In this document: positions 1 to 40,026 of the stretch, in pieces
Layout of the letters: every line of letters starts with the position of its first letter
Position numbering within the stretch: position 1 is the stretch's first letter
NCBI GenBank assembly: GCA_016213125.1
Contig: JACRBR010000354.1
Location: 1 to 40,026 of the forward strand
Origin: Chloroflexota bacterium
Lineage (GTDB): Bacteria; Chloroflexota; Dehalococcoidia; DSTF01; JACRBR01
Direction of reading: 5' to 3'
Length of the DNA stretch: 40,026 bases
The notes under the pieces: generated by a model
Told to the model about the DNA's origin: nothing
The model's database searches: none
What the model saw: only the letters and a program-made list of their open reading frames with translations
Program-made: the position numbers and the translations under genes

Positions 1-420
1 AACAACCCAGGCTGCAAGCCCGGCCATGACCGCCGCACAGACAGACGCCTCCATCGACGCCACGACCCCACGAGACACAGGATCCAGCCGTGCCGCGAGC
101 ATGCTCAACGCGAACGCCAGCGCGCCGAATGTCGCTGGTGCGCGCCGTCCCAGGAGCGCCCCCATCGCCAGGGCTCCGGCAATGAGTGCCCACGCCACCA
201 GCGGGAGCGCTTGGTGGCCCAGCCGCTCGATCGCCTCCGTCGCGATCGAACCGGGCGCGTGGCGCACAAGCCTGTTGCCCAGCGCATACGGCGCGAACGG
301 CAAGCCCGGTGCCGCTTCGTGAAGAAGATACTCCGAGAGAAGCCCAACGCCCGCTGCGGCCAGCCCGGGCCTGGTGAAAAACCAGACCCGGGCCAGCCGC
401 GTTGGAGGGGAGGAGGTCAT
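1..420 (-). CDS. Partial hydrophobic membrane protein of unknown function (3' end lies beyond window start)
   Basis: Checked codon by codon: the frame is open from ATG 420..418 to position 1. It is absent from the ORF track because no stop lies in the window. Its ATG shares one base with the TGA of the upstream cupredoxin gene (TGATG). Translation MTSSPPTRLARVWFF...LPLVAWALIAGALAMGALLG...AAVMAGLAAWVV has hydrophobic helices. Confidence 0.5.
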   Translation of the reverse strand, partial: MTSSPPTRLARVWFFTRPGLAAAGVGLLSEYLLHEAAPGLPFAPYALGNRLVRHAPGSIATEAIERLGHQALPLVAWALIAGALAMGALLGRRAPATFGALAFALSMLAARLDPVSRGVVASMEASVCAAVMAGLAAWVV

Positions 421-905
421 CAAGTTCCGGCTGGTATCAGCGATCCCACCATGCCCGACGTGCGATGGTATTTGCACACGTAGGGCACGGCGCCACCGTC
501 CAGCTTTATTTGAACCGTGATCAGTTCGCCCGGCGCCACGTCCATGTCAATGTTCTGGTTGGCGATGCTTACGTTGTGCAGCGCCGCTCCAGTGTTGCTA
601 ACCACCATGGTGACGATTCCCGGCTGAAGAGCCGTCACGCAGGTCGGCGAAAAGAAGGAGTCACCCGCCTCCACCTCCATCGTCGTCCCCGCCGCCGCAA
701 CAGCGCCGTGGTCATTGATGTTGCCGGTCAGCCCGCTGTTGGCAGGACACGTCGCCGCGGCCGCATTCGTCGTGGCGACGGGACTGGCGACGTTCGTGTT
801 ACTGGCTGCCGGCGAGGCCGTCGCGGCATCATCCCCGCTCGAACAAGCGGCTGTCAGCAACACGAGCCCTGCGATGCCCCCAAACAGTGTCCAGCGAGAC
901 CTCAT
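420..905 (-). CDS. Cupredoxin (type-1 blue copper) lipoprotein
   Basis: ORF track 420..908. The second Met (ATG 905) overlaps the TGA of the upstream gene. Signal peptide with lipobox LLTAAC. Cupredoxin ligand pattern: His (ALHNVS) plus C-x2-H-x4-M (VCKYHRTSGM). Confidence 0.85.
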   Translation of the reverse strand: MRSRWTLFGGIAGLVLLTAACSSGDDAATASPAASNTNVASPVATTNAAAATCPANSGLTGNINDHGAVAAAGTTMEVEAGDSFFSPTCVTALQPGIVTMVVSNTGAALHNVSIANQNIDMDVAPGELITVQIKLDGGAVPYVCKYHRTSGMVGSLIPAGT

Positions 906-1792
906 CACTGGATCTTCACCTCCACCTTGTCGGAAACTTCCGGCGCCAGCGGCGCGTGGCCGTTGTCCGTCAGGAGCGGGATGAGCGTGTGCGTCGAACC
1001 CGGCTCGAATCCGGCCGTCGAGGCGTGGAACACGGTAGTGCAGCTCATGCCCGCCATCGTGCCCATGCCCATCATCGGGCCTGTGGTGCTGTCGAAGTTG
1101 AGATGCCAGTGCCCGTATCCCGCCACGGCCGGCTTGCCGAACAGGTCGCAGCTGAGGTTGAAGTTCTGCACCTCGACCACGATGTCGAAGTTCCCGGAGA
1201 CGGTGTCGCCCGCTTTGGGGCTGATGATCTTGATCGTGGGGGCGGCGGCGGAGGTCGCGTCCGCTATTTCCGCCAACGGGTTGGTGGGCTGGTAGTCGAT
1301 CGTCACGGAAACCGCGTTGTCATGCACCTCTGCGTGGTCGTTTTGCGCCGGCACAATCGTGAGCGTGTGCTTACCCGGCTTCACGTTCTGCAGCGAGATC
1401 GTGGTTTGCGGCGTGCACACCATGTCGATGAGTGACCTGTCGATCTCCGTGTGATAGTGCCCATTGCCCTCTTTCACGGGCTTGCCCGCCTCATCGCAGG
1501 TCAGTTCGAATCCGGTCGCCGTGACATCGAGCGTCACCTCGTTGGCGGTGATGATCGCGCCATCGGCCGGCGCGATGATCGCCAGCTTCATGTTCTCGGC
1601 CCCGGGCTGCATGGGCATCATCTCGGGCGTTGCCGCGCTCGCCGCGGCCGTTGTGGGCGCCGTCGTCGGTGCCTGCGTAGCGGCCGGCAGCGCCGTCGGC
1701 GTGTCGTCCTCCGTGTCGCTGTCGCCGCACGCGGCGGCGATGAGTGCTACGCCGGCGACGGCCAGCACAAGATGTGGAATACGCACCTTCAT
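905..1792 (-). CDS. Lipoprotein with two DUF4399-like repeats (GHYH / GHWH motifs)
   Basis: ORF track 905..1822, with the start moved to MKVRIPHL (ATG 1792, GGGAGA upstream). Lipobox LIAAAC. Two internal repeats (IIAPADGAII...GKPVKEGNGHYHTEID and IISPKAGDTV...GKPAVAGYGHWHLNFD) match the pattern I associate with DUF4399. Confidence 0.75.
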   Translation of the reverse strand: MKVRIPHLVLAVAGVALIAAACGDSDTEDDTPTALPAATQAPTTAPTTAAASAATPEMMPMQPGAENMKLAIIAPADGAIITANEVTLDVTATGFELTCDEAGKPVKEGNGHYHTEIDRSLIDMVCTPQTTISLQNVKPGKHTLTIVPAQNDHAEVHDNAVSVTIDYQPTNPLAEIADATSAAAPTIKIISPKAGDTVSGNFDIVVEVQNFNLSCDLFGKPAVAGYGHWHLNFDSTTGPMMGMGTMAGMSCTTVFHASTAGFEPGSTHTLIPLLTDNGHAPLAPEVSDKVEVKIQ

Positions 1793-2081
1793 TGGAATCT
1801 CCCTTCTCTCTCCTCCGGCCAATTTCCTTTGTAGCGTGGATCACACAGACCCGCGCCTCTGTGAGCGGCGTCACAGTGGGCAGGGTCGTCATCCTTGGCG
1901 GTTCTCGGGTCGAGCATCGGCTGACCAAAATGGAGGTCGACAGGACAATGCCAGGTCACGGTGTGATCTTGATCACCGAGGGCGACCCGCCGTACCGAAT
2001 AGGGTGAGTGCAGAACTAGGGCCGGACGGACAGGCAGATGTTGTCCGGAGCCGACCTGCTCGGAAGAAGGAGAACCGGATC

Positions 2082-2606
2082 GTGAATGCTGAAGTGGCAA
2101 TAATTGCCGGACTGATTGGCGGCGCGGCGATGGTGGCGATGCTCTATGCGGCCATGTGGTTGCTCCCCGACCAGATACGGATGAATCTTCTCCTTCTCGT
2201 GGGCACGATGTTCGCGCCCGCGAGCGGGGCTGCGTACGGCATCGGCTTCATGATCCATATGATGATGAGTGGTGCGTTTGGCCTCGCCCATGGCGCCCTG
2301 ATCGAGTCGGCCGGTGTCACCTCAGCCGGAGCGGGGGCGGGCTACGGCGCCGTCTTTGGCCTCGGTCACGCCCTTGCGGCAGGAATGGCCCTCGGCATGA
2401 TGCCGGCGCTCCATCCCCGAATGCGCAAGTCGGAGCACGCGCTTACACCCGCGTTTGCCGGCGGCCCCGGCCCTTCGAACGGAGAACTGCTGGAACCGCC
2501 GGGTTTCTTTGGGCTCAACTACCCTCGGATGACGACCGCCGGCTTCTTCGCCTTGCATGTCATGTTTGGCGTCATCGTCGGCGTGGGCTACGGCGCCTGG
2601 GCGTAG
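2082..2606 (+). CDS. Small polytopic membrane protein, function unknown
   Basis: This is the 3' part of ORF 1464..2606; the 5' part of that ORF is antisense to the lipoprotein gene. GTG 2082 is preceded by AAGGAG (2067-2072). Gly/Ala/Met-rich with about four hydrophobic helices. Confidence 0.6.
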   Translation: MNAEVAIIAGLIGGAAMVAMLYAAMWLLPDQIRMNLLLLVGTMFAPASGAAYGIGFMIHMMMSGAFGLAHGALIESAGVTSAGAGAGYGAVFGLGHALAAGMALGMMPALHPRMRKSEHALTPAFAGGPGPSNGELLEPPGFFGLNYPRMTTAGFFALHVMFGVIVGVGYGAWA

Positions 2607-2644
2607 TCCGTCGGTCCAGGGTTCGAATCCCTGAGGGCGCACCA
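2607..2644 (+). other. tRNA 3'-half remnant (variable loop, T-arm, acceptor 3' strand, CCA); possible att-site scar
   Basis: CGGTC | CAGGG-TTCGAAT-CCCTG | AGGGCGC-A-CCA is a canonical T-arm and acceptor end. The sequence upstream does not fold into anticodon or D arms. It abuts the TAG stop (2604-2606) of the membrane protein gene. Confidence 0.55.
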
Positions 2645-2747
2645 CCAACCTCGCCCTGCCCCGCGCTGATCCCAGTCGACCGGCACGGGCGTGCAATTTC
2701 GCTCCCCCGACGCCAACCGGGCACGGCGCTCCCGCGGCCGTCGGCGC

Positions 2748-2772
2748 TTCCGGGGCCAAAGGGCCCCCGGAA
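2748..2772 (+). terminator. GC-rich hairpin, possible terminator
   Basis: TTCCGGGGCC-AAA-GGGCCCCCGGAA (one bulged C) followed by TT. It lies in the non-coding stretch after 2082..2606. Confidence 0.3.
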
Positions 2773-2922
2773 TTATGGGCCGGAGGCACCTGCGCGAACC
2801 CGCCGCGCGGCCATAGGCTGCCTGAACCTGGAAGAGGCGCCGAGCGGCGGCACGCAACGGTAGACCGTCAAGAGGTACGAACACATGGCGAAGCCAGCGC
2901 CGCGTCGCCCGGCGACCGCACG

Positions 2923-3297
2923 ATGAGTGGTCACGAGTGGCTCATCGGGCTCTACGCCCTGAACTTCTCGCTGTTGATGACCCATCAGGTCGACTCCTCC
3001 TACTGGGAGGAGTGGGACCTGTTCCACATCCCGGGCGGCAACCAGCTCAACTTGGTATTCAATCTCGTGTTACTGCTCGTCGGAATGGCCGGGTTCGGGT
3101 TCCTGGTGGCCGGCCGTGCCGCGGGCGACTACCTCGCGCTCATTCTGGCCGGAGCCGGCCTCTTCGCGTTCTGCATCCACGCCTTCTTTCTCGCCCGCGG
3201 CGATCAGCGTTTCAGGCAGCCCGCGTCGCTCGTGCTGCTGATCGCCTTGCTCCCGCTCTCGGTGGCCATGGGCCTAACGTCGGTCGCGCGCTTCTGA
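2923..3297 (+). CDS. Small membrane protein (3-4 TM), function unknown
   Basis: ORF track 2923..3297. N-terminal HQVDSSYWEEWDLF motif followed by hydrophobic helices. A hairpin terminator lies downstream. Confidence 0.65.
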   Translation: MSGHEWLIGLYALNFSLLMTHQVDSSYWEEWDLFHIPGGNQLNLVFNLVLLLVGMAGFGFLVAGRAAGDYLALILAGAGLFAFCIHAFFLARGDQRFRQPASLVLLIALLPLSVAMGLTSVARF

Positions 3298-3371
3298 GTG
3301 TTGGCCACAGCAGCAAGGACCTGGTTATCGAGGCGAGTGTGACTCCCGGTCGTTGCAGTGGGGTGCGCGAA

Positions 3372-3397
3372 AGCCGCCGGGGTTGATCCCGGCGGCT
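3372..3397. terminator. Bidirectional hairpin between convergent genes
   Basis: Perfect 10-bp stem AGCCGCCGGG / CCCGGCGGCT with a 6-nt loop, between 2923..3297(+) and 3428..3886(-). Confidence 0.6.
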
Positions 3398-3427
3398 CTT
3401 GATGGATGCTCGCGCGTTGGCCTGAAG

Positions 3428-3886
3428 TCAGTCCACGCTGATGGTTCCGGTCATCGTCGTTGGGTGGGCGTCGCACACGTAGAAGTAGTTCCCCGCTTCC
3501 ATCTCCACCTGCAGCGTCTGCTTGATGGGTCCTGACTCGAGTTCAGTCTTGGCCAGGCTCGAACCCGTGGCGTCGGTTCCCTTGAACACGTGGACGTTGT
3601 GCGGCACGCCACCGTCCTGGTTGTCGAACTCGATGGTCACCGCCCCGGCGGCCGCTTCGAGCTTGTCGGTGCTGAACAGGATGTCCTTGCCGACCAGCGC
3701 CAGCGTGCTCGGCTTCGCCGCCACTGCCTCCGTCGGCGCGGCGGTGGGGGCCGCCTGCGTCGCCGCCGGGGCCGGACTGTTGGCGCTCGGTTCGTCGCTG
3801 TCGCTATCTCCACCACAAGCCGCCGAGCCCAACAGCACCAGGGCTGCTCCAGCGGCTACCACCGTGATCTTCATTCGCAACTGCAT
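3428..3886 (-). CDS. Cupredoxin (plastocyanin/amicyanin-like) lipoprotein
   Basis: ORF track. AGGAGGAGGAG lies 3 nt upstream of ATG 3886. Lipobox LGSAAC. Ligands: His (VPHNVHVF) and C-x2-H-x3-M (VCDAHPTTM). Confidence 0.9.
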   Translation of the reverse strand: MQLRMKITVVAAGAALVLLGSAACGGDSDSDEPSANSPAPAATQAAPTAAPTEAVAAKPSTLALVGKDILFSTDKLEAAAGAVTIEFDNQDGGVPHNVHVFKGTDATGSSLAKTELESGPIKQTLQVEMEAGNYFYVCDAHPTTMTGTISVD

Positions 3887-3950
3887 GTTCTCCTCCTCCT
3901 GAATACACGAACGGTGACCGATGCCGCTCGTGCCCGTTTATCCGTCATCT

Positions 3951-5438
3951 TCAGCTTGCCCGGCGCGCCCAGAGCGAGCCGCTCATCGCACACAGTCCGG
4001 CAAGACCCAGTGCGAGCGCTAGCAGTGTGCGCAGCATGTGGTCGGAGCTCCCTGCGCCGTCCCCCGCGTCCGGTAGCAGCGTTCCTTCGGCCACCGCCTT
4101 CACGATGATCGTGCCGGTCTGTCCCTGGCCCGCGTGCAGCGTGCACTTGTAGCTGTAGCTGCCTGCCGACTTGAACGTGAATGTGTAGCTTTCTCCGCTG
4201 TTCATCAGCTGCTTCGACGCCCACACACCGCTGTCGGCAGTCGTGTTGTGAGGAGCGTTGCCCTTGTTCGTCCACCGGATCGTGTCCCCGACGGCGATGG
4301 TCGTCGCGTTCGGCGAGAACTTGAAGTCCTGCATGGAGACATCCACCGTCATCGGGGCGCGCGAGACGGCCCGCGGGCCCGCTGCCGCGCCACCAGCCGA
4401 CGCTGCCTCGATGTTCGCCGATTCCTCTGCCGCCGCCGGGGCTGTCGCCGCGGCGGCCGGCACCGTTGGCGATGCAACCGCTGAGGTCACAGCGGTGGGG
4501 CTGCTGCCATCCTGCACCACGGTGATGGTGCCGGTCTGGACGTCCGGGTGGATCTCGCACTTGTAGTTGTACGTCCCCGCGGTGTTAAAGGTTTTGTCGA
4601 ACGAGCCTCCGTTGGCGACAATGCTGGAATCCCAGTTGCCGCTCGAGGTTGAGGTGTGCGGGGTGCCACTGTTGTTCACCCAGCGCACCGTGTCGCCCAC
4701 GCGAACGGTCAGGGCGGCCGGCTCGAACAGGTAGTTCTTCATCTGCACCGTCACCGTGTCCGGAAGCGGCGTCGGGGAAAGCGTCGGAGTGGCTGAGGGC
4801 GGCGTCGTGGGTGACGGCACCGGCGTGTTCGTCTGGGTCGGCGTCAGGGTCGGTTCCGCGGTGTTGGTCGCCGTCGAGCCCGGCGGGGGGGTGTTCGTGA
4901 TGGTAGGGGTGTTGCTCGGCGTCGCCGTATCGGGAGCCTGCACCGTCACCTTGCCCACCATCATGCCCGCGGCGATGTTGGCATCGACCACCGTGGGATC
5001 CGCGTCCGCGCGCGCTGCGTGCAGGCTACAGAAGTAGGTGAATGTGCCGGACGCGCTGAAAGTGTGGCTGAAGCTGCTGTTCGCCGTCCCGCTCTTGAGA
5101 TTGGGCGAGTTCCAGACGGCCACGTCGGGTGCGGACTCCTCGAACGACGTGATATCGTGGAACTTGGCGTCGGCTGCGCTGTTCCACGTCACGGTGTCGC
5201 CCTCTGAGATCGTGATGGCGGCGGAGTTGTACTGCTGGACGCCGATGGCGCCGCCTCCATTCGTCTCGCCGATAGTCACGGTGGTTGTTGCGGCGCCCGC
5301 GGGCTGCGGCCGGGCCGCGGACGGCCAGAATGCGACCACCCAGGCCGCGCTCAGCAGGACCACGCCAAACACACCGAGTACCCGGCGGGAAACTGCTAGC
5401 GACATCGTGGCGGTCCGGAATCTGATTTGGGTGTTCAT
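3951..5438 (-). CDS. Exported protein with three cupredoxin domains, Pro/Thr-rich linkers and a C-terminal LPDAG + TM + RR anchor
   Basis: ORF track 3951..5489, with the start moved to MNTQIRF (ATG 5438, GGAG upstream). Signal/TM segment VLGVFGVVLLSAAWVVAF. Copper-site motifs FCSLH...GMMVGK, YKCEIHPDVQTG and YKCTLHAGQGQTG. Linker PSNTPTITNTPPPGSTATNTAEPTLTPTQTNTPVPSPTTPPSATPTLSPTP. Confidence 0.9.
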   Translation of the reverse strand: MNTQIRFRTATMSLAVSRRVLGVFGVVLLSAAWVVAFWPSAARPQPAGAATTTVTIGETNGGGAIGVQQYNSAAITISEGDTVTWNSAADAKFHDITSFEESAPDVAVWNSPNLKSGTANSSFSHTFSASGTFTYFCSLHAARADADPTVVDANIAAGMMVGKVTVQAPDTATPSNTPTITNTPPPGSTATNTAEPTLTPTQTNTPVPSPTTPPSATPTLSPTPLPDTVTVQMKNYLFEPAALTVRVGDTVRWVNNSGTPHTSTSSGNWDSSIVANGGSFDKTFNTAGTYNYKCEIHPDVQTGTITVVQDGSSPTAVTSAVASPTVPAAAATAPAAAEESANIEAASAGGAAAGPRAVSRAPMTVDVSMQDFKFSPNATTIAVGDTIRWTNKGNAPHNTTADSGVWASKQLMNSGESYTFTFKSAGSYSYKCTLHAGQGQTGTIIVKAVAEGTLLPDAGDGAGSSDHMLRTLLALALGLAGLCAMSGSLWARRAS

Positions 5439-5612
5439 GGCTCCATCTCCTTGTTCACAGACAGTCTCCGTCACGCGCGAACCCGCCACAGGTTCGAAGT
5501 GGCCTTATCGGGTCGGGCATATGTACCGATCGGCATCGACCAAGGTCGATCTGTCAGCAAAACCCGCGTCTGGGCTGCATTGTGAGCGGCGTTTCCGGCG
5601 TACAATCGGTGC

Positions 5613-7085
5613 GTGAGCAATCAAGTGACGACAGCGGAGGGGGCCAGCCCCGCAGGTTCAGGCGAATCTGGAGCGCTTCGAGATCTGGCGCTTCGCGGCA
5701 TGCGAGCCGTGGCAGCGCCGATGCGCCGTCTCAGCTTCTCGCAGCAGTTCATGCTCTTCGGCCTCGTCGTGCTGGTGGTCGGGGCCTTTGTCATTGGCCG
5801 GTGGGTTTCGCAGGAGATCGAGCAGGGCGTCGTCGACCGGACGGCAGGGGTGACCGCGCTATACGTAGATAGCTTCATGAGTCCGAATCTTCAGGAGCTG
5901 GAAGACAGCCAGACCATCTCCCCTGCCTACTTCAGCCGCCTGGATTCCCTGCTGACCGAGAGCGAGCTGGGACAGGAGATAGTCTCGTTCAAGGTGTGGT
6001 CGCTCGACGGACGGGTCCTTTATGCGCGCGACCGGTCGCTTGTCGGATCCCAGTTCCCGCTGGAGGACGACCTGCAGGGCGCCATTCAGGGTCGGGTTGT
6101 GGCGGCCATGTCGAACCTCGACGCGGAAGAGAACGCGTCCGAGCGCGCTATCGCAGACCGCCTGTTGGAAACGTACGCTCCGGTCCGGTCTCACAATAAC
6201 AATGACGTGATCGGCGTGATGGAGTTCTACATGTCTCCTGATCAGCTCGAGGAGGACGTGGCGGACTCGCAGATGAAAGGGTGGCTAATCGTCGGCACCA
6301 GCACCATCGTCATGTATCTCCTGCTCGTGGGTATGGTGAACGGTGCGTCCAGCACCATCACGCGACAGAACCGAAATCTGCGCGATCTGCTCGAGCGCAA
6401 CGCCGAGCTGGGCGAGCGCGTGCGCATGGCCGCTGCCAGCAAAGCCGAGACCGACGAGCAGGTCATGATGCGTATCGGCCACGAGCTGCATGACGGCCCG
6501 GCGCAGGACCTGGGTTTGGCGCTCCTGCGGCTGGACGACTTGCGTCAGGCCTGCGATGCGTGCGCGGCAGTCACAAAGCCGCCCCAGGACTTCGAGGCTA
6601 TTCGCGACGCGATGGACCGCGCGCTCCATGAGCTGCGCGACATCGCTTCCGGCCTGCGGCTCCCGGAACTGCAGGCGCTCTCAGTCGAACGTGTCGTCGT
6701 GAGGGCCATCGACGAGCACAAGCGCAAGAGCGGGGCGAGCGTGCACTTCTCCTCAGCTATCGAGAAACTCCCTGCGGACGTGGATACTGCTCACAAGATC
6801 GCCCTGTACCGGGTCACGAAAGAGGCTCTGCACAACGCCTGGAAACACAGTGGGGTCAACGAGGCATCCGTATCCCTGACCGCTGACGCCGGCTGGTTGC
6901 GGCTGGAGATCAGCGACCCCGGTGCGGGATTCGATCCCGGCCGCGTCGATACGCGCACATCGCTGGGCTTGCGTGGCATGCGCGAGCGGATCGAGTTGCT
7001 CGCGGGCCAACTCTCGGTTGAATCGCACTCCAAGACAGGTACAGTGGTCACGGCCCGCGTACCCTATACCCAAAGGGCGAATTGA
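5613..7085 (+). CDS. Sensor histidine kinase, NarL-partner type (HisKA_3 + HATPase_c) with extracytoplasmic sensor domain
   Basis: ORF track (GTG start). Two TM segments flank a ~170-aa loop. H-box HELHDGPAQDL. ATPase motifs ALHNAWKHSG, ISDPGAGF and GLRGMRERIELLAG. Confidence 0.88.
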   Translation: MSNQVTTAEGASPAGSGESGALRDLALRGMRAVAAPMRRLSFSQQFMLFGLVVLVVGAFVIGRWVSQEIEQGVVDRTAGVTALYVDSFMSPNLQELEDSQTISPAYFSRLDSLLTESELGQEIVSFKVWSLDGRVLYARDRSLVGSQFPLEDDLQGAIQGRVVAAMSNLDAEENASERAIADRLLETYAPVRSHNNNDVIGVMEFYMSPDQLEEDVADSQMKGWLIVGTSTIVMYLLLVGMVNGASSTITRQNRNLRDLLERNAELGERVRMAAASKAETDEQVMMRIGHELHDGPAQDLGLALLRLDDLRQACDACAAVTKPPQDFEAIRDAMDRALHELRDIASGLRLPELQALSVERVVVRAIDEHKRKSGASVHFSSAIEKLPADVDTAHKIALYRVTKEALHNAWKHSGVNEASVSLTADAGWLRLEISDPGAGFDPGRVDTRTSLGLRGMRERIELLAGQLSVESHSKTGTVVTARVPYTQRAN

Positions 7086-7726
7086 TGGACAAAATCCGCA
7101 TCCTCCTCGTCGACGACCACGCGCTATTCCGCGAGGGCGTGAAGCACACGCTCACCCGCCACGAGGAGTTCGAGGTGGTGGCCGAGGCCGGCGACGCGGC
7201 GAGCGCACTCGACCGCGCGCGGGCGTTCCTGCCGGACATCGTCTTGCTGGACATCAACCTGCCGGATCGGGCGGGCGTCGACGTCGTAAAGGATCTGCAG
7301 GCGGAGTTGCCGTACTGCAAGGTGATCATGTTGACGATGCTGGAGGACAACGACTCCCTCATGGCGGCCATCACGAATGGCGCGCGGGGATATGTGCTGA
7401 AGGGCGTCGCCGGCGACGAGCTCGCGCGGATCGTCCTCTCAATTCATGCCGGAGAAACCTACGTGACCCCCGCCATGGCCGCTCAGCTCCTCACCGAGCT
7501 TGCGCACCAGGAACACGCCGCCGCGGACCCGCACCACCAGCTCACCGAGCGGGAGCATGCCATCCTGGAGTTGGTAGCGGACGGCAAGACGAACAAGGAG
7601 ATCGGCGCCGTGATGTTCTTGACGGAGAAGACCGTCAAGCACTACATGACCAACATCCTCCAGAAGCTGCAGGTCCGCAACCGCGTCGAGGCCGCGCTCA
7701 AGGCGCGGGACATCCGCCCCCACTGA
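7085..7726 (+). CDS. Response regulator, NarL/FixJ family (REC + LuxR-type HTH)
   Basis: ATG 7085 overlaps the kinase TGA. Motifs: ILLVDDHALFREG, DIVLLDINLPDRAG and LTEREHAILELVADGKTNKEIGAVMFLTEKTVKHYMTNILQKL. Confidence 0.92.
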   Translation: MDKIRILLVDDHALFREGVKHTLTRHEEFEVVAEAGDAASALDRARAFLPDIVLLDINLPDRAGVDVVKDLQAELPYCKVIMLTMLEDNDSLMAAITNGARGYVLKGVAGDELARIVLSIHAGETYVTPAMAAQLLTELAHQEHAAADPHHQLTEREHAILELVADGKTNKEIGAVMFLTEKTVKHYMTNILQKLQVRNRVEAALKARDIRPH

Positions 7727-7780
7727 TTCCAGCCGCTCACCGATAGCTCCAAAGGAATGTGCCTCAAGGTACAGGTCGAT

Positions 7781-7818
7781 GCCGCCTGGGAGCGCCAAAC
7801 GGCCCTCCTCCAGGCGGC
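7781..7818 (+). terminator. Hairpin after the two-component operon
   Basis: 9-bp perfect arms GCCGCCTGG / CCAGGCGGC with a 20-nt loop, 55 nt after the regulator stop. No clear T-tract. Confidence 0.35.
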
Positions 7819-7993
7819 GATGTTCCCCTTCAACGCAAGACCTAGGTCAACGGAAACGTAGACCATCGATCGCAGTCGCCGGAGGTGCGTCTTCTTAGGA
7901 TCAGGTTGAACACGTAGATCCGCGGAACTTCCTCGAGGGAGCACCAACCAGCGGGTCGCGAACCGGAACACCTGATAGGGAGGAAGGCGAGTC

Positions 7994-9268
7994 ATGGGAA
8001 CTATTGGAAGCATCCAGCGTTTGCTCAGGGTCATGCTGCCGCTCGCCGCATTGGCGCTTGTTGCCACCGTCGTTTCGAACGGCGGCGGAATCAACTCCGC
8101 CAGCGCGGCCACGACGACCGTGACCGTGGGCCAGACCAACGGCGGTGGCGCAACCGGCGTCAACCAGTTCAACGCCGCCGCAATCACCATCTCAGCGGGC
8201 GATACCACCCAGTGGAACAGCGCGCTGGACAACCGCTCGCACGACGTCACGTCATATGCCGAGACGGTGCCCGGCACGCCTGACTGGCAGTCGCCGACGC
8301 TGCGCAGCGGCACGGCGAACACGACCTTCAGCCGCGTGTTCAGTACGGCGGGTACCTACACCTACTACTGCTCGCTCCACGCGAGTCAAAGCGATGCGGC
8401 CCCAGGGGTCATCGACGCCAACATCGCGTCCGGCATGATGGTCGGTAAGATTACGGTCAACGCTCCCGCGCCCGACACCACGGCCCCCGCGGCCAGCGCG
8501 GTCGCCGCGTCGCCGAACCCAACTGATGGCGCTTCGAGCGTTGCCCTCACGGCGACCATCGCGGACTCGGGTACGCCTCTCGGCACGATCGCTTCGGCGC
8601 AATACCGCGTCGACGGCGGAAGCCCCGTCGCCATGTCCGCCGTGGACGGCACCTTCAACGGCTCGTCCGAGAACGTCACGGCAAACGTTCCCGTTGGCGC
8701 TCTGAGCCTCGGCAACCACGTTATCGAGGTGCGCGGCACCGACCTCGCCGGCAACATCGGCGCGTATGTCGCACTGTCCGGCGGCCTCAACGTGACCGCC
8801 CCGCCGGCAGGTGCGGTCCAGGCCACCATCAATGTCCAGGGTGGCGCTCTCACCAATACCGCCCAGAACATCGCCTTCCCGGCCGTCGCCCTCAGTGGCG
8901 CCGACCAGACCGTGCTCGCGGCAGCGGCCGCATGGCAGGCCAAGGATGCCCGCGGCACCGGCGATGGGTGGAACGTGACAATCGCGTCCACAAACTTCAC
9001 CGGCGCCGGCACCATCGGGGTCGCCAACTTCAAGTGCAAGCAGGACCAGGCGGATATCGTGACGGTTTCGGGCAACACCGCCCCGAACTCGATGGTAACC
9101 ACCTTCCAGTCCCTGAGTGGCACGCCGCTCAAGCTGCTCCAGGCCACTGGCGGCGCTGGTATGGGTACGTACGACTACACGCCGGACTTCCAGCTCACGG
9201 TTCCGGCCAGCACGGCGGCGGGTTCGTACACCGCAAACGTCACGGTCAGCATCAATAGCGGGCCGTAG
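7994..9268 (+). CDS. Secreted cupredoxin / Ig-like / WxL-like domain fusion protein
   Basis: ORF track; GGGAGGAAGG RBS and signal peptide. The N-terminal domain is paralogous to domain 1 of 3951..5438 (YCSLHASQSDAAPGVIDANIASGMMVGK). The C-terminal region has WxL-type signatures: KDARGTGDGWNVTIASTNF and a terminal YTANVTVSINSGP. Confidence 0.85.
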   Translation: MGTIGSIQRLLRVMLPLAALALVATVVSNGGGINSASAATTTVTVGQTNGGGATGVNQFNAAAITISAGDTTQWNSALDNRSHDVTSYAETVPGTPDWQSPTLRSGTANTTFSRVFSTAGTYTYYCSLHASQSDAAPGVIDANIASGMMVGKITVNAPAPDTTAPAASAVAASPNPTDGASSVALTATIADSGTPLGTIASAQYRVDGGSPVAMSAVDGTFNGSSENVTANVPVGALSLGNHVIEVRGTDLAGNIGAYVALSGGLNVTAPPAGAVQATINVQGGALTNTAQNIAFPAVALSGADQTVLAAAAAWQAKDARGTGDGWNVTIASTNFTGAGTIGVANFKCKQDQADIVTVSGNTAPNSMVTTFQSLSGTPLKLLQATGGAGMGTYDYTPDFQLTVPASTAAGSYTANVTVSINSGP

Positions 9269-9306
9269 TCAGGGCCCATAGTGAGTCCAGTCAGCTTAGT
9301 CAGTCG

Positions 9307-9333
9307 CCCCCGGGGTACTCTGTACCCTGGGGG
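9307..9333 (+). terminator. Strong hairpin between the two WxL genes
   Basis: 12-bp stem CCCCCGGGGTAC / GTACCCTGGGGG (one G-U pair) with loop TCT. No T-tract. Confidence 0.45.
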
Positions 9334-9353
9334 CATACCCATCGGCGAGAAAT

Positions 9354-10781
9354 GTGGAGAGCGGGACCGGAGTAGTGACAGACTCAATTTACTGGGGTAC
9401 CGCCGGCGACCGAGGCCGCCTGGCGGTGCGCTTCGCGGTCGTAGTTTTCAGTCTGTGCCTGCTTTCCATCCTCGGACTCCGCGCTGCCGTCGCTGATTCA
9501 ACCGGCTTCCGTAACCCGTCAGCTCAGACCGCCGCGACGGGCGGCGATGGTAACGGGTACGAAACGAATCCCACCCAGGCCTTCACGGACGCGAATGGCG
9601 AAACGGAAGACAGAGATAGTGGCACCAACGGCAACCTCTCCTGCACCGATGCCGGCAAAGACCGGCATCTTTTCTACAACTACGGGTTCACGGTCCCGGC
9701 CGGCGCTACGATCAATGGCATCGAGGTCTTGGTGGACGCGAGGCTTGACTCAGCGACCGGATTCATATGCGTGCAGCTCTCCTGGGATGCTGGCGCAACC
9801 TGGACCACCGCGAAACAGACCACCAACCTCACAAGCTCCTTCGCCAACTATACGGTGGGCGGGACGGCTGACACCTGGGGGCGCACGTGGTCATCTTCGG
9901 ACCTATCAAACGCGAACTTCCGGCTCCGCGTGATAAATGTCGCCAACAACACGTCCGCCCGCTTCCGGCTCGACTGGATCCCGGCGCAGGTTCACTACAC
10001 CCCGGCAGCGCCTCCAGATACGATCGGGCCCACCACGAGCAACGTCGCCGCCTCGCCGAATCCAACCGCAGGCGCCGCTTCGGTCACGCTCACGGCGAAT
10101 ATCAGCGACGTCGGGCAGGGCGGATCGAGTATCGCCGCTGCCGAGTATTTCCTGAACTCAGCGGGAGCGCCCGGCACCGGCGCGTCGATGTCCGCCGCCG
10201 ACGGGGCGTTCAACTTACCGACAGAGGCCGTCACCGTGCTGCTCTCAACCGCCGGGCTGGCGGCGGGGGATCACCAGGTCTTCATCAGGGGCCGCGACGG
10301 CGCGGGCAACTGGGGCAGCGCCAGCTCCACGGAGCAGACCATCGGCGGGGGTGCAAACCTCTCCCTATCCGCACAACCCGTGTCCTTCGGCAGTGTCAAC
10401 ATCAACGGCAGCGACCAGCTGCTGATGGTGGCTTCACCGCCCTGGCGCGCGAGCGATGGGCGCGCGTCCGGTGATGGCTGGCACGTCACCGTCCAGTCGA
10501 CGGACGTCATCGCCGCCCTGGGCACGATCCCGGCCGGCAACCTGAAGGTGCAGGTGAAGCAGTCGGGCATCACGACCATCTCGGGCAACGCGCCTCCGGT
10601 CTCCCTCGCTACGTCGTACCAGCCGCTCTCGTCTTCACCGTTGAAGCTCATCGCCGCGGCACCAGGCACCGGTATGGGTACATATGACTTCGCGATGGAG
10701 TTCGAGCTGATGCTGCCGGCCAGCGCCTATGCCGGTGAGTACACGGCGTCGCTCACGACAAGCATCAATAGCGGACCCTGA
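9354..10781 (+). CDS. Secreted WxL-like domain protein with unknown N-terminal domain and Ig-like middle domain
   Basis: ORF track (GTG 9354; GTG 9375 after GGAG is an alternative start). Signal/TM segment FAVVVFSLCLLSILGL. The middle domain is paralogous to that of 7994..9268. WxL-type motifs SDGRASGDGWHVTVQSTD and a terminal YTASLTTSINSGP. Confidence 0.8.
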   Translation: MESGTGVVTDSIYWGTAGDRGRLAVRFAVVVFSLCLLSILGLRAAVADSTGFRNPSAQTAATGGDGNGYETNPTQAFTDANGETEDRDSGTNGNLSCTDAGKDRHLFYNYGFTVPAGATINGIEVLVDARLDSATGFICVQLSWDAGATWTTAKQTTNLTSSFANYTVGGTADTWGRTWSSSDLSNANFRLRVINVANNTSARFRLDWIPAQVHYTPAAPPDTIGPTTSNVAASPNPTAGAASVTLTANISDVGQGGSSIAAAEYFLNSAGAPGTGASMSAADGAFNLPTEAVTVLLSTAGLAAGDHQVFIRGRDGAGNWGSASSTEQTIGGGANLSLSAQPVSFGSVNINGSDQLLMVASPPWRASDGRASGDGWHVTVQSTDVIAALGTIPAGNLKVQVKQSGITTISGNAPPVSLATSYQPLSSSPLKLIAAAPGTGMGTYDFAMEFELMLPASAYAGEYTASLTTSINSGP

Positions 10782-10791
10782 GGAGCACGCC

Positions 10792-11838
10792 ATGACCCAC
10801 CTTCGCACAGCCGGCATAAGCGCCATGATCATCGTCGTCATGCTACTGGGCGCGCTCGGCGGTGGGACACACGCAGGCGCACAGGGCAGCGTCCAATTCA
10901 GCATCCAGCCCGACCGGGATACCGGCCAGGAGGATGCGTACTTCACCTACACCGCGAAGGCCGGGGATACGATCAGCGACGAAGCGCTCGTTATCTCCAC
11001 TGGCAGCGAGGCCGTCACGTTGAAGCTCTATGCCGCGGACGCGATCACGGCGATTGGCGGTGGGACGGCCTTCGCTGGACTGGACGAGGACCGGACGGGC
11101 GTGCGCGCATGGGTGCGTTCATCGCTCGCCGAGGTCTCGCTCACCCCCGGCGGGCGTCAGACCGTTCCGTTCACGGTGGTGGTCCCGGCCGACGCCGCCC
11201 CCGGCGATCACATCGCCGGCCTCGTGGTGGAAGCGCCACCGAAACAGGGCCAATCAGGTGGCGTGCAGACGTCCGTGACGGAGCGCGTTGGCGTCGCCGT
11301 CGTGGTTCGAATAGCTGGCGAAGCGCGCGAGGAACTGGCGCTCGGCGGCATCTGCCTCAACCAGGAGACCGGCAGCAACTACTTTCAGGTGCCTGTCGCC
11401 AACAACGGCAACATCCTGTCGCGGCCTTCGGGGGAGTTCATCCTGCAGCGCCAGGGTGGCTCGGAGGTGTTCCGCAAACCCATCGTCCCGGCCACCATCC
11501 TGCCACAGGATGCAACCTTCCTCCGCATCGATGCCCCCGCCGATCCCGGCGAGGGTCGCTACACCGCGATCGTGCACCTGAATCAGACCGACGGGCGAGT
11601 CGCCGAGGAGTCCAGCGATATACGCATTCGCGATGAAAAGGTGAACGGCTGCCAGGCGACCGACGCCATCCCCGCCGCAACCGCCGTCGTGCTCGGCGAG
11701 AATGTGGTGCGCGACGAAGGCGACGGGGGCGGCCTTCCGCTCCTGACGCTGAGCCTGATCGGCATTGTGGTGCTGCTGGCACTGCTGCTCATCGCGAGCG
11801 AGATCCTGCGGCGCCGTCGGCGTTCCATAGCCCGCTGA
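10792..11838 (+). CDS. DUF916/DUF3324-like cell-surface protein (WxL-cluster partner) with C-terminal TM anchor
   Basis: ATG 10792 after GAGGAG, with a signal peptide. VQFSIQPDRDTGQEDAYFTYTAKAGDTISDEALVISTGSEAVTLKLYAADA fits the DUF916 pattern. C-terminal LPLLTLSLIGIVVLLALLLIASEILRRRRRS. Confidence 0.75.
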   Translation: MTHLRTAGISAMIIVVMLLGALGGGTHAGAQGSVQFSIQPDRDTGQEDAYFTYTAKAGDTISDEALVISTGSEAVTLKLYAADAITAIGGGTAFAGLDEDRTGVRAWVRSSLAEVSLTPGGRQTVPFTVVVPADAAPGDHIAGLVVEAPPKQGQSGGVQTSVTERVGVAVVVRIAGEAREELALGGICLNQETGSNYFQVPVANNGNILSRPSGEFILQRQGGSEVFRKPIVPATILPQDATFLRIDAPADPGEGRYTAIVHLNQTDGRVAEESSDIRIRDEKVNGCQATDAIPAATAVVLGENVVRDEGDGGGLPLLTLSLIGIVVLLALLLIASEILRRRRRSIAR

Positions 11839-11881
11839 GCGCGGTCGCTGCGGGCTATGCGGGCTGCTGGGACAGTGGCTG

Positions 11882-13660
11882 TCAGCGTGTTTCGCGCGCG
11901 CCGTAGTACGGCATTACCACCTGGCCGTCGGTGCGCTTGCCGCCGGTGGCGGCGGCCGCGCCGACCATGGCAACGGTGATGGGGGCGATGATGTCCGGGT
12001 CTGTCAGGACGTTCACGCACGCCGGACGCCCGGAAGCGAACGCGCGATCGAGGGCCGGGATGATGTCCCGGGGATCTTCCACCAGCTCGCCGTGACACCC
12101 GAAGCCTTCGGCGGCGCGGTCGTAGCGCACGACCCCCAGCTCTGAGACGACGGTGCGCCCTTTGCCGTACATGAGTTCCTGGCCGTGCTTCGACATGCCC
12201 CACTGCTGGTCGTTGTTGACGACCACCACCACCGGCAGTCCGTGGCGCGCCAGCGTATCGAACTCCGCGAAGTTCAGGCCGACCGAGCCGTCGCCCGTGA
12301 TGCAGACCACCCGGCTGTCCGGGTGCGCGACCTGCGCGGCCACAGCGAACGGGATGCCCGTGCCCAGGCAGCCGAGGTAGCCGTGCGAGAGCCAGTGGCC
12401 GGGACGCCTGATTGTCGACGAGGACTCGGCCCAGAATGAAGTCTCGCCGCCGTCGGCCACCAGCACATCACTCTCACGGTCCAGGTATGCCGCCAGGTCC
12501 CGCGCGAGCTGGTGCGAGTGAATGGGACGGTGGTCGTCCGCGTACGAGGCGTTGAGCAGCGTGCGCATCGCGTTCCGGGCGCCCTGCAGCGCCGACGTCC
12601 ATGCTTGCCGATCAGGCCACCGGTGGTCGCCTGCGCCGTTCAGCAGGGCGTGCACGACCTGGCCGCAGTCCGCGCCGATGCCGAGTTCGATCCGCCTGTT
12701 GCGCCCGATCTCCTCAGGCTCGACATCCACCTGGAAGACCGTGGCCGTCGGCGGAATGAAGGGTCGCCCCGCGCTGCCCGTGAAGAGGCCGAGCCGCGCT
12801 CCCAGCAACAGCACGACGTCCGGACCCTGATCGGGCGGAAGCGTGGCGAGTGTCATGAAGCCACCGCCCGAAAGACGGTGGTCCTCGGGAAGTGCCGCGC
12901 GGCCTCGGCCGTTTGCGAGGACGGGAATGCCCGTCGCCTCGGCGAACGCCCGGAGCGCATCCGTTCCCTTGCCGAACCAGACCCCGCCCCCGGCCATGAT
13001 CAACGGTCGCTGCGCCGCCGCCAGCGCCTGCAGCATGCTCGCGATCGCGTAGGTGGACGCTGCGGGTGGGTCGATGCGTGCGGGGCTTCCAAAAGATGCG
13101 TGTCCAGCGTCAGTGTGCGCAAAGAGCACATCGGCAGGAATCTCGAGAAATACCGGCCCCGGGCGCCCCGTGGTTGCCATCCGCAGCGCCTGGCAGAGGT
13201 AGTCCGCGAGGCGGTCGATGCGGGTCACCGTGGCAGCCCACTTCGTGACGGGCCGCATCAGGTCCAGTTGCGAAAACCCACCCTGAAGAGGAAGACGCTC
13301 GTCGTCCGAGAGCGGACTGCGGCCGCCGATCACCAGGATGGGAACGCAGTCGACGTAGGCGTTCGTGACGGCCGTGACCACATCCGTCACGCCGGGACCG
13401 GCGGTAACGATGGCGACGCCCACGTTGCCCGTCGTACGTGCCCAGCCATCGGCCGCGTGACCGGCCGCCTGCTCGTGACGCGTGTCGACGAGGCGAAGCC
13501 CGCGATCAAGCGCCGATTGGAAGATGGCGTCCAGGTGGCCGCCGTGCAGCGTGAAGACCGTGGTGACGCCGTGGTCCAGCAGCGTGCGCACGACGATCTC
13601 GCCCCCATCGATGGTCGCGGTCTGCTGGTGATTGGTCATGGACCTGGCCGGCGCGCTCAT
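11882..13660 (-). CDS. Thiamine-diphosphate-dependent enzyme (acetolactate synthase large subunit / oxalyl-CoA decarboxylase superfamily)
   Basis: ORF track, 592 aa. N-terminal PYR domain RHEQAAGHAADGWARTTGNVGVAIVTAGPGVTD. TPP motif GDGSVGLNFAEFDTLARHGLPVVVVVNND. Confidence 0.9.
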   Translation of the reverse strand: MSAPARSMTNHQQTATIDGGEIVVRTLLDHGVTTVFTLHGGHLDAIFQSALDRGLRLVDTRHEQAAGHAADGWARTTGNVGVAIVTAGPGVTDVVTAVTNAYVDCVPILVIGGRSPLSDDERLPLQGGFSQLDLMRPVTKWAATVTRIDRLADYLCQALRMATTGRPGPVFLEIPADVLFAHTDAGHASFGSPARIDPPAASTYAIASMLQALAAAQRPLIMAGGGVWFGKGTDALRAFAEATGIPVLANGRGRAALPEDHRLSGGGFMTLATLPPDQGPDVVLLLGARLGLFTGSAGRPFIPPTATVFQVDVEPEEIGRNRRIELGIGADCGQVVHALLNGAGDHRWPDRQAWTSALQGARNAMRTLLNASYADDHRPIHSHQLARDLAAYLDRESDVLVADGGETSFWAESSSTIRRPGHWLSHGYLGCLGTGIPFAVAAQVAHPDSRVVCITGDGSVGLNFAEFDTLARHGLPVVVVVNNDQQWGMSKHGQELMYGKGRTVVSELGVVRYDRAAEGFGCHGELVEDPRDIIPALDRAFASGRPACVNVLTDPDIIAPITVAMVGAAAATGGKRTDGQVVMPYYGARETR

Positions 13661-13894
13661 ATGACGGCTACGTTAGCAGCGAGGCCACGCGCTTGCTCCT
13701 GTCGAATGGCCCCGCACGGATGGGCCGTTCGCCCCGATCTCACAGCGGTCAGTGGCCCGGAACGCGTTCCAAAATGCGCTTGTCGCCAGCCGGTGCCAAC
13801 CATTTGGCCACGAGGACTGAGCCGTCTGGCCCTCCCAACGGCGCCGCCTGGGCCGCATCATGCTGCACACGAACATATGACGTTGGGAGGCAAC

Positions 13895-14257
13895 ATGGAC
13901 ACCGTAGCCGGAACACTCATCAACCTCACCGAGCGGGCCGAGGATCACATCGTCTCTCTGCTGAGCGAACGCGGCGCGGAGCCGGGGCTCCTGCGGGTGT
14001 TCGTCGCTGGCAGAGGCTGCTCCGGGTACCAGTACGGCATGGAGGTCGAAGAGCGCGAAGGCCCCGGCGATGTGCTGGTGGCGGCGCGCCGGGTGAAACT
14101 CGTGGTCGACCCCGTGAGTGCGCCGCTGCTGCAGGGGGCGGAGATCGACTTCGTGGAAGACGTCATGGGCTCCGGATTCGTCATCGCAAACCCGAACGCC
14201 GCGCCTTCGTGCTCATGCGGCGCGCAGTCGGGCGATGGCTCCCAGAGGTGTTGCTGA
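13895..14257 (+). CDS. HesB/IscA/ErpA-family iron-sulfur cluster insertion protein
   Basis: This is the C-terminal part of ORF 12512..14257; the rest of that ORF is antisense to the TPP gene. ATG 13895 follows GGGAGG. Motifs RGCSGYQYGM, IDFVED, GFVIANPNA and CSCG. Confidence 0.85.
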   Translation: MDTVAGTLINLTERAEDHIVSLLSERGAEPGLLRVFVAGRGCSGYQYGMEVEEREGPGDVLVAARRVKLVVDPVSAPLLQGAEIDFVEDVMGSGFVIANPNAAPSCSCGAQSGDGSQRCC

Positions 14258-14270
14258 CCGGAGGCTTCAC

Positions 14271-15224
14271 GTGGGTCGGGTAGACATCACCTTCGATAGC
14301 GGCGGTCAGCAGGTCGCTGGGTGGTTCTACGCGCCCGATGGCGCCGGGCCGGAGCCGTGGTCCTGCGTGGTGATGGGCCATGGATTCGCAGCCGTCAAGG
14401 AAGCCCGGCTCGATGCGTTTGCCGAGCGGTTTGCGGAGGCCGGCCTGGCTTGCCTGGTCTTCGACTACCGCCATTTCGGCGCCAGCGGGGGTCAGCCACG
14501 GCAGGTCATAAACATCCGCAAGCAGCAGGAGGACTGGCGCGCCGCGATCGCGTACGCGCGTACCAGGTCCGATGTCGACCGTGGTCGTGTGGCGCTGTGG
14601 GGGACGTCGTTCGGCGGAGGACACGTTCTTGATGTCGCGAAGAAAGATCACGGCATCGCAGCTGCCGTCCTGCATCTCCCTCTGGTGGATTCGCTGGCTG
14701 CGGCGAAAGGCGAGGGTCTCGGGCAGTCATTGCGGCTCGGTCTGGCCGGACTGCGCGACGAACTGCGCCGGTTGCTCCGGCGGCCGCCACACCTGATCCC
14801 CGTAGTGGGGCCGCCCGGAACGCTGGCCGTGATGACGACACCGGAGGCCGAGCCCGGCTATCTATCGATCGTGCGCGATGCGCCGTCCTGGCAGAACACC
14901 GTCGCCGCGCGCATCGCCCTGGAGATGGCGCTGTTCCGGCCTGGCCGCAAGACCGCTAGCGTCTCTTGCCCATCGCTATTTGTGGTTGGCATGCACGACA
15001 CAGTAACCCCGCCGGAGGCCACGCTGCGGACGGCCCTGCGGACTCCGGGCGCGAGGCTTATGGGATTGCCGACCGGCCATTTCGACGCGTACTTGGGGGA
15101 TGCGTTCGAAGAGGCCGTAACGGCCGAGGCTGCCTTCCTGGTACAGCACCTGGCACCGGCAGGCCGGCGCGCGGCAGGTTCCGCATCCGAGGCGATCCCT
15201 GCAGCATGGAGCCGAGGCGCTTGA
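14271..15224 (+). CDS. Alpha/beta-fold hydrolase
   Basis: GTG 14271 after GGAGG, in frame with ORF 14118..15224. VVMGHGFAAVKE, nucleophile elbow WGTSFGGG and C-terminal GHFDAY. Confidence 0.8.
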   Translation: MGRVDITFDSGGQQVAGWFYAPDGAGPEPWSCVVMGHGFAAVKEARLDAFAERFAEAGLACLVFDYRHFGASGGQPRQVINIRKQQEDWRAAIAYARTRSDVDRGRVALWGTSFGGGHVLDVAKKDHGIAAAVLHLPLVDSLAAAKGEGLGQSLRLGLAGLRDELRRLLRRPPHLIPVVGPPGTLAVMTTPEAEPGYLSIVRDAPSWQNTVAARIALEMALFRPGRKTASVSCPSLFVVGMHDTVTPPEATLRTALRTPGARLMGLPTGHFDAYLGDAFEEAVTAEAAFLVQHLAPAGRRAAGSASEAIPAAWSRGA

Positions 15225-15645
15225 GGTTCTCCGCCAGGAGCCGTGTCTGGTCTTGGCGCAGCCCCGCGGTGAGAGCCAGCGCGTACGAACGCCACATCGA
15301 TTCCTGTCCGTAGAACGCCGCCCTGCCCAGGGGGGTGAGGGCGACGCGCCGCGCCCGGCGGTCGGCGGGGTCCACGACCATGTCGATGAGCCCGAGTGCC
15401 TGCATGCGCTTCGTGATGGACGTGATATGGGCGGGATGGACCTGGGTCCTTTGGGCCACCTCCGAGAGACGCGGCGGCTGCCCGTACTCGGCCAGCACCT
15501 GCAAATAGCGAAGCTGCGTGACCGAAAGGTGGAAGATCTTCCACTCATTCAGGCGCCGCGCGTCGATCAGCGCCAGAAGGCGCAGGCCGATGTCCATGAG
15601 GCTGTCCGGCGCCGCCGATGTTTCTTCTATTTGGAGAGAGTGCAA
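15058..15645 (-). CDS. MarR-family transcriptional regulator with Pro/Arg-rich C-terminal tail
   Basis: ORF track 15058..15687. TTG 15645 lies 7 nt after AGGAGG (ATG 15597 is an alternative start). Winged-helix region LSVTQLRYLQVLAEYGQPPRLSEVAQRTQVHPAHITSITKRMQALGLIDMVVDPADRRARRVALTPLG. Confidence 0.8.
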   Translation of the reverse strand: MHSLQIEETSAAPDSLMDIGLRLLALIDARRLNEWKIFHLSVTQLRYLQVLAEYGQPPRLSEVAQRTQVHPAHITSITKRMQALGLIDMVVDPADRRARRVALTPLGRAAFYGQESMWRSYALALTAGLRQDQTRLLAENLKRLGSMLQGSPRMRNLPRAGLPVPGAVPGRQPRPLRPLRTHPPSTRRNGRSAIP

Positions 15646-15975
15646 GGTAGCTCCTCCTGCGGGGCCGGGGGGCCATGCATGTGCCACAGACTAGCGCCGG
15701 TGGGGCCGGGCCATGCAGAGCCTGATGGACCCGGTGTAGCCTGCCTTTTGGCAGGTGCACGGCCCGGTTGCCGACTCGGAATGATTCGGTTGCTCCTGCG
15801 TCGCCCTGCCCCCGGCTCGAGCGCGCCGTAGTCCTCTCCCCGGAACGACGTGCACGGAACGCTGCGTTTGCTGCCCTGCCCGACATGCGGCCCCGCGTCA
15901 TCCTTCCATTCGGCCCTTACCGCGCCCCGCCGCCTTTTCCATGCTTTGCGTACCCGGCGGAAAGAAGGAATCACC

Positions 15976-18768
15976 GTGGCCACACTTCGGCCTGTCGCAG
16001 GCGCCGGAACCCACGACGCATCGGCCCAACCGTACCGCGACCAGCTCGCCTTCGACCGCTGGGGGTGGGGGAGCCACTGCGTCGACTGCTATCCAAGCAA
16101 CTGCCCCTACCGCGTCTATGTGAAGGACGGCGTCATTGTCCGCGAAGAACAGTCGGGCTCATTCGACGTGGTGGAGCCGGGCGTTCCCGACATGAACCCC
16201 ATGGGCTGCCAGAAGGGCGGCTCCTGGAGCAGGCTGCTGTACGGCGGCGAGCGCATTCTCCACCCGATGCGGCGCGCCGGCGAGCGAGGAGAGGGGCGAT
16301 GGACCCGCATCTCCTGGGACGAGGCGCTCACCGAGATCTCGGAGAAGATGCTCGACACGATCCAGCACGAGGGCCCGGAGAGCATCGTGCGCGTCGGTAC
16401 GCCGGGGCAGGGGGGTGCACAGAGCATCGCCCTTGGCGGCGCGATCTTCAACAAGCTGGGCTGCACGACCACGGACGTGCAGGGCGAGATCAACGACTGG
16501 AGTCCCGGCGTCTACGCGACGTTCGGCCGGTTTGACCCCTGCGCCAGCAACGACGACTGGTTCCACTCCGACGTTCTGGTCATCTGGGGAAACAATCCCG
16601 CCTACAGCGACATCCCCCTCTACCACTACATCACCGAAACCCGATACCACGGCGCGCAGGTGGTGGTGATCGCCCCCGACTTCAGTCCTTCGGCCGTGCA
16701 CGCCGACCTGTTCGCACCGGTGCGCATCGGGTCGGACGCCGCGCTGGCGCTGGCGATGTGCCGCGTCATCATCGACGAACATCTCATGGACCGGGGGTTC
16801 GTACGCGAGCAGACGGACCTGCCCCTGCTGGTCCGGCGGGACAACGGGAGATTCCTGCGCCAGTCCGACCTCATCGAGGGCGGCCGCGACGACATATTCC
16901 ATGTGTTCGACAAGACGGACCAGCGCGTGGCGGAAGCGCCTCGCACGCTCGACCTGGGCGCGCTGGTGCCCGCGCTCCAGGGGACGTTCACGGTGACGTT
17001 GAAGGACGGCGCTCAGGTGGACGTGAGCCCCGCGTTCGTGCTCCTGGTCGAGAAGCTCCGGGAGTTTCCTCCGGAAGCCGCTGCGGGCGTGTGTGGCGTC
17101 CACGCCGACGTCATCCGGCGCCTGGCGCGCATGGTCGCTGGCGGCAAGACACACATCCTGGACGGCTGGACGTTCGGGAAGTCCTACCACGGCGATCTCA
17201 TCGAACGTGCGATGTGCCTGGTGCTGGCGCTGACCGGCAACTGGGGGAAGCAGGGCGCGGGAATCCGCAGCTGGGCGGTGGGGATGTTCGACGGGATGTT
17301 CACCTGGTCCGCAAAGGCCAAACCCGGGGTGGAGGCGGCCCGCCAGATGCAGGCCGGGCTCAACGCCATGACGGCTGGCGCGCTCGAGCAGGACCCAACG
17401 CTGACCGAGGAACTCATCGTGCACGAGATGGGGTATCGCGGCGCGGCGATGGGCGGCAACGTGCCCCCGGCATTCTTCTGGTTCAACCACTGCGGTTACC
17501 GGGAGATCTGGGACCGGCCCGGCTGGGGCGATCCGGCGATGAAGCGGACCCTGTCGGAGTACGTGAAGGAGGCCATCGACCGCGGCTGGTGGGGCGGCGC
17601 GCAGTACCCGGCGCCGGACTCCTCTCCGCGGGTGCTGTTCGAGATCGGCGGTAACCTGCTACGCCGGCAGCGCGGGGGGCAGCAGCAGTTGTTGAAGCAC
17701 CTCTGGCCGAAGCTGGAACTCGTCGTCTCGCTCGACGTACGCATGACGACGACAGGCCTGTGGTCAGACATCGTCCTGCCCGCCGCCCATCACTACGAGA
17801 AGCCGAACTTCCCCTACACGACGCCGGATGTGATGAACCTCACACTCTCCGACCGGGTGGTGGAGCCGCCCGACGACGTCAAGAGTGAATGGCAGTTCAC
17901 GCAGGCGCTGGCAAACAAGCTTTCGGAGCGCGCGGTCGCGCGCGGCTTCACGTCGTTCCAGTCGCGGCTTGGCATGCCGGTCCGGCTCGATAACCTTTAC
18001 AACGAGATCACAAAGGACGGGCACTACGCCGAGGACGACACCGTCATCAATGAGATGGTGATCGACTCCGCGGCAGCGGGAACGCTGCCGGAGGAGACGA
18101 CGCTGGAGACGCTTCGTGAGACCGGGTACGTGCGCTTCACCGCGTGGGGCCGGTCGCCCATGGCGCTCGCGCAGGCATCAGACCTCAAGCCGCATGAGAC
18201 GCATTCGCCGTTCCGCTGGCAAACCGAGAAGAAGCAGCCGTTCCCCACGCTGACGCGGCGCGCCCAGTTCTACATCGATCACGACTGGTTCCTGGAGGCC
18301 GGCGAAGAGCTGCCCACGCATAAGGAGCCACCATGGCAGGGTGGCGACTACCCGCTGGAGATCACGGGCGGGCATCCCCGCTGGAGCGCGAACTCAACGA
18401 ACATGACCAACCGGATCATCCTGAACACGCATCGAGGCAAGCCGACCGTATACGTGAACGACCGCGACGCCGTCGCGCGTGGGATCGTTGATGGCGACGA
18501 TATCCGCGTCTTCAACGACGTCTCGGAGGCCTTCGTCGAGGCGCGCGTGACTCCATCCGTCCGCCCGGGTCAGCTGATCATGTACAACGGGTTCGAGCCA
18601 TACCAGTTCGAGGGTTGGCGCGACACGGCGAACGTCGAGCCTGGGATGGTGAAGTGGCTGCACTTCGCGGGCGGATACGGCCACCTGCGCTACCGCGCCA
18701 TTCACTGGCAGCCGGTGCCCATCGACCGTGGTGTGCACGCGAACATCGAACTCGCACATTCCCGCTGA
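15976..18768 (+). CDS. Type-II DMSO-reductase-family molybdopterin oxidoreductase, catalytic alpha subunit (paralog A; no Tat signal)
   Basis: ORF track 15850..18768. GTG 15976 lies 5 nt after GAAGGAA. FS0 motif WGSHCVDCYPSNCPYRVYVKDG. Blocks EINDWSPG, REQTDLPLLVR, YHGDLIER...ALTGNWG, TLTRRAQFYIDHDWFLEAGE and GGYGHLRY. Monocistronic. Confidence 0.92.
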   Translation: MATLRPVAGAGTHDASAQPYRDQLAFDRWGWGSHCVDCYPSNCPYRVYVKDGVIVREEQSGSFDVVEPGVPDMNPMGCQKGGSWSRLLYGGERILHPMRRAGERGEGRWTRISWDEALTEISEKMLDTIQHEGPESIVRVGTPGQGGAQSIALGGAIFNKLGCTTTDVQGEINDWSPGVYATFGRFDPCASNDDWFHSDVLVIWGNNPAYSDIPLYHYITETRYHGAQVVVIAPDFSPSAVHADLFAPVRIGSDAALALAMCRVIIDEHLMDRGFVREQTDLPLLVRRDNGRFLRQSDLIEGGRDDIFHVFDKTDQRVAEAPRTLDLGALVPALQGTFTVTLKDGAQVDVSPAFVLLVEKLREFPPEAAAGVCGVHADVIRRLARMVAGGKTHILDGWTFGKSYHGDLIERAMCLVLALTGNWGKQGAGIRSWAVGMFDGMFTWSAKAKPGVEAARQMQAGLNAMTAGALEQDPTLTEELIVHEMGYRGAAMGGNVPPAFFWFNHCGYREIWDRPGWGDPAMKRTLSEYVKEAIDRGWWGGAQYPAPDSSPRVLFEIGGNLLRRQRGGQQQLLKHLWPKLELVVSLDVRMTTTGLWSDIVLPAAHHYEKPNFPYTTPDVMNLTLSDRVVEPPDDVKSEWQFTQALANKLSERAVARGFTSFQSRLGMPVRLDNLYNEITKDGHYAEDDTVINEMVIDSAAAGTLPEETTLETLRETGYVRFTAWGRSPMALAQASDLKPHETHSPFRWQTEKKQPFPTLTRRAQFYIDHDWFLEAGEELPTHKEPPWQGGDYPLEITGGHPRWSANSTNMTNRIILNTHRGKPTVYVNDRDAVARGIVDGDDIRVFNDVSEAFVEARVTPSVRPGQLIMYNGFEPYQFEGWRDTANVEPGMVKWLHFAGGYGHLRYRAIHWQPVPIDRGVHANIELAHSR

Positions 18769-18825
18769 CGAAGCGGAGCCAGCCTGCCGATTGAAGCAGC
18801 AAGTGCGACATTCGGAGACAGAGAG

Positions 18826-18849
18826 CGGGCGCCCCTCGCGAGGCGCCCG
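18826..18849. terminator. Bidirectional hairpin between convergent alpha-A and alpha-B
   Basis: 8-bp stem CGGGCGCC / GGCGCCCG with an 8-nt loop, in the 115-nt gap between the two stops. Confidence 0.5.
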
Positions 18850-18883
18850 ACCGTCTGTCGTCCGAAATGACCGTCCGTTCGTT

Positions 18884-21673
18884 TTAGGCGGTGACCTTTC
18901 GCACATCGGCCCTGGTGCCGCGGCAGGCCGGAGCAGGCTGCCACTGGTTGGGCCAGTACTTCAGGTGGCCGTAGCCGCCTGCCAGGTGGAGCCACTTGAT
19001 CATGCCCGGCTCGATGTCCGAGGGGCCGTCCCAACTCGGGAACTGGTACGGCTCCCAGCCGTTGTACATGATGATCTGCCCCGGCCTCGCCGAAGGCGAA
19101 AGCTTCAGCGGTGTGCGGTACGAGCCCATGTCGTTGAACACCTCGACCACTTCATTGTCGAAGACGTCCCGGGCTGCCGCGTCCGAGGGGTTCATGATGA
19201 GGTGCGGCTCCCCACGGTGAGTCTGCAGCATCATCTTGTTTACGATGTTCGCCGAGTGGACGCTCCAGCGGTTGTGCCCGCTGGTGATCAACAGCGGATA
19301 GTCCCCGCCGGACTTCGGCGGGTCCTTGTGGCGCGGCAGCTGCTCGTCGGCCTCAAAGAACCAGTCGTGATCGATGTAGAACTGCGCCCGCCGCGTCAGC
19401 GTCGGGTACGGGAACTTCTTCTCTACGTGGTGGCGAAGCGGCGCGAAGGTGCTGTCGGCCTCGATGTCGCTGGCCTGGCCGAGCGCCCGCGCGTTCATGC
19501 CAAGCCCGGTGAAGCGAATGAATCCCTTCTCGCGCACCGTCTCCAGACTCGATCCTTCAGGCAGCGCACCGGTAATGATCGTGTCCTTGATCATCTCGTC
19601 GGCCAGGTCGTCCTCGGTGGCGTACGCATCGTTACAGGAGTAGCGCTCGTACAGGTCGTCGAGGCGACGCTCGACGCCGGTGGCGTCCTTGTAGGTCACG
19701 AAGCCCCGGGCCTTCGCCCGCGCGGCGACGGCCTTCGAGAGCAGGCCGAATATTTCCAGCTCGTTCTTCGCCTCGTCGATGGGTGGGATCACCTTGTCGC
19801 AGAAGGTCAGGTTCAGGGTGTGCGTGCTGGGAATGCCAAAACTGATCTTCTCGTACTGCGCGGCGATGGGCAGAACGTAGTCCGAGTGCAGCGCCGTCGC
19901 GCTCATCCGGTAGTCCATCGTGGCGATCGTCGTGAGCTTTGGCCATAGGTTCGTGAGCAGCATCTTCCTGCCGCCGCGCGTCCGCCGCAGCGCGTTGCCC
20001 CCGCACTCGATGAATACGCGCGGCTCCGGGTTCTTCGCGGGGACACCGGCCCACCAGCCCTTCTCCAGCGACTCGTTGTAATAGTCGTCGAAGGGACGCG
20101 GCATCTCTGCGTCGTTCCAGTCGGCGCGGTTCCACGTCTTGTCGTAGCCGGCGTGGTTGTACCAGAGGAAGACGGGCGGCACCCACCCGGTCTTACCACC
20201 GTTGGACGAGCGCTTGGTGAACTCGATGGTGGCCATCTCCTGGGTCATCGTTGGGTCTTCGGCGCGCACACCCCCCACGAAGCCCTGGTAGCCGTTGTAC
20301 AGCATCTTCGTCATCTCGGGGCCGGCGGCTGGCTTGGCGGCGGCCATCAGCCAGCCGTCGAACAGCGCGGCGAGCCATGCTTGCACGCCGGTGCCCTTCT
20401 TGCCCCAGTTGCCGGTCAGCGCCAGCAGCAGCAACTGCGCCCGCTCGATGAGGTCGCCGTGGTAGTACTTGCCGGCGTTGTTCAGGCTGCCCAGCGTCTT
20501 GGTGCGGCCGTGGGCCACCTTGCGCGCGATCTCGCGGATCGTGGCGGGGTCGATGCCACACATCGGACCGGCCTTTTCCGCCGTGTAATCGGCGAGCCGC
20601 GGGACGACGCGATCGTACACCGGGCGCGCCGTGACGGTCGTGCCATCCTTTAGCTGCACCTTGACCGACCCGGTGAGAGCGGGATCGACGTCACCCGAGG
20701 CGAGCGTGTCGCGCGGCGCAGGAGCGATCTTCCCCGTGCGCGCGTCCAGCCAGAAGAACTGCTCGGCGTGTCCGTCCTCGCGCAGGTCGCTCTCGACGAG
20801 GAAGCGCTCATTGTCCTCGCGCACAAGGATCGGAAGGTCGGTCTGCTCCTTGACGAACGCCTCGTCCACCAGCCCCTCTTCGACGACGGTGGCAGCCATG
20901 CCAAGGGCCAGCGCGGCGTCAGTGCCCGGCTTCACCGGCAGGTAGTAGTCCGCGTGCATGGCGGAGGGCGAGTAGTCCGGCGCGACGGTTACCACGGTTG
21001 CGCCGCGGTAGCGGGCCTCGGTGATGTAATGCTGGTGAGGGATCCGCGTGTACGCCGGGTTCGAGAACCAGATGAAGAACACGTCGGCGTGGAACCAGTC
21101 GTCGATGCTGCTCACCGGGTCGAACTTCCCGTAGGTCAGGTAATGTCCGGGCGAGAAGTCGTTCATCTCGGCGTTCAGGTCGGTTGTCAGGCCGCCGATC
21201 AGGCCGTAGAAGCGGGTCCGCCCGGTGACGCCCCAGGTGCTCATATTGCAGCCCGAGAGCGCGATCATCGATTCCGGCCCTTGGTCGATGATGCCGTCGA
21301 TGATGCCGTCCGCGATCTCCTCGCAGGCCTGCTGCCAGGAGATTCGCTCCCACTTTCCGGAGCCTCGCTCGCCCACGCGCCGGGCGGGGAAGTGCAGGCG
21401 CTCGCCCCCGGAGATGGTGGAACTCCAACCGGCGCCCTTCTGGCAGCCCATGGGGTTCATGTCGGGGACACCGGCTTCGATGACCGGCATGACGCCGGCC
21501 TGCTCCTCCCAGACGATCTCACCGTCGCGCGTGTACACGCGATACGGGCAGTTGCCGGGGTAGCAGTCGATGCAGTGGCTGCCCCACACTACGCGGTCGT
21601 AGGAGAAGCGATCACGATACTTTGACTCGGTCGCCTGGCGGCCGAGGTCGGTGACTAGGGTCTGCGCAGGCAT
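18884..21673 (-). CDS. Type-II DMSO-reductase-family molybdopterin oxidoreductase, alpha subunit (paralog B; no Tat signal)
   Basis: ORF track, 929 aa. WGSHCIDCYPGNCPYRVYTRDG, EMNDFSPG, KEQTDLPILVR, YYHGDLIER...ALTGNWG, TLTRRAQFYIDHDWFFEADE and GGYGHLKY. Monocistronic. Confidence 0.92.
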   Translation of the reverse strand: MPAQTLVTDLGRQATESKYRDRFSYDRVVWGSHCIDCYPGNCPYRVYTRDGEIVWEEQAGVMPVIEAGVPDMNPMGCQKGAGWSSTISGGERLHFPARRVGERGSGKWERISWQQACEEIADGIIDGIIDQGPESMIALSGCNMSTWGVTGRTRFYGLIGGLTTDLNAEMNDFSPGHYLTYGKFDPVSSIDDWFHADVFFIWFSNPAYTRIPHQHYITEARYRGATVVTVAPDYSPSAMHADYYLPVKPGTDAALALGMAATVVEEGLVDEAFVKEQTDLPILVREDNERFLVESDLREDGHAEQFFWLDARTGKIAPAPRDTLASGDVDPALTGSVKVQLKDGTTVTARPVYDRVVPRLADYTAEKAGPMCGIDPATIREIARKVAHGRTKTLGSLNNAGKYYHGDLIERAQLLLLALTGNWGKKGTGVQAWLAALFDGWLMAAAKPAAGPEMTKMLYNGYQGFVGGVRAEDPTMTQEMATIEFTKRSSNGGKTGWVPPVFLWYNHAGYDKTWNRADWNDAEMPRPFDDYYNESLEKGWWAGVPAKNPEPRVFIECGGNALRRTRGGRKMLLTNLWPKLTTIATMDYRMSATALHSDYVLPIAAQYEKISFGIPSTHTLNLTFCDKVIPPIDEAKNELEIFGLLSKAVAARAKARGFVTYKDATGVERRLDDLYERYSCNDAYATEDDLADEMIKDTIITGALPEGSSLETVREKGFIRFTGLGMNARALGQASDIEADSTFAPLRHHVEKKFPYPTLTRRAQFYIDHDWFFEADEQLPRHKDPPKSGGDYPLLITSGHNRWSVHSANIVNKMMLQTHRGEPHLIMNPSDAAARDVFDNEVVEVFNDMGSYRTPLKLSPSARPGQIIMYNGWEPYQFPSWDGPSDIEPGMIKWLHLAGGYGHLKYWPNQWQPAPACRGTRADVRKVTA

Positions 21674-21752
21674 GGAACCTCCGTGGGGAGGCCGGTCGCC
21701 ATCATCGTCGTTTCCATCGAGCCGGCGGACAAGTGCCGGTTATCAGGTCGCC

Positions 21753-21768
21753 CGGGCCATATGGCCCG
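21753..21768. promoter_or_regulatory. 16-bp perfect palindrome in the divergent alpha-B / mobB-fmdE promoter region
   Basis: CGGGCCATATGGCCCG, read directly. It lies in the 175-nt divergent intergenic region. Confidence 0.3.
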
Positions 21769-21848
21769 CGCCATTGTGCCTGCTGGCCCGAGCCACGCGA
21801 CTATCGGCTCTACCAGCGGGCTGTACTCGGGCGGAAACTCTGATCACT

Positions 21849-22964
21849 GTGACGCAAGTGATTCGCATCATCGGGCGGTCGGGTTCCGGCAAGACGACGC
21901 TACTGTGCGAAGTGGTGCGTTTCCTTGCGGATGCCGGTCTGCGCATCGCCGTGTTCAAGCACGCGCACCATCGTGTCGATCTCGATCGGAAGGGGAAGGA
22001 CTCCTTCCGCTTCGCCGAGGCCGGCGCCGCGTTCGTGACCGTCGTCTCGCCGGAGAAGGTCGCGGCATTCGAGGCTGTCACGAGCGGCGAGCCGACGCTG
22101 GAGGAGTTGCAGGCCCGTGTGCCCGCCGGGATCGTCCTGATCCTGACAGTGGGGTTCCATGCAGGAGAACCGCCCTACTTCCTGCTGCTTGGAGCGGAGA
22201 CAGAGCCGGACGAGCGCGCGCATCACGGCGAGCTGCTGGGCGTTATCGGCCGCCGCACCGGGTCCGGGACCGCCGCGATGTTCGACAGGGCCGACGCGGC
22301 CGGTGTCGCGCGCGCCATCCTGGCGCATGTCGGCCGGCGCGCAGCAGCCACACCGGACGAGCGGCTGAACGCGCTCCTGCGAGAGGCGAAGGCATATCAC
22401 GGGCACCTGTGCCCCGGGCAGTTGCTGGGTGTGCGCCTGGCGGTCCTGGGTTGCCGCGCCGTCGGCATCGAAGAGCCTCGCACCTCCAAGAAGCTGATCG
22501 TGTGGGTGGAGACGGATCGTTGTGGTACGGACGCGGTGCAGACGGTCACCGGATGCAAGCTGGGCAAGCGCTCGCTCAAGTTCGTGGACAACGGCAAGCT
22601 GGCCGCGACCTTCCTGAATACAGAGACGGGCGAGGCGGTGCGCGTGCTGGCTCGCGCGGACTCTCGCGAAAAGGCCGCCGCCGCGTACCCGAACCTCGAG
22701 CGGCACGCGGCGCAGATGGAGGCCTACCGCCTGTTGCCGGACGAAGCGCTGTTTGCCACGGAACCTGTACAGGTGACGCTGGGTGAGTTGGATCGGCCGG
22801 GCAAGCCGCAGATTCGGGTGACCTGCACCGCCTGCGGGGAAGAGGTGAGCGACGGGCGCCACGTGCAAGGCGACGATGGCCCACTGTGCCGTTCCTGCGC
22901 CGGCGGTGCCTATTACGTGGCGCTGGGCAGCAGCGGCGATGTGAAGTCGGAGGCGCGATGGTAA
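21849..22964 (+). CDS. MobB (MGD biosynthesis adapter, P-loop) fused to an FmdE-like domain with C-terminal zinc ribbon
   Basis: In frame with ORF 21651..22964. GTG 21849 is chosen because MobB proteins begin just before the P-loop (weak RBS, so the start is uncertain). MobB part: IIGRSGSGKTTL...VFKHAHH...KGKDSFRFAEAGA. FmdE part: YHGHLCPGQLLGVRL...ETDRCGTDAVQ...CTACGEEV...CRSC. Confidence 0.8.
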   Translation: MTQVIRIIGRSGSGKTTLLCEVVRFLADAGLRIAVFKHAHHRVDLDRKGKDSFRFAEAGAAFVTVVSPEKVAAFEAVTSGEPTLEELQARVPAGIVLILTVGFHAGEPPYFLLLGAETEPDERAHHGELLGVIGRRTGSGTAAMFDRADAAGVARAILAHVGRRAAATPDERLNALLREAKAYHGHLCPGQLLGVRLAVLGCRAVGIEEPRTSKKLIVWVETDRCGTDAVQTVTGCKLGKRSLKFVDNGKLAATFLNTETGEAVRVLARADSREKAAAAYPNLERHAAQMEAYRLLPDEALFATEPVQVTLGELDRPGKPQIRVTCTACGEEVSDGRHVQGDDGPLCRSCAGGAYYVALGSSGDVKSEARW

Positions 22965-23611
22965 CCGCAGTCCGTGTCTCGGCATCAGACGACGCTCTGC
23001 TCAATCCGGAAGGAAGCGGCTGGCGTGGGATCGGCCTTGAGCGTATCGAGCTGACCCCGACGCCCATCGTCCTCCAGCCGTCGGAGTACGTCCAGAATAA
23101 GTGGGAGCCCCTGGGCCACGGCGCGACGCCGGAGGTCCGGGTGGCGGCCGCGCACAACGGGACGGCCATCTTCTTCAGGATGGAATGGGACGACCCCACC
23201 GACAACAGCCAGCCGAACGACATGGCCGATTTCCCGGACCAGGCTGGTGTCATGATGCCGGTCAAGCAGGACGCGCCGATCACGGAAATGGGCCTCCCCG
23301 ATCAGCCCGTCAACATGTGGCTGTGGCGCCCCGATATGGAAGCGCCTCTGTATGTGACCTCGACGGGACGCGGCACCTCAGTTCGCCAGCCCGATACCCC
23401 GCTCTCGGGCTCGGGCATTTGGAGCGACGGGGTCTGGCGCGTGGTGGTTTCACGGCCCTTCAACGTGTCAATGCCGGCGGGCATCGTGGTCCCGCTCGCC
23501 CCAGGTGTCAGCCACAAGTGCACCTTCGCCGTCTGGCAGGGTGCGGCCAAGGAGCGCGGCGGACTCAAAGCCTTTCAGGCAACCTGGCAGCCGCTGGAGG
23601 TAGAACGATGA
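22958..23611 (+). CDS. EB_dh-type gamma subunit (heme-b subunit of type-II DMSOR enzymes), paralog 1, no signal peptide
   Basis: ATG 22958 follows GGAGG and overlaps the upstream stop (ATGGTAA). VRVAAAHNGTAIFFRMEWDD, FPDQAGVMMPV and WQGAAKERGGLKAFQATWQPL resemble EbdC/DdhC/SerC-type subunits. Confidence 0.8.
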   Translation: MVTAVRVSASDDALLNPEGSGWRGIGLERIELTPTPIVLQPSEYVQNKWEPLGHGATPEVRVAAAHNGTAIFFRMEWDDPTDNSQPNDMADFPDQAGVMMPVKQDAPITEMGLPDQPVNMWLWRPDMEAPLYVTSTGRGTSVRQPDTPLSGSGIWSDGVWRVVVSRPFNVSMPAGIVVPLAPGVSHKCTFAVWQGAAKERGGLKAFQATWQPLEVER

Positions 23612-24261
23612 CCGTCGCACCCGCCGTTGAGATCGATGAGGCGACCGCCGCGCGGTTCGCCATGTACCACAGCCTGACCGCCGCGTTGGAGTTCCCGTCG
23701 CGGACATTCTGGGAGGACGTCGGCTGCCGCGCGTTCGCTGACGGCGTTCAGGCGCTGATCGAAGGGCTTCCCTACGAGCTGTCGCGCGATCTTCCGCTGA
23801 AGGGGCTGGCCGGGAGCGGCGACTACGTCGACTTCCAGGGAGAGTACATCCGGCTGTTCGACGTCGGCGCCGTGCGGCCACCTTGTCCGTTGTACGCGGG
23901 GGAATGGGGGACGCCCAGGCGGCAAGCGATGGAGGACGCGCTTCGCTTCTACCGCTTCTTCGGCCTGAAGATGAACGAGGACGCGCGGGAACTCCCGGAC
24001 CACGTGACGGTGCAGCTTGAGTTCATGCAGGTGATGACACACGCGGAGGGCGAGGCGCGCGCGAACAACCAGGACCCGTCGCCGCTCATTCGCGCAGAGC
24101 GCGACTTTCTTCAGCGTCACCTGGCGCGGTGGTGGCCCCTGCTCCGCAAGCGGATCCCGAGCCAGCAGCCGTCCGCCTTCTACGACGCGCTCACGGCACT
24201 GGCGGAGAACTTCCTCGTCGCCGACCACGCGTACGTCCGCCGGCTGGCCGCGTCAGCCTGA
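23608..24261 (+). CDS. NarJ/TorD/DmsD-family redox-enzyme maturation chaperone (delta subunit)
   Basis: ATG 23608 overlaps the gamma TGA (ATGA). YIRLFDVGAVRPPCPLYAGEW...ALRFYRFFGL...ELPDHVTVQLEFM is typical of this chaperone family. Confidence 0.8.
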   Translation: MTVAPAVEIDEATAARFAMYHSLTAALEFPSRTFWEDVGCRAFADGVQALIEGLPYELSRDLPLKGLAGSGDYVDFQGEYIRLFDVGAVRPPCPLYAGEWGTPRRQAMEDALRFYRFFGLKMNEDARELPDHVTVQLEFMQVMTHAEGEARANNQDPSPLIRAERDFLQRHLARWWPLLRKRIPSQQPSAFYDALTALAENFLVADHAYVRRLAASA

Positions 24262-24282
24262 GAATCCGCTGGCGCCCTTGGG

Positions 24283-24735
24283 CTACGTCGACTTTGGCGG
24301 GCGCATCGACTGCGGCACCTGCAGGAAGCTGTAGGTCTTCAGCGTAAACAGCGGCCGCGACCACTTCACGCCGACCTTGAGGCGGCGCCGGAGCATCGCC
24401 GTATAAGGATTGGCGATCCCCACGAGCGTTTCGGTCTGCAGTTTCAGTGGTCCCTTGACCGTGCCGTCGAGATCGGTATCGAAGCCGTTCTTGATCACGA
24501 GCCCATCTTCGTCGAAGACAAGCGTCACCAGAGCCTCCGGCTCAGTTGAGTGCAGGCCCAGCTTTCCGTGGATCCCCGCGGCCGCCCTGGCCTTCGCCGG
24601 ATCCTCGGCGACGATGTCCTCGATGTGCTTCTTCAGCAGCGTGGCGAGGATGTTGGCGTCTTCTTCGCCATCGGCCAGGGTGACCCCGAACTTCGGCCTG
24701 GTTGCCCCGTCGATGGTGGCGGTCTGGTTCATCAC
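24283..24735 (-). CDS. SCP2 (sterol carrier protein 2)-like lipid/hydrophobic-ligand binding domain protein
   Basis: ORF track. CAGGAG RBS, 22 nt downstream of the alpha-C stop and so co-transcribed. LVTLVFDEDGLVIKNGFDTDLDGTVKGPLKLQTETLVGIANPYTAMLRRRLKV fits the SCP2 fold pattern. Confidence 0.65.
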   Translation of the reverse strand: MMNQTATIDGATRPKFGVTLADGEEDANILATLLKKHIEDIVAEDPAKARAAAGIHGKLGLHSTEPEALVTLVFDEDGLVIKNGFDTDLDGTVKGPLKLQTETLVGIANPYTAMLRRRLKVGVKWSRPLFTLKTYSFLQVPQSMRPPKST

Positions 24736-24757
24736 GATCTCCTGATGGTTGCCTGGA

Positions 24758-27541
24758 TCAGGCCTTCTCGATCTCGACTCGTTGTGCGCGCGGCGTGTGA
24801 CTGGGCTGGCCCAGGATGGGCCGGAAGCTCAGGTGCCCGTACCCGCCCAGCATGTGCAGCGGCTTGAAAGCGCCGGTCACGACTGTCTGGCTGCTCTGCC
24901 AGCCCTCGAACTGGTACGGCTCCCAGGCGTGATAGATGATGGCCTGGCCCACCTGGACGGCGGCCGACGGCTTCGCGAGCGCCTTGAACTTCCCAACCTC
25001 GTTCCGAACCCAGACCACGTCATTGTCGGCGATGTTTCGTTCCAACGAGTCTCGCGCGCTGATGTACACGACGGGCTCGCCTCGCTGGAGGTTGAGCAGC
25101 GTCTTGTTCGCCCGGAAGATCGCGTGGATGCTATGGCGGGTGTGCCCGCCCGTGAGCTCCAACGGGAAGTTGCCGCCGGACATGGGATTTTCCTTGTGGA
25201 CGGGCAGCCCTTCACCGGCTTCGAGATACCACGGGTGGTCAAGGTAGAACTGCTGCCGCCCGGTAAGCGTCGGCCACGGCTCCTTGCCCTCGACGAACCA
25301 CTTCAGCGGGGCGAGCGCCTCGCCTTCCTCCAGGTCGGAACAGATCGCCGTGATGGGGCCGTAGCTGCCTGTTGACTTGACGCGCATCGCGCCCTTCGCC
25401 GCCAGTTCGTCCCAGGAAACGCCGGCCAGCGGCTGGGACATGCTCACGGAGACGTTGAGCGCTTTCGTGTCGTCGCCTTCGTTGAACTCACCCTGCAGGC
25501 TCCAGTCGTCGTACATGTGGGTGAGATCGTGCGTGCGGCCGATGGCGTCGACGTATGGCACCTCTTCGCGTTGGCGGGCCCGCTCCTGGATCTTCATCGC
25601 GAGCCTGGCCATGATGTCGAACTCTTTCGCCGACTCAAACAGCGGATCGACCGCGGCATCGCCCACGCAGATGTACGGGACGTAGCTCTGGCTGAACTTG
25701 ATGCCGGACTTCTCGTGCCAGCCCGCGGCGGGCAGGATGATATCGGACTGCATCGCCGAGCTGGACATGCGGAAGTCCCAGTTGACGATGAGTTCCAGGC
25801 TCTCCCACAGGTTCTCGCGGATGATGTGCGGCGACGGCCACCGCCGCAGTGGGTTCATGCTCGTAAACAGCATCATCCTGGGCTTGGGGCCCACGGGCAT
25901 CCAGCCGTTGTCGAACGACTCCTTCGCGTATTCCGCAACGGGTTTCGGCAGCGCGGGATCGTGATACGCCATGTTGTCGACGACTTTGCGATAGCCCTCG
26001 TCGTGCGCGTACAGCCAGGCCATTGTCGGCCTGGTTGTTGTAAACCGCGGGGCCATCGTCTTCATCATGTTCTCGATGTCGCGGACCTTGGGACGCTCCG
26101 TAGCGGCCTGGCCGATCATCCCAAGCTGGTTCTTGTCGTAGTTCAAGGGGATGTTCCACCACGCGCCGATGCGCAGGCCGCCGCCCTGCTTACCGGTGTG
26201 GCCGGCCAGCGCCGAAATCAGGATCATCGAGCGCTGGAAGAGGTCCATGTGGTAGTGCTTGCAGGCTCCCCACGAGGCGAAGATGGAGGCCGCATTCGCG
26301 CCGGCGAAGTCGCGCGCGACCTTCCGGATCGTGTCGGCGTGCACGTTCGTGATGGCCGCCACCTTCTCGGGTGTGTAATCCTCCAGCTCCTTCAGCAGAC
26401 GTACCCACAGGGGGCGCACGGTCACCTTCGTGCCATCGGAAAGCGTCGCGGTGTACTCGCCCTCGAGCGCCGGGACCACGCCATCCAGCTCTATGGAAGC
26501 GATCGGATGGGCCTGGCTGCCGGGGGCCTCGACCATCTTCTTTTGCTTGGGGTCCCAGAAGTAGAAGGTGGATTCGCTGCCGTCTGCCTGAAGATCAGAC
26601 TGGCGAAGGAACCGCCCGTTGTCCTCGCGGACGAGCAACGGAAGATCCGTCTGCTCCCGGACATAGTCGAGCTTGCAGAGGCCCTCGTCCACCATGACCG
26701 CGGCCATGCCAAGCGCGAACGCCGCATCCGTGGCGACGCGGAGGTTCACCCACAGATCGGCGTGCATCGCGGAAGGACTGTAGTCGGGCGCGATGATCAC
26801 GACCTGGGCCCCTCGATACCGCGACTCCAGCATGTAGTGAGCATCGGGAATGCGCGTGTAGGCGGGGTTCCCCAGCCAGATCATGATGTAATCGGAGTTC
26901 ATGTAATCGTCTGAGGTCCCGTCGGCGTTGAAGAGGCCCCATGTTTGAATGGCGCCCATCGGCAGGTCGCCCACGCTCGCCCATTCGTCCAGCGAGGTTG
27001 TGCCGATGAGGTCGACGAGACGGAACTGCGCCGGCGAGCCCGGACCGAAGTCGATGTTCGTCGTGCCCATGTCATAGACGATCGACTCGGGGCCACTGGT
27101 GGTTGCAACATCCAGCACCTTGTCGGCGACCTCGGTGAGCGCCTCGTCCCAGCTGATGCGTTGCCACTTGCCGGATCCTCGCGGGCCGGCGCGTCGCATG
27201 GGGTACTTGATGCGCGTCGCATCGTACATGAGGTCGGAGTAGACGATGCCCTTCTGACAACCGCGCGGGTTGAAGTCGGGCAGATGATCGCCGGACGCTT
27301 CGTAGATGGCGTTCTGCTCTTCACGCAGGATGATGCCGTCCTTCACGAAGAGATTCAGCGTGCAGGCCGCGATGCAGTCGGCCTGGTTGCACGTGCCCTT
27401 GACCACGCGATCCCACGACCACGTGTCGCGGTACAGATCTTCGGTGGAGTTGTACGGCTGGGGCGGCGCCTCACCATTCGCGGCAAGCCGGCGCAGCGTC
27501 GTGCGAGATTGGGTGGCGACCGCCACGTTGCGAGACGGCAT
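24758..27541 (-). CDS. Type-II DMSO-reductase-family molybdopterin oxidoreductase, alpha subunit (paralog C; most divergent; no Tat signal)
   Basis: ORF track 24758..27754. ATG 27541 follows GGAGGAG. Variant FS0 motif KGTCNQADCIAACTLNLFVKDG. SVGDLPMG, REQTDLPLLVR, YHMDLFQR...ALAGHTG, TLTGRQQFYLDHPWYLEAGE and GGYGHLSF. Confidence 0.9.
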   Translation of the reverse strand: MPSRNVAVATQSRTTLRRLAANGEAPPQPYNSTEDLYRDTWSWDRVVKGTCNQADCIAACTLNLFVKDGIILREEQNAIYEASGDHLPDFNPRGCQKGIVYSDLMYDATRIKYPMRRAGPRGSGKWQRISWDEALTEVADKVLDVATTSGPESIVYDMGTTNIDFGPGSPAQFRLVDLIGTTSLDEWASVGDLPMGAIQTWGLFNADGTSDDYMNSDYIMIWLGNPAYTRIPDAHYMLESRYRGAQVVIIAPDYSPSAMHADLWVNLRVATDAAFALGMAAVMVDEGLCKLDYVREQTDLPLLVREDNGRFLRQSDLQADGSESTFYFWDPKQKKMVEAPGSQAHPIASIELDGVVPALEGEYTATLSDGTKVTVRPLWVRLLKELEDYTPEKVAAITNVHADTIRKVARDFAGANAASIFASWGACKHYHMDLFQRSMILISALAGHTGKQGGGLRIGAWWNIPLNYDKNQLGMIGQAATERPKVRDIENMMKTMAPRFTTTRPTMAWLYAHDEGYRKVVDNMAYHDPALPKPVAEYAKESFDNGWMPVGPKPRMMLFTSMNPLRRWPSPHIIRENLWESLELIVNWDFRMSSSAMQSDIILPAAGWHEKSGIKFSQSYVPYICVGDAAVDPLFESAKEFDIMARLAMKIQERARQREEVPYVDAIGRTHDLTHMYDDWSLQGEFNEGDDTKALNVSVSMSQPLAGVSWDELAAKGAMRVKSTGSYGPITAICSDLEEGEALAPLKWFVEGKEPWPTLTGRQQFYLDHPWYLEAGEGLPVHKENPMSGGNFPLELTGGHTRHSIHAIFRANKTLLNLQRGEPVVYISARDSLERNIADNDVVWVRNEVGKFKALAKPSAAVQVGQAIIYHAWEPYQFEGWQSSQTVVTGAFKPLHMLGGYGHLSFRPILGQPSHTPRAQRVEIEKA

Positions 27542-27659
27542 GGCTCCTCCAGCTAGGAAGAAGCCGGGGTCTGCGCACAGTATCTGACGACAGACGTCAT
27601 GCTCGTTAGAGCCATACGGCCCGGGCGCTGGCTGCCATCGGTCGCGCATCCTATGCCGT

Positions 27660-27671
27660 CGGCCATGGCCG
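27660..27671. promoter_or_regulatory. 12-bp perfect palindrome in the divergent alpha-C / alpha-D promoter region
   Basis: CGGCCATGGCCG, read directly. It shares the GGCCA/TGGCC half-sites with the palindrome at 21753-21768. Confidence 0.3.
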
Positions 27672-27845
27672 CAACATCCCGCCGTGCCCCTCCCGATCGA
27701 GGGCCCTTCGGAGGCTGCGGAGACTCGGTCCTTGAGCTTGTGCCGAACGGCCATGCCGAGGTAATGCCAAAAGACCCTATAACCCTTATTCTAGCAAACG
27801 CTAAATTAAGCGACGCCATCCATCGAGAACCAGAGAGGAGACGAG

Positions 27846-30722
27846 ATGGCAACGCCGAAGACACTATCCAAACCCCGGACCAGGTCCGGGAACGGATCGA
27901 AGGCCGTGACATTGCCGCCGGTCACGCTCTCGCGCGCCGCGCAGGCCGGTCCGATCGAGGACGAATACCGCGAGAAGATCAAGTGGCAGAAGTGGACGTG
28001 GGGTAGCCACTGCGTCGACTGCTATCCCAGCAACTGCCCCTTCAGGGTCTACGTCGGAAAAGACGGCGAGGTGTGGCGCGAAGAGCAAGCCGGCACCTAC
28101 GGCGTCGTCGAGGCGGGCGTTCCGGACTTCAATCCCGCGGGTTGCCAGAAAGGTGTGTCCTGGCACCGGCTCCTGACGGGGAAGGAGCGGGTGCTGAAGC
28201 CCCTCAAGCGCGCGGGTCCCCGCGGCAGCGGCCAGTGGCAGGAGGTGTCCTGGGACCAGGCGCTGGGCGAAATCGCCGACCACGTAATCGACGCGATCCA
28301 GGACCAGGGCCCCGAATCCATCATTCGCATCGGCGAGCCCGCGGAGGGCGGCACGCAGTCGCTCATCTACGGAAGCGCCGTGGTGAACCACATCGGCGGG
28401 ACGGTGACGGACGTCCAGGCCGAGATCAACGACTTTTCACCGGGGATCTACATCACCTTCGGCAAGTTCGATCCCGCGGCCAGCTGCGACGACTGGTTCC
28501 ACACGGACCTGATGCTCTGCTGGCAGATCAATCCCGCGTACACGTCGATCCCCTGGTACCACTTCATCGCCGAAGGGCGGTACCGCGGCGCCGAGGTTGT
28601 AGTCGTCGCTCCCGACTTCAACCCTACGGCGCCGCATGCCGATTACTACGTGCCGGTCCGCATCGGCACTGACGTGGCTCTCGCAAACGCGATGAGCCAG
28701 GTGATCATCGAGGAAGATCTGGCCGACTGGAAGTTCGTGCGCGAACAGACCGACCTTCCCCTCCTCGTGCGCCTCGATAACCAGCGCTTCCTGCGGGGAA
28801 GCGACGTCGATGGCGGTCGCGACGACCAGTTCTACTGGTTCGACGAAAAGACCCAGCAGGTCGTGGAGGCGCCTCGGGGGACGCTGGCGCTCGGCAAACG
28901 GAAGCCAGCGCTGGAGGGCGTGTTCAAGGCGAAGTTGGCCAACGGGAAGACCGTCAAGGTCACCACCGCCTTCGCGATGCTGAAGGACCTGCTGAACAGG
29001 GACTACACCCCGGAGAAGGCAGAGGCCATCTGCGGCACCAGCCCCGACATCATCCGGAACATCGCGCGCAAGGCGGCGAAGAAGCGCACGCGCATGCTCA
29101 TGGGCTGGAACTCCGGCAAGTACTACCACGGCGACCTCATGGAACGCTCGATGATGCTCATCCTGGCGCTCACAGGGAACTGGGGGAAGAAGGGCACCGG
29201 GGCGCGCTCGTGGGCCGTGGGGATGTTCGACGGGCAGTTCTTCGCCCCGAACAAGCCGGCGCCGGGCCAGGAGATCACCGCGCAGGCGATGGCCGGCCGC
29301 GACGCGATGTACAAGGCGCTCCTCGCCGAAGATCCGACCATGACCGAGGAGATCATCGGCCACGAGATGTCGTACCGCGGCGCCGCGATGGGTGGCACTG
29401 TCCCGCCTGCGTTCTTCTGGTACTACCACTGCGGCTACAAGGAGATCTGGAACAAGAAGACCTGGGGTGACGTGGGCATGAAGCGCACGTTCGATCAGTA
29501 CTTCGAAGAGGCGCTGGACAAAGGCTGGTTTACAGGGACCGTGCAGCCGGCCGCCACCCAGGAACCGCGCATGATCTTCGAGGTGGGCTCCAACCTGCTG
29601 CGCCGGACGCGCGGCGGGCAGAACATGCTGCTCAAGAATCTCTGGCCAAAGCTCTCCTGCATCGTCAGCATCGATTGGCGCATGAGCACGACAGGTCTGT
29701 GGTCGGACTACGTCCTCCCGGCCGCGCATCACTATGAGAAGCCGAACTTCTGTTACTCCACCCCCCACATCATGCACCTGACCTTCTCCGACCGGGCGGT
29801 GCCGCCGCGCGGCGAGTCCAAGGAGGAGTTCGAGATCGCCGTAGAGCTCTCGCGGAAGATCGAGGAGCGCGCAAAGGCCCGGAAATTCGTCGAGTACACC
29901 GACGCGCACGGGCAGCCGCGCCGCCTGGACGACATGGTCAACCGAATGACCCTAAACGGCTACTACAAGAACTCGGACAAGGTGCTCGACGAGATGGTTC
30001 GGGACAGCGTCGTGATGGGCAACCTGCCCGAGGGCACCACGCTGGACACCATGCGCGAGGAAGGCTACGTACGATTCACGGGCTGGGGCATGTCGCCCAT
30101 GGCCATCGGGCAGGCGTCCGACATCAAGGAAGACGAAACCCATGCGCCGTTCCGGTGGCACACCGAGAAGAAGATGCCATTCCCGACACTCACGCGCCGC
30201 GCGCAGTTTTATATCGACCACGACTGGTTCCTCGAGGCGGGCGAGCAGTTCCCCGTCCACAAGGACACGCCTGCGCAGGGCGGGGACTATCCCTTCCACC
30301 TGACGAGCGGACACCCGCGCTGGTCGATCCACTCGATGAACATGACCAACAGGATCATTCTGAACACGCACCGCGGCCACCCGTTCTGTTACATCAACAC
30401 GACGGATGCCGAGCAGCGTGGCCTCAAGGATGACGAAGAGGTCGAGCTGTACAACGACATGGGTGCGATGAAGGTTGCGCTACGCGTTGCGCCTTCGGTG
30501 CGGCCGGGTCAGCTCATCATCTACAACGGCTTCGAGCCGTACCAGTTCGACGAATGGCACGACCCGGCGAACGTTGAGCCCGGCATGGTCAAGTGGCTCG
30601 CCTTCGCGGGCGGTTATGGACACCTGCGGTATCGCGGCATTCACTGGCAGCCGGTCCCCATCGACCGGGCGATCCGCCTGGATGTCCGAAAGATTGCACA
30701 CGTCGGAAAGGAGGCAGTGTGA
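27846..30722 (+). CDS. Type-II DMSO-reductase-family molybdopterin oxidoreductase, alpha subunit (paralog D; closest to A; no Tat signal)
   Basis: ORF track; AGAGGAG RBS. WGSHCVDCYPSNCPFRVYVGKDG, EINDFSPG, REQTDLPLLVR, YYHGDLMER...ALTGNWG, TLTRRAQFYIDHDWFLEAGE and GGYGHLRY. Confidence 0.92.
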   Translation: MATPKTLSKPRTRSGNGSKAVTLPPVTLSRAAQAGPIEDEYREKIKWQKWTWGSHCVDCYPSNCPFRVYVGKDGEVWREEQAGTYGVVEAGVPDFNPAGCQKGVSWHRLLTGKERVLKPLKRAGPRGSGQWQEVSWDQALGEIADHVIDAIQDQGPESIIRIGEPAEGGTQSLIYGSAVVNHIGGTVTDVQAEINDFSPGIYITFGKFDPAASCDDWFHTDLMLCWQINPAYTSIPWYHFIAEGRYRGAEVVVVAPDFNPTAPHADYYVPVRIGTDVALANAMSQVIIEEDLADWKFVREQTDLPLLVRLDNQRFLRGSDVDGGRDDQFYWFDEKTQQVVEAPRGTLALGKRKPALEGVFKAKLANGKTVKVTTAFAMLKDLLNRDYTPEKAEAICGTSPDIIRNIARKAAKKRTRMLMGWNSGKYYHGDLMERSMMLILALTGNWGKKGTGARSWAVGMFDGQFFAPNKPAPGQEITAQAMAGRDAMYKALLAEDPTMTEEIIGHEMSYRGAAMGGTVPPAFFWYYHCGYKEIWNKKTWGDVGMKRTFDQYFEEALDKGWFTGTVQPAATQEPRMIFEVGSNLLRRTRGGQNMLLKNLWPKLSCIVSIDWRMSTTGLWSDYVLPAAHHYEKPNFCYSTPHIMHLTFSDRAVPPRGESKEEFEIAVELSRKIEERAKARKFVEYTDAHGQPRRLDDMVNRMTLNGYYKNSDKVLDEMVRDSVVMGNLPEGTTLDTMREEGYVRFTGWGMSPMAIGQASDIKEDETHAPFRWHTEKKMPFPTLTRRAQFYIDHDWFLEAGEQFPVHKDTPAQGGDYPFHLTSGHPRWSIHSMNMTNRIILNTHRGHPFCYINTTDAEQRGLKDDEEVELYNDMGAMKVALRVAPSVRPGQLIIYNGFEPYQFDEWHDPANVEPGMVKWLAFAGGYGHLRYRGIHWQPVPIDRAIRLDVRKIAHVGKEAV

Positions 30723-30724
30723 GT

Positions 30725-31363
30725 ATGCGCGCGAAGAAGGTCTCCAACGCTTCCGTCCTGCTGGATCCCGCCGCTGCGGGATGGCAGAAGGTGGAACGTG
30801 ACGTTATCGACCTGGTGGGCATGCCGGTCCACGTTCAGACATCACGGTATGTCCGGACGGTATGGGCCGACAAGCTGGTCGGAAAGGTGAGAGCCGTATC
30901 CGTGCGAGCGGCCCACGACGGGGAACGAGTCGCCTTCCTGTTGGAGTGGGCGGACGATACCCAGAACACAGAGTTCGCGGAGCGCATGTTCCCGGATGCG
31001 GCAGCCGTCCTGTTTCCCGGTAATGGCGCCGCACCGATCGGCACCCTGGGCGCACCCGATGCCGCGGTCAACGAGTGGTACTGGCGTGCCGATCTGGAAA
31101 CCGGCGAGAACCTCGTCGCGCACGGCCTGGGGACGGACAAGCCCACCAACGGCGCCGCGATCGATGCGAAGGGCGCCTGGAAGGACGGGCGCTGGTCCGT
31201 CGTGCTCAGCCGCCCGCTGAAGGCGAAGGGCGCGGACAACGTCAAGCTCACGCCGGGTAAGACGGCCAGCTTCGGCGTGACGATCTGGGAAGGCAGCAAT
31301 CGCGAGCGGGGCGACCTCCGGTCGTATTCGCAGCAGTGGCACGAGCTGACGCTCGAGCAATAG
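30725..31363 (+). CDS. EB_dh-type gamma subunit, paralog 2, no signal peptide; Arg at the position aligned with the paralog-1 Lys
   Basis: ATG 30725 (alternative GTG 30719 overlapping the alpha-D stop) after AAGGAGG. VSVRAAHDGERVAFLLEWADD, FPDAAAVLFPG and WEGSNRERGDLRSYSQQWHEL align with gamma-1. Confidence 0.8.
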   Translation: MRAKKVSNASVLLDPAAAGWQKVERDVIDLVGMPVHVQTSRYVRTVWADKLVGKVRAVSVRAAHDGERVAFLLEWADDTQNTEFAERMFPDAAAVLFPGNGAAPIGTLGAPDAAVNEWYWRADLETGENLVAHGLGTDKPTNGAAIDAKGAWKDGRWSVVLSRPLKAKGADNVKLTPGKTASFGVTIWEGSNRERGDLRSYSQQWHELTLEQ

Positions 31364-31373
31364 GAGGCGTCCC

Positions 31374-32456
31374 ATGGCGAAGAACGGTGCAAGTGCAAGC
31401 AAGGCCGCCATCGGTCACAAGGCACCTGGCCAGGTGGCGATGGTGTTTGACCTGAACAAGTGCATCGGCTGTCAGACGTGCTCCGTCGCGTGCAAGACGC
31501 TCTGGACGCGCGACGAAGGCACCGACTACCAGTGGTGGATGACCGTCAACACCTTGCCCGGCAAGGGCGCCCCCAAGGACTGGGAGCAGATGGGCGGCGG
31601 GTACCGCGAAGGCGTCCCGCAGGAAGGCACGCTTCCCACGCGTCAGGAGTTTGGCGGGGGTTGGGACTTCAACTACGACGAGGTCTTCTACCAGGGCAAG
31701 GGCAACACGGTGCACCTGCAGCCCGTCGGCCCTAAGCCAACCTGGGGTCCCAACTGGGACGAGGATCAGGGCGCGGGCGAGTACCCGAACGCTTACTACT
31801 TCTATATGCCGCGCCTGTGCAACCACTGCACGCGCCCGTCGTGCGTCGAGGCCTGCCCCCGTGGCTCCATGTACAAACGCCCCGAGGACGGCATCGTCCT
31901 GCGGGACGAGGACAACTGCCGGGGCCTGCAGTTCTGCGCCGAGGCCTGCCCGTACAAGAAGATCTACTTCAACTACATCAAGAAGGTCAGCCAGCACTGC
32001 ATCATGTGCTTCCCTCGTCTGGAGCAGGGTGTGGCGCCCGCCTGCGCCCGGCAGTGCCCGGGGCGCCTGGTCTTCGTCGGACACCTGGACGACGTCGATC
32101 GCCCGATTCACAAGCTGGTGTACGACTACGAGGTGGCCCTGCCGTTGCACCCGGAGTATGGCACCGAGGCCAACATCTTCTACGTGCCCCCCATGAGCCC
32201 GTACCGCCTGAAGGAAGACGGCAGCCTGGACATGGAGACGCCGCGTATCCCGATGGAATACCTCGAGCGTCTGTTCGGCCCCCGCGTGCACAAGGCAATG
32301 AACACGCTGCAGGGCGAGATGAAGAAGGTCCGCGCGGGCGGAAAGTCGGAGCTACTGGACATGCTCATCGTGTACCGCTGGCACACGCTGTTCGAGCCGT
32401 TTACGAGAGACCCAGTGGAGGTGGGTGGACCGCAAGCGGTGAAGAGCGGCAGATAA
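31374..32456 (+). CDS. NarH/EbdB-like iron-sulfur beta subunit (paralog 1)
   Basis: ORF track; GGAGG RBS. Cys groups CIGCQTCSVAC, CNHCTRPSCVEACP, CRGLQFCAEACP and CIMCFPRLEQGVAPACARQCP. Confidence 0.92.
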   Translation: MAKNGASASKAAIGHKAPGQVAMVFDLNKCIGCQTCSVACKTLWTRDEGTDYQWWMTVNTLPGKGAPKDWEQMGGGYREGVPQEGTLPTRQEFGGGWDFNYDEVFYQGKGNTVHLQPVGPKPTWGPNWDEDQGAGEYPNAYYFYMPRLCNHCTRPSCVEACPRGSMYKRPEDGIVLRDEDNCRGLQFCAEACPYKKIYFNYIKKVSQHCIMCFPRLEQGVAPACARQCPGRLVFVGHLDDVDRPIHKLVYDYEVALPLHPEYGTEANIFYVPPMSPYRLKEDGSLDMETPRIPMEYLERLFGPRVHKAMNTLQGEMKKVRAGGKSELLDMLIVYRWHTLFEPFTRDPVEVGGPQAVKSGR

Positions 32457-32489
32457 CTGGCAATCACGTTTTAGTTGAGGCCGGGGTCT

Positions 32490-32591
32490 GCACCCAGCCG
32501 GCGTCCCTGCAGGCGGCGATGAGCAAGTCGAGCGTTCCTCTTCGCAGGGGGCGCTGCCGGCGGAACCGCTTGAGATACGCCGGCTGGGTGC
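32490..32591 (+). promoter_or_regulatory. Structured intercistronic element (14-15 bp long-range stem enclosing ~73 nt) upstream of alpha-E
   Basis: GCACCCAGCCGGCG (32490-32503) is the exact reverse complement of CGCCGGCTGGGTGC (32578-32591). There is an inner CCCTGC/GCAGGG pairing, and a 26-codon Arg-rich uORF (32519-32599) runs through the 3' arm. Confidence 0.35.
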
Positions 32592-32619
32592 TTCAATAAA
32601 GAAAAGATGGGAATGGACT

Positions 32620-35535
32620 ATGAGCCGGCGTCTCAGTCGGCGGACGTTCCTCAAGGGCGCGGGCGCGACGGCAGCCGCCATCGGGCTCAGCCGTCTCGTG
32701 CCGTTACCGAACTTTGACATTATCCTCTCTACCTCCGCGCGCACGTACTCTTCCTTCGAGGACCTCTACCGTCAGAAGTGGAGCTGTGACAAGGTCACCT
32801 GGGGTACCCACCTCGTTGACTGCTATCCCGGCTCCTGCTCATGGCGCGTGTACACGAAGGACGGCGTCGTCTTCCGTGAGGAGCAGGGCGCGCAGTACCC
32901 GCAGATAGAAGAGCGCGTCCCGGACATGAACCCGCGAGGCTGCCAGAAAGGCGGTTGCTTCAGCGAGGTCATGTACGGGCCGGAACGGATCACCTACCCC
33001 CTCCGCAGAGCCAAAGGCTCGCCACGCGGCTCGGGCAAGTGGGAGCGCATCTCCTGGGACGAGGCGCTCACCGACATCGCGGATTCCCTGCTCGACGCGA
33101 TCGAGGCCCAGGGCCCGGAGTCGATCATCCATGAGTTCGGCTCTGGGGAGGGCGGTGTCGTCCATGGTTCGGTCCCCAGCTGGCGCCTCACGCGCCTCCT
33201 CGGCGGGACCGTCCTCGACAGCAACGGCCTCACGTCGGACTTCAACGTCGGAATGTATGAGACGTTCGGGAAGTTCCAGTTCGCCAGCTCGATCGATGAC
33301 TGGTACCACGCGGACTTGATCCTCCTCTGGCACATGAACCCGCTATTCACGCGGATCCCCTCCGCGCACTTCATCACCGAGGCGCGCTACAACGGTACAA
33401 AAGTCGTCTCGATCGCACCGGACTACAACGCCTCGACCATCCACGCGGACCTGTATGTTCCCGTCCAGCCGGGCACGGACGCGGCGCTGGCGCTGGGGGT
33501 CTGCAACCTGATCGTCGATCAAGGCGCCTACAACGCCGGCTTCGTTAAAGAACAGACCGACCTGCCGCTGCTGGTCCGTCAGGACACCGGGCGATACCTG
33601 CGCCGGCCGGACGTGGACGGCGAGGGCCGCGAGGATCAGCTCTACATCTGGGATGCGGCCGCCGACGCACTGACGCAGGCATCGCGCAAGACCCTGCAGC
33701 TGGACGATGTCGACCCGGCACTCGAGGGCGAGCACACGGTGCGCCTGCACGACGGCACCGAGGTCACGGTTGTGCCGGTGTTCTCGCTGCTTCGTCAGCA
33801 CCTGGCGCAGTTCACCCCGGAGCGCGTCTCCGAGCTGACGGGTGCCTCGCCGAATCAAGTGCGGCGGATGGCGGCGCTGGTCCTCGGCGCGAAGCGGATT
33901 CACATCCTCCAGGGCTTCAACACACCGAAGTACTACCACGGCGACCTGATGGAGCGTGGCATGGCCCTGATCCTGGCGCTGACTGGCAACTTCGGTCGCC
34001 AGGGCACGGGGATGCGCGGCTGGAACAGTAGCCAGCTCGTGATGGCCAACAACCTCAAGGCCAAGACGGGCTTCGAAGGGTTCATGGAGCTGGCCGAAAA
34101 CCAGCTTTCCCTGGAACACGAGTTCAAGAAGGCCGACCCGGACCTGACTGCGGAGATGCTGGCCGCGGAGGTCGAGCGCGACGAGTCGATCAACAGCGGC
34201 CTGTCCCCGTTACCAATGAGCGGAATGATGATCCCGCCCCACTTCTACTGGTACTGGCACGGCGGCTACCGCGAGGCGTGGAACAACCGCGAGTGGGCCG
34301 ACACCGGCATGAAGCGCACCTTCGACGAGTACTTCACCGAAGCGATCGACAAGGGATGGTGGGACGGGCTCGCCCAGCCGGCGCGCGATCAGACCCCCCA
34401 AGTACTGCTTGGCGCGTGCGGAAACTCGCTCCGCAGGACGCGCGGCGGCGGGAAGCTGCTGCTGGAGCATGCCTGGCCGAACTACAAGCTCATCGTGAGC
34501 ATCGACTACCGAATGAGCGCCACCGGCCGCCAGTCCGACATCTTCCTGCCCGCGGCCGCCTACTACGAAAAGACCGACTTCCGCTTCCCCACCGCCCACC
34601 TGAACTTCCTCGTCTTCACGGACAAGGCCGTCGACCCGCCCGGCGAAGCGAAGCCAGAGTGGGAGATCAACTGGCTCCTCGCCCAGAAAGTGGAAGAGCG
34701 CGCGCGGGCGCGAGGGATGGATGAGTACAGCGACCGCCGCGGCCGCCCCTACAACCTGCACGGCCTGCTGAAGCGCTTCGCCTACGACGGCCAGCTGGGG
34801 CCCGACGATGGCGAGAAGATCGCGGAGGATCTCGTCGCCGATACGGTCCGCGCGGGCGCCTTGCCCGAAAAAACGAACCTGGCCACGTTCCGCAAGAAGG
34901 GCATCGTACGGTTCACCCACGTCGGGATCGACGCGGTCGGCATGAACATGGCGACGGACATCGAGCCGAACAAGACGCTGAACCCCCTGCAGTGGCATGT
35001 GCGCGACAAGATCCCGTACCCGACGTACGCGCGGCGCATCCAGTTCTATATCGATCACGAGTGGTTCCTCGAAGCTGGCGAAGCCCTGCCGACCCACAAG
35101 CCCACGCCCAAGATGGGCGGCGACTTCCCGCTGACGATGACAAGTGGCCACCAGCGCTGGTCTATCCACTCGATGTGGGTGATCAACCGCGTCCTTTCGC
35201 GTACGCACCGCGGCCACCCCACGTTGAACATGAACCCCGAAGACATGAAGGCGCGCGGCATCGCGGATAACGACGTGGTGAAGGTGCGCAACGACTTCTC
35301 GTCGTTCGACGTACGGGTCAAGAGTTCGCCTTCCAGCCGGCCGGGGCAAGTCGTGATCTACCACGCCTGGGAGCCGTTCCAGTTCCCCGGCGGGAAGTCG
35401 TACGACGTGGCGATCCCCGGCCTCATCAAGTGGCTGCACCTGGCCGGCGGATACGGACATCTTCGCTATTACCGCTGGAACTGGGTGCCGCAGCAGGTAG
35501 ACCGGGGCGTGTCCGTAGAAGTGGAGAAGGCGTGA
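32620..35535 (+). CDS. Type-II DMSO-reductase-family molybdopterin oxidoreductase, alpha subunit (paralog E; Tat signal)
   Basis: ORF track. Twin-arginine leader MSRRLSRRTFLKGAGATAAAIGL. WGTHLVDCYPGSCSWRVYTKDG, LTSDFNVG, KEQTDLPLLVR, YYHGDLMER...ALTGNFG, ARRIQFYIDHEWFLEAGE and GGYGHLRY. Confidence 0.92.
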   Translation: MSRRLSRRTFLKGAGATAAAIGLSRLVPLPNFDIILSTSARTYSSFEDLYRQKWSCDKVTWGTHLVDCYPGSCSWRVYTKDGVVFREEQGAQYPQIEERVPDMNPRGCQKGGCFSEVMYGPERITYPLRRAKGSPRGSGKWERISWDEALTDIADSLLDAIEAQGPESIIHEFGSGEGGVVHGSVPSWRLTRLLGGTVLDSNGLTSDFNVGMYETFGKFQFASSIDDWYHADLILLWHMNPLFTRIPSAHFITEARYNGTKVVSIAPDYNASTIHADLYVPVQPGTDAALALGVCNLIVDQGAYNAGFVKEQTDLPLLVRQDTGRYLRRPDVDGEGREDQLYIWDAAADALTQASRKTLQLDDVDPALEGEHTVRLHDGTEVTVVPVFSLLRQHLAQFTPERVSELTGASPNQVRRMAALVLGAKRIHILQGFNTPKYYHGDLMERGMALILALTGNFGRQGTGMRGWNSSQLVMANNLKAKTGFEGFMELAENQLSLEHEFKKADPDLTAEMLAAEVERDESINSGLSPLPMSGMMIPPHFYWYWHGGYREAWNNREWADTGMKRTFDEYFTEAIDKGWWDGLAQPARDQTPQVLLGACGNSLRRTRGGGKLLLEHAWPNYKLIVSIDYRMSATGRQSDIFLPAAAYYEKTDFRFPTAHLNFLVFTDKAVDPPGEAKPEWEINWLLAQKVEERARARGMDEYSDRRGRPYNLHGLLKRFAYDGQLGPDDGEKIAEDLVADTVRAGALPEKTNLATFRKKGIVRFTHVGIDAVGMNMATDIEPNKTLNPLQWHVRDKIPYPTYARRIQFYIDHEWFLEAGEALPTHKPTPKMGGDFPLTMTSGHQRWSIHSMWVINRVLSRTHRGHPTLNMNPEDMKARGIADNDVVKVRNDFSSFDVRVKSSPSSRPGQVVIYHAWEPFQFPGGKSYDVAIPGLIKWLHLAGGYGHLRYYRWNWVPQQVDRGVSVEVEKA

Positions 35536-36596
35536 TGAAGGTCAACCTCGTCGCGGTTCAGGCAAAGCCCGTCATTTCGGACTACGCCGATGCCGAGTCC
35601 TTCTACCGCAAGATGGCCAGCCTGATGGACCAGGCCGCGAGCAAGGTCGACTTCTCGCAGCCGACGCTCGTCGTCTTCCCGGAAGGGATCGGTCTGCCGC
35701 TGGCATTCGTCCCGCAGACGTATGGTCAGTTCGGCGATGCGAAGACGATTGCCCGGGTGTTCATACGCGCCGTGCCGAAGAACCTCCCGCGGTTCCTGGG
35801 CGCCATCCTGAAGTACCGAACCTCCACGTTCCGGGCCGTGTTCCTCGAGACGGCCCTGGAGGCCGAAGACATCTACACCTCGACGTTCTCGACGCTGGCC
35901 CGCGAGCACGGTGTGTACCTGTGCGGAGGTTGCATCTATCTCCAGCACATAGAGGACGAGGCCGTAAAGGGTCGGCACATCGTCGGTCGGGCCGTGTACA
36001 ACCAGTCGTACCTCTTCAACCCTCAGGGCGTGTGCCTGCGGAGGACGCCGAAGATCAACCTTGCGCCGCCGACGGAGCCCCGGTTTGGCTTCAGCCCGGG
36101 TAATCGTTCCGATGTCATGCCCATCGACACCAAGATCGGTCGCCTCGGAACGCTGGTCTGCTACGACGCGTTTCACCGCAGCCTCATCGAACGCGTCGAC
36201 GCCATGGGCGTGGAGATCCTGATCAACCCTTCCCACAACGAACGCCGCTGGGAGGCCCGCGCCGGGTTCAACCCCGCCATCACCGTGGGCGAGGCGTGGA
36301 TGCAACACGGCCTGCCGACGATGATCCAGGGCCGCGAGCATCTCCGCTACGGCATCTCGCCCATGCTGGTAGGTCCCGTGTTCGATGTGAAGTCGCACGG
36401 GCAGTCGCGCATCTGCCGTAACCTTTCCCGGCCCGGTGCCGATCCGCACGAGTCGTTGCTCGCGGAGGCCGCCGTGGACGAAGAGGACATCATCTACGCG
36501 ACGGTCGAGGTGCGTGGGCATATCGGCACGAACGGCCATAATGCGACATCAGAGCTGCTCGATCACACGTTCATCGACCGCATACGGAGGGCGTGA
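35535..36596 (+). CDS. Carbon-nitrogen hydrolase (nitrilase superfamily) protein
   Basis: ATG 35535 overlaps the alpha-E TGA. Putative Glu-Lys-Cys triad in VVFPEG, RRTPKINL and GTLVCYDAF. Confidence 0.75.
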   Translation: MKVNLVAVQAKPVISDYADAESFYRKMASLMDQAASKVDFSQPTLVVFPEGIGLPLAFVPQTYGQFGDAKTIARVFIRAVPKNLPRFLGAILKYRTSTFRAVFLETALEAEDIYTSTFSTLAREHGVYLCGGCIYLQHIEDEAVKGRHIVGRAVYNQSYLFNPQGVCLRRTPKINLAPPTEPRFGFSPGNRSDVMPIDTKIGRLGTLVCYDAFHRSLIERVDAMGVEILINPSHNERRWEARAGFNPAITVGEAWMQHGLPTMIQGREHLRYGISPMLVGPVFDVKSHGQSRICRNLSRPGADPHESLLAEAAVDEEDIIYATVEVRGHIGTNGHNATSELLDHTFIDRIRRA

Positions 36597-37927
36597 TGGC
36601 TGTCCGCGCGACCACCGGCTGGCTGACCGCCCCGCCTCGACCCGCGGCGATGACGGAAACCCGCGCGCCCGGTGCGCTGGGTCAGGCGATGCTCTGGGGC
36701 GGCCTCTCGATGAGCCTCCTCGCGTTTGTGCCGGGTGCGTACCTCGTGCCGGCGCTGGGCTTGGGCGAAGCCATCACAATCGTGGTGCTCGGAAGCATCG
36801 CCGGGGCGGGCATGCTCGCGATGGTCGCGGCGCTCGCCGCGCGCCAGGGCAAGACGTCCGTTGGGTTGCTCTCATCGACACTTGGTATGCCGGCCGGCAC
36901 GACCCTTGCGGCCCTGCTGCTGTTGCGGCACACGCTCTGGGCGATCTTCGCGCTCACGTTCGCGGCGCGTGTCGCCACGAACGTCCCCACCCTGGGAGGA
37001 TCAACAGCCGTATGGGCGGTGGCGCTCGGCGCGCTGGCTCTGGCGCTGGCCCTGCTTCCCGCTCGGACGTTCGTGCAGGTGTGGATCGGCCGCTTCGCCT
37101 TCTGGGTCGGCCTGTTGGTCATCGCCCTGGTCACCGTGACGGGCGTGTTCACCTACGGCATCCCGATCCTGCACGACGCGGACGGCATGGGCGGCTGGCC
37201 GTCCCGGGCGCAAGGCTTCGACCTGATCGTCGCCCTGCCGTTGCTCTGGCTGCCCGTCGTCGCTGATTACGCAAAGGACGCCAGCTCTCCGAGGGCGGCC
37301 GCTATCGGCGCTGGAACCGGCGCCGGCGTCATGACGGCCTGGTACTGCATCGTTGGCGTGTTGTGGGTCTTTACAGTCAGCACGAGTGACGTCGCTGGAT
37401 TCATCACCGCGCTCCCCATCGGTGCTGCCGGACTCATCGTCGTCGTGGCGCTGGAATCGGACGCCGTGGCTGCGAACCTTTACGCTGCCTCGATGGCCGG
37501 AGGCCGGTTCGGGTACCGGTGGTTCCGCCCGGCGCTGCTTGCCACTGCGATGTTCGCCGGAGCGATCGTCGTCGCCACCGACGCCATCGACATCGAGGAT
37601 GCGCTCCAGACCCTCAGCATGATCTTCGTCCCGCTGTTCGCCGCCGTGCTCGTGCGGGGTGTGTTCTCGGTGACGCCGCGGTGGGCGGCGTGGACGGCCT
37701 GGATCGCCGGCGCCATGACCTACGGCTGGATAAGCCCCGGCGACTTCGGACCGTGGAAGGACGCCATGCACCTCTTCTTCGCGAAGATGTTCGACGCACC
37801 GTACCCGCTCGGCGATGAACTTACCTGGCTCCCGGCCACCGCTGCTGCCTTCGCGGTCTCCACAATGGTGTGCCTCACGGGGGCGTTGATCGCGTTGGCT
37901 ATTCGAGAGGGGGACGGCGATGGCTGA
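36596..37927 (+). CDS. Polytopic permease, NCS1 / purine-cytosine (CodB/CytX)-like
   Basis: ATG 36596 overlaps the hydrolase TGA, 5 nt after GGAGG. About 12 hydrophobic helices. The N-terminal WGGLSMSLLAFVPGAYL...ITIVVLGSIAGAGMLAMVA...GKTSVGLLSSTLG resembles the CodB family. Family assignment is by eye only. Confidence 0.6.
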   Translation: MAVRATTGWLTAPPRPAAMTETRAPGALGQAMLWGGLSMSLLAFVPGAYLVPALGLGEAITIVVLGSIAGAGMLAMVAALAARQGKTSVGLLSSTLGMPAGTTLAALLLLRHTLWAIFALTFAARVATNVPTLGGSTAVWAVALGALALALALLPARTFVQVWIGRFAFWVGLLVIALVTVTGVFTYGIPILHDADGMGGWPSRAQGFDLIVALPLLWLPVVADYAKDASSPRAAAIGAGTGAGVMTAWYCIVGVLWVFTVSTSDVAGFITALPIGAAGLIVVVALESDAVAANLYAASMAGGRFGYRWFRPALLATAMFAGAIVVATDAIDIEDALQTLSMIFVPLFAAVLVRGVFSVTPRWAAWTAWIAGAMTYGWISPGDFGPWKDAMHLFFAKMFDAPYPLGDELTWLPATAAAFAVSTMVCLTGALIALAIREGDGDG

Positions 37928-39071
37928 TCGAGCGCCAACACCTGAACGGCAGCTGGCTATGGTGTTCGACCTGAACAAGTGCCTCGGCTGCCAGACGTGC
38001 ACCATCGCCTGCAAGACCCTCTGGACGGACCAGGAGGGCATGGAACACATGTGGTGGAACGTGGTGAACACCCTGCCCGGCGCGGGCTCGCCACGTAACT
38101 GGATGGAGATCGCCGGCGGCTTTGGTGCGGACGAGAAGTCGAAGCCGAGCCAGTTGCCCACAAGCGAAGACTTCGGCGTGGCCTGGAACTACAACTACGA
38201 CGAAGTGTGGAACAGCGAGTCCAGCGTGCTGACAAAGGACCGCGAGGCCACGTGGGGTATGAACTGGGATGAAGACGAAGGCGACGGAGTGTGGCCGAAC
38301 AACTACTTCTTCTACCTGCCCCGCATCTGCATGCACTGTACGCGCCCGGCATGTCTTGAGGCCTGCCCGCGAACCGCGATCTACAAGCGCGAGGACAACG
38401 GCATCGTCCTCATCGACGAAGAGCGCTGCAACGGCTACCGCTTCTGCGCCGAGGCGTGTCCTTACAAGCGCATCTATTTCAACCCCGTGCGCAAGCTTTC
38501 GCAAAAGTGTGTGCTCTGCTTCGCCCGCGTCGAGCAGGGTGTCCCCCCGGCTTGCATGCGCCAGTGCCCCGGGCGCGTCCGCTTCTTCGGGTATCTGGAC
38601 GACGAAACGAGCGCCGTCTACAAGCTCGTGAAGAAATGGAAGGTGGCGATCCCGCTCCACCCGGAGTTCGGCACGCAGCCCAACCTGTTCTACGTGCCCC
38701 CACTGGCCCCGTCGCGCTTGCAGGAAAACGGAGATGTGGATGACGAACGGCCGCGCATCCCCGATGAGTACCTGGAATGGCTATTCGGTAAAGACGTTTG
38801 GCCGGCACTGGAGACATTGAAGGGCGAAATGGATAAGCGACGACGTGGTGAGTCTTCTGAACTTCTGGAGAACGTATGGCCTGCGCTCGGAGCCGTGAAG
38901 GGCGATACGGACGAGCGTCAGCCCGATGCGCCCTCCGAACTACTCGACATCCTCATCTCCTTCAAACACAAGGACATGTTCGGGGGGTTCGACCGCGACC
39001 CGGGCACGCTTGAACGCCAGCCCGGCCACGTGCCAGCGGGCGACCTGCAATCACCGCGGACCGGGGCGTAA
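37920..39071 (+). CDS. NarH/EbdB-like iron-sulfur beta subunit (paralog 2) with duplicated C-terminal segment
   Basis: ATG 37920 overlaps the permease end by 8 nt (ATGGCTGA). CLGCQTCTIAC, CMHCTRPACLEACP, CNGYRFCAEACP and CVLCFARVEQGVPPACMRQCP. Confidence 0.92.
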   Translation: MADRAPTPERQLAMVFDLNKCLGCQTCTIACKTLWTDQEGMEHMWWNVVNTLPGAGSPRNWMEIAGGFGADEKSKPSQLPTSEDFGVAWNYNYDEVWNSESSVLTKDREATWGMNWDEDEGDGVWPNNYFFYLPRICMHCTRPACLEACPRTAIYKREDNGIVLIDEERCNGYRFCAEACPYKRIYFNPVRKLSQKCVLCFARVEQGVPPACMRQCPGRVRFFGYLDDETSAVYKLVKKWKVAIPLHPEFGTQPNLFYVPPLAPSRLQENGDVDDERPRIPDEYLEWLFGKDVWPALETLKGEMDKRRRGESSELLENVWPALGAVKGDTDERQPDAPSELLDILISFKHKDMFGGFDRDPGTLERQPGHVPAGDLQSPRTGA

Positions 39072-39127
39072 CCGTGCGCCGCAACCCGATTCGACGTCCA
39101 TTGACCGCGACGTGCGAGCCGGTGACG

Positions 39128-39736
39128 CTACGGGTGCTGTGCGATAACGAACGCCTGTCTGGCCGTCGCGAGCTGCTCCCGACTGTTGACGTTGAAGAAC
39201 GATCGGAGCATGCCGTCTGCTTCCCGCAGCTGTTCTTCATCGATGTAGCAGACGCGCAGGTGGCGCAAGAATGCGCTCACGGCGAAGTCATCGCTGTTCA
39301 GCGCGCGCTCCAGCGCCGGAATGCACGTCTTGCGATACACCCCCAGCATCACATCGGGGCGGCCATCCACAACCGGAATAACCGCGTCATGGCCGTGCCG
39401 GCTGTCCAGCAGGAGCCGCAGCAGTTCTGGTTCGATGAACGGTGCATCGCACGGGATCACGATCGCGTACTCGGAGCGGGCGCACTGCAGGCCGGTGAAG
39501 ATGCCCGTCAGGGGTCCGCGGTCCGGGAGCAGATCTTCGCAGACGACCACCTGCACATCGGATCGAAGGGACGGCAGCGTCTGGTCCGGCGCGATGGTGA
39601 TGACCACTTCATCCACCATCGAGCCCAGCGCCGTGAGCGCGTACTGAAGCAGCGGCATCCCCGCCACCTCGACGGAAGGTTTGCTTCCACCGAGGCGCGA
39701 ACTGTATCCACCTGCGAGGACAACACCGGTCAGCAT
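39128..39736 (-). CDS. mobA: Molybdenum cofactor guanylyltransferase
   Basis: ORF track 39128..39895, with the start moved to MLTGVVLAGGYSSRLGG (ATG 39736). LAGGxxxR(L/M)G and VIPCDAPFI motifs. Confidence 0.85.
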   Translation of the reverse strand: MLTGVVLAGGYSSRLGGSKPSVEVAGMPLLQYALTALGSMVDEVVITIAPDQTLPSLRSDVQVVVCEDLLPDRGPLTGIFTGLQCARSEYAIVIPCDAPFIEPELLRLLLDSRHGHDAVIPVVDGRPDVMLGVYRKTCIPALERALNSDDFAVSAFLRHLRVCYIDEEQLREADGMLRSFFNVNSREQLATARQAFVIAQHP

Positions 39737-39870
39737 GGGCGCAAGATACGTGCGGCGGCCAGTGGGCGAAAAGGGCCGAATGGCTCGAAGCCCACATGCG
39801 CCTGCGCCCGTCCGGGAGAGCCATGAGCTGGACGGAGAACCCACCACGTGTTGACCGAGCGGACGACCTG

Positions 39871-40026
39871 ATGTCTCCGGATACCAGTCTCGCACGCGCT
39901 TTGCGCAACCTCCGCAGATTGACCGTCGTTGCGCCGGTGCTGTTCGTGGCCGGCGTCGAGATCCTGCTCCACGTTGTGTTCGATGGCTACTTCTCGCGCC
40001 TGGCGGCGATGACCATCACGTTGTCC
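39871..40026 (+). CDS. Partial N-terminus of a membrane protein (possibly a sensor protein); runs off window end
   Basis: ATG 39871 is the first start after an in-frame TGA, and the frame is open to the window end: MSPDTSLARALRNLRRLTVVAPVLFVAGVEILLHVVFDGYFSRLAAMTITLS. Divergent from mobA. Too short for any assignment. Confidence 0.3.
   Translation, partial: MSPDTSLARALRNLRRLTVVAPVLFVAGVEILLHVVFDGYFSRLAAMTITLS

Follow-up and report, generated by a model that had tools for sequence, protein, structure and literature searches.

A candidate WxL-type surface complex with a cupredoxin cargo in a Chloroflexota bacterium

Three open reading frames in the same direction, here called genes A, B, and C, exactly fill positions 7994-11838 of the window (the whole stretch of DNA analyzed from an uncultured Chloroflexota bacterium, 40,026 nucleotides long). 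We rate it slightly better than an even chance that they encode a WxL-type cell surface complex that carries, in place of an adhesin, a type-1 (blue) copper domain for electron transfer. Table 1 lists their features and those of the flanking genes. A preliminary description had read the three consecutive secreted proteins as a WxL-type cluster; Pfam, Foldseek, and hhalign upheld this, and all the sequence features that it quoted from the three proteins were present. They are not chance reading frames, since curated Pfam cut-offs were passed in A (Copper-bind and WxL) and C (WxLIP_PGBD). The numbers of homologues were 106 for A, 260 for B, and 87 for C.

Table 1. Coordinates of the features in the window
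Feature	Position	Strand	Evidence or remark
Gene A, secreted protein with cupredoxin, Ig-like, and WxL domains, 424 aa	7994..9268	+	ORF, RBS, Pfam, AlphaFold, homologues
A signal peptide, aa 1-38 (...NSASA/A)	7994..8107	+	Hydrophobic segment aa 9-33
A cupredoxin head, aa 40-156	8111..8461	+	Pfam, NCBIfam, PDB sequence, Foldseek
A predicted ligand codons	His83 8240-8242; Cys126 8369-8371; His129 8378-8380; Met149 8438-8440	+	
A Ig-like spacer, aa 160-255	8471..8758	+	Common to B; beta-sandwich in AlphaFold model
A C-terminal WxL domain, aa 270-424	8801..9265	+	Pfam, hhalign
Gene B, secreted protein with Asp-box, Ig-like, and WxL domains, 475 aa (GTG start at 9354)	9354..10781	+	
B head, 168 aa, aa 49-216, Asp-box LSWDAGATW	9498..10001	+	
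B Ig-like spacer, aa 221-322	10014..10319	+	Aligned with A Ig-like domain
B C-terminal WxL domain, aa 330-475, GDGWHVT ... YTASLTTSINSGP	10341..10778	+	Pfam, A-B alignment, part of profile A4
Gene C, WxLIP, 348 aa	10792..11838	+	PF06030, Foldseek, hhalign
C DUF916 / PGBD domain, aa 34-176, conserved AYF motif aa 49-51	10891..11319	+	
C second beta-sandwich, DUF3324 / HBD equivalent, aa 180-281	11329..11634	+	Foldseek, hhalign, model strands
C transmembrane helix aa 315-339, RRRRR tail aa 340-344	11734..11823	+	Hydropathy 3.04
HisKA_3 sensor kinase	5613-7085	+	Pfam; two transmembrane segments flanking ~150-aa extracytoplasmic domain
LuxR-type response regulator	7082-7726	+	Pfam
Tri-cupredoxin, Pro/Thr-rich linkers, C-terminal transmembrane anchor	3951..5489	-	Pfam Copper-bind x3
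Lipoprotein cupredoxins	420-908 and 3428-3886	-	
DUF4399 lipoprotein	905-1822	-	H-x-H motifs

Gene A has a ribosome-binding site (GGGAGGAAGG), and the AlphaFold model of its product (mean pLDDT of 90.7) comprises three beta domains, with the signal peptide as an N-terminal helix of low confidence; A38 and A39 are conserved. The N-terminal cupredoxin proposed earlier for this protein was recovered by sequence and by fold. Pfam Copper-bind scored 27.6 bits (cut-off, 21.2) and was present in 74/84 members of the A family, NCBIfam gave plastocyanin-type matches, the search of PDB sequences matched plastocyanin (E value of 9e-7), and Foldseek matched plastocyanin and amicyanin (target TM-scores of 0.64 to 0.74). 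The plastocyanin/amicyanin family (PF00127) thus provides the best sequence and fold matches of the head, with an identical ligand order. However, the equivalog models all scored far under their cut-offs (plastocyanin, 32 versus 88 bits), and the head departs from this family in its fusion to Ig-like and WxL domains and in a long helical insert that separates His129 from Met149. The spacing of these two residues in the predicted copper site (19 residues) is far above that of characterised cupredoxins.

The four ligands were unchanged in 21 of 21 homologues with identities of 45 to 78%, and they were retained in all cupredoxin heads found on WxL stalks, including those of the second gene (the second WxL protein is also cupredoxin-headed in the related loci L001/L008, L007, L009, and L010). 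This invariance bears on whether the genes are just another WxL cluster for adhesion or substrate binding, in which the cupredoxin fold would be a mere binding module, comparable to the Ig-like, LRR, or lectin heads of large WxL proteins in Firmicutes, and would have no redox role. Known large WxL proteins do bear adhesive beta-sandwich heads (PMC9772566), relatives retrieved with the WxL profile also carry LamG, F5/8-type-C, and Calx-beta heads, and the head of B resembles a binding module. Nevertheless, a decayed site is not expected given ligands that are invariant at such identities and in paralogous heads, and the other cupredoxins that consistently accompany the cluster have complete ligand sets. 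We regard such a purely binding role as quite improbable.

The stalks of A and B (Ig-like plus WxL domains) were 45% identical over 271 residues (E value of 2e-63), in agreement with the Ig-like module that both had been said to share; in some relatives of A, the Ig-like domain gave weak Big_13, Y_Y_Y, and Ig_J matches. Both proteins are of the "large" WxL type and contain the motif D(A/G)R(G/A)(T/S)GDGW(N/H)VT and, at their end, YTA(N/S)(V/L)T(V/T)SINSGP, as first noticed. In A, these read G325-W326-N-V and Y412...V418-S-I-N-S-G-P424, the second Trp-x-Leu motif being Val-Ser-Ile, without Trp. The preliminary description had assigned a WxL domain to both proteins and proposed profile searches as a check. 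In A, the Pfam model scored 31.5 bits (cut-off, 25) and matched 82/84 family members (best E value of 7.8e-10). B alone remained under the same cut-off (17.3 bits), yet B and A are clearly paralogues, and PF13731 is present in several B orthologues. The Chloroflexota WxL profile aligned with Firmicutes proteins annotated as WxL in RefSeq (from E. faecalis, Paenibacillus, and B. thuringiensis) with an hhalign probability of 98.9% (E value of 1.7e-17, 146 columns), and this profile similarity supports homology between the domains of A and B and those of Firmicutes. A search with the WxL profile matched 2798 clusters, and in nearly all of the 150 matches listed the domain was located at the C terminus or within ~3 residues of it. 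P0330, a match of profile A4, led by tblastn to RefSeq WxL proteins adjoining DUF916 genes.

The database gene call for B begins at codon 8 of our reading frame. The ~170-aa N-terminal domain that had been flagged as unrecognised in this protein (aa 49-216) has neither a Pfam match nor a PDB sequence match. A module 50 to 58% identical to it is C-terminal in many listed proteins, secreted enzymes included, and also occurs in tandem. This Asp-box beta-sandwich probably binds a polymer or substrate.

Within its longest open reading frame (10729-11838), gene C likely starts at the ATG at 10792, 10 nt past the stop of B and with GAGGAG 7 nt upstream. PF06030 (WxLIP_PGBD) scored 29.3 to 29.5 bits (cut-off, 27.3) and matched all members of the C family (71/71), so that the proposed DUF916 profile search also gave a positive answer. 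The AlphaFold model had a mean pLDDT of 86.7, and in Foldseek the best PDB matches of C were two WxLIP structures from E. faecium, 9i1y and 9i25 (9i25_C; E value of 3e-14), aligned over ~260 columns covering both domains; an entry "bound to long WxL" was among the matches. Along similar lines, hhalign matched the C-family profile end to end, through the transmembrane helix and the basic tail, to a DUF916+DUF3324 protein of E. faecalis (probability of 96.5%, E value of 8e-10, 295 columns). The description of C as DUF916/DUF3324-like therefore stands for DUF916 by Pfam, while DUF3324 was recovered by profile and fold only, with no match to PF11797 or any Pfam match for DUF3324. The C-terminal helix (317-347 in the model) and the RRRRR that had been noted after it are both present.

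The hhalign and Foldseek evidence shows homology to the Firmicutes WxL system. Failure of the WxL or DUF916 assignment had been named in advance as the outcome that would leave only generic secreted beta-sandwich proteins resembling WxL/DUF916; both assignments were tested and both held. Such a resemblance could draw on the low Pfam score of B, the missing PF11797 match, the second motif without Trp, and the WxL chain of 9i25, which searches of PDB sequences with WxL-part profiles missed. It is contradicted by the Foldseek matches of C and by both hhalign alignments, and the tblastn chain via P0330 and the C-terminal position of the domain also speak against it, making it very improbable. The best 50 Foldseek matches of A were cupredoxin and Ig folds, with no long WxL among them.

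Orthologues of the kinase and regulator adjoin the cupredoxin-WxL gene in L001, L002, L004, L006, L007, and L009, and part of the kinase lies at the cut end of the sequence in L003; this synteny was judged where upstream sequence was covered, which is too short in L005 and L010. Judging from its adjacency, this two-component system probably controls expression of the cluster. There are six cupredoxin domains in 12 kb of the window, each with an export signal. Domain 1 of the tri-cupredoxin, whose transmembrane segment spans aa 486-507, and the head of A share 56% identity (BLASTP E value of 5e-53), and related loci that reach past the three core genes contain tri-cupredoxin homologues or other extra cupredoxins. 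No known redox partner (for example, an oxidase, a bc or ACIII complex, NirK, or multihaem cytochromes) was found in the conserved neighbourhood.

This density of exported copper proteins could also reflect copper handling, with surface cupredoxins that bind or buffer copper or oxidise Cu(I) and a two-component system that senses it, as in resistance islands. The DUF4399 lipoprotein with its H-x-H motifs, a YHS-domain gene near the L002 cluster, and a weak match of the tri-cupredoxin to CopI point in this direction. However, the CopI match reached only 37 bits against a cut-off of 280, and a type-1 site would be a poor buffer since it holds a single buried copper. Besides, there are no CopA, CopZ, CsoR, CusRS-type, or multicopper-oxidase genes in the window or the conserved neighbourhood, and the two-component system is HisKA_3/LuxR (NarL-like), whereas known copper sensors are of the OmpR type. 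Copper handling seems unlikely to us.

The cupredoxin-WxL fusion was found in ~90 sequence clusters, and its named carriers, as well as all full-length loci from the genome collection, are Chloroflexota metagenome-assembled genomes. All related loci contain a cupredoxin-WxL gene and a WxLIP gene. The fusion is a conserved Chloroflexota family that extends beyond this window, which answers the earlier suggestion to look for it in other genomes. Databases automatically annotate the family as "WxL domain-containing protein" or "plastocyanin," and in our literature search no paper was found that joined "WxL" and "cupredoxin" or described the fusion, as the preliminary description had stated.

Chloroflexota cells are taken to have one membrane and a wall of peptidoglycan, and the most likely role of the cupredoxin is that of a type-1 copper electron carrier tethered within the envelope of such a presumed single-membrane cell. 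By analogy with the solved E. faecium WxLIP-long WxL complex, the C-terminal helix and the Arg tail would fix C in the cytoplasmic membrane, and its DUF916 domain would bind the WxL domains at the C termini of A and B. These two proteins would thereby be held noncovalently at the membrane or wall surface, where their Ig-like spacers would push the heads outward, that of B for binding a polymer or substrate. The head of A may carry one copper via its four ligands and act as a single-electron carrier. Together with the lipoprotein cupredoxins and the tri-cupredoxin, including its A-like distal domain, it could make up a cupredoxin relay outside the cytoplasm of a cell without a closed periplasm. 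The domain identities, the conservation of the ligands, and the synteny are established by the sequences, whereas complex formation, copper loading, regulation, and the direction and partners of electron flow are inferred.

Among known systems, the closest are the WxL/Csc clusters of Lactobacillales and Bacillales (L. plantarum CscA-D, E. faecium loci A-C, and the E. faecalis Elr operon), which likewise have two WxL-ended secreted proteins by a DUF916-DUF3324-transmembrane WxLIP, WxL at the extreme C terminus, and modular heads on Ig-like spacers. The E. faecium loci A-C comprise Lwp, Swp, and Duf proteins. As Hassan et al. 2023 (PMC10599100) define a WxL cluster, genes A-C qualify as one. Firmicutes account for 91% of known WxL sequences (PMC9772566), whereas our host is a member of the Chloroflexota with a G+C content of 65%. 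The cluster also differs in its cargo (a redox copper domain instead of an adhesin), in containing no small WxL or LPxTG protein, in having V-S-I and not W-x-L as the second motif, and in a motif spacing of ~90 residues, compared to ~68 in large and ~106 in small WxL. Moreover, a two-component system and further cupredoxins adjoin it where the flanks were covered. Membrane-tethered blue copper proteins from organisms that lack a closed periplasm (Chloroflexus auracyanins A and B, archaeal halocyanin, and sulfocyanin) share with A a type-1 His/Cys/His/Met cupredoxin on the outer face of the membrane, and auracyanin A (2aan) was among the Foldseek matches of A. They face the same biological problem, the retention of a soluble carrier against diffusion. 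However, their own lipid or N-terminal helix attaches them directly, while here the anchor would be a separate protein-protein module, a WxL domain held in WxLIP, with an Ig-like spacer, and the His-to-Met ligand loop has 19 residues, compared to 2 to 4 in those proteins.

Three consecutive open reading frames on one strand (7994-11838), referred to here as genes A, B and C, make up the cluster, with gaps of 85 nt between A and B and of 10 nt between B and C. The longest reading frame of C overlaps B by 53 nt, and the protein most likely has 348 aa, given the GAGGAG found 7 nt upstream of the ATG at 10792 and the stop codon of B 10 nt before it. All three proteins begin with a hydrophobic signal segment. 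Since the G+C content is ca. 65% all along the window, the cluster bears no compositional sign of recent import. A scan for promoters and terminators between 7600 and 12100 gave counts no different from those of shuffled sequence, and a tRNA scan of the window found none.

Features of the cluster and its surroundings. Positions refer to the window unless another locus is named.
Feature	Position	Strand	Remarks
Lipoprotein cupredoxin	420-908	-	Full His/Cys/His/Met set
Lipoprotein with DUF4399	905-1822	-	Two G-H-x-H motifs
DUF6713 membrane protein	2923-3297	+	
Lipoprotein cupredoxin	3428-3886	-	Full His/Cys/His/Met set
Tri-cupredoxin	3951-5489	-	512 aa; signal peptide, two long Pro/Thr/Ala-rich linkers, C-terminal transmembrane anchor
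HisKA_3 sensor kinase	5613-7085	+	Extracytoplasmic domain of ~150 aa (aa 68-221) between two transmembrane segments
GGTCRCGAA copies	7954-7962; L002 7937-7945; L004 7952-7960		GGTCGCGAA in the window
Gene A (cupredoxin, Ig-like, WxL)	7994-9268	+	424 aa ORF; strong ribosome-binding site GGGAGGAAGG
Ligand loop of A	8369-8440		aa 126-149
Gene B (Asp-box head, Ig-like, WxL)	9354-10781	+	475 aa ORF
Head of B	9498-10001	+	aa 49-216; 168-aa domain with Asp-box S-W-D-x-G-x-T-W
Gene C (WxLIP)	10729-11838 as longest ORF; likely start ATG 10792	+	348 aa from 10792
Molybdopterin oxidoreductase	15850-18768		
Molybdopterin oxidoreductase	18884-21673	-	
Molybdopterin oxidoreductase	24758-27754	-	
Molybdopterin oxidoreductase	27846-30722		
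Ethylbenzene-dehydrogenase-type gamma subunit	30593-31363		
Molybdopterin oxidoreductase	32620-35535		

The blue-copper domain that the preliminary description placed at the N terminus of A held up in the searches with Pfam, PDB sequences and Foldseek. Copper-bind (PF00127) matched aa 55 to 132 with 27.6 bits (Pfam cut-off, 21.2) and was found in 74 of the 84 members of the A family; a sequence comparison of this head with the PDB gave plastocyanin 1bxu (E 9e-7), and Foldseek returned plastocyanins and amicyanins with target TM-scores of 0.64 to 0.74. His83, Cys126, His129 and Met149 are invariant among 21 homologues 45 to 78% identical to A and make up the type-1 copper ligand set, in the canonical order. 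All cupredoxin heads borne on WxL stalks (Ig-like spacer plus C-terminal WxL domain) retain these residues, among them the heads of the paralogues encoded by the second gene (16 of 16 full-loop heads checked, as well as the short-loop variants).

Characterised cupredoxins have 2 to 4 residues between the His and Met ligands. The ligand loop of A reads Cys-x2-His-x19-Met (x17-25 in relatives), departing from the short form Cys-x2-4-His-x2-4-Met, and two short helices were modelled in it (aa 132-135 and 140-145). Most heads on WxL stalks follow the long-loop pattern C-x2-H-A-...-D-A-x-P-...-I-D-...-G-x-M-V-G-K; a minority of orthologues (P0039, P0043 and P0055) have a short loop. Being unusually long, the loop is nature's own test of the effect that loop length has on type-1 copper sites, and the head of A (aa 39-158) is a small, defined target for spectroscopy and redox measurement.

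At the other end of A, Pfam identified a WxL domain (PF13731) at aa 290 to 424, with 31.5 bits against a cut-off of 25, and the same profile matched 82 of the 84 A-family members; B scored 17.3 bits, under that cut-off. B shares 45% identity with A across 271 residues (E 2e-63) that span the Ig-like module and the WxL domain; it is therefore a paralogue of A bearing another head. The AlphaFold model of A (mean pLDDT, 90.7) consisted of three beta domains, namely, cupredoxin (40-156), Ig-like (160-255) and WxL (ca. 270-424), the last being the extreme C terminus of A as well as of B (SINSGP followed by the stop codon).

An alternative would be that the cluster is not really of the WxL type. A lacks the strict pair of Trp-x-Leu motifs, the first being W326-N-V (Trp invariant, Val in place of Leu in the 21-homologue alignment) and the second V418-S-I, without Trp. 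Given that Bacillus and Paenibacillus WxL proteins, too, depart from it, with T-Y-S/T at the position of the second motif, not all members of the family have the strict form. The 50 PDB matches listed by Foldseek for full-length A were all cupredoxin or Ig, and two profiles of the Chloroflexota WxL part (A4 and A6) gave chance matches only among PDB sequences, the WxL chain of 9i25 not being recovered. For these reasons, homology was tested through a chain leading from A4 to a small member (P0330), from there to RefSeq Firmicutes WxL proteins and finally to hhalign.

The search with A4 covered 1.84 billion representative proteins and yielded 2798 clusters (50% identity) with E ≤ 1e-3, of which 783 had E ≤ 1e-10. 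Of the 150 matches listed, nearly all had the domain at the C terminus or no more than ca. 3 residues from it. Many were ca. 180 aa long, of the “small WxL” type, others had 1000 to 1400 aa with LamG, F5/8-type-C or Calx-beta heads, and Pfam WxL scored 28 to 39 bits, above its cut-off, in 7 of the 10 that were scanned. With 2798 clusters, the WxL-like domain is far commoner in environmental bacteria than the literature states. A tblastn search of plasmids with P0330 returned 213 records of Bacillus, Paenibacillus and Enterococcus; in those listed, the genes hit bear the name “WxL domain-containing protein”, adjoining DUF916 or DUF916+DUF3324 genes in all three plasmid loci examined. Last, hhalign aligned A4 with four Firmicutes WxL proteins over 146 columns (probability 98.9%, E 1.7e-17), including D-x-R-G-x-x-G-W-x-[LV] and the terminal Y-x-[AS]-x-[LIV]-T-[WYV]-[ST]-[LIV]-x-x-[GA]-P. 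A small-plus-large arrangement of WxL-type genes was seen in locus L012 (GCA_041643075.1, 3669-8540), which encodes a 1082-aa LamG/discoidin-headed protein matched by the WxL profile, a 335-aa protein and a 179-aa small WxL protein.

The product of C behaved as a WxL-interacting protein (WxLIP). PF06030 (WxLIP_PGBD, DUF916) matched it with 29.3 to 29.5 bits (Pfam cut-off, 27.3) and was found in 71 of 71 family members (best E 1e-13). Its AlphaFold model (mean pLDDT, 86.7) has two beta-sandwiches and a disordered linker and ends in a long helix, and the top Foldseek matches in the PDB were 9i1y (“WxLIP from Enterococcus faecium”) and 9i25_C (“WxLIP ... bound to long WxL”), with E 3e-14 and target TM-scores of 0.61 to 0.66 over ca. 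260 columns that take in both domains. PF11797 (DUF3324) had no Pfam match in C; hhalign aligned the C family with an Enterococcus faecalis “DUF916 and DUF3324 domain-containing protein” (96.5%, E 8e-10) over 295 columns, from the N-terminal strand through the transmembrane helix and the basic tail. It is from this coverage, together with that of Foldseek, that we count the second domain as of the DUF3324/HBD type. The very hydrophobic C-terminal helix (aa 315-339) is followed by RRRRR, and the 348 aa fall within the WxLIP norm of ca. 320 to 380. Thus, the DUF916/DUF3324-like protein with a C-terminal membrane segment and basic anchor, as well as the two WxL domains, were recognized correctly from the sequence, and the WxL and DUF916 matches obtained with hhalign, Pfam and Foldseek contradict the alternative that the cluster is not really WxL. 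The fold matches of C following the E. faecium WxLIP were chaperones of chaperone-usher pili (CfaA, Caf1M, FimC and CsuC), a likeness that would fit WxL binding by strand complementation; we infer such binding, by insertion of a beta-strand, from the title of 9i25 and from PMC10599100.

The head of B had no family match in Pfam, NCBIfam or PDB sequences, even with a 17-sequence profile, and its similarity to sialidase and sulfite-oxidase domains is local and of the Asp-box type. Copies 50 to 58% identical to it occur at the C terminus of subtilases, copper amine oxidases, carboxypeptidases and SGNH esterases, inside VWA proteins and as two or three in tandem, making it a promiscuous module; its few named relatives are proteins of Chloroflexi or Dehalococcoidia MAGs.

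Approximately 90 full-length homologues of A were found, nearly all metagenomic, the few named ones being from Chloroflexi/Anaerolinea MAGs and labelled “WxL domain-containing protein” (NCBI) or “plastocyanin” (JGI). Among 185,579 species, each represented by one genome, five full-length loci were found, all in Chloroflexota MAGs, plus one match to the WxL part only, on a short Gemmatimonadota contig. Gene order is remarkably constant among the related loci (numbered with L), and in each of them a WxLIP gene follows. The middle gene varies, its head being of the Asp-box kind in the window, L002/L003 and L006 and a cupredoxin in L001/L008, L007, L009 and L010. L004/L005 lack this gene and have a single WxL gene. 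On contigs of A orthologues, proteins P0219 to P0224 combine a stalk 71% identical to that of B with a Copper-bind head, indicating that heads are swapped among the closest relatives too.

Counting only loci with their flanks present, a HisKA_3 kinase and a LuxR-type regulator adjoin the cupredoxin-WxL gene in L001, L002, L004, L006, L007 and L009, and part of a kinase stands beside it at the cut end of L003. The extracytoplasmic domain of the kinase had no family match; given its 43 to 59% identity across related loci, the signal sensed is probably common to them. An enumeration of 12-mers over eight loci gave no convincing shared operator upstream of A. In three independent loci, the sequence GGTCRCGAA precedes the cupredoxin-WxL start codon by 40 to 64 nt, and five others lack it; it could be part of a candidate operator for the LuxR-type regulator or merely inherited sequence.

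Within 12 kb, the window encodes six cupredoxin domains, and extra exported cupredoxin proteins lie near the cluster in those loci that extend past the three core genes. Together with the lipoproteins and the DUF6713 protein, the cluster gives the left 12 kb the aspect of an island of exported copper-type proteins. The A head has its closest paralogue (56% identity) in the N-terminal, distal domain of the membrane-anchored tri-cupredoxin. This first domain has a Met axial ligand and a long loop, as in A; the second and third have Gln at the position expected for Met (CEIHPDVQTG and CTLHAGQGQTG), and this sequence difference suggests redox potentials that differ along one chain.

The right part of the window (15850-39071) contains five paralogous molybdopterin (bis-PGD) oxidoreductase genes with accessory genes, among them two for Fer4_11 beta subunits, one for a NarJ-like chaperone and one for a MobB-FmdE fusion. 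An oxidoreductase of this kind adjoins the cluster in the window and in L002 and lies farther away in L007. The only clear Tat signal is that of the last catalytic subunit (MSRRLSRRTFLKGAGA). As the adjoining oxidoreductase has no Tat signal and other loci have no such gene, we rejected it as part of the unit.

Beyond the identity of the domains, we infer every functional statement made here. In the published model (PMC10599100) and the solved enterococcal complex, a transmembrane-anchored WxLIP binds WxL domains via DUF916. By homology with both, C, held by its transmembrane helix, would bind the WxL domains of A and B through its DUF916 domain, keeping them at the cell surface with the heads presented by the Ig-like spacers. 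The best-supported reading of A is that of a tethered type-1 copper electron carrier, as a copper site that is complete and conserved speaks for electron transfer. Work on WxL clusters has so far dealt with them as adhesion and virulence devices of gut Firmicutes; plain adhesion is a possible role here too, one that fits less well. The same applies to copper handling; a copper-resistance reading was discarded, since the match to CopI was far under the cut-off and no Cop or Cus genes were found in the window or the conserved neighborhood. Tethered electron transfer may extend to neighboring proteins, as the steady company of exported cupredoxins, including the membrane-anchored tri-cupredoxin with its paralogue of the A head, suggests a cupredoxin relay.

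A bolder version, which we consider improbable, sees in the conserved unit (two-component system, WxLIP, one or two cupredoxin-WxL proteins and the tri-cupredoxin with its long Pro/Thr linkers) a conduit that would carry electrons through the single-membrane envelope of Chloroflexota on copper alone, without haem. Electrons would first leave the Gln-type domains of the tri-cupredoxin, close to the membrane, for the distal Met-type domain of that protein, then reach the wall-displayed cupredoxin heads and finally pass to, or come from, an extracellular acceptor or donor, e.g., metal, humic substances or a partner cell. If true, cupredoxins would here play the part of the multihaem cytochrome chains in Gram-positive electrogens, and docking by WxL/WxLIP would be of general use for enzymes and redox proteins, beyond adhesins.

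In the searched literature, no paper combined WxL with cupredoxin and none dealt with WxL proteins in Chloroflexi. The sequences are not new, being already in public databases under automatic names; the recognition of a conserved WxL cluster with a redox cofactor outside Firmicutes appears to be new. Known WxL clusters are 91% from Firmicutes and have adhesin-like heads (PMC9772566). The present family has the same docking system in another phylum, where it bears a redox cofactor domain. The thousands of uncharacterised WxL-like proteins that the A4 search found in environmental bacteria indicate that WxL/WxLIP may be a general means by which wall-bearing bacteria keep functional proteins at the surface.

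Hassan et al. 2023 (PMC10599100) define a WxL gene cluster by one or more WxLIP genes and no fewer than two WxL genes, and the locus agrees with this; it differs from the minimal set of Hassan and Williamson (2022), a small WxL protein consisting of the domain only plus a large WxL protein and DUF916. Both A and B carry a head and an Ig-like domain, and the window encodes no WxL protein of ca. 180 aa. Compared with the textbook cluster, the locus is without the small WxL protein, the LPxTG partner and the strict Trp-x-Leu pair.

Chloroflexota are generally regarded as single-membrane bacteria and, as such, would need tethers for their electron carriers. The cluster suggests a candidate answer to how, without a closed periplasm, they retain carriers of the soluble type. 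The auracyanins of Chloroflexus are comparable in being tethered, by a lipid or a helix, whereas the tether here would be the WxL/WxLIP pair formed by A and C.

What the first reader, a model, noticed from the sequence alone, without database searches (positions are those of the whole stretch)
15976..39736. Five paralogous type-II Mo-bisPGD catalytic subunits in 24 kb, served by only two beta, two gamma and one delta subunit
Five ~930-aa ORFs align over their full length: 15976-18768 (+), 18884-21673 (-), 24758-27541 (-), 27846-30722 (+) and 32620-35535 (+).

- Shared blocks are (R/K)EQTDLP(L/I)LVR, YHGDL(I/M)ER..ALTGN(W/F)G, TLTRRAQFYIDHDWF and GGYGHL.
- Each starts with an FS0-type His/Cys motif next to VY(V/T)KDG.
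- Several features place them in the type-II clade (ethylbenzene DH, steroid C25 DH, p-cymene DH, SerA, DdhA, PcrA/ClrA) rather than NarG (~1240 aa with NarI). These are their length, an Asp in the xD(W/F/L)xxG block where NarG/EbdA carry the Mo-ligating Asp, and the neighbouring NarH-like beta, EB_dh gamma and NarJ-like delta genes.
- Stoichiometry is 5 alpha : 2 beta : 2 gamma : 1 delta. Alpha-A and alpha-B are monocistronic orphans.
- Gene orders are non-canonical: alpha-gamma-beta in one unit, and mobB/fmdE-gamma-delta divergent from alpha in another.
- The only precedent I know for many alphas sharing few beta/gamma subunits is the steroid C25 dehydrogenase family of Sterolibacterium.
- No chlorite dismutase, nitrate/nitrite transporter, NarI or cytochrome gene is present to indicate oxyanion respiration.
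- mobA, mobB and a delta chaperone are all in cis, so this looks like a self-contained maturation and enzyme island of unknown substrate range.
Basis: partly seen in the sequence, partly recalled or inferred. Interest (0 to 1): 0.85.

Follow-up and report, generated by a model that had tools for sequence, protein, structure and literature searches.

The report
Five-paralogue molybdenum hydroxylase island, mostly cytoplasmic
A soil Chloroflexota genome fragment carries five old paralogues of the ethylbenzene-dehydrogenase-type molybdenum enzyme that must share two iron-sulfur subunits and two gamma subunits; four of the five lack an export signal, unlike every studied member of this enzyme group.

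Summary
Five intact 927-971-aa Mo-bisPGD alpha genes sit at the stated coordinates. They come with 2 beta, 2 gamma (EB_dh), 1 delta chaperone, a MobB-FmdE fusion and MobA.

All five match EbdA (PDB 2ivf) far better than PcrA or NarG. They keep the Mo-ligating Asp, Lys450 and four FS0 ligands. They are only 34-43% identical to EbdA and lack its His192 and Asp485.

They are old paralogues (37-61% identity) from three deep lineages, not a recent tandem burst. The island is syntenic in at least 12 species-level uncultured Dehalococcoidia/Chloroflexota MAGs.

- Only alpha-E has a Tat signal. Alpha-A, B, C and D and their large clades have none, and Tat was lost twice independently. All characterised EBDH-type hydroxylases are periplasmic.
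- Gamma-2 has lost both haem-b axial ligands.
- Alpha-C is always paired with an SCP2-like lipid-binding protein.
- Alpha-E is translationally coupled to a CN-hydrolase, a CytX/NCS1-like permease and beta-2.
- The alpha-gamma-beta gene order is the Sterolibacterium order, so it is not unprecedented.

Verdict: a real, uncharacterised variant of a known enzyme kind. Substrates are unknown. Interest is moderate.

The parts
15976..18768 (+). alpha-A. Mo-bisPGD catalytic subunit, 930 aa, no Tat signal. Sister paralogue of alpha-D (61% identity).
   Evidence: Pfam; NCBIfam; identities; tree. It is present in only some related islands, always with the TPP enzyme and the alpha/beta hydrolase (L002, L022, L029; L023 has the hydrolase only).
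18884..21673 (-). alpha-B. Catalytic subunit, 929 aa, no Tat signal. Convergent with alpha-A and divergent from the MobB-FmdE operon.
   Evidence: The ORF starts at the first start codon after a stop, so no upstream extension is possible. Orthologues are 78-93% identical in related MAGs.
21849..22964 (+). MobB (P-loop) - FmdE - C4 zinc-ribbon fusion protein. First gene of the maturation operon.
   Evidence: Pfam MobB 2e-28, FmdE 4e-32, zf-dskA_traR 2e-5. TIGR00176 mobB scores 88 bits, above its 76.2 cut-off. The GTG start at 21849 was read from the upstream sequence. The fusion is conserved in related loci.
22958..23611 (+). gamma-1. EB_dh haem-b subunit, 217 aa, no signal peptide. Both haem axial ligands are kept.
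   Evidence: Pfam EB_dh 5e-26. It aligns with EbdC 2ivf_C residues 3-211, with Met108 and Lys201 conserved. Met/Lys is kept in 28 of 28 gamma-1-type sequences (window plus loci). It overlaps the upstream gene by 7 bp.
23608..24261 (+). delta. NarJ/TorD-type assembly chaperone, 217 aa. It is the only one on the contig.
   Evidence: Pfam Nitrate_red_del 4e-18. TIGR03482 scores 148.5 bits, just under its 152.3 cut-off. It overlaps gamma-1 by 4 bp.
24283..24735 (-). SCP2-like small protein, 150 aa, immediately downstream of alpha-C in the same transcription direction.
   Evidence: Pfam SCP2 E 5e-4, borderline. 17 of the 21 aligned sequences (window plus 20 orthologues) hit SCP2, best 2e-7. A profile search of PDB returned only SCP2 proteins, though weakly (E about 0.6). 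It is adjacent to alpha-C-type genes even in relatives about 62% identical in alpha-C.
24758..27541 (-). alpha-C. The most divergent catalytic subunit, 927 aa, no Tat signal, with an all-Cys FS0 motif (C-x4-C-x3-C).
   Evidence: It belongs to a separate deep clade outside EbdA plus the other four (bootstrap 100). Its nearest non-Chloroflexi relatives have Tat signals and His-type FS0.
27846..30722 (+). alpha-D. Catalytic subunit, 958 aa, no Tat signal. First gene of the alpha-D/gamma-2/beta-1 unit.
   Evidence: None of the 120 closest database homologues has a Tat signal. The ORF cannot be extended upstream.
30725..31363 (+). gamma-2. EB_dh-family subunit, 212 aa, with Leu and Arg at the positions of the haem ligands Met108 and Lys201.
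   Evidence: Pfam EB_dh 3e-28. Of the 31 gamma-2-type sequences, 12 keep Met/Lys, and these include the more distant ones; among those at least 66% identical to the window's, 13 lack Met, Lys or both (9 Leu/Arg incl. the window's, 2 Phe/Arg, 2 Leu with the Lys column missing) and three keep Met/Lys.
31374..32456 (+). beta-1. NarH/EbdB-type subunit with four Fe-S cluster motifs, 360 aa.
   Evidence: Pfam Fer4_11 3e-29. TIGR03478 scores 484.2 bits, above its 480.7 cut-off. All four Cys groups can be read in the sequence.
32620..35535 (+). alpha-E. Catalytic subunit, 971 aa, and the only one with a twin-arginine signal (MSRRLSRRTFLKGAGATAAAIGL).
   Evidence: Pfam TAT_signal 1.6e-5. TIGR03479 scores 981.6 against a 984.75 cut-off. 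All 17 alpha-E-type orthologues carry RRxFLK. It forms a Tat+ clade with bootstrap 100.
35532..36596 (+). Divergent carbon-nitrogen hydrolase (nitrilase superfamily), 354 aa, no signal peptide. It overlaps alpha-E by 4 bp.
   Evidence: Pfam CN_hydrolase 7e-18. Only weak hits to nitrilases in PDB. Conserved downstream of alpha-E-type genes.
36593..37927 (+). Polytopic membrane protein, 444 aa, CytX/NCS1-like permease.
   Evidence: TIGR02358 thia_cytX E 1.7e-26, below cut-off. No Pfam or PDB hit. It is found next to alpha-E-type genes in 14 of 17 loci. It overlaps both neighbouring genes.
37920..39071 (+). beta-2. Second four-cluster Fe-S subunit, 383 aa, last gene of the alpha-E unit.
   Evidence: Pfam Fer4_11 4e-31. 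TIGR03478 scores 494.5 bits, above its 480.7 cut-off. 52% identical to beta-1. In distant relatives this beta type sits in alpha-C/gamma-1/beta/delta units.
39128..39736 (-). MobA-like molybdenum cofactor guanylyltransferase, 202 aa.
   Evidence: Pfam NTP_transf_3 6e-36. TIGR02665 E 2e-30, 106 bits, below its 151.85 cut-off. Present in L001 and L004 but replaced by other genes in L003.
11882..15224 (.). TPP enzyme (11882-13660, -), small HesB/IscA-like ORF (about 13.9-14.26 kb, +) and alpha/beta hydrolase (14235-15224, +). The TPP enzyme and the hydrolase travel with alpha-A in related genomes. Possible pathway partners.
   Evidence: Pfam. In NCBIfam the TPP enzyme is nearest acetolactate synthase PRK05858 (431 bits) and 2-hydroxyacyl-CoA lyase (326 bits), both below cut-off. 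TPP-hydrolase-alpha-A synteny is seen in L002, L022 and L029.

Best explanation
The island encodes a modular set of ethylbenzene-dehydrogenase-type (type-II, Asp-ligated) Mo-bisPGD enzymes in an uncultured Chloroflexota bacterium, probably of the class Dehalococcoidia.

Shown from sequence: each of the five alpha subunits keeps the Mo-binding Asp, the Lys that holds it monodentate, and an FS0 [4Fe-4S] site. Each therefore needs a four-cluster beta subunit to move electrons.

Inferred: with only two beta and two gamma genes and one delta chaperone on the contig, the alphas most likely assemble interchangeably on shared beta-gamma cores, as shown for the steroid C25/C26 dehydrogenases of Sterolibacterium. 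By analogy with EbDH, S25DH and S26DH, the likely chemistry is oxygen-independent, water-dependent hydroxylation or dehydrogenation of C-H bonds. Each paralogue would take a different substrate.

Shown from sequence, location inferred: alpha-A, B, C and D and both gammas and betas have no export signal, so those enzymes should work in the cytoplasm. Alpha-E has a conserved Tat signal and should be exported with hitch-hiking partners.

Substrate hints (inferred, weak):
- Alpha-C has an obligatory SCP2-like neighbour, which points to a lipid or isoprenoid-like substrate.
- Alpha-E is translationally coupled to a CN-hydrolase and a CytX/NCS1-like permease. This suggests an outside oxidation step, then uptake, then C-N cleavage of a nitrogen-containing compound.

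MobB-FmdE, MobA and delta supply and insert the guanine dinucleotide cofactor in cis.
For: Family placement:
- EbdA is by far the best solved relative.
- NCBIfam top hits for alpha, beta, gamma and delta are the type-II and Ebd models.
- Asp223, Lys450 and the FS0 ligands are conserved in all five. PcrA has His at the Lys450 position. The role of Lys450 is described in PMC6153880.

Purifying selection on each paralogue:
- Orthologues are 74-95% identical across MAGs, while the paralogues differ at 37-61%.

Conservation:
- The same gene order is found in at least 12 species-level MAGs.

Excess of alphas:
- 142 alpha : 48 beta : 51 gamma : 31 delta over 75 loci.
- 18 of 65 alphas with at least 4 kb of flank on both sides have no beta or gamma within 4 kb.

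Localisation:
- Tat is present in 17 of 17 alpha-E-type sequences.
- Tat is absent in 0 of 110 alpha-A/B/C/D-type sequences, 0 of 120 alpha-D homologues, 0 of 49 in the Tat-less clade and 0 of 16 in the alpha-C subclade.
- The EbdA clade is 41 of 41 Tat+.
- No signal is seen on the beta or gamma subunits.

Operon structure:
- Start/stop overlaps of 4-8 bp link MobB-FmdE/gamma-1/delta and alpha-E/CN-hydrolase/permease/beta-2.

Precedent:
- Shared beta-gamma subunits are documented in PMC6016249 and PMC6153880.

SCP2:
-.
Against: - No substrate, activity or expression data exist. All relatives are uncultured MAGs.
- The contig is only 40 kb, so more beta or gamma genes may lie elsewhere. Sharing is therefore inferred, not shown.
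- EbdA pocket residues His192 and Asp485 are not conserved in any of the five, so the chemistry could differ.
- Alpha-C branches outside EbdA plus the other four and has a PcrA-like TLTGRQQFYLDH block. It could sit nearer SerA, ClrA or DdhA, which I could not test.
- No electron acceptor for a cytoplasmic haem-b complex is evident.
- Gamma-2 lacks both haem ligands.
- The neighbourhood survey gave only weak and mixed functional signals.
Confidence: 0.65

Rival explanations
1. Some or all of the enzymes, alpha-C and alpha-E especially, are not C-H hydroxylases. They could be oxyanion or chalcogen oxidoreductases of the same type-II family, such as selenate/chlorate reductase-like or dimethylsulfide dehydrogenase-like enzymes, or a cytoplasmic nitrate/nitrite-type enzyme.
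For: - Alpha-C lies outside the EbdA-containing clade (bootstrap 100).
- Alpha-C has higher NarG (301 bits) and TIGR03479 (903 bits) scores and a lower EbdA-model score (601 bits) than alpha-A, B and D.
- Alpha-C shares TLTGRQQFYLDH with PcrA.
- SerA, ClrA and DdhA could not be compared.
Against: - All five, alpha-C included, score higher to EbdA than to PcrA, NarG or NxrA.
- All five have Lys at EbdA position 450, where PcrA has His.
- No chlorite dismutase, NarI, NarK or cytochrome gene is on the contig or in the syntenic loci.
- Alpha-C is always paired with an SCP2-like lipid-binding protein. In distant relatives a CrtI-like FAD oxidoreductase is also present.
Confidence: 0.15
2. The island is specifically a sterol or hopanoid/isoprenoid side-chain degradation module, homologous in function to S25DH plus S26DH of Sterolibacterium. 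This is a narrower form of the main explanation.
For: - Multi-alpha/few-beta-gamma organisation and gamma-beta gene order match Sterolibacterium (PMC6016249, PMC7411048).
- An SCP2 sterol-carrier-type partner accompanies alpha-C.
- JGI labels two homologues as 'steroid C-25 hydroxylase alpha subunit' (P0028; P0196).
- Like S25DH, none of the alphas has the EbdA His192 (PMC6153880).
- APH-family phosphotransferases, thiolases, acyl-CoA dehydrogenases and CrtI-like oxidoreductases occur near homologues in some loci.
- The 25-hydroxysteroid kinase is described as a phosphotransferase-family protein (PMC8449060).
Against: - None of those pathway genes is on this contig.
- The neighbour signals are sparse: 2-4 of 128 ORFs per family.
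- The JGI labels are automatic.
- S25DH and S26DH are Tat-exported, whereas four of the five alphas here are not.
- The alpha-E unit, with a CN-hydrolase and a CytX-like permease, does not fit a sterol pathway.
- No S25dA sequence was available for a direct comparison.
Confidence: 0.15
3. The apparent excess of alphas is an artefact of looking at one contig or of decaying duplicates. Each alpha either has its own beta-gamma pair elsewhere or is non-functional.
For: - Only 40 kb of the genome is seen.
- Related genomes carry further alpha genes on other contigs.
Against: - All five ORFs are intact with every cofactor ligand.
- Each has well-conserved orthologues (74-95% identity) in the same position in many MAGs.
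- The alpha excess holds over 75 loci, at about 3:1:1.
- The same situation is experimentally established in Sterolibacterium (PMC6016249).
Confidence: 0.05

Closest known systems
Ethylbenzene dehydrogenase EbdABC(D) of Aromatoleum aromaticum (PDB 2ivf)
   Same: - Best solved relative of all five alphas (708-795 bits in the two whole-protein PDB searches, alpha-E and alpha-B).
- Same alpha/beta/gamma/delta gene families.
- Same Mo-Asp, Lys450 and FS0 His/Cys ligands, and same four-cluster beta.
- Gamma-1 keeps the Met/Lys haem ligands.
- In EbdC, as here, gamma has no signal peptide of its own.
   Different: - Only 34-43% identical to EbdA.
- Far below the NCBIfam EbdA equivalog cut-off (601-852 bits against 2000).
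- His192 and Asp485 are absent.
- The alphas fall in clades separate from the EbdA clade.
- Four of the five have no Tat signal, whereas EbDH is periplasmic.
- Gene order is alpha-gamma-beta, not alpha-beta-gamma-delta.
- Gamma-2 lacks the haem ligands.
Steroid C25/C26 dehydrogenases (S25DH1-4, S26DH1, DH6-8) of Sterolibacterium denitrificans
   Same: - Many alpha paralogues (eight, 38-82% identical) with fewer beta/gamma genes and two chaperones.
- Sharing of beta-gamma between alphas is shown experimentally.
- Gamma-beta gene order.
- No His at the EbdA His192 position.
   Different: - All are Tat-exported periplasmic enzymes of a diderm betaproteobacterium.
- The paralogues are scattered over the genome rather than packed five in 24 kb.
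- No MobB-FmdE, SCP2 or CN-hydrolase/permease partners are reported.
- Direct sequence relation was not tested here.
Putative alkane C2-methylene hydroxylase AhyABC (Desulfococcus oleovorans Hxd3) and 'ahyA' hits in metagenome surveys
   Same: - Uncharacterised EBDH-like enzymes.
- Chloroflexota MAGs are already reported to carry multiple 'ahyA' genes (PMC13170169). The window genes would probably be labelled this way by such HMM surveys.
   Different: - AhyA function is itself only proposed.
- No reference sequence was available, so the relation is untested.
- The surveys did not describe the clustering, the missing Tat signals or the shared subunits.
Cytoplasmic NarGHJI nitrate reductase (with remnant Tat peptide on NarG)
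   Same: - A type-II, Asp-ligated enzyme that works on the cytoplasmic side without Tat export and uses a NarJ-type chaperone.
- Alpha-C (TLRRLAANG) and alpha-D orthologues (ATRRTRQ) keep twin-arginine remnants without a hydrophobic stretch, as NarG is known to do. The NarG point is from my own knowledge.
   Different: - NarG is about 1240 aa, has a NarI membrane anchor and scores only 187-301 bits against these alphas.
- There is no NarI or nitrate/nitrite transporter here.
- The gamma here is of the soluble EB_dh type.
Perchlorate reductase PcrAB (PDB 4ydd)
   Same: Second-best solved relative (450-474 bits). Same family and Asp ligand.
   Different: - PcrA has His where all five alphas have Lys450.
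- Lower score than EbdA for every alpha.
- No chlorite dismutase gene is present.

Membership tests
Mo/W-bisPGD (DMSO reductase/MopB) superfamily | Molybdopterin oxidoreductase domain plus C-terminal molybdopterin dinucleotide-binding domain | tested here: met
   PF00384 and PF01568 are above gathering score in all five alphas.
Type-II (Asp-ligated, NarG/EbdA-like) subfamily | Asp ligand to Mo at the position of EbdA Asp223, PcrA Asp170 and NarG Asp222 | tested here: met
   Asp is aligned in all five.
Type-II (Asp-ligated, NarG/EbdA-like) subfamily | N-terminal FS0 [4Fe-4S] motif with a His/Cys first ligand plus three Cys | tested here: met
   H-x3-C-x4-C-x34-C in A, B, D and E. C-x4-C-x3-C-x34-C in C.
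Type-II (Asp-ligated, NarG/EbdA-like) subfamily | Curated NCBIfam subfamily models for alpha (TIGR03479), beta (TIGR03478), gamma (TIGR03477) and delta (TIGR03482) passed at their cut-offs | tested here: inconclusive
   These are the top hits for every subunit. Only the betas pass (484 and 495 bits against 480.7). The alphas score 865-982 against 984.75, the gammas 135 and 147 against 169.85, and delta 148.5 against 152.3.
Ethylbenzene dehydrogenase (EbdA orthologues) | Equivalog-level similarity (NF042978 cut-off 2000 bits) and membership of the EbdA clade | tested here: not met
   Scores are 601-852 bits and identity is 34-43%. The EbdA clade (at least 50% identity, bootstrap 100) excludes all five.
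Ethylbenzene dehydrogenase (EbdA orthologues) | Active-site His192 and Asp485 | tested here: not met
   Position 192 is Pro, Gly, Thr, Pro and Ser in A to E. Position 485 is Met, Leu, Leu, Met and Gln. These calls depend on the alignment.
EBDH-like water-dependent hydroxylases (EbDH, CmDH, S25DH, S26DH) | Lys (EbdA Lys450) hydrogen-bonded to the Mo-Asp | tested here: met
   Lys is present in all five; PcrA has His. The role of this Lys is described in PMC6153880.
EBDH-like water-dependent hydroxylases (EbDH, CmDH, S25DH, S26DH) | Tat signal on alpha and periplasmic location | tested here: not met
   Only alpha-E has a Tat signal. A, B, C and D and their clades have none, and their ORFs cannot be extended upstream. 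All characterised members are Tat-exported (PMC7411048, PMC6016249).
EBDH-like water-dependent hydroxylases (EbDH, CmDH, S25DH, S26DH) | Gamma subunit binding haem b through Met and Lys | tested here: inconclusive
   Gamma-1 keeps Met and Lys. Gamma-2 has Leu and Arg at those positions.
EBDH-like water-dependent hydroxylases (EbDH, CmDH, S25DH, S26DH) | Demonstrated hydroxylation of a C-H bond with water | not testable with these tools
   This needs enzyme assays.
Steroid C25/C26 dehydrogenase family (Sterolibacterium) | Phylogenetic grouping with S25dA1-8 | not testable with these tools
   No S25dA sequence is in PDB, NCBIfam or the named hits. The only link is automatic JGI labels on P0028 and P0196.
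Steroid C25/C26 dehydrogenase family (Sterolibacterium) | Several alphas served by fewer beta/gamma subunits and one or two chaperones, with gamma-beta gene order | tested here: met
   5:2:2:1 on the contig, with an alpha-D/gamma-2/beta-1 order. Compare PMC6016249 and PMC6153880.
Respiratory nitrate reductase NarGHI / nitrite oxidoreductase | Alpha of about 1240 aa, a NarI/NxrC-type partner and equivalog score | tested here: not met
   The alphas are 927-971 aa. The narG model scores 196-301 bits against a 1084 cut-off. NxrA scores 97-148 bits. No NarI gene is present.
Perchlorate/chlorate reductase systems | Closest similarity to PcrA or ClrA, with a chlorite dismutase gene nearby | tested here: not met
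   PcrA scores lower than EbdA for all five. No cld gene is present. ClrA itself was not available.

The most novel reading that the evidence does not exclude
Chloroflexota, which are monoderm and have no periplasm, have moved EBDH-type molybdenum hydroxylases into the cytoplasm at least twice independently. The alpha-A/B/D clade and the alpha-C clade each arose from Tat-bearing ancestors.

They now run a plug-in system. One beta-gamma electron-transfer core, encoded between a cytoplasmic alpha (alpha-D) and an exported alpha (alpha-E), serves enzymes on both sides of the membrane. In one sublineage the gamma has even given up its haem.

This would be a large, unstudied toolkit for oxygen-independent hydroxylation in soil and sediment bacteria. 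Its substrates may include lipids or isoprenoids and nitrogen compounds. It would use an unknown cytoplasmic electron acceptor.
Probability: 0.35. Interest if true: 0.7.

Novelty: new variant of a known kind. Interest (0 to 1): 0.55.

Why it matters
EBDH-type enzymes are the only known catalysts that hydroxylate unactivated hydrocarbon and sterol side-chain carbons with water instead of O2. Fewer than ten have been studied, and all of those are periplasmic enzymes of Proteobacteria.

This island shows that abundant, uncultured soil Chloroflexota keep a conserved cluster of four to five deeply diverged versions. Most are predicted to be cytoplasmic, and the cluster carries its own cofactor-maturation genes.

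If they are active hydroxylases:
- They would widen the known substrate range and cellular location of this chemistry.
- They would bear on how recalcitrant organic matter is attacked without oxygenases.
- They would offer new biocatalysts, following the use of S25DH for 25-hydroxyvitamin D3 synthesis.

The conserved operon partners (SCP2; CN-hydrolase plus permease) give concrete starting points for substrate screening.

Tried and rejected
1. Placing the alphas against S25dA, CmdA, AhyA, SerA, DdhA and ClrA. No reference sequences could be reached. PDB holds only EbdA, PcrA, NarG and NxrA. NCBIfam has no models for them. A database search with EbdA returned no functionally named hits. I rebuilt EbdA and most of PcrA from PDB alignments and used those.

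2. Moco riboswitch or other RNA elements. There were no Rfam hits at gathering score.

3. Promoter and terminator scans. Nothing above the shuffled expectation.

4. Neighbourhood enrichment to guess substrates. I took 128 non-island ORFs near homologous alphas. The result was mixed, with no family in more than 4 ORFs. The most recurrent cluster was a CrtI-like FAD oxidoreductase. These are suggestive only.

5. Naming the CN-hydrolase and the permease by solved structures. The hydrolase gave only weak nitrilase hits and the permease gave none.

6. Cupredoxin and WxL surface proteins upstream as electron acceptors for the exported enzyme. Rejected as part of the island because they are not syntenic in relatives.

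7. Assembly duplication or recent tandem duplication. Rejected, because paralogue identity is 37-61% and the five fall in three deep clades.

8. Export by hitch-hiking on a Tat-bearing beta or gamma. Rejected, because no partner subunit has a Tat motif.

Structure prediction was not used. A single-chain model would not settle the substrate or the subunit pairing.

Full report
**1. The observation**

The window is 65% G+C and is a complete 40,026-bp contig.
- alpha-A, 15976-18768 (+)
- alpha-B, 18884-21673 (-)
- alpha-C, 24758-27541 (-)
- alpha-D, 27846-30722 (+)
- alpha-E, 32620-35535 (+)

Each ORF has the Pfam Molybdopterin and Molydop_binding domains. They align over their full length at 37-61% identity. 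Alpha-A and alpha-D are the closest pair, and alpha-C is the most distant.

The quoted motifs are present with small deviations, mostly in alpha-C. The partner genes are as described:
- two NarH/EbdB-type betas, 52% identical to each other
- two EB_dh gammas, 35% identical to each other
- one NarJ/TorD-type delta
- a MobB-FmdE-zinc-ribbon fusion
- a MobA gene on the opposite strand at the right-hand end

The 5:2:2:1 count is right for this contig.

**2. Family placement**

By sequence, EbdA (2ivf_A) is much the best solved relative. It scores 708-795 bits over the whole length, against 450-474 bits for PcrA, 187-237 for NarG and 97-148 for NxrA. NCBIfam ranks the type-II models first and the Ebd equivalogs second for alpha, beta, gamma and delta. 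Only the betas pass a curated cut-off. The alphas reach 601-852 bits on the EbdA equivalog, whose cut-off is 2000.

I rebuilt EbdA residues 63-975 and most of PcrA from the PDB alignments. The five alphas are 34-43% identical to EbdA. The alignment gives the following:
- The Mo-ligating Asp (EbdA Asp223) and Lys450 are conserved in all five. PcrA has His at the Lys450 position.
- The FS0 ligands are complete. The motif is H-x3-C-x4-C-x34-C in A, B, D and E, and all-Cys C-x4-C-x3-C in C.
- EbdA His192 and Asp485 are not conserved in any of them. S25DH also lacks that His (PMC6153880).

Both betas show all four Cys groups.

**3. Origin and conservation**

The closest database proteins are 82-94% identical. 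They come from MAGs labelled Dehalococcoidia, Chloroflexota or Chloroflexia. More distant homologues (50-65%) occur in Binatia, Deltaproteobacteria/Myxococcota, Nitrospirae and Acidimicrobiia. All of them are uncultured.

The gene order alpha-B | MobB-FmdE, gamma-1, delta | SCP2, alpha-C | alpha-D, gamma-2, beta-1, alpha-E, CN-hydrolase, permease, beta-2 recurs in at least 12 species-level genomes. Alpha-A, together with a TPP enzyme and an alpha/beta hydrolase, is an add-on found in only some of them (L002, L022, L029).

Relatives at 62-65% identity carry a rearranged version (L014, L015, L019, L056). Its fullest form (L015, L056) reads SCP2, alpha-C, gamma-1-type, beta-2-type, delta, MobB-FmdE, alpha-D. 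In L014 and L015 this is followed by beta-1 and then alpha-E. In L018, L019 and L056 alpha-E follows alpha-D directly, with a permease and a CN-hydrolase after it. The ancestral modules therefore seem to be alpha-C/gamma/beta/delta and alpha-D/gamma/beta/alpha-E.

Each paralogue's orthologues are 74-95% identical across these genomes. That points to purifying selection on five distinct functions.

**4. Phylogeny**

I built neighbour-joining trees with 100 bootstraps, rooted on PcrA. They used 134 and 148 sequences. The structure is consistent between them:
- Clade I (bootstrap 100) holds alpha-C and its homologues.
- Clade II (bootstrap 100) holds the EbdA clade (41 sequences, bootstrap 100) plus a group with bootstrap 87.
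- That group consists of the alpha-E clade (18 sequences, bootstrap 100) and a clade of 49 sequences (bootstrap 100) that contains alpha-A plus alpha-D (sisters, bootstrap 100) and alpha-B.

The five genes therefore come from three deep lineages and are not a recent local expansion. It could not be tested for S25dA, CmdA, AhyA, SerA, ClrA or DdhA, because no reference sequences were reachable.

**5.

Only alpha-E has a twin-arginine signal (SRRTFLK followed by a hydrophobic stretch; Pfam TAT_signal). All 17 alpha-E-type orthologues carry RRxFLK.

Alpha-A, B, C and D have none. For alpha-B and alpha-D the ORF begins at the first possible start after a stop codon. The wider counts agree:
- 0 of 110 alpha-A/B/C/D-type sequences from related loci have a Tat signal.
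- 0 of 120 closest homologues of alpha-D have one.
- 0 of 49 in the tree's Tat-less clade and 0 of 16 in the alpha-C subclade have one.
- All 41 EbdA-clade sequences have one.
- The nearest outgroup of the alpha-C subclade is Tat+ in 21 of 22 sequences under the strict motif-plus-hydrophobic-stretch filter and has His-type FS0.

Tat was therefore lost twice, and alpha-C also changed its first FS0 ligand from His to Cys.

Remnant twin-arginine stretches without a hydrophobic region remain. Alpha-C has TLRRLAANG, and alpha-D orthologues have ATRRTRQ. This resembles the remnant signal known for NarG (from my own knowledge). No beta or gamma subunit carries a signal. EbdC also has none, since the crystal chain and the NCBIfam model are both 214 residues.

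All characterised EBDH-type hydroxylases are Tat-exported and periplasmic (PMC7411048, PMC6016249). That Chloroflexota are monoderm is established knowledge rather than something tested here. It makes a cytoplasmic relocation plausible.

**6. The gamma subunits**

Gamma-1 aligns with EbdC over its whole length and keeps the haem ligands Met108 and Lys201. All 28 gamma-1-type sequences, the window's included, do so too.

Gamma-2 has Leu and Arg at these columns. Of the 31 gamma-2-type sequences, 12 keep Met/Lys, and these include the more distant ones. Among those at least 66% identical to the window's gamma-2:
- nine have Leu/Arg (the window's included)
- two have Phe/Arg
- two have Leu with the Lys column missing from the extracted sequence
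- three keep Met/Lys

In this sublineage, the gamma encoded between alpha-D and beta-1 has probably lost haem b. This is an alignment-based inference.

**7. Operon structure and accessory genes**

Start/stop overlaps of 4-8 bp join two units: MobB-FmdE/gamma-1/delta, and alpha-E/CN-hydrolase/permease/beta-2. Alpha-D, gamma-2 and beta-1 are separated by only 2 and 10 bp. Alpha-C is followed 22 bp later by the SCP2-like gene.

- The SCP2 assignment is borderline for the window protein (E 5e-4). It is supported by 17 of the 21 aligned sequences (window plus 20 orthologues; best 2e-7) and by SCP2-only, though weak, PDB profile hits.
- The permease is CytX/NCS1-like (TIGR02358, E 2e-26). It accompanies alpha-E-type genes in 14 of 17 loci.
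- The CN-hydrolase is a divergent member of the nitrilase superfamily.
- MobA is conserved next to the island in some relatives but not all.

**8. Alpha excess as a general feature**

Over the 75 loci retrieved from species-representative genomes, I counted 142 alpha, 48 beta, 51 gamma and 31 delta genes. Of 65 alphas with at least 4 kb of flank on both sides, 18 have no beta or gamma within 4 kb.

The loci were selected for carrying an alpha, so the ratio is biased upward. Even so, solitary alphas are clearly common. Sterolibacterium is the experimental precedent: eight alphas at 38-82% identity, fewer beta/gamma genes, two chaperones, a gamma-beta gene order, and proven assembly of different alphas on the same beta-gamma pair (PMC6016249, PMC6153880, PMC7411048). 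The alpha-gamma-beta order is therefore not unprecedented.

**9. Most likely mechanism**

This is a modular set of EBDH-type Mo-bisPGD enzymes. The steps below are marked as shown or inferred.
- Shown from sequence: MobA and MobB-FmdE are cofactor-maturation gene types, delta is an assembly chaperone type, and each alpha has an FS0 site.
- Inferred: MobA and MobB-FmdE make bis-PGD and delta inserts it. Each alpha docks through FS0 onto one of two betas. Gamma-1 (haem b) or gamma-2 (probably haem-free) completes the complex.
- Inferred by analogy: the chemistry is water-dependent hydroxylation or dehydrogenation of C-H bonds.
- Inferred from the absence of signals: four complexes act in the cytoplasm, and the alpha-E complex is exported.
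- Weak hints: a lipid or isoprenoid-like substrate for alpha-C (SCP2, and CrtI-like FAD oxidoreductases beside such units in distant relatives), and a nitrogen-containing compound for alpha-E (permease plus CN-hydrolase).

A survey of 128 neighbouring ORFs gave only scattered signals. ETF and ABC-transporter permease (BPD_transp_1) domains each appeared four times. Thiolase, acyl-CoA dehydrogenase, APH phosphotransferase, HisKA_3 kinase and MarR each appeared three times.

The electron acceptor of the cytoplasmic complexes is unknown.

**10. Novelty and literature**

I found no paper that describes this island, the Tat-less clades or the gamma change. Metagenome surveys already note that Chloroflexota MAGs carry multiple 'ahyA' genes, which are EBDH-like HMM hits (PMC13170169). 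The existence of such genes is therefore not new.

I rate the finding as a new variant of a known kind. The family, the cofactor set and the many-alphas logic are known. The predicted cytoplasmic location, the compact five-paralogue island with its own maturation genes, the haem-ligand-less gamma and the specific accessory partners are new. Interest is moderate (0.55). The finding is real, conserved and testable, but it rests on sequence inference alone and the substrate is unknown.

Noticed in passing
window 3428-5489 (-) and 7994-11838 (+): This is a cluster of cupredoxin/plastocyanin-domain proteins (152 aa and 512 aa, the latter with several copper-binding domains) and three large proteins with WxL-type cell-surface domains. 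One of the WxL proteins also has a copper-binding domain. The cluster is not syntenic with the island in relatives.
   Followed up: partly
window 5613-7726 (+): A HisKA_3 histidine kinase and a LuxR-type response regulator lie here. The same kind of two-component pair recurs next to homologous alpha genes in other loci (L040, L041, L045, L052; a response regulator follows beta-2 in L003). It may be the regulator of these enzymes.
   Followed up: partly
window 15058-15597 (-): A MarR-family regulator ORF (Pfam E 3e-7) lies between the alpha/beta hydrolase and alpha-A. It overlaps the 3' end of the hydrolase gene by about 170 bp on the opposite strand. The related genome (L002) has only a 235-bp gap there and no such gene. 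MarR genes also occur near homologous alphas elsewhere (3 of 128 ORFs).
   Followed up: partly
window 11882-13660 (-): The TPP enzyme that travels with alpha-A scores nearest to acetolactate synthase PRK05858 (431 bits) and to actinobacterial 2-hydroxyacyl-CoA lyase (326 bits). Both scores are below cut-off. A 2-hydroxyacyl-CoA lyase would fit downstream processing of a hydroxylated branched acyl compound, but this was not examined further.
   Followed up: no
window 27846-27960 and 27440-27541; P0003-P0007: The N-terminal extensions of the Tat-less alphas keep twin-arginine remnants without a hydrophobic core. Alpha-C has TLRRLAANG and alpha-D orthologues have ATRRTRQ. These may be remnant signal peptides that now serve only as the binding site for the delta chaperone.
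   Followed up: partly
L015:948-2567, also L019, L026, L034, L044: A CrtI/amine-oxidase-like FAD oxidoreductase is the most recurrent non-island neighbour. Nine ORFs in seven loci form this cluster, and the L015 representative has FAD oxidoreductase domains. In L015 it lies directly beside the SCP2-like gene of an SCP2/alpha-C unit. It is absent from the window.
   Followed up: partly
L002:698-4352: In the closest named assembly (GCA_040960215.1), a xanthine-dehydrogenase/CO-dehydrogenase-type molybdenum hydroxylase (MoCoBD, Fer2 and FAD subunits) and a ThiS-like gene lie about 5-9 kb upstream of alpha-A. The corresponding window region holds different genes.
   Followed up: no
window 37920-39071: Beta-2 has a C-terminal extension of about 25 residues relative to beta-1, with an internal near-repeat (VWPALETLKGEMDK ... 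VWPALGAVKGDTDE). Its significance is unknown.
   Followed up: no

Follow-up and report, generated by a model that had tools for sequence, protein, structure and literature searches.

Gene content and family assignment

The window analysed here, a 40,026-nucleotide stretch from a Chloroflexota bacterium (GCA_016213125.1 JACRBR010000354.1:1-40026), carries five molybdopterin alpha subunits, two Fe-S beta subunits, two EB_dh gamma subunits and a delta chaperone, together with accessory genes (Table 1). The gene order of the cluster is conserved in another MAG.

Table 1. Genes of the EBDH-like cluster, in order along the window
Feature	Position	Strand	Description	Basis
alpha-A	15976..18768	+	EBDH-like molybdopterin subunit (type II DMSO-reductase family) without Tat leader	Pfam Molybdopterin and Molydop_binding
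alpha-B	18884..21673	-	EBDH-like molybdopterin subunit without Tat leader	Pfam, TIGR03479
MobB-FmdE	21651..22964	+	Fusion with DksA/TraR zinc finger; putative Mo-bisPGD supply/insertion accessory	Pfam MobB, FmdE, zf-dskA_traR
gamma-1	22958..23611	+	EB_dh subunit without signal peptide; Met/Lys haem-b ligands kept	Pfam EB_dh
delta	23608..24261	+	Assembly chaperone of NarJ/EbdD type	Pfam Nitrate_red_del; TIGR03482
SCP2-like	24283..24735	-	Small protein; possible carrier of hydrophobic ligand	Pfam SCP2, 20.7 bits vs cut-off 21.3
alpha-C	24758..27541	-	Divergent EBDH-like molybdopterin subunit without Tat leader	Pfam, TIGR03479, EbdA match
alpha-D	27846..30722	+	EBDH-like molybdopterin subunit without Tat leader; heads alpha-gamma-beta operon	EbdA best PDB match
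gamma-2	30725..31363	+	EB_dh subunit without signal peptide; both haem axial ligands replaced by Leu/Arg	Pfam EB_dh, EbdC alignment
beta-1	31374..32456	+	Four-cluster Fe-S subunit without signal	TIGR03478, EbdB match
alpha-E	32620..35535	+	EBDH-like molybdopterin subunit with canonical Tat leader (~32620-32700)	Pfam TAT_signal, TIGR03479
Carbon-nitrogen hydrolase	35535..36596	+	Translationally coupled to alpha-E	Pfam CN_hydrolase
Polytopic membrane protein	36593..37927	+	Member of alpha-E operon	No Pfam match
beta-2	37920..39071	+	Four-cluster Fe-S subunit without signal; closes alpha-E operon	TIGR03478; N-terminus short
MobA-like	39128..39895	-	Molybdenum cofactor guanylyltransferase	Pfam NTP_transf_3

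The subunits were compared with the models of the type II DMSO reductase family (TIGR03479 for alpha, TIGR03478 for beta, TIGR03477 for gamma and TIGR03482 for delta). TIGR03479 is the top-scoring model for all five alphas, and none reaches its cut-off of 984.75 bits (alpha-A, 870; alpha-B, 865; alpha-C, 903; alpha-D, 882; alpha-E, 981.6). Alpha-E matches profile positions 1-913. The matches to alpha-A through alpha-D begin only at positions 37-48 (alpha-A at 48), and their shortfall coincides with the unmatched positions 1 to 36-47, which take in the leader region. Both betas exceed the TIGR03478 cut-off of 480.7 bits (beta-1, 484.2; beta-2, 494.5), and delta, at 148.5 bits, falls slightly short of its cut-off (152.3). 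The ethylbenzene dehydrogenase (EBDH) equivalogs NF042978, NF042979 and NF042980 are not reached by any subunit: the alphas score 601-852 bits vs. 2000, the betas 422-440 vs. 740, and the gammas 94-111 vs. 400.

The best solved-structure match of each alpha is EbdA of Aromatoleum aromaticum (PDB 2IVF), with 35-43% identity and E values from 1e-164 to 1e-242 (4.8e-242 for alpha-D). EBDH subunits are also the best such matches for beta-1 (EbdB, E = 5e-128 over EbdB residues 15-348) and for both gammas. EbdABC(D) is made up of the same kinds of subunit as the cluster (alpha, beta and gamma, with a delta of NarJ type), but the gene order here is alpha-gamma-beta. The His/Cys FS0 motif of EBDH is common to the cluster alphas, being HCVDC...NC in alpha-A and alpha-D, HCIDC...NC in alpha-B and HLVDC...SC in alpha-E; alpha-C has CNQADCIAAC, a motif of the C-x3-D type. 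Cysteines at alpha-D positions 59, 64 and 100 are invariant in an alignment of 12 sequences (the five window alphas and seven homologues). Asp223 of EbdA, which we take to be the Mo ligand, is aligned with a conserved Asp in alpha-D; the segments EINDW, EMNDF, SVGDL and LTSDF of the other four alphas were read by eye in the translations, unaligned to EbdA. Alpha-D has Pro opposite EbdA His192, which presumably belongs to the active site. Some automatic annotations label homologues as 'steroid C-25 hydroxylase'.

The accessory genes were compared with two related loci, L001 and L002. The MobB-FmdE orthologue of L001 has 364 aa, and the real start of the window gene is probably about 200 nt 3' of the ORF start. 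The SCP2-like gene holds the same position in L001. A carbon-nitrogen hydrolase gene adjoins alpha-E-type genes in both loci, where the polytopic membrane protein (440 aa in L001, 481 aa in L002) and the MobA-like gene are conserved too.

Translation starts and leader sequences

The N-termini quoted in the preliminary description are all present as written, and its claim that alpha-E alone has a Tat leader was borne out. Alpha-E begins with MSRRLSRRTFLKGAGATAAAIGL and matches Pfam PF10518 TAT_signal (25.0 bits vs. a cut-off of 22.7); its alignment with EbdA runs from EbdA residue 20, so that the leader is covered. RRxFL followed by a hydrophobic region is absent from all of alpha-A through alpha-D by a simple motif and hydrophobicity criterion applied to the sequence alone. 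The Tat leader of EbdA is shared only by alpha-E.

We considered whether the missing leaders could be an annotation artefact, with the true starts lying upstream, or a sign of decaying pseudogenes. Long in-frame extensions do exist for alpha-A (126 nt, with 'RRLF') and alpha-C (213 nt). The longest extension of alpha-A starts at 15850 and includes 'RRLFHAL', but this is followed by 'RTRRKEG', so the extension has no hydrophobic region. That of alpha-C reaches 27754 and contributes no Tat motif. Neither extension is conserved in orthologues, and the earlier statement that they add no leader holds. In alpha-B and alpha-D, in-frame stops lie 22 and 12 codons 5', respectively, and leave no space for a leader; ATG 21673, preceded by GGAGG, and ATG 27846 are the sole starts. 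In-frame stops exclude leaders from beta-1 (8 codons upstream) and beta-2 as well. GTG 15976 of alpha-A is preceded by GAAAGAAGGAA and is the start in its orthologues, and ATG 27541 of alpha-C, preceded by GGAGGA, is the start of orthologues P0209 and P0210. On the evidence of stop codons, Shine-Dalgarno sites ahead of the proposed starts and orthologue starts, we rejected start-codon error. The alpha ORFs are intact (920-960 aa), with about 125 invariant columns in the 12-sequence alignment and 57-90% identity between MAGs from several phyla. An artefact or gene decay is therefore scarcely credible as an explanation.

Absence of the leader extends to the relatives. Among the 120 closest homologues of alpha-D, all 116 that are N-terminally complete have no Tat leader (the other four are fragments), and two of the homologues, P0013 and P0056, have just 5-6 residues ahead of the conserved core. 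In 81 related loci, about 90 alpha ORFs of types A-D have no leader in any upstream in-frame extension, read from stop to stop. None of the betas (45/45) or gammas (28/28) in these loci has a signal, and the alpha-E orthologues are Tat-positive throughout. At the level of the predicted proteins, the missing leader of alpha-A through alpha-D is a trait of the lineage and not a start-codon artefact.

The majority of 50%-identity representatives of the wider alpha family are Tat-positive; at this level of clustering just a few sequences stand for the Tat-less A/B/D clade, so their number is no measure of its size. In a crude neighbour-joining tree without support values, the A/B/D clade adjoins the Tat-positive alpha-E and EbdA. 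Relatives of alpha-C with no more than 55% identity (50-55%) carry a canonical leader, and those with at least 59% carry none. Close alpha-C orthologues retain only 'LRRL' without a hydrophobic region; LRRL or KRL is found in eight alpha-C orthologues from the loci and in most cluster representatives with at least 73% identity. The N-termini of alpha-A, alpha-B and alpha-D are merely basic tails in which RR is not conserved. Judged by these comparisons, the leader-less alphas derive from Tat-exported ancestors, and the loss of the leader looks secondary, having occurred at least two times.

Clustering of the neighbouring genes in the 81 loci found no conserved redox partner or Tat-bearing escort; apart from alpha, beta, gamma and delta, no families but MobA and MobB/FmdE recur. 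Genes for an acyl-CoA dehydrogenase, a CrtI-like FAD enzyme, a thiolase-like protein, a radical SAM protein, an amidohydrolase and a TetR protein occur as scattered neighbours. These neighbourhoods bear on whether the Tat-less complexes might be exported anyway by hitchhiking on a separate Tat-bearing subunit or escort, as in PaoABC and further Tat substrates of several subunits. Hitchhiking is usual in the EBDH family, where beta and an EbdC-type gamma ride on alpha; Tat is in use in the source genome, as the alpha-E leader indicates; and hitchhiking of three components exists (PMC4273604). However, no Tat-bearing ORF is conserved beside the Tat-less alphas, many of the loci are self-contained alpha-gamma-beta(-delta) operons in which no subunit has a signal, and in known cases of the EBDH family the signal is always on alpha. 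Delta-alpha fusions speak for retention in the cytoplasm: in the relative P0334 a NarJ-like domain is fused N-terminally to alpha, which makes an N-terminal signal impossible there. We consider export by hitchhiking very improbable.

Gamma subunits and haem ligands

Both gammas begin at EB_dh model position 1-2, so they do start directly with the domain, as had been described. ATG 22958 of gamma-1 has GGAGG ahead and overlaps the stop of the preceding gene (ATGGTAA), and ATG 30725 of gamma-2 has AAGGAGG ahead and lies 2 nt past the alpha-D stop. The deposited EbdC (2ivf_C, 214 aa) begins with MKAKRVPGGKELLLD and has no signal peptide; its partner chain, 2ivf_A, is the whole precursor, leader included. 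In the alignment with gamma-2, EbdC residue 1 falls on the Met encoded by the ATG 30725 start, which is residue 2 of the translated query (30722-31363, one codon longer at its 5' end), and the NCBIfam models for the EbdC equivalog and the type II gamma likewise begin at gamma-2 residue 1. Of the export pattern that the preliminary description gave for characterised enzymes, Tat export of alpha stands, but Sec export of gamma is false for EBDH. By comparison with EbdC, a gamma without signal is the normal EBDH condition, with co-export on alpha; because EbdC is signal-less too, this feature alone has no bearing on localisation, and we dropped it as a sign of a cytoplasmic location. Among the signal absences, only that of alpha bears on localisation. 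The argument that a cytoplasmic enzyme would be atypical thus keeps its alpha part, which is real and conserved, and loses its gamma part.

Met and Lys are the axial haem b ligands in EBDH-type gamma subunits (PMC8387239). Gamma-1 aligns with EbdC residues 3-211 and has M and K at EbdC positions 108 and 201. These ligands are missing from gamma-2: gamma-2 itself has L/R at the two positions, L/R or F/R stands there in 40 of the cluster representatives closest to it, and a search of the gamma-2 clade for a compensating conserved His, Met or Cys found none. Although both gammas had been described as haem-b subunits, this agrees with the ligands of gamma-1 and is doubtful for gamma-2, which is probably not a haem-b subunit. 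The Met/Lys haem of EBDH has a high potential that suits a periplasmic cytochrome c, and this makes it awkward for a cytoplasmic gamma-1.

Proposed location and function

The characterised enzymes of EBDH type (EBDH, S25DH, S26DH and CmdA) are without exception regarded as Tat-exported and periplasmic, and the leader-less alpha-A through alpha-D are atypical among them. For S25DH and S26DH, which have Tat leaders, a periplasmic location is assigned and the acceptor is cytochrome c (PMC7411048). We favour, with a probability of about 0.75, the reading that the cluster encodes cytoplasmic EBDH/S25DH-like alpha-beta-gamma molybdenum enzymes, with several alphas drawing on a smaller number of beta, gamma and delta subunits, alpha-E being the conventional member. 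Because no subunit of the alpha-A through alpha-D enzymes has a signal, a cytoplasmic location with a non-periplasmic redox partner would be the most economical inference from their sequences.

NarGHJI is a type II DMSO-reductase-family system retained in the cytoplasm, as proposed for the alpha-A through alpha-D enzymes. The cytoplasmic NarG has a remnant Tat peptide that is bound by the NarJ chaperone (PMC10609526). It is a direct precedent for the LRRL of alpha-C and the retention of delta; a remnant twin-arginine without a hydrophobic region, together with a delta gene, is a NarGH-type pair of features, and alpha-C shows it. In other respects Nar differs from the cluster. Sequence similarity to Nar is far weaker, with 156-258 bits for an alignment that spans part of the protein, and a membrane di-haem NarI stands in place of the EB_dh gamma. 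The substrate-binding Asn of NXR/Nar is Ile in EbdA (PMC8387239), whereas motif alignment would place Asp at this position in alpha-A, alpha-B, alpha-D and alpha-E (HC[VI]DC, HLVDC) and Ala in alpha-C.

The enzymes might instead be cytoplasmic reductases of oxyanions or N-/S-oxides (such as nitrate, chlorate or selenate) that serve assimilation or detoxification and take electrons from a low-potential cytoplasmic donor, by analogy with NarGH. Reductases are plentiful in the family, the one well-studied cytoplasmic member is NarGH with its remnant Tat peptide, PcrAB is the second-best PDB match, and a haem-less gamma-2 would agree with electron input via beta, as in PcrAB. Yet all five alphas, both betas and both gammas score highest against EBDH subunits and not against Nar, Pcr or Nxr, and the Asn position is apparently Asp or Ala. 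The number of alpha paralogues, five in one cluster and up to several in a MAG, recalls the substrate-diversified S25DH set, and genes of acyl-CoA dehydrogenase, thiolase-like and SCP2-like type are among the neighbours. A reductase function is thus rather unlikely.

The S25DH/S26DH systems offer a parallel to the hydroxylase-like enzymes that we favour. Sterolibacterium denitrificans has eight S25DH alphas with fewer beta-gamma pairs and a chaperone in common (PMC6016249, PMC6153880); the likeness of the cluster to the S25DH1-4/S26DH set, with many paralogous alphas per genome, is drawn from their organisation. The SCP2-like gene hints at similarly hydrophobic substrates, an idea for which the hints are its sub-threshold SCP2 match and the scattered beta-oxidation-type neighbours. 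AhyABC of Desulfococcus oleovorans Hxd3, an EBDH orthologue and metagenomic marker, is a presumed C2-methylene hydroxylase of alkanes (PMC7803848, PMC13515206); it is likened to the cluster by description only, as an enzyme that has been suggested to hydroxylate non-aromatic hydrocarbons anaerobically.

In the mechanism that we propose, alpha would hold Mo-bisPGD and FS0, beta the four Fe-S clusters, gamma the EB_dh domain, and delta would act as the NarJ-type chaperone. The alpha-A through alpha-D holoenzymes would be held in the cytoplasm like NarGH. Delta may still bind the basic N-terminal tail of alpha (the remnant LRRL in alpha-C), keeping alpha open for insertion of FS0 and of the cofactor, which would be supplied by MobA and MobB-FmdE. 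The five alphas would have just two betas, two gammas and a single delta between them, as in the Sterolibacterium S25DH system with its smaller number of beta-gamma pairs, and alpha-E with beta-2 would form the single conventional Tat-exported member. Catalysis would most likely be a water-dependent hydroxylation, or a related oxo-transfer, of hydrophobic substrates at an Asp-ligated Mo. Electrons would pass from FS0 through FS1-FS4 to the haem b of gamma-1; in the alpha-D/gamma-2/beta-1 enzyme they would exit straight from beta, because gamma-2 has no haem ligands. The last acceptor would be a cytoplasmic or inner-face carrier.

More tentatively, and with the odds somewhat against it, a very large EBDH-like radiation may have moved from periplasm to cytoplasm at least two times, the alpha-D/gamma-2/beta-1 branch having made its gamma haem-free to give O2-independent hydroxylases that pass electrons from beta to a cytoplasmic acceptor. 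The lineages named for this radiation are Chloroflexota/Dehalococcoidia, Myxococcota, 'delta proteobacteria', Binatia and Acidimicrobiia, along with further uncultured groups. In a literature search that lacked a key review, no publication turned up that describes EBDH-like enzymes as Tat-less or cytoplasmic, so an earlier mention is possible.

Biochemical work on EBDH-type hydroxylases has throughout taken the enzyme to be periplasmic, with cytochrome c re-oxidising it. This holds for ethylbenzene, p-cymene and the side chains of sterols, all activated anaerobically, as well as for the proposed activation of alkanes. The alpha-D, gamma-2, beta-1 and delta genes make a compact operon that suits heterologous expression without export. 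A haem-free gamma, if true, would mean that an EB_dh subunit is capable of a non-redox role, and a cytoplasmic branch passing electrons from beta to a cytoplasmic acceptor would be a new wiring of the EBDH-like class into metabolism. Should the environmental branch of EBDH-like enzymes with the most members be cytoplasmic, it would differ in its electron acceptor, in its energetics and in how substrates reach it, and metagenomic 'EbdA/AhyA/S25DH-like' calls would have to be treated with caution as periplasmic hydrocarbon activators.

Gene content and family assignment

The window (63-68% G+C) has its closest relatives in MAGs of Chloroflexota/Dehalococcoidia, and one related locus, L001 (genome GCA_040960215.1), is fully syntenic with it. 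The five alpha subunits of the cluster outnumber its betas and gammas, of which there are two each, and its single delta chaperone. A PDB comparison of the alphas, the gammas and beta-1 gave ethylbenzene dehydrogenase (EBDH; 2IVF chains A, B and C) as the top solved-structure match in every case. The best NCBIfam models were the alpha, beta, gamma and chaperone models of the type II DMSO reductase family, and none of the cluster's subunits reached the EbdA, EbdB or EbdC equivalog thresholds in this search. A four-cluster beta, an FS0 motif and a NarJ-type chaperone are present in the EBDH-like set. Alignment confirmed in alpha-D the Asp matching the EbdA residue which we take to be Asp223.

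Coordinates of features in the window and related loci
Feature	Position	Strand	Remark
Cupredoxin, regulator and WxL genes	3428-11838
alpha-A	15976-18768	+	EBDH-like molybdopterin subunit
alpha-B	18884-21673	-	EBDH-like molybdopterin subunit
MobB-FmdE fusion	21651-22964	+	with DksA/TraR-type zinc finger
gamma-1	22958-23611	+	EB_dh subunit
delta chaperone	23608-24261	+	NarJ/EbdD-type
SCP2-like small gene	24283-24735	-	sterol carrier, 150 aa; between delta and alpha-C
alpha-C	24758-27541	-	EBDH-like molybdopterin subunit
alpha-C FS0 motif	about 27400-27440	-
alpha-C N-terminus	27430-27541		putative LRRL/KRL remnant; L001, L004, L005, L006, L038, L044, L050
alpha-D	27846-30722	+	EBDH-like molybdopterin subunit
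gamma-2	30725-31363	+	EB_dh subunit
beta-1	31374-32456	+	Fe-S subunit
alpha-E	32620-35535	+	EBDH-like molybdopterin subunit
C-N hydrolase, polytopic membrane protein, beta-2	to 39071	+	starts/stops overlapping or abutting
alpha-E operon	32620-39071	+	L001 14752-21107; L002 14054-19568
MobA		-	last gene of 15.9-39.9 kb span

EBDH has a His-type FS0 motif, which is common to alpha-A, alpha-B, alpha-D and alpha-E. In contrast, the alpha-C motif, GTCNQADCIAAC, reads C-x3-D-C-x3-C and resembles the 3Cys/1Asp FS0 of Kuenenia NXR. The stop codon of the MobB-FmdE fusion overlaps the gamma-1 start (ATGGTAA), and FmdE-like genes accompany these clusters also in L001 and in a second related locus, L002. 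The SCP2-like gene is kept in synteny in L001, with a sub-threshold Pfam score (20.7 versus a cut-off of 21.3).

The alpha-E operon, in which a C-N hydrolase and a polytopic membrane protein accompany alpha-E, is translationally coupled and conserved in L001 and L002. It has its own beta in the window and L001, its membrane protein (440-480 aa) has no Pfam match, and no gamma gene lies within it. Elsewhere the window encodes several cupredoxins of plastocyanin/azurin type, among them a two-domain protein of 512 aa. In the same region a histidine kinase is paired with a LuxR-type regulator, and there are WxL and WxL-interacting surface proteins, whose domains are typical of Gram-positive cell walls. 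It is pure speculation that the blue-copper proteins could serve the alpha-E enzyme as outer-face electron carriers.

N-termini of the alpha subunits

The preliminary description had found a Tat leader on alpha-E only, and every N-terminal string that it quoted was present in our translations. Alpha-E carries SRRTFLK and then GAGATAAAIGL, with Pfam TAT_signal above threshold; its alignment with EbdA begins at EbdA residue 20 and thus includes the leader. On sequence grounds, alpha-E with beta-2 is taken to be the conventional exported member. For alpha-A to alpha-D, stop codons, start contexts and extensions revealed no RRxFL-type motif with a hydrophobic region behind it. In-frame stops lie 22 codons before alpha-B and 12 codons before alpha-D, and each has one start, preceded by a Shine-Dalgarno site, so that a leader is physically impossible. 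Alpha-A starts at GTG 15976, preceded by GAAAGAAGGAA. Its longest extension contains RRLFHAL with RTRRKEG directly after, which leaves no hydrophobic region, and it adds no leader, as had been claimed. The alpha-C ATG at 27541 is preceded by GGAGGA and agrees with the starts of the closest homologues, and its extension gains no Tat motif. The observation on missing leaders is confirmed.

The best 120 homologues of alpha-D share 57-90% identity with it. Four are N-terminal fragments, and the 116 that are complete at the N-terminus all lack a Tat leader. Some have merely five or six residues ahead of the conserved W-E-D-R-Y-R core. When one genome per species was scanned, at least 582 loci came to light; the best 80 of these belong to uncultured Dehalococcoidia, Anaerolineaceae, 'delta proteobacteria'/Myxococcota, Binatia, Acidimicrobiia, Solirubrobacterales and others, frequently with several copies per MAG. 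In 81 related loci alpha ORFs were read from stop codon to stop codon, and the result is therefore independent of start choice. RRxFL with a hydrophobic region was absent from about 90 A-D-type ORFs and occurred only in alpha-E-type orthologues (signature THL[VI]DCYPGSC). Partner subunits in these loci lacked signals as well (0/28 gammas, 0/45 betas). The missing leader on alpha-A to alpha-D is a lineage trait, and an annotation artefact as its source is effectively excluded.

Signs of secondary leader loss

The distribution among relatives indicates secondary loss of the Tat leader, on more than one occasion. Alpha-C homologues of at least 59% identity are Tat-less (49 clusters, Chloroflexota), and relatives at 50-55% identity (about 69 clusters; Binatia, Deltaproteobacteria, Nitrospirae) carry textbook leaders such as MELSRRTFLRGAGAAAATLTLANL. 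The closest alpha-C orthologues have 'LRRL' or 'KRL' and then polar residues, without a hydrophobic region. We read these as a twin-arginine remnant and, given the full leaders at 50-55% identity, as leader decay caught in progress. Cytoplasmic NarG keeps a remnant Tat motif, bound by NarJ (PMC10609526), and the alpha-C remnant appears to be of the same kind. Full-length alpha-D relatives (50%-identity representatives) are in the majority Tat-positive, with a Tat-less minority. A rough neighbour-joining tree, which carries no support values, puts the A/B/D clade beside Tat-positive alpha-E types; EbdA falls outside those, and alpha-C types lie deeper.

The Tat-less alphas (window 15976-30722) match the family alpha model TIGR03479 only from profile positions 37-48 on. 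They score 865-903 bits versus a cut-off of 984.75, mainly because the first 36-47 or so positions are missing, and consequently automatic annotation gives them merely as 'molybdopterin-dependent oxidoreductase'. In two alpha-D relatives a NarJ/TorD-type domain (Pfam Nitrate_red_del) is fused N-terminally to the molybdopterin subunit, with a clear match in P0334 (1152 aa, 41% identity) and a weak one in P0351 (1130 aa). Such a fusion in P0334 rules out an export signal at the N-terminus, and in both proteins it seems to take the leader's place.

Gamma subunits, haem and location

Both gammas begin directly at the domain, as described before: in three models (EB_dh, EbdC, TIGR03477) their match starts at position 1-2, and a good ribosome-binding site precedes each start codon. 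The premise that the haem-b gamma is Sec-exported is wrong for EBDH. Deposited EbdC (214 aa) starts MKAKRVPGGKELLLD, and its residue 1 aligns with the gamma-2 initiator Met, MRAKKVSNASVLLD (residue 2 of the query, which was translated from 30722, one codon upstream). The deposited EbdA chain includes the leader, which means that the 2IVF entry holds precursor sequences. The gamma homologue search found Tat or Sec leaders only in distant EB_dh proteins of 280-320 aa. The finding of signal-less gammas is thus true but uninformative on location, which hinges on alpha alone.

In EBDH and Kuenenia NXR, Met and Lys ligate haem b (PMC8387239). Gamma-1 keeps both. Alignments with EbdC and NxrC place Leu and Arg of gamma-2 at the ligand positions EbdC Met108/Lys201. 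Among the closest cluster representatives of gamma-2, 40 (P0121-P0160) share the L(F)/R pair, and no compensating conserved His, Met or Cys was found elsewhere in this clade. Farther relatives have M/K or M/H, with Met/His in an intermediate clade. The L/R gammas are those downstream of alpha-D-type genes. Gamma-2 is probably haem-free and the alpha-D/gamma-2/beta-1 enzyme without haem, in which case electrons would have to exit through beta.

Characterised EBDH-like enzymes are all described as Tat-dependent and periplasmic, whereas alpha-A to alpha-D have no leader; in the literature searched, which did not extend to the main review, we found no description of Tat-less EBDH-like enzymes. The preliminary description had proposed a cytoplasmic enzyme. 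Its observation is confirmed and its interpretation partly supported: the Tat-less alphas are real and conserved, but the gamma argument fails, EbdC being signal-less too. Export signals are absent on all subunits of the alpha-A to alpha-D enzymes. A Tat protein encoded elsewhere could carry the complexes out by hitchhiking, but this is without support and quite improbable. A cytoplasmic reductase instead of a hydroxylase is unlikely: the position of the Nar/NXR substrate Asn appears to be Asp or Ala, and every subunit is closer to EBDH than to Nar, Pcr or Nxr. No conserved electron acceptor or partner gene was found across the 81 loci. The syntenic SCP2-like gene hints weakly at hydrophobic substrates, and so do neighbours of acyl-CoA dehydrogenase and thiolase-like type, which are scattered; the reaction would most likely be water-dependent hydroxylation of such substrates. 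Several alphas may use beta and gamma in common; the parallel case is Sterolibacterium, where eight alphas go with a smaller number of beta-gamma pairs (PMC6016249). Delta would bind the remnant N-terminal tail of alpha during cofactor insertion, and the holoenzymes of alpha-A to alpha-D most likely assemble and stay in the cytoplasm, like NarGH.

Follow-up and report, generated by a model that had tools for sequence, protein, structure and literature searches.

The locus considered here raises the question of why genes for a C-N hydrolase and a membrane carrier should lie between those for the alpha and beta subunits of a molybdenum (Mo) enzyme. Within the analysed stretch of 40,026 nucleotides from a Chloroflexota bacterium (the window), open reading frame (ORF) calls place four consecutive forward-strand genes, encoding alpha-E (32620..35535), the CN-hydrolase (35535..36596), the membrane carrier (36596..37927) and beta-2 (37920..39071). 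A first-pass annotation had joined them by three start/stop overlaps, and both the ORFs and the inspected junction letters agree with it: TGA at 35533-35535 meets ATG at 35535-35537 between alpha-E and hydrolase, TGA at 36594-36596 meets ATG at 36596-36598 between hydrolase and carrier, and ATGGCTGA occupies 37920-37927 between carrier and beta-2. Each internal start is preceded, 5-10 nt upstream, by a purine-rich Shine-Dalgarno-like run (GGAGAAGG, GGAGGG and GAGAGGGGGA). The further proposal that such tight coupling argues for co-function stands only in part, since overlaps between neighbouring genes are frequent in a locus as compact and GC-rich as this one (a 4-nt overlap also joins gamma0 to delta, both described below) and are weak evidence as the sole argument. 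The non-chance evidence for a unit is instead conservation: in all of the approximately 20 contigs from related Chloroflexota, where alpha-E is 76-94% identical, both the gene order and the overlapping or abutting junctions recur. Each of the four genes is under purifying selection, with dN/dS of 0.05-0.09 against the closest relative (0.059 for the hydrolase).

To judge from its sequence, alpha-E is the catalytic subunit, bearing Mo-bisPGD and an FS0 cluster, of a type II DMSO-reductase family enzyme in the ethylbenzene dehydrogenase (EBDH) clade. It contains PF00384 and PF01568 domains and a Tat signal (Pfam and signal scan), scores 981.6 bits against TIGR03479, and aligns over its full length with the EBDH alpha subunit (2IVF_A; 795 bits), its Asp207 falling on the EBDH Mo ligand Asp223 and both the FS0 motif (H-x3-C-x4-C...C) and the equivalent of Lys450 being present. 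These features, like the Tat signal itself and the passing of the type II beta model by beta-2 (TIGR03478; 494.5 bits, cut-off 480.7), are shared with EBDH of Aromatoleum aromaticum (EbdABC with chaperone EbdD; PDB 2IVF). However, alpha-E reaches only 843 bits of the 2000-bit cut-off for the EbdA equivalog, and, unlike the EBDH operon, the unit has no in-line gamma or delta gene, holds a carrier and an amidase inside the operon, and is hosted by a Chloroflexota bacterium in which secreted cupredoxins are encoded close by. Of the five alphas in the window, alpha-E alone carries a Tat signal; alphas A-D and both gammas lack the twin-arginine signal, and the motif is kept in all alpha-E orthologues, distant ones included. 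Cupredoxins with signal peptides are encoded in the window, lipoprotein cupredoxin genes adjoin the carrier in contigs L093 and L110, and L109 has a homologous lipoprotein lacking a Pfam match.

Beta-2 is the four-cluster Fe-S electron-transfer subunit; it has no signal peptide of its own and is presumably co-exported with alpha-E. It carries a 26-aa insertion specific to its lineage, has its orthologue in the beta-346 type of L109 (59% identity) and not in the beta-1 type (53%), and belongs to an orthogroup that co-occurs with alpha-E-type genes. The earlier statement that this unit lacks gamma and delta genes is correct as worded; an orphan gamma-delta pair nevertheless lies elsewhere in the window (22958-24261), composed of a forward-strand gamma of the EB_dh, haem b type (gamma0; 22958..23611, PF09459) and a forward-strand NarJ/EbdD-type delta chaperone (23608..24261, PF02613), the only chaperone of this type in the window. 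Gamma0 shares only 35% identity with the gamma following alpha-D, and in the L109 lineage a set of gamma, beta-2-type and delta genes accompanies the Tat-bearing alpha. The orphan pair could thus serve the four-gene unit, gamma0 being a possible third subunit for alpha-E and beta-2, and the delta protein probably matures the alphas, alpha-E among them. A comparable economy is found in the steroid C25 dehydrogenases (S25DHs) of Sterolibacterium denitrificans, where many alpha paralogues (eight, compared with five in the 40 kb of the window) coexist with a smaller number of beta, gamma and chaperone genes, which makes subunit sharing probable. S25DH and the window enzymes fall in one class II DMSO-reductase subcluster that hydroxylates with water; alpha-1, the one S25DH alpha whose location signal is given in the available text, carries a Tat sequence at its N-terminus, and a periplasmic location has been proposed for S25DH (PMC6016249). 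By comparison, four of the five window alphas lack a Tat signal, and the available text on the S25DH clusters describes no carrier or amidase of the kind found here.

The carrier has no Pfam match, even at E=10, although relatives at approximately 30% identity contain PF02133. Its assignment as an NCS1-type permease, made in the first pass, is borne out by three agreeing approaches: it matches the NCBIfam CytX profile (E=1.7e-26), its family profile retrieves Mhp1 and CodB as the sole matches among PDB sequences, and its AlphaFold model (pLDDT 88.9, pTM 0.89) finds CodB (7QOA; TM 0.69/0.76) and then Mhp1 as the closest PDB folds. From sequence and model, it is a predicted 12-helix, CytX-like NCS1 protein with a LeuT fold. 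Invariant residues are concentrated where helices TM1 and TM6 break, W115 and W218 align with W117 and W220 of Mhp1, and the family has no invariant His or Cys that could hold a redox cofactor. Its helix-break residues, Trp pair and lack of redox ligands give the carrier the look of a functional transporter.

The CN-hydrolase is confirmed as a nitrilase-superfamily member by its PF00795 match (65 bits) and intact catalytic triad; the Glu-Lys-Cys candidates suggested earlier in FPEG, KINL and VCYD are all present (E50, K173 and C209) and are invariant in 18 homologues. It lacks a signal peptide and is therefore presumed cytoplasmic. Its AlphaFold model (pLDDT 76) includes an extra helical insert at approximately residues 53-125 and retrieves amidases, Nit2, formamidase and cyanide dihydratase in Foldseek at 14-20% identity. 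No NCBIfam equivalog fits, the best match being Lnt (1e-6; 28 bits, far under the cut-off of 132.9). Position invites the suggestion that the exported enzyme has the hydrolase as its third subunit, hitch-hiking through Tat with alpha-E and beta-2 in place of gamma: its gene is flanked by those for alpha and beta and shares stop/start overlaps, as is often the case for subunits, in a unit that has no gamma. This is highly improbable, given that the N-terminus is of an ordinary cytoplasmic type, the hydrolytic triad is intact, the window offers an orphan gamma, and other lineages either place the hydrolase elsewhere or do without it.

A different role for both inserted proteins has also been considered, in which the carrier docks or tethers alpha-E and beta-2 on the outside of a cell bounded by a single membrane, replacing the missing membrane or haem subunit, and the hydrolase joins it at the membrane in an Lnt-like maturation or envelope reaction. 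The unit itself encodes neither a gamma nor a membrane anchor, every lineage has the carrier gene translationally coupled to a Tat-bearing alpha, and the hydrolase insert is amphipathic. Some distant members of the hydrolase family occur as fusions with PAP2 membrane domains or with D-Ala-D-Ala peptidase (cell-wall) domains, which, together with Lnt as the best curated match, hints at envelope chemistry rather than catabolism. Like Lnt, which combines a CN-hydrolase with a membrane domain, the unit pairs a CN-hydrolase gene with that of a polytopic membrane protein; unlike in Lnt, these are two distinct proteins, the fold of the membrane partner is that of LeuT rather than Lnt, and the hydrolase has no export signal. 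A structural role is nevertheless unlikely, as the carrier retains its transporter hallmarks without invariant His, Cys or Met-type cofactor ligands and survives intact in L092, where alpha-E is reduced to a 79-aa remnant, while alpha-E of the window clade has no lipobox cysteine and the Lnt score is low. NCS1 proteins are not known to serve as enzyme anchors, which also counts against it.

Upstream of alpha-E, in the 163-nt gap that follows beta-1, lies a conserved, covarying structured RNA of approximately 125 nt (32474..32601, forward strand), a candidate cis-regulator whose structure is supported by covariation, a covariance model and folding. It combines an invariant, small hairpin on the 5' side with a long P1 stem (CCCAGCCGGCGUCC / GGACGCCGGCUGGG), P2 and a variable P3 hairpin, and the loop blocks GAUGAGC and CCAGCGG are invariant. 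Across the alignments used (A4, A5 and A7), RNAalifold yields 24-25 pairs, 10 of them with compensatory changes; in the MAFFT alignment, 93.5% of cells are paired, compared with 30-48% in slid controls, and none of 500 shuffles reaches any measure. The covariance model finds one match per orthologous locus (82-140 bits in sense, 17-29 bits in antisense), folding z-scores are -3.2 and -3.1, and a search of Rfam returned no family match.

The setting of the linkage is a group of uncultured Chloroflexota, and a survey of alpha-E homologues shows that the arrangement is not unique to one genome, more distant lineages having a modified form; nor do the inserted genes prove to be of unrelated families. 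The picture of two genes wedged between alpha and its beta holds for the window clade only, whose order is alpha-E, hydrolase, carrier, beta-2; a sister lineage instead has beta-alpha-carrier-hydrolase, with an 18-nt gap before the hydrolase, and in a third, larger lineage the carrier lies immediately 3' of alpha and the hydrolase is absent. Between these lineages, alpha identity is 61-64% and carrier identity 33-35%. The carrier directly follows a Tat-bearing alpha, overlapping or abutting it, in L005/L006 and L093/L109/L110, and in the lineages examined it never follows a Tat-less alpha. Because the sister order differs and the larger lineage has no hydrolase, these comparisons indicate that the Tat-alpha/carrier link is old and stable and the hydrolase a later addition; hydrolysis is hence inessential to the alpha-carrier partnership. 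The hydrolase gene is confined to the window clade and one sister, where the Mo-linked hydrolases form a single clade, separate from paralogues in other gene contexts, with linkage held to 53% identity despite the altered order.

Every lineage is from Chloroflexota, so shared descent could explain part of this conservation, and the carrier, with or without the hydrolase, might be an independent salvage or nitrogen-scavenging cassette (for pyrimidine or thiamine-pyrimidine, as proposed for CytX), vertically inherited in a shared operon with no metabolic link. Confinement to one phylum and the commonness of overlapping genes in the genome are compatible with this, as is the persistence of the carrier without a functional alpha-E in L091/L092, where it follows a delta chaperone and, in L092, also the 79-aa alpha-E remnant. 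CytX (TIGR02358), a predicted hydroxymethylpyrimidine carrier of thiamine regulons, is the best curated match in all lineages (E 1.7e-26 to 1.3e-38), yet scores are 93-133 bits against a cut-off of 309.85 and, unlike in CytX regulons, the window locus has no TPP riboswitch or thiamine genes. An unlinked cassette is doubtful, since adjacency to Tat-bearing alphas is kept through rearrangement and down to 33% carrier identity, the Mo-linked hydrolases stand apart from other-context paralogues, and the leader RNA precedes alpha-E rather than the carrier.

The best explanation, favoured with slightly less than even confidence, is a compartment-spanning catabolic module in which an exported enzyme acts oxidatively on a substrate outside the cell and the resulting product enters through the carrier, to be split by the amidase once in the cytoplasm. 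Alpha-E with beta-2, possibly also with gamma0, would be exported folded via Tat and would oxidise or hydroxylate a small substrate with water on the external side of the membrane, like its EBDH-clade relatives, while cupredoxins, secreted or lipoprotein, would accept the electrons and hand them to the respiratory chain. The product is proposed to be too polar to diffuse in and therefore to be taken up by a dedicated CytX/NCS1-type symporter; in the window clade and one sister clade, the cytoplasmic nitrilase-superfamily enzyme would then split a C-N bond (amide, carbamoyl or nitrile) to release ammonia. The leader RNA may give the four genes an expression level of their own, independent of alpha-D, gamma and beta-1 upstream. 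The single Tat-bearing alpha and the tie of the carrier to Tat-bearing alphas fit this topology. The analysis establishes what the genes are, that their catalytic and binding motifs are intact, the Tat signal, the conserved and coupled linkage, purifying selection and the structure of the RNA; the flux direction, one common compound for three proteins, the cupredoxin partner, the RNA role and the substrate class are all inferred.

Hydantoin-utilisation (hyu) operons combine an NCS1 permease (Mhp1/HyuP) with an N-carbamoyl-amino-acid amidohydrolase, and resemble the unit in setting an NCS1-type carrier gene beside a C-N hydrolase gene, the carrier here having the Mhp1-aligned Trp pair. Unlike them, the unit has no hydantoinase or racemase, its hydrolase is not a recognised carbamoylase, and it has a Mo enzyme where hyu operons have the ring-opening step; no further pathway gene, such as a ring-opening hydantoinase, was seen conserved beside the unit in the neighbourhoods examined. 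A planar N-heterocycle may be the substrate class, the sole hints being membership of the NCS1 family and the conservation of the Trp pair. A point against the module is that every EBDH-clade enzyme characterised acts on hydrophobic alkyl chains (PMC6016249), whereas NCS1 carriers usually move polar compounds. The linkage of a Tat-exported Mo enzyme to a nucleobase-type carrier, usually together with an amidase and a leader RNA, represents an arrangement not described before.

Alpha-E, a type II DMSO reductase-family alpha subunit gene (32620-35535, +), is joined by start/stop overlaps to genes for a CN-hydrolase (35535-36596, +), a membrane carrier (36596-37927, +) and a beta subunit, beta-2 (37920-39071, +). 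All four reading frames of the first-pass annotation are present, the sequence at each of its three junctions is exactly as described there, and every internal start is preceded, still within the gene before it, by a purine-rich Shine-Dalgarno-like stretch. Taken alone, the overlaps are weak evidence because overlapping genes are common at this locus, where the orphan gamma and delta genes overlap too. A promoter and terminator scan of 27000-40026 returned sites no commoner than in shuffled sequence, with none at the gene junctions. The window has a G+C content of about 65% and contains four further type II alpha genes, alphas A-D (15850-18768, +; 18884-21673, -; 24758-27754, -; 27846-30722, +). 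Its other Mo-enzyme genes are two beta genes, two gamma (EB_dh) genes, one NarJ-like delta gene, MobA (39128-39895, -) and a MobB-FmdE fusion. The last unites MobB (MGD synthesis), FmdE and a DksA/TraR-type zinc finger in a single ORF (21651-22964, +), an unusual fusion within a Mo-enzyme island.

Judged by conservation among orthologous sequences, the four-gene arrangement is not accidental. Individual homologue look-ups, a scan of species-representative genomes and a metagenome-contig scan with alpha-E as the query together gave about 20 distinct contigs in which alpha-E is 76-94% identical (the window clade). Each contig long enough to show it reads alpha-C (-), alpha-D, gamma, beta-1, alpha-E, hydrolase, carrier, beta-2, and at each of the three unit junctions the stop codon overlaps or abuts the next start. 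No counter-example to this order was found among the roughly 20 contigs, so that the conserved synteny for which a survey had been proposed is borne out. Against the closest relative, L105 (dS ~0.5), dN/dS is 0.061 for alpha-E, 0.059 for the hydrolase, 0.094 for the carrier and 0.049 for beta-2. One closed MAG chromosome (L013, OY969567.1) has both alpha-D (2358-5208) and alpha-E (7100-9995) broken into two frames; because the flanking genes are intact, assembly frameshift errors seem likelier than real pseudogenes.

Alpha-E carries the molybdopterin-binding and dinucleotide-binding domains (PF00384, 153 bits; PF01568, 62 bits) and scores 981.6 bits over its full length on the type II alpha model TIGR03479, slightly short of the cut-off of 984.75. 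It aligns end to end with the alpha subunit of ethylbenzene dehydrogenase (EBDH, 2IVF_A) at 795 bits, compared with 474 bits for perchlorate reductase. Its Asp207 is aligned with the EBDH Mo ligand Asp223, the equivalent of Lys450 is retained in the alignment to 2IVF_A, and the FS0 cluster motif takes the form H-x3-C-x4-C plus a distal Cys. Assignment as an EbdA equivalog, that is, ethylbenzene dehydrogenase proper, was rejected at 843 bits against the NF042978 cut-off of 2000. Beta-2 scores 494.5 bits against the type II beta model TIGR03478 (cut-off 480.7), matches Fer4_11 and bears motifs for four Fe-S clusters. Its orthologue in the more distant L109 lineage is the beta-346 type (59% identity) and not the type of beta-1, the gene that precedes alpha-E and its leader gap; this orthology supports beta-2 as the probable partner of alpha-E. 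A 26-aa insertion at beta-2 residues ~333-358 (38916-38993) occurs in the window and L105 and is missing from other orthologues. It looks as if the segment before it (VWPAL..KG......SELL) had been duplicated and had since diverged; a DNA tandem repeat was rejected, as TRF finds none and the protein alignment gives a 26-aa lineage-specific insertion.

As noted at first pass, the unit has no gamma or delta gene of its own, and neither the haem b gamma subunit nor the delta chaperone is encoded within the four genes. The nearest such genes form an orphan pair 9 kb upstream (22958-24261), consisting of gamma0 (22958-23611, +) and a NarJ/EbdD-type delta (23608-24261, +), the only delta chaperone in the window. 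The two overlap by 4 nt and have no adjoining beta or same-strand alpha gene. This pair could supply the subunits missing from the alpha-E/beta-2 unit. In the steroid C25 dehydrogenases (S25DH) of Sterolibacterium denitrificans, beta and gamma subunits are common to many alphas (PMC6016249).

Among the five alphas, only alpha-E has a twin-arginine signal, which matches PF10518 and TIGR01409 and whose SRRTFLK motif is kept in all alpha-E orthologues. Lipoprotein anchoring was considered and rejected, since the signal region contains no cysteine in the window clade. Alphas A-D and both gammas have neither a twin-arginine signal nor any other signal peptide. The lack of an export signal in four of the five alphas suggests that cytoplasmic enzymes of the EBDH clade exist in this organism; EBDH, like S25DH, differs from these signal-less proteins. 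S25DH has been proposed to be periplasmic, with a Tat sequence on alpha-1 (PMC6016249), in contrast to most of the window's alphas.

Given the Tat signal on alpha-E and the cytoplasmic-type N-terminus of the hydrolase, which has no signal peptide, the Mo enzyme would lie outside the membrane and the hydrolase inside, with the carrier predicted to span it. Genes at 3951-5489 (-), 7994-9268 (+) and 10729-11838 (+) encode multi-domain cupredoxins that are secreted, one of them bearing a WxL domain for cell-wall binding, together with a WxL-interacting protein. Lipoprotein cupredoxin genes also adjoin the carrier on the opposite strand in the distant loci L093 and L110 (the L109 counterpart has no Pfam match), and in L091/L092 they come after ABC-transporter genes. 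Cupredoxins are thus plausible electron acceptors for the putatively exported enzyme. The preferred reading, which fits this layout and to which we give slightly under an even chance, is that alpha-E/beta-2, perhaps with gamma0, would oxidize or hydroxylate a substrate outside the cell; the polar product would be imported by the NCS1-type carrier and, in two lineages, hydrolyzed at a C-N bond in the cytoplasm.

The carrier itself has no Pfam match at E<=10, PF02133 included; its relatives at ~30% identity have PF02133 and are named NCS1 or purine-cytosine permeases in their sources. It matches the NCBIfam model CytX (TIGR02358) at E=1.7e-26 and 93 bits, relative to a cut-off of 309.85, and relatives in other lineages also match TIGR00800 (ncs1) at ~1e-10. 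The predicted structure (pLDDT 88.9, pTM 0.89) is a 12-helix LeuT fold whose best PDB match is the cytosine carrier CodB (7QOA, TM 0.69/0.76), followed by CHT1 (an SLC5-type carrier) and then by Mhp1 and other LeuT-fold carriers. Searched against all PDB sequences, a family profile matches only Mhp1 (3e-6) and CodB (2e-4). Together these results support the original label of an NCS1-type permease. Carrier residues W115 and W218 align with W117 and W220 of Mhp1, the two tryptophans between which Mhp1 sandwiches its substrate. Because the invariant residues are concentrated at the TM1 and TM6 helix breaks, and because no His or Cys is invariant in the family, the sequence evidence argues for a working transporter rather than a redox anchor.

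More distant lineages separate the stable parts of the unit from the variable ones. In L005/L006, the order is an alpha-D-like gene, beta, an alpha-E-like gene (61% identity), carrier (33%, 501 aa) and hydrolase (53%). Two radical-SAM genes directly follow the hydrolase (L005, 7852-10268; L006, 3447-5911), with AhbC and AhbD as their best scores. AhbC and AhbD belong to the alternative, sirohaem-dependent pathway of haem b synthesis. On the opposite strand, L005/L006 carry P450, ferredoxin, Amidohydro_2 and cytochrome oxidase genes. The L093/L109/L110 lineage is larger (~40 carrier clusters) and has the order gamma, beta2-type, delta, gamma, beta1-type, delta, alpha-941, alpha-976 and carrier. 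Alpha-976 bears a Tat signal, is 64% identical to alpha-E in L093 and overlaps the carrier gene that follows by 4 nt; its neighbor alpha-941 has no twin-arginine motif, and the hydrolase is absent from these loci. L091/L092 contain a delta gene, an intact carrier and then ABC-transporter genes. Just upstream of its carrier, L092 also retains a 79-aa ORF, a remnant that is 52% identical over 67 aa to the C-terminus of alpha-E. These loci (L092, 935-1174; L091, 8902-10230) seem to show the module in decay, with the carrier as a survivor.

As the pairing persists across distant lineages, the stable pair is the Tat-bearing alpha and the carrier. The carrier follows a Tat-bearing alpha only, with just a remnant of one left in L091/L092, which favors import and speaks against carrier and hydrolase belonging to an unrelated salvage cassette that merely shares the operon, an explanation that we regard as improbable. 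That the hydrolase is dispensable in the largest lineage counts against the import reading. Mo-linked hydrolases of the window and L005 clades are sister groups, distinct from the paralogues located beside LysR and TPP-enzyme genes, and on this basis the data fit a single recruitment of the hydrolase, probably later than the alpha-carrier pairing, and its retention through gene-order rearrangement.

The hydrolase matches PF00795 at 65.3 bits (gathering score 23.2), and its Glu-Lys-Cys triad (E50, K173 and C209), located in the FPEG, KINL and VCYD motifs picked out at first pass, shows no variation across 18 homologues of 51-100% identity. This intact triad is a further point for the import reading. 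Its AlphaFold model, of moderate confidence (pLDDT 76), has the alpha-beta-beta-alpha sandwich and yields more than 180 PDB matches at E<=0.001; all 50 matches listed belong to the nitrilase superfamily, at 14-20% identity to solved structures and with no one branch favored among them. Between the catalytic Glu and Lys, the protein has some 45 additional residues, modeled as a helical insert of which part looks amphipathic from its sequence. Regarding characterized branches (nitrilase, amidase, carbamoylase, Lnt and others), no NCBIfam model comes near its cut-off; the top match is Lnt, at 1e-6. Homologues with at least 70% identity form ~54 database clusters, all from metagenomes or Chloroflexota/Dehalococcoidia MAGs; a Sterolibacterium-like proteobacterial origin, suspected from the many alpha paralogues, was accordingly rejected.

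Homologues away from Mo genes were also considered as clues to the substrate. Paralogues with 47-52% identity occur in L002 (8001-9023), L111 (10001-11020) and L004 (8001-9002). Those of L002/L003 and L111 lie with a LysR regulator, an AP-endonuclease-fold protein and a TPP enzyme, joined in L002 by two family-III CoA-transferases, and the L004 neighbors include a TPP enzyme and enoyl-CoA hydratases. Distant homologues (<=50% identity) were set aside, being beside LysR, TPP-enzyme and CoA-transferase genes or in unrelated neighborhoods, and those at 30-35% in Deinococcales and Myxococcota gave no clue. No hydrolase-carrier fusion was found among the 150 best representatives.

Ten longer representatives of the hydrolase family were scanned, and these distant relatives revealed fusions to PAP2 membrane, F5/8-type-C and D-Ala-D-Ala peptidase (M15) domains. 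The PAP2 and peptidase fusions hint at envelope chemistry and weigh against import; along with the top curated match to Lnt, they favor a different arrangement, with the carrier as a docking partner and an Lnt-like role for the hydrolase. The carrier's transporter hallmarks and its survival without alpha-E in L091/L092 conflict with docking and favor import, and we consider the docking arrangement unlikely. That the hydrolase is a third, co-exported subunit is highly improbable in view of its cytoplasmic-type N-terminus and its absence from the largest lineage.

Two further points bear against oxidation outside the cell followed by import. No ring-opening or other pathway gene is conserved beside the unit, and a cyclic-amide hydrolase (hydantoinase or dihydropyrimidinase) is absent from the four genes and the conserved flanks of orthologous loci. 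In addition, all characterized enzymes of the EBDH/S25DH clade hydroxylate, independently of O2, the hydrophobic alkyl chains that aromatics or steroids carry (PMC6016249).

Directly upstream of alpha-E, in an unusually conserved gap of 163 nt, lies a structured RNA of ~125 nt (32474-32601, +). Orthologous sites are found in L001, L007, L009, L011, L013, L014, L016, L018 and L020, and further in L094-L097, L099, L101, L104 and L106. Common to 18 distinct sequences are a small invariant 5' hairpin, a P1 stem of 13-15 bp closing ~75 nt, P2, a variable P3 hairpin and the invariant loop blocks GAUGAGC and CCAGCGG. When the sequences are aligned with MAFFT, which is blind to structure, paired cells make up 93.5% and 10 pairs show compensatory changes; none of 500 shuffles reaches any of these measures, and shifted pairings give 30-48%. 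Two divergent copies fold alone into the same architecture (z ~ -3.2). The covariance model finds exactly one match per orthologous locus (82-140 bits in sense, 17-29 bits in antisense), with no match elsewhere in 480 kb and none in L005 or L093-type loci. Searches against Rfam, with Moco, TPP and purine among the families considered, returned no match at the gathering score and nothing above noise at E<=10. No terminator was found, and no expression platform could be defined. Pairing of the P1 3' arm with the start-codon region was rejected as a switch mechanism: the window has 12 nt of complementarity, and orthologues do no better than shuffles (seven loci). The element is a candidate new cis-regulatory RNA, which probably sets the four genes from alpha-E to beta-2 apart as a unit with its own regulation; a riboswitch, a leader that binds protein and a processing site are all candidate roles for it.

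The first-pass annotation had not seen this arrangement described, and full-text literature searches likewise found no description of alpha-E, hydrolase, carrier and beta-2 together. Each of the four proteins belongs to a known superfamily, although the carrier and the hydrolase fall outside every curated subfamily; the combination is a variant on known superfamilies, not a new category. A more specific proposal, which we consider a long shot, is that an EBDH-type hydroxylase acts outside the cell on a small polar N compound, such as an alkyl-substituted pyrimidine or another N-heterocycle, whose product would be imported by a dedicated CytX-like NCS1 carrier and cleaved by a new nitrilase-superfamily branch, with a new riboswitch class sensing the compound and switching the entire unit. 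If true, no earlier O2-independent hydroxylase of the clade would have had a role beyond hydrocarbon and steroid metabolism.

The conserved linkage of a putatively exported EBDH/S25DH-clade enzyme to an amidase and a nucleobase-type carrier suggests a substrate class new to these enzymes, as well as a pathway in which oxidation occurs outside the cell, the product is imported and hydrolysis takes place inside. This is relevant to molybdenum enzymes and anaerobic C-H activation in an uncultured host, and the leader RNA, if ligand-binding, could name the substrate directly. Metagenome surveys tally many EBDH-like genes in Chloroflexota as 'hydrocarbon degradation' markers, and the locus offers a concrete starting point for working out what these genes do.
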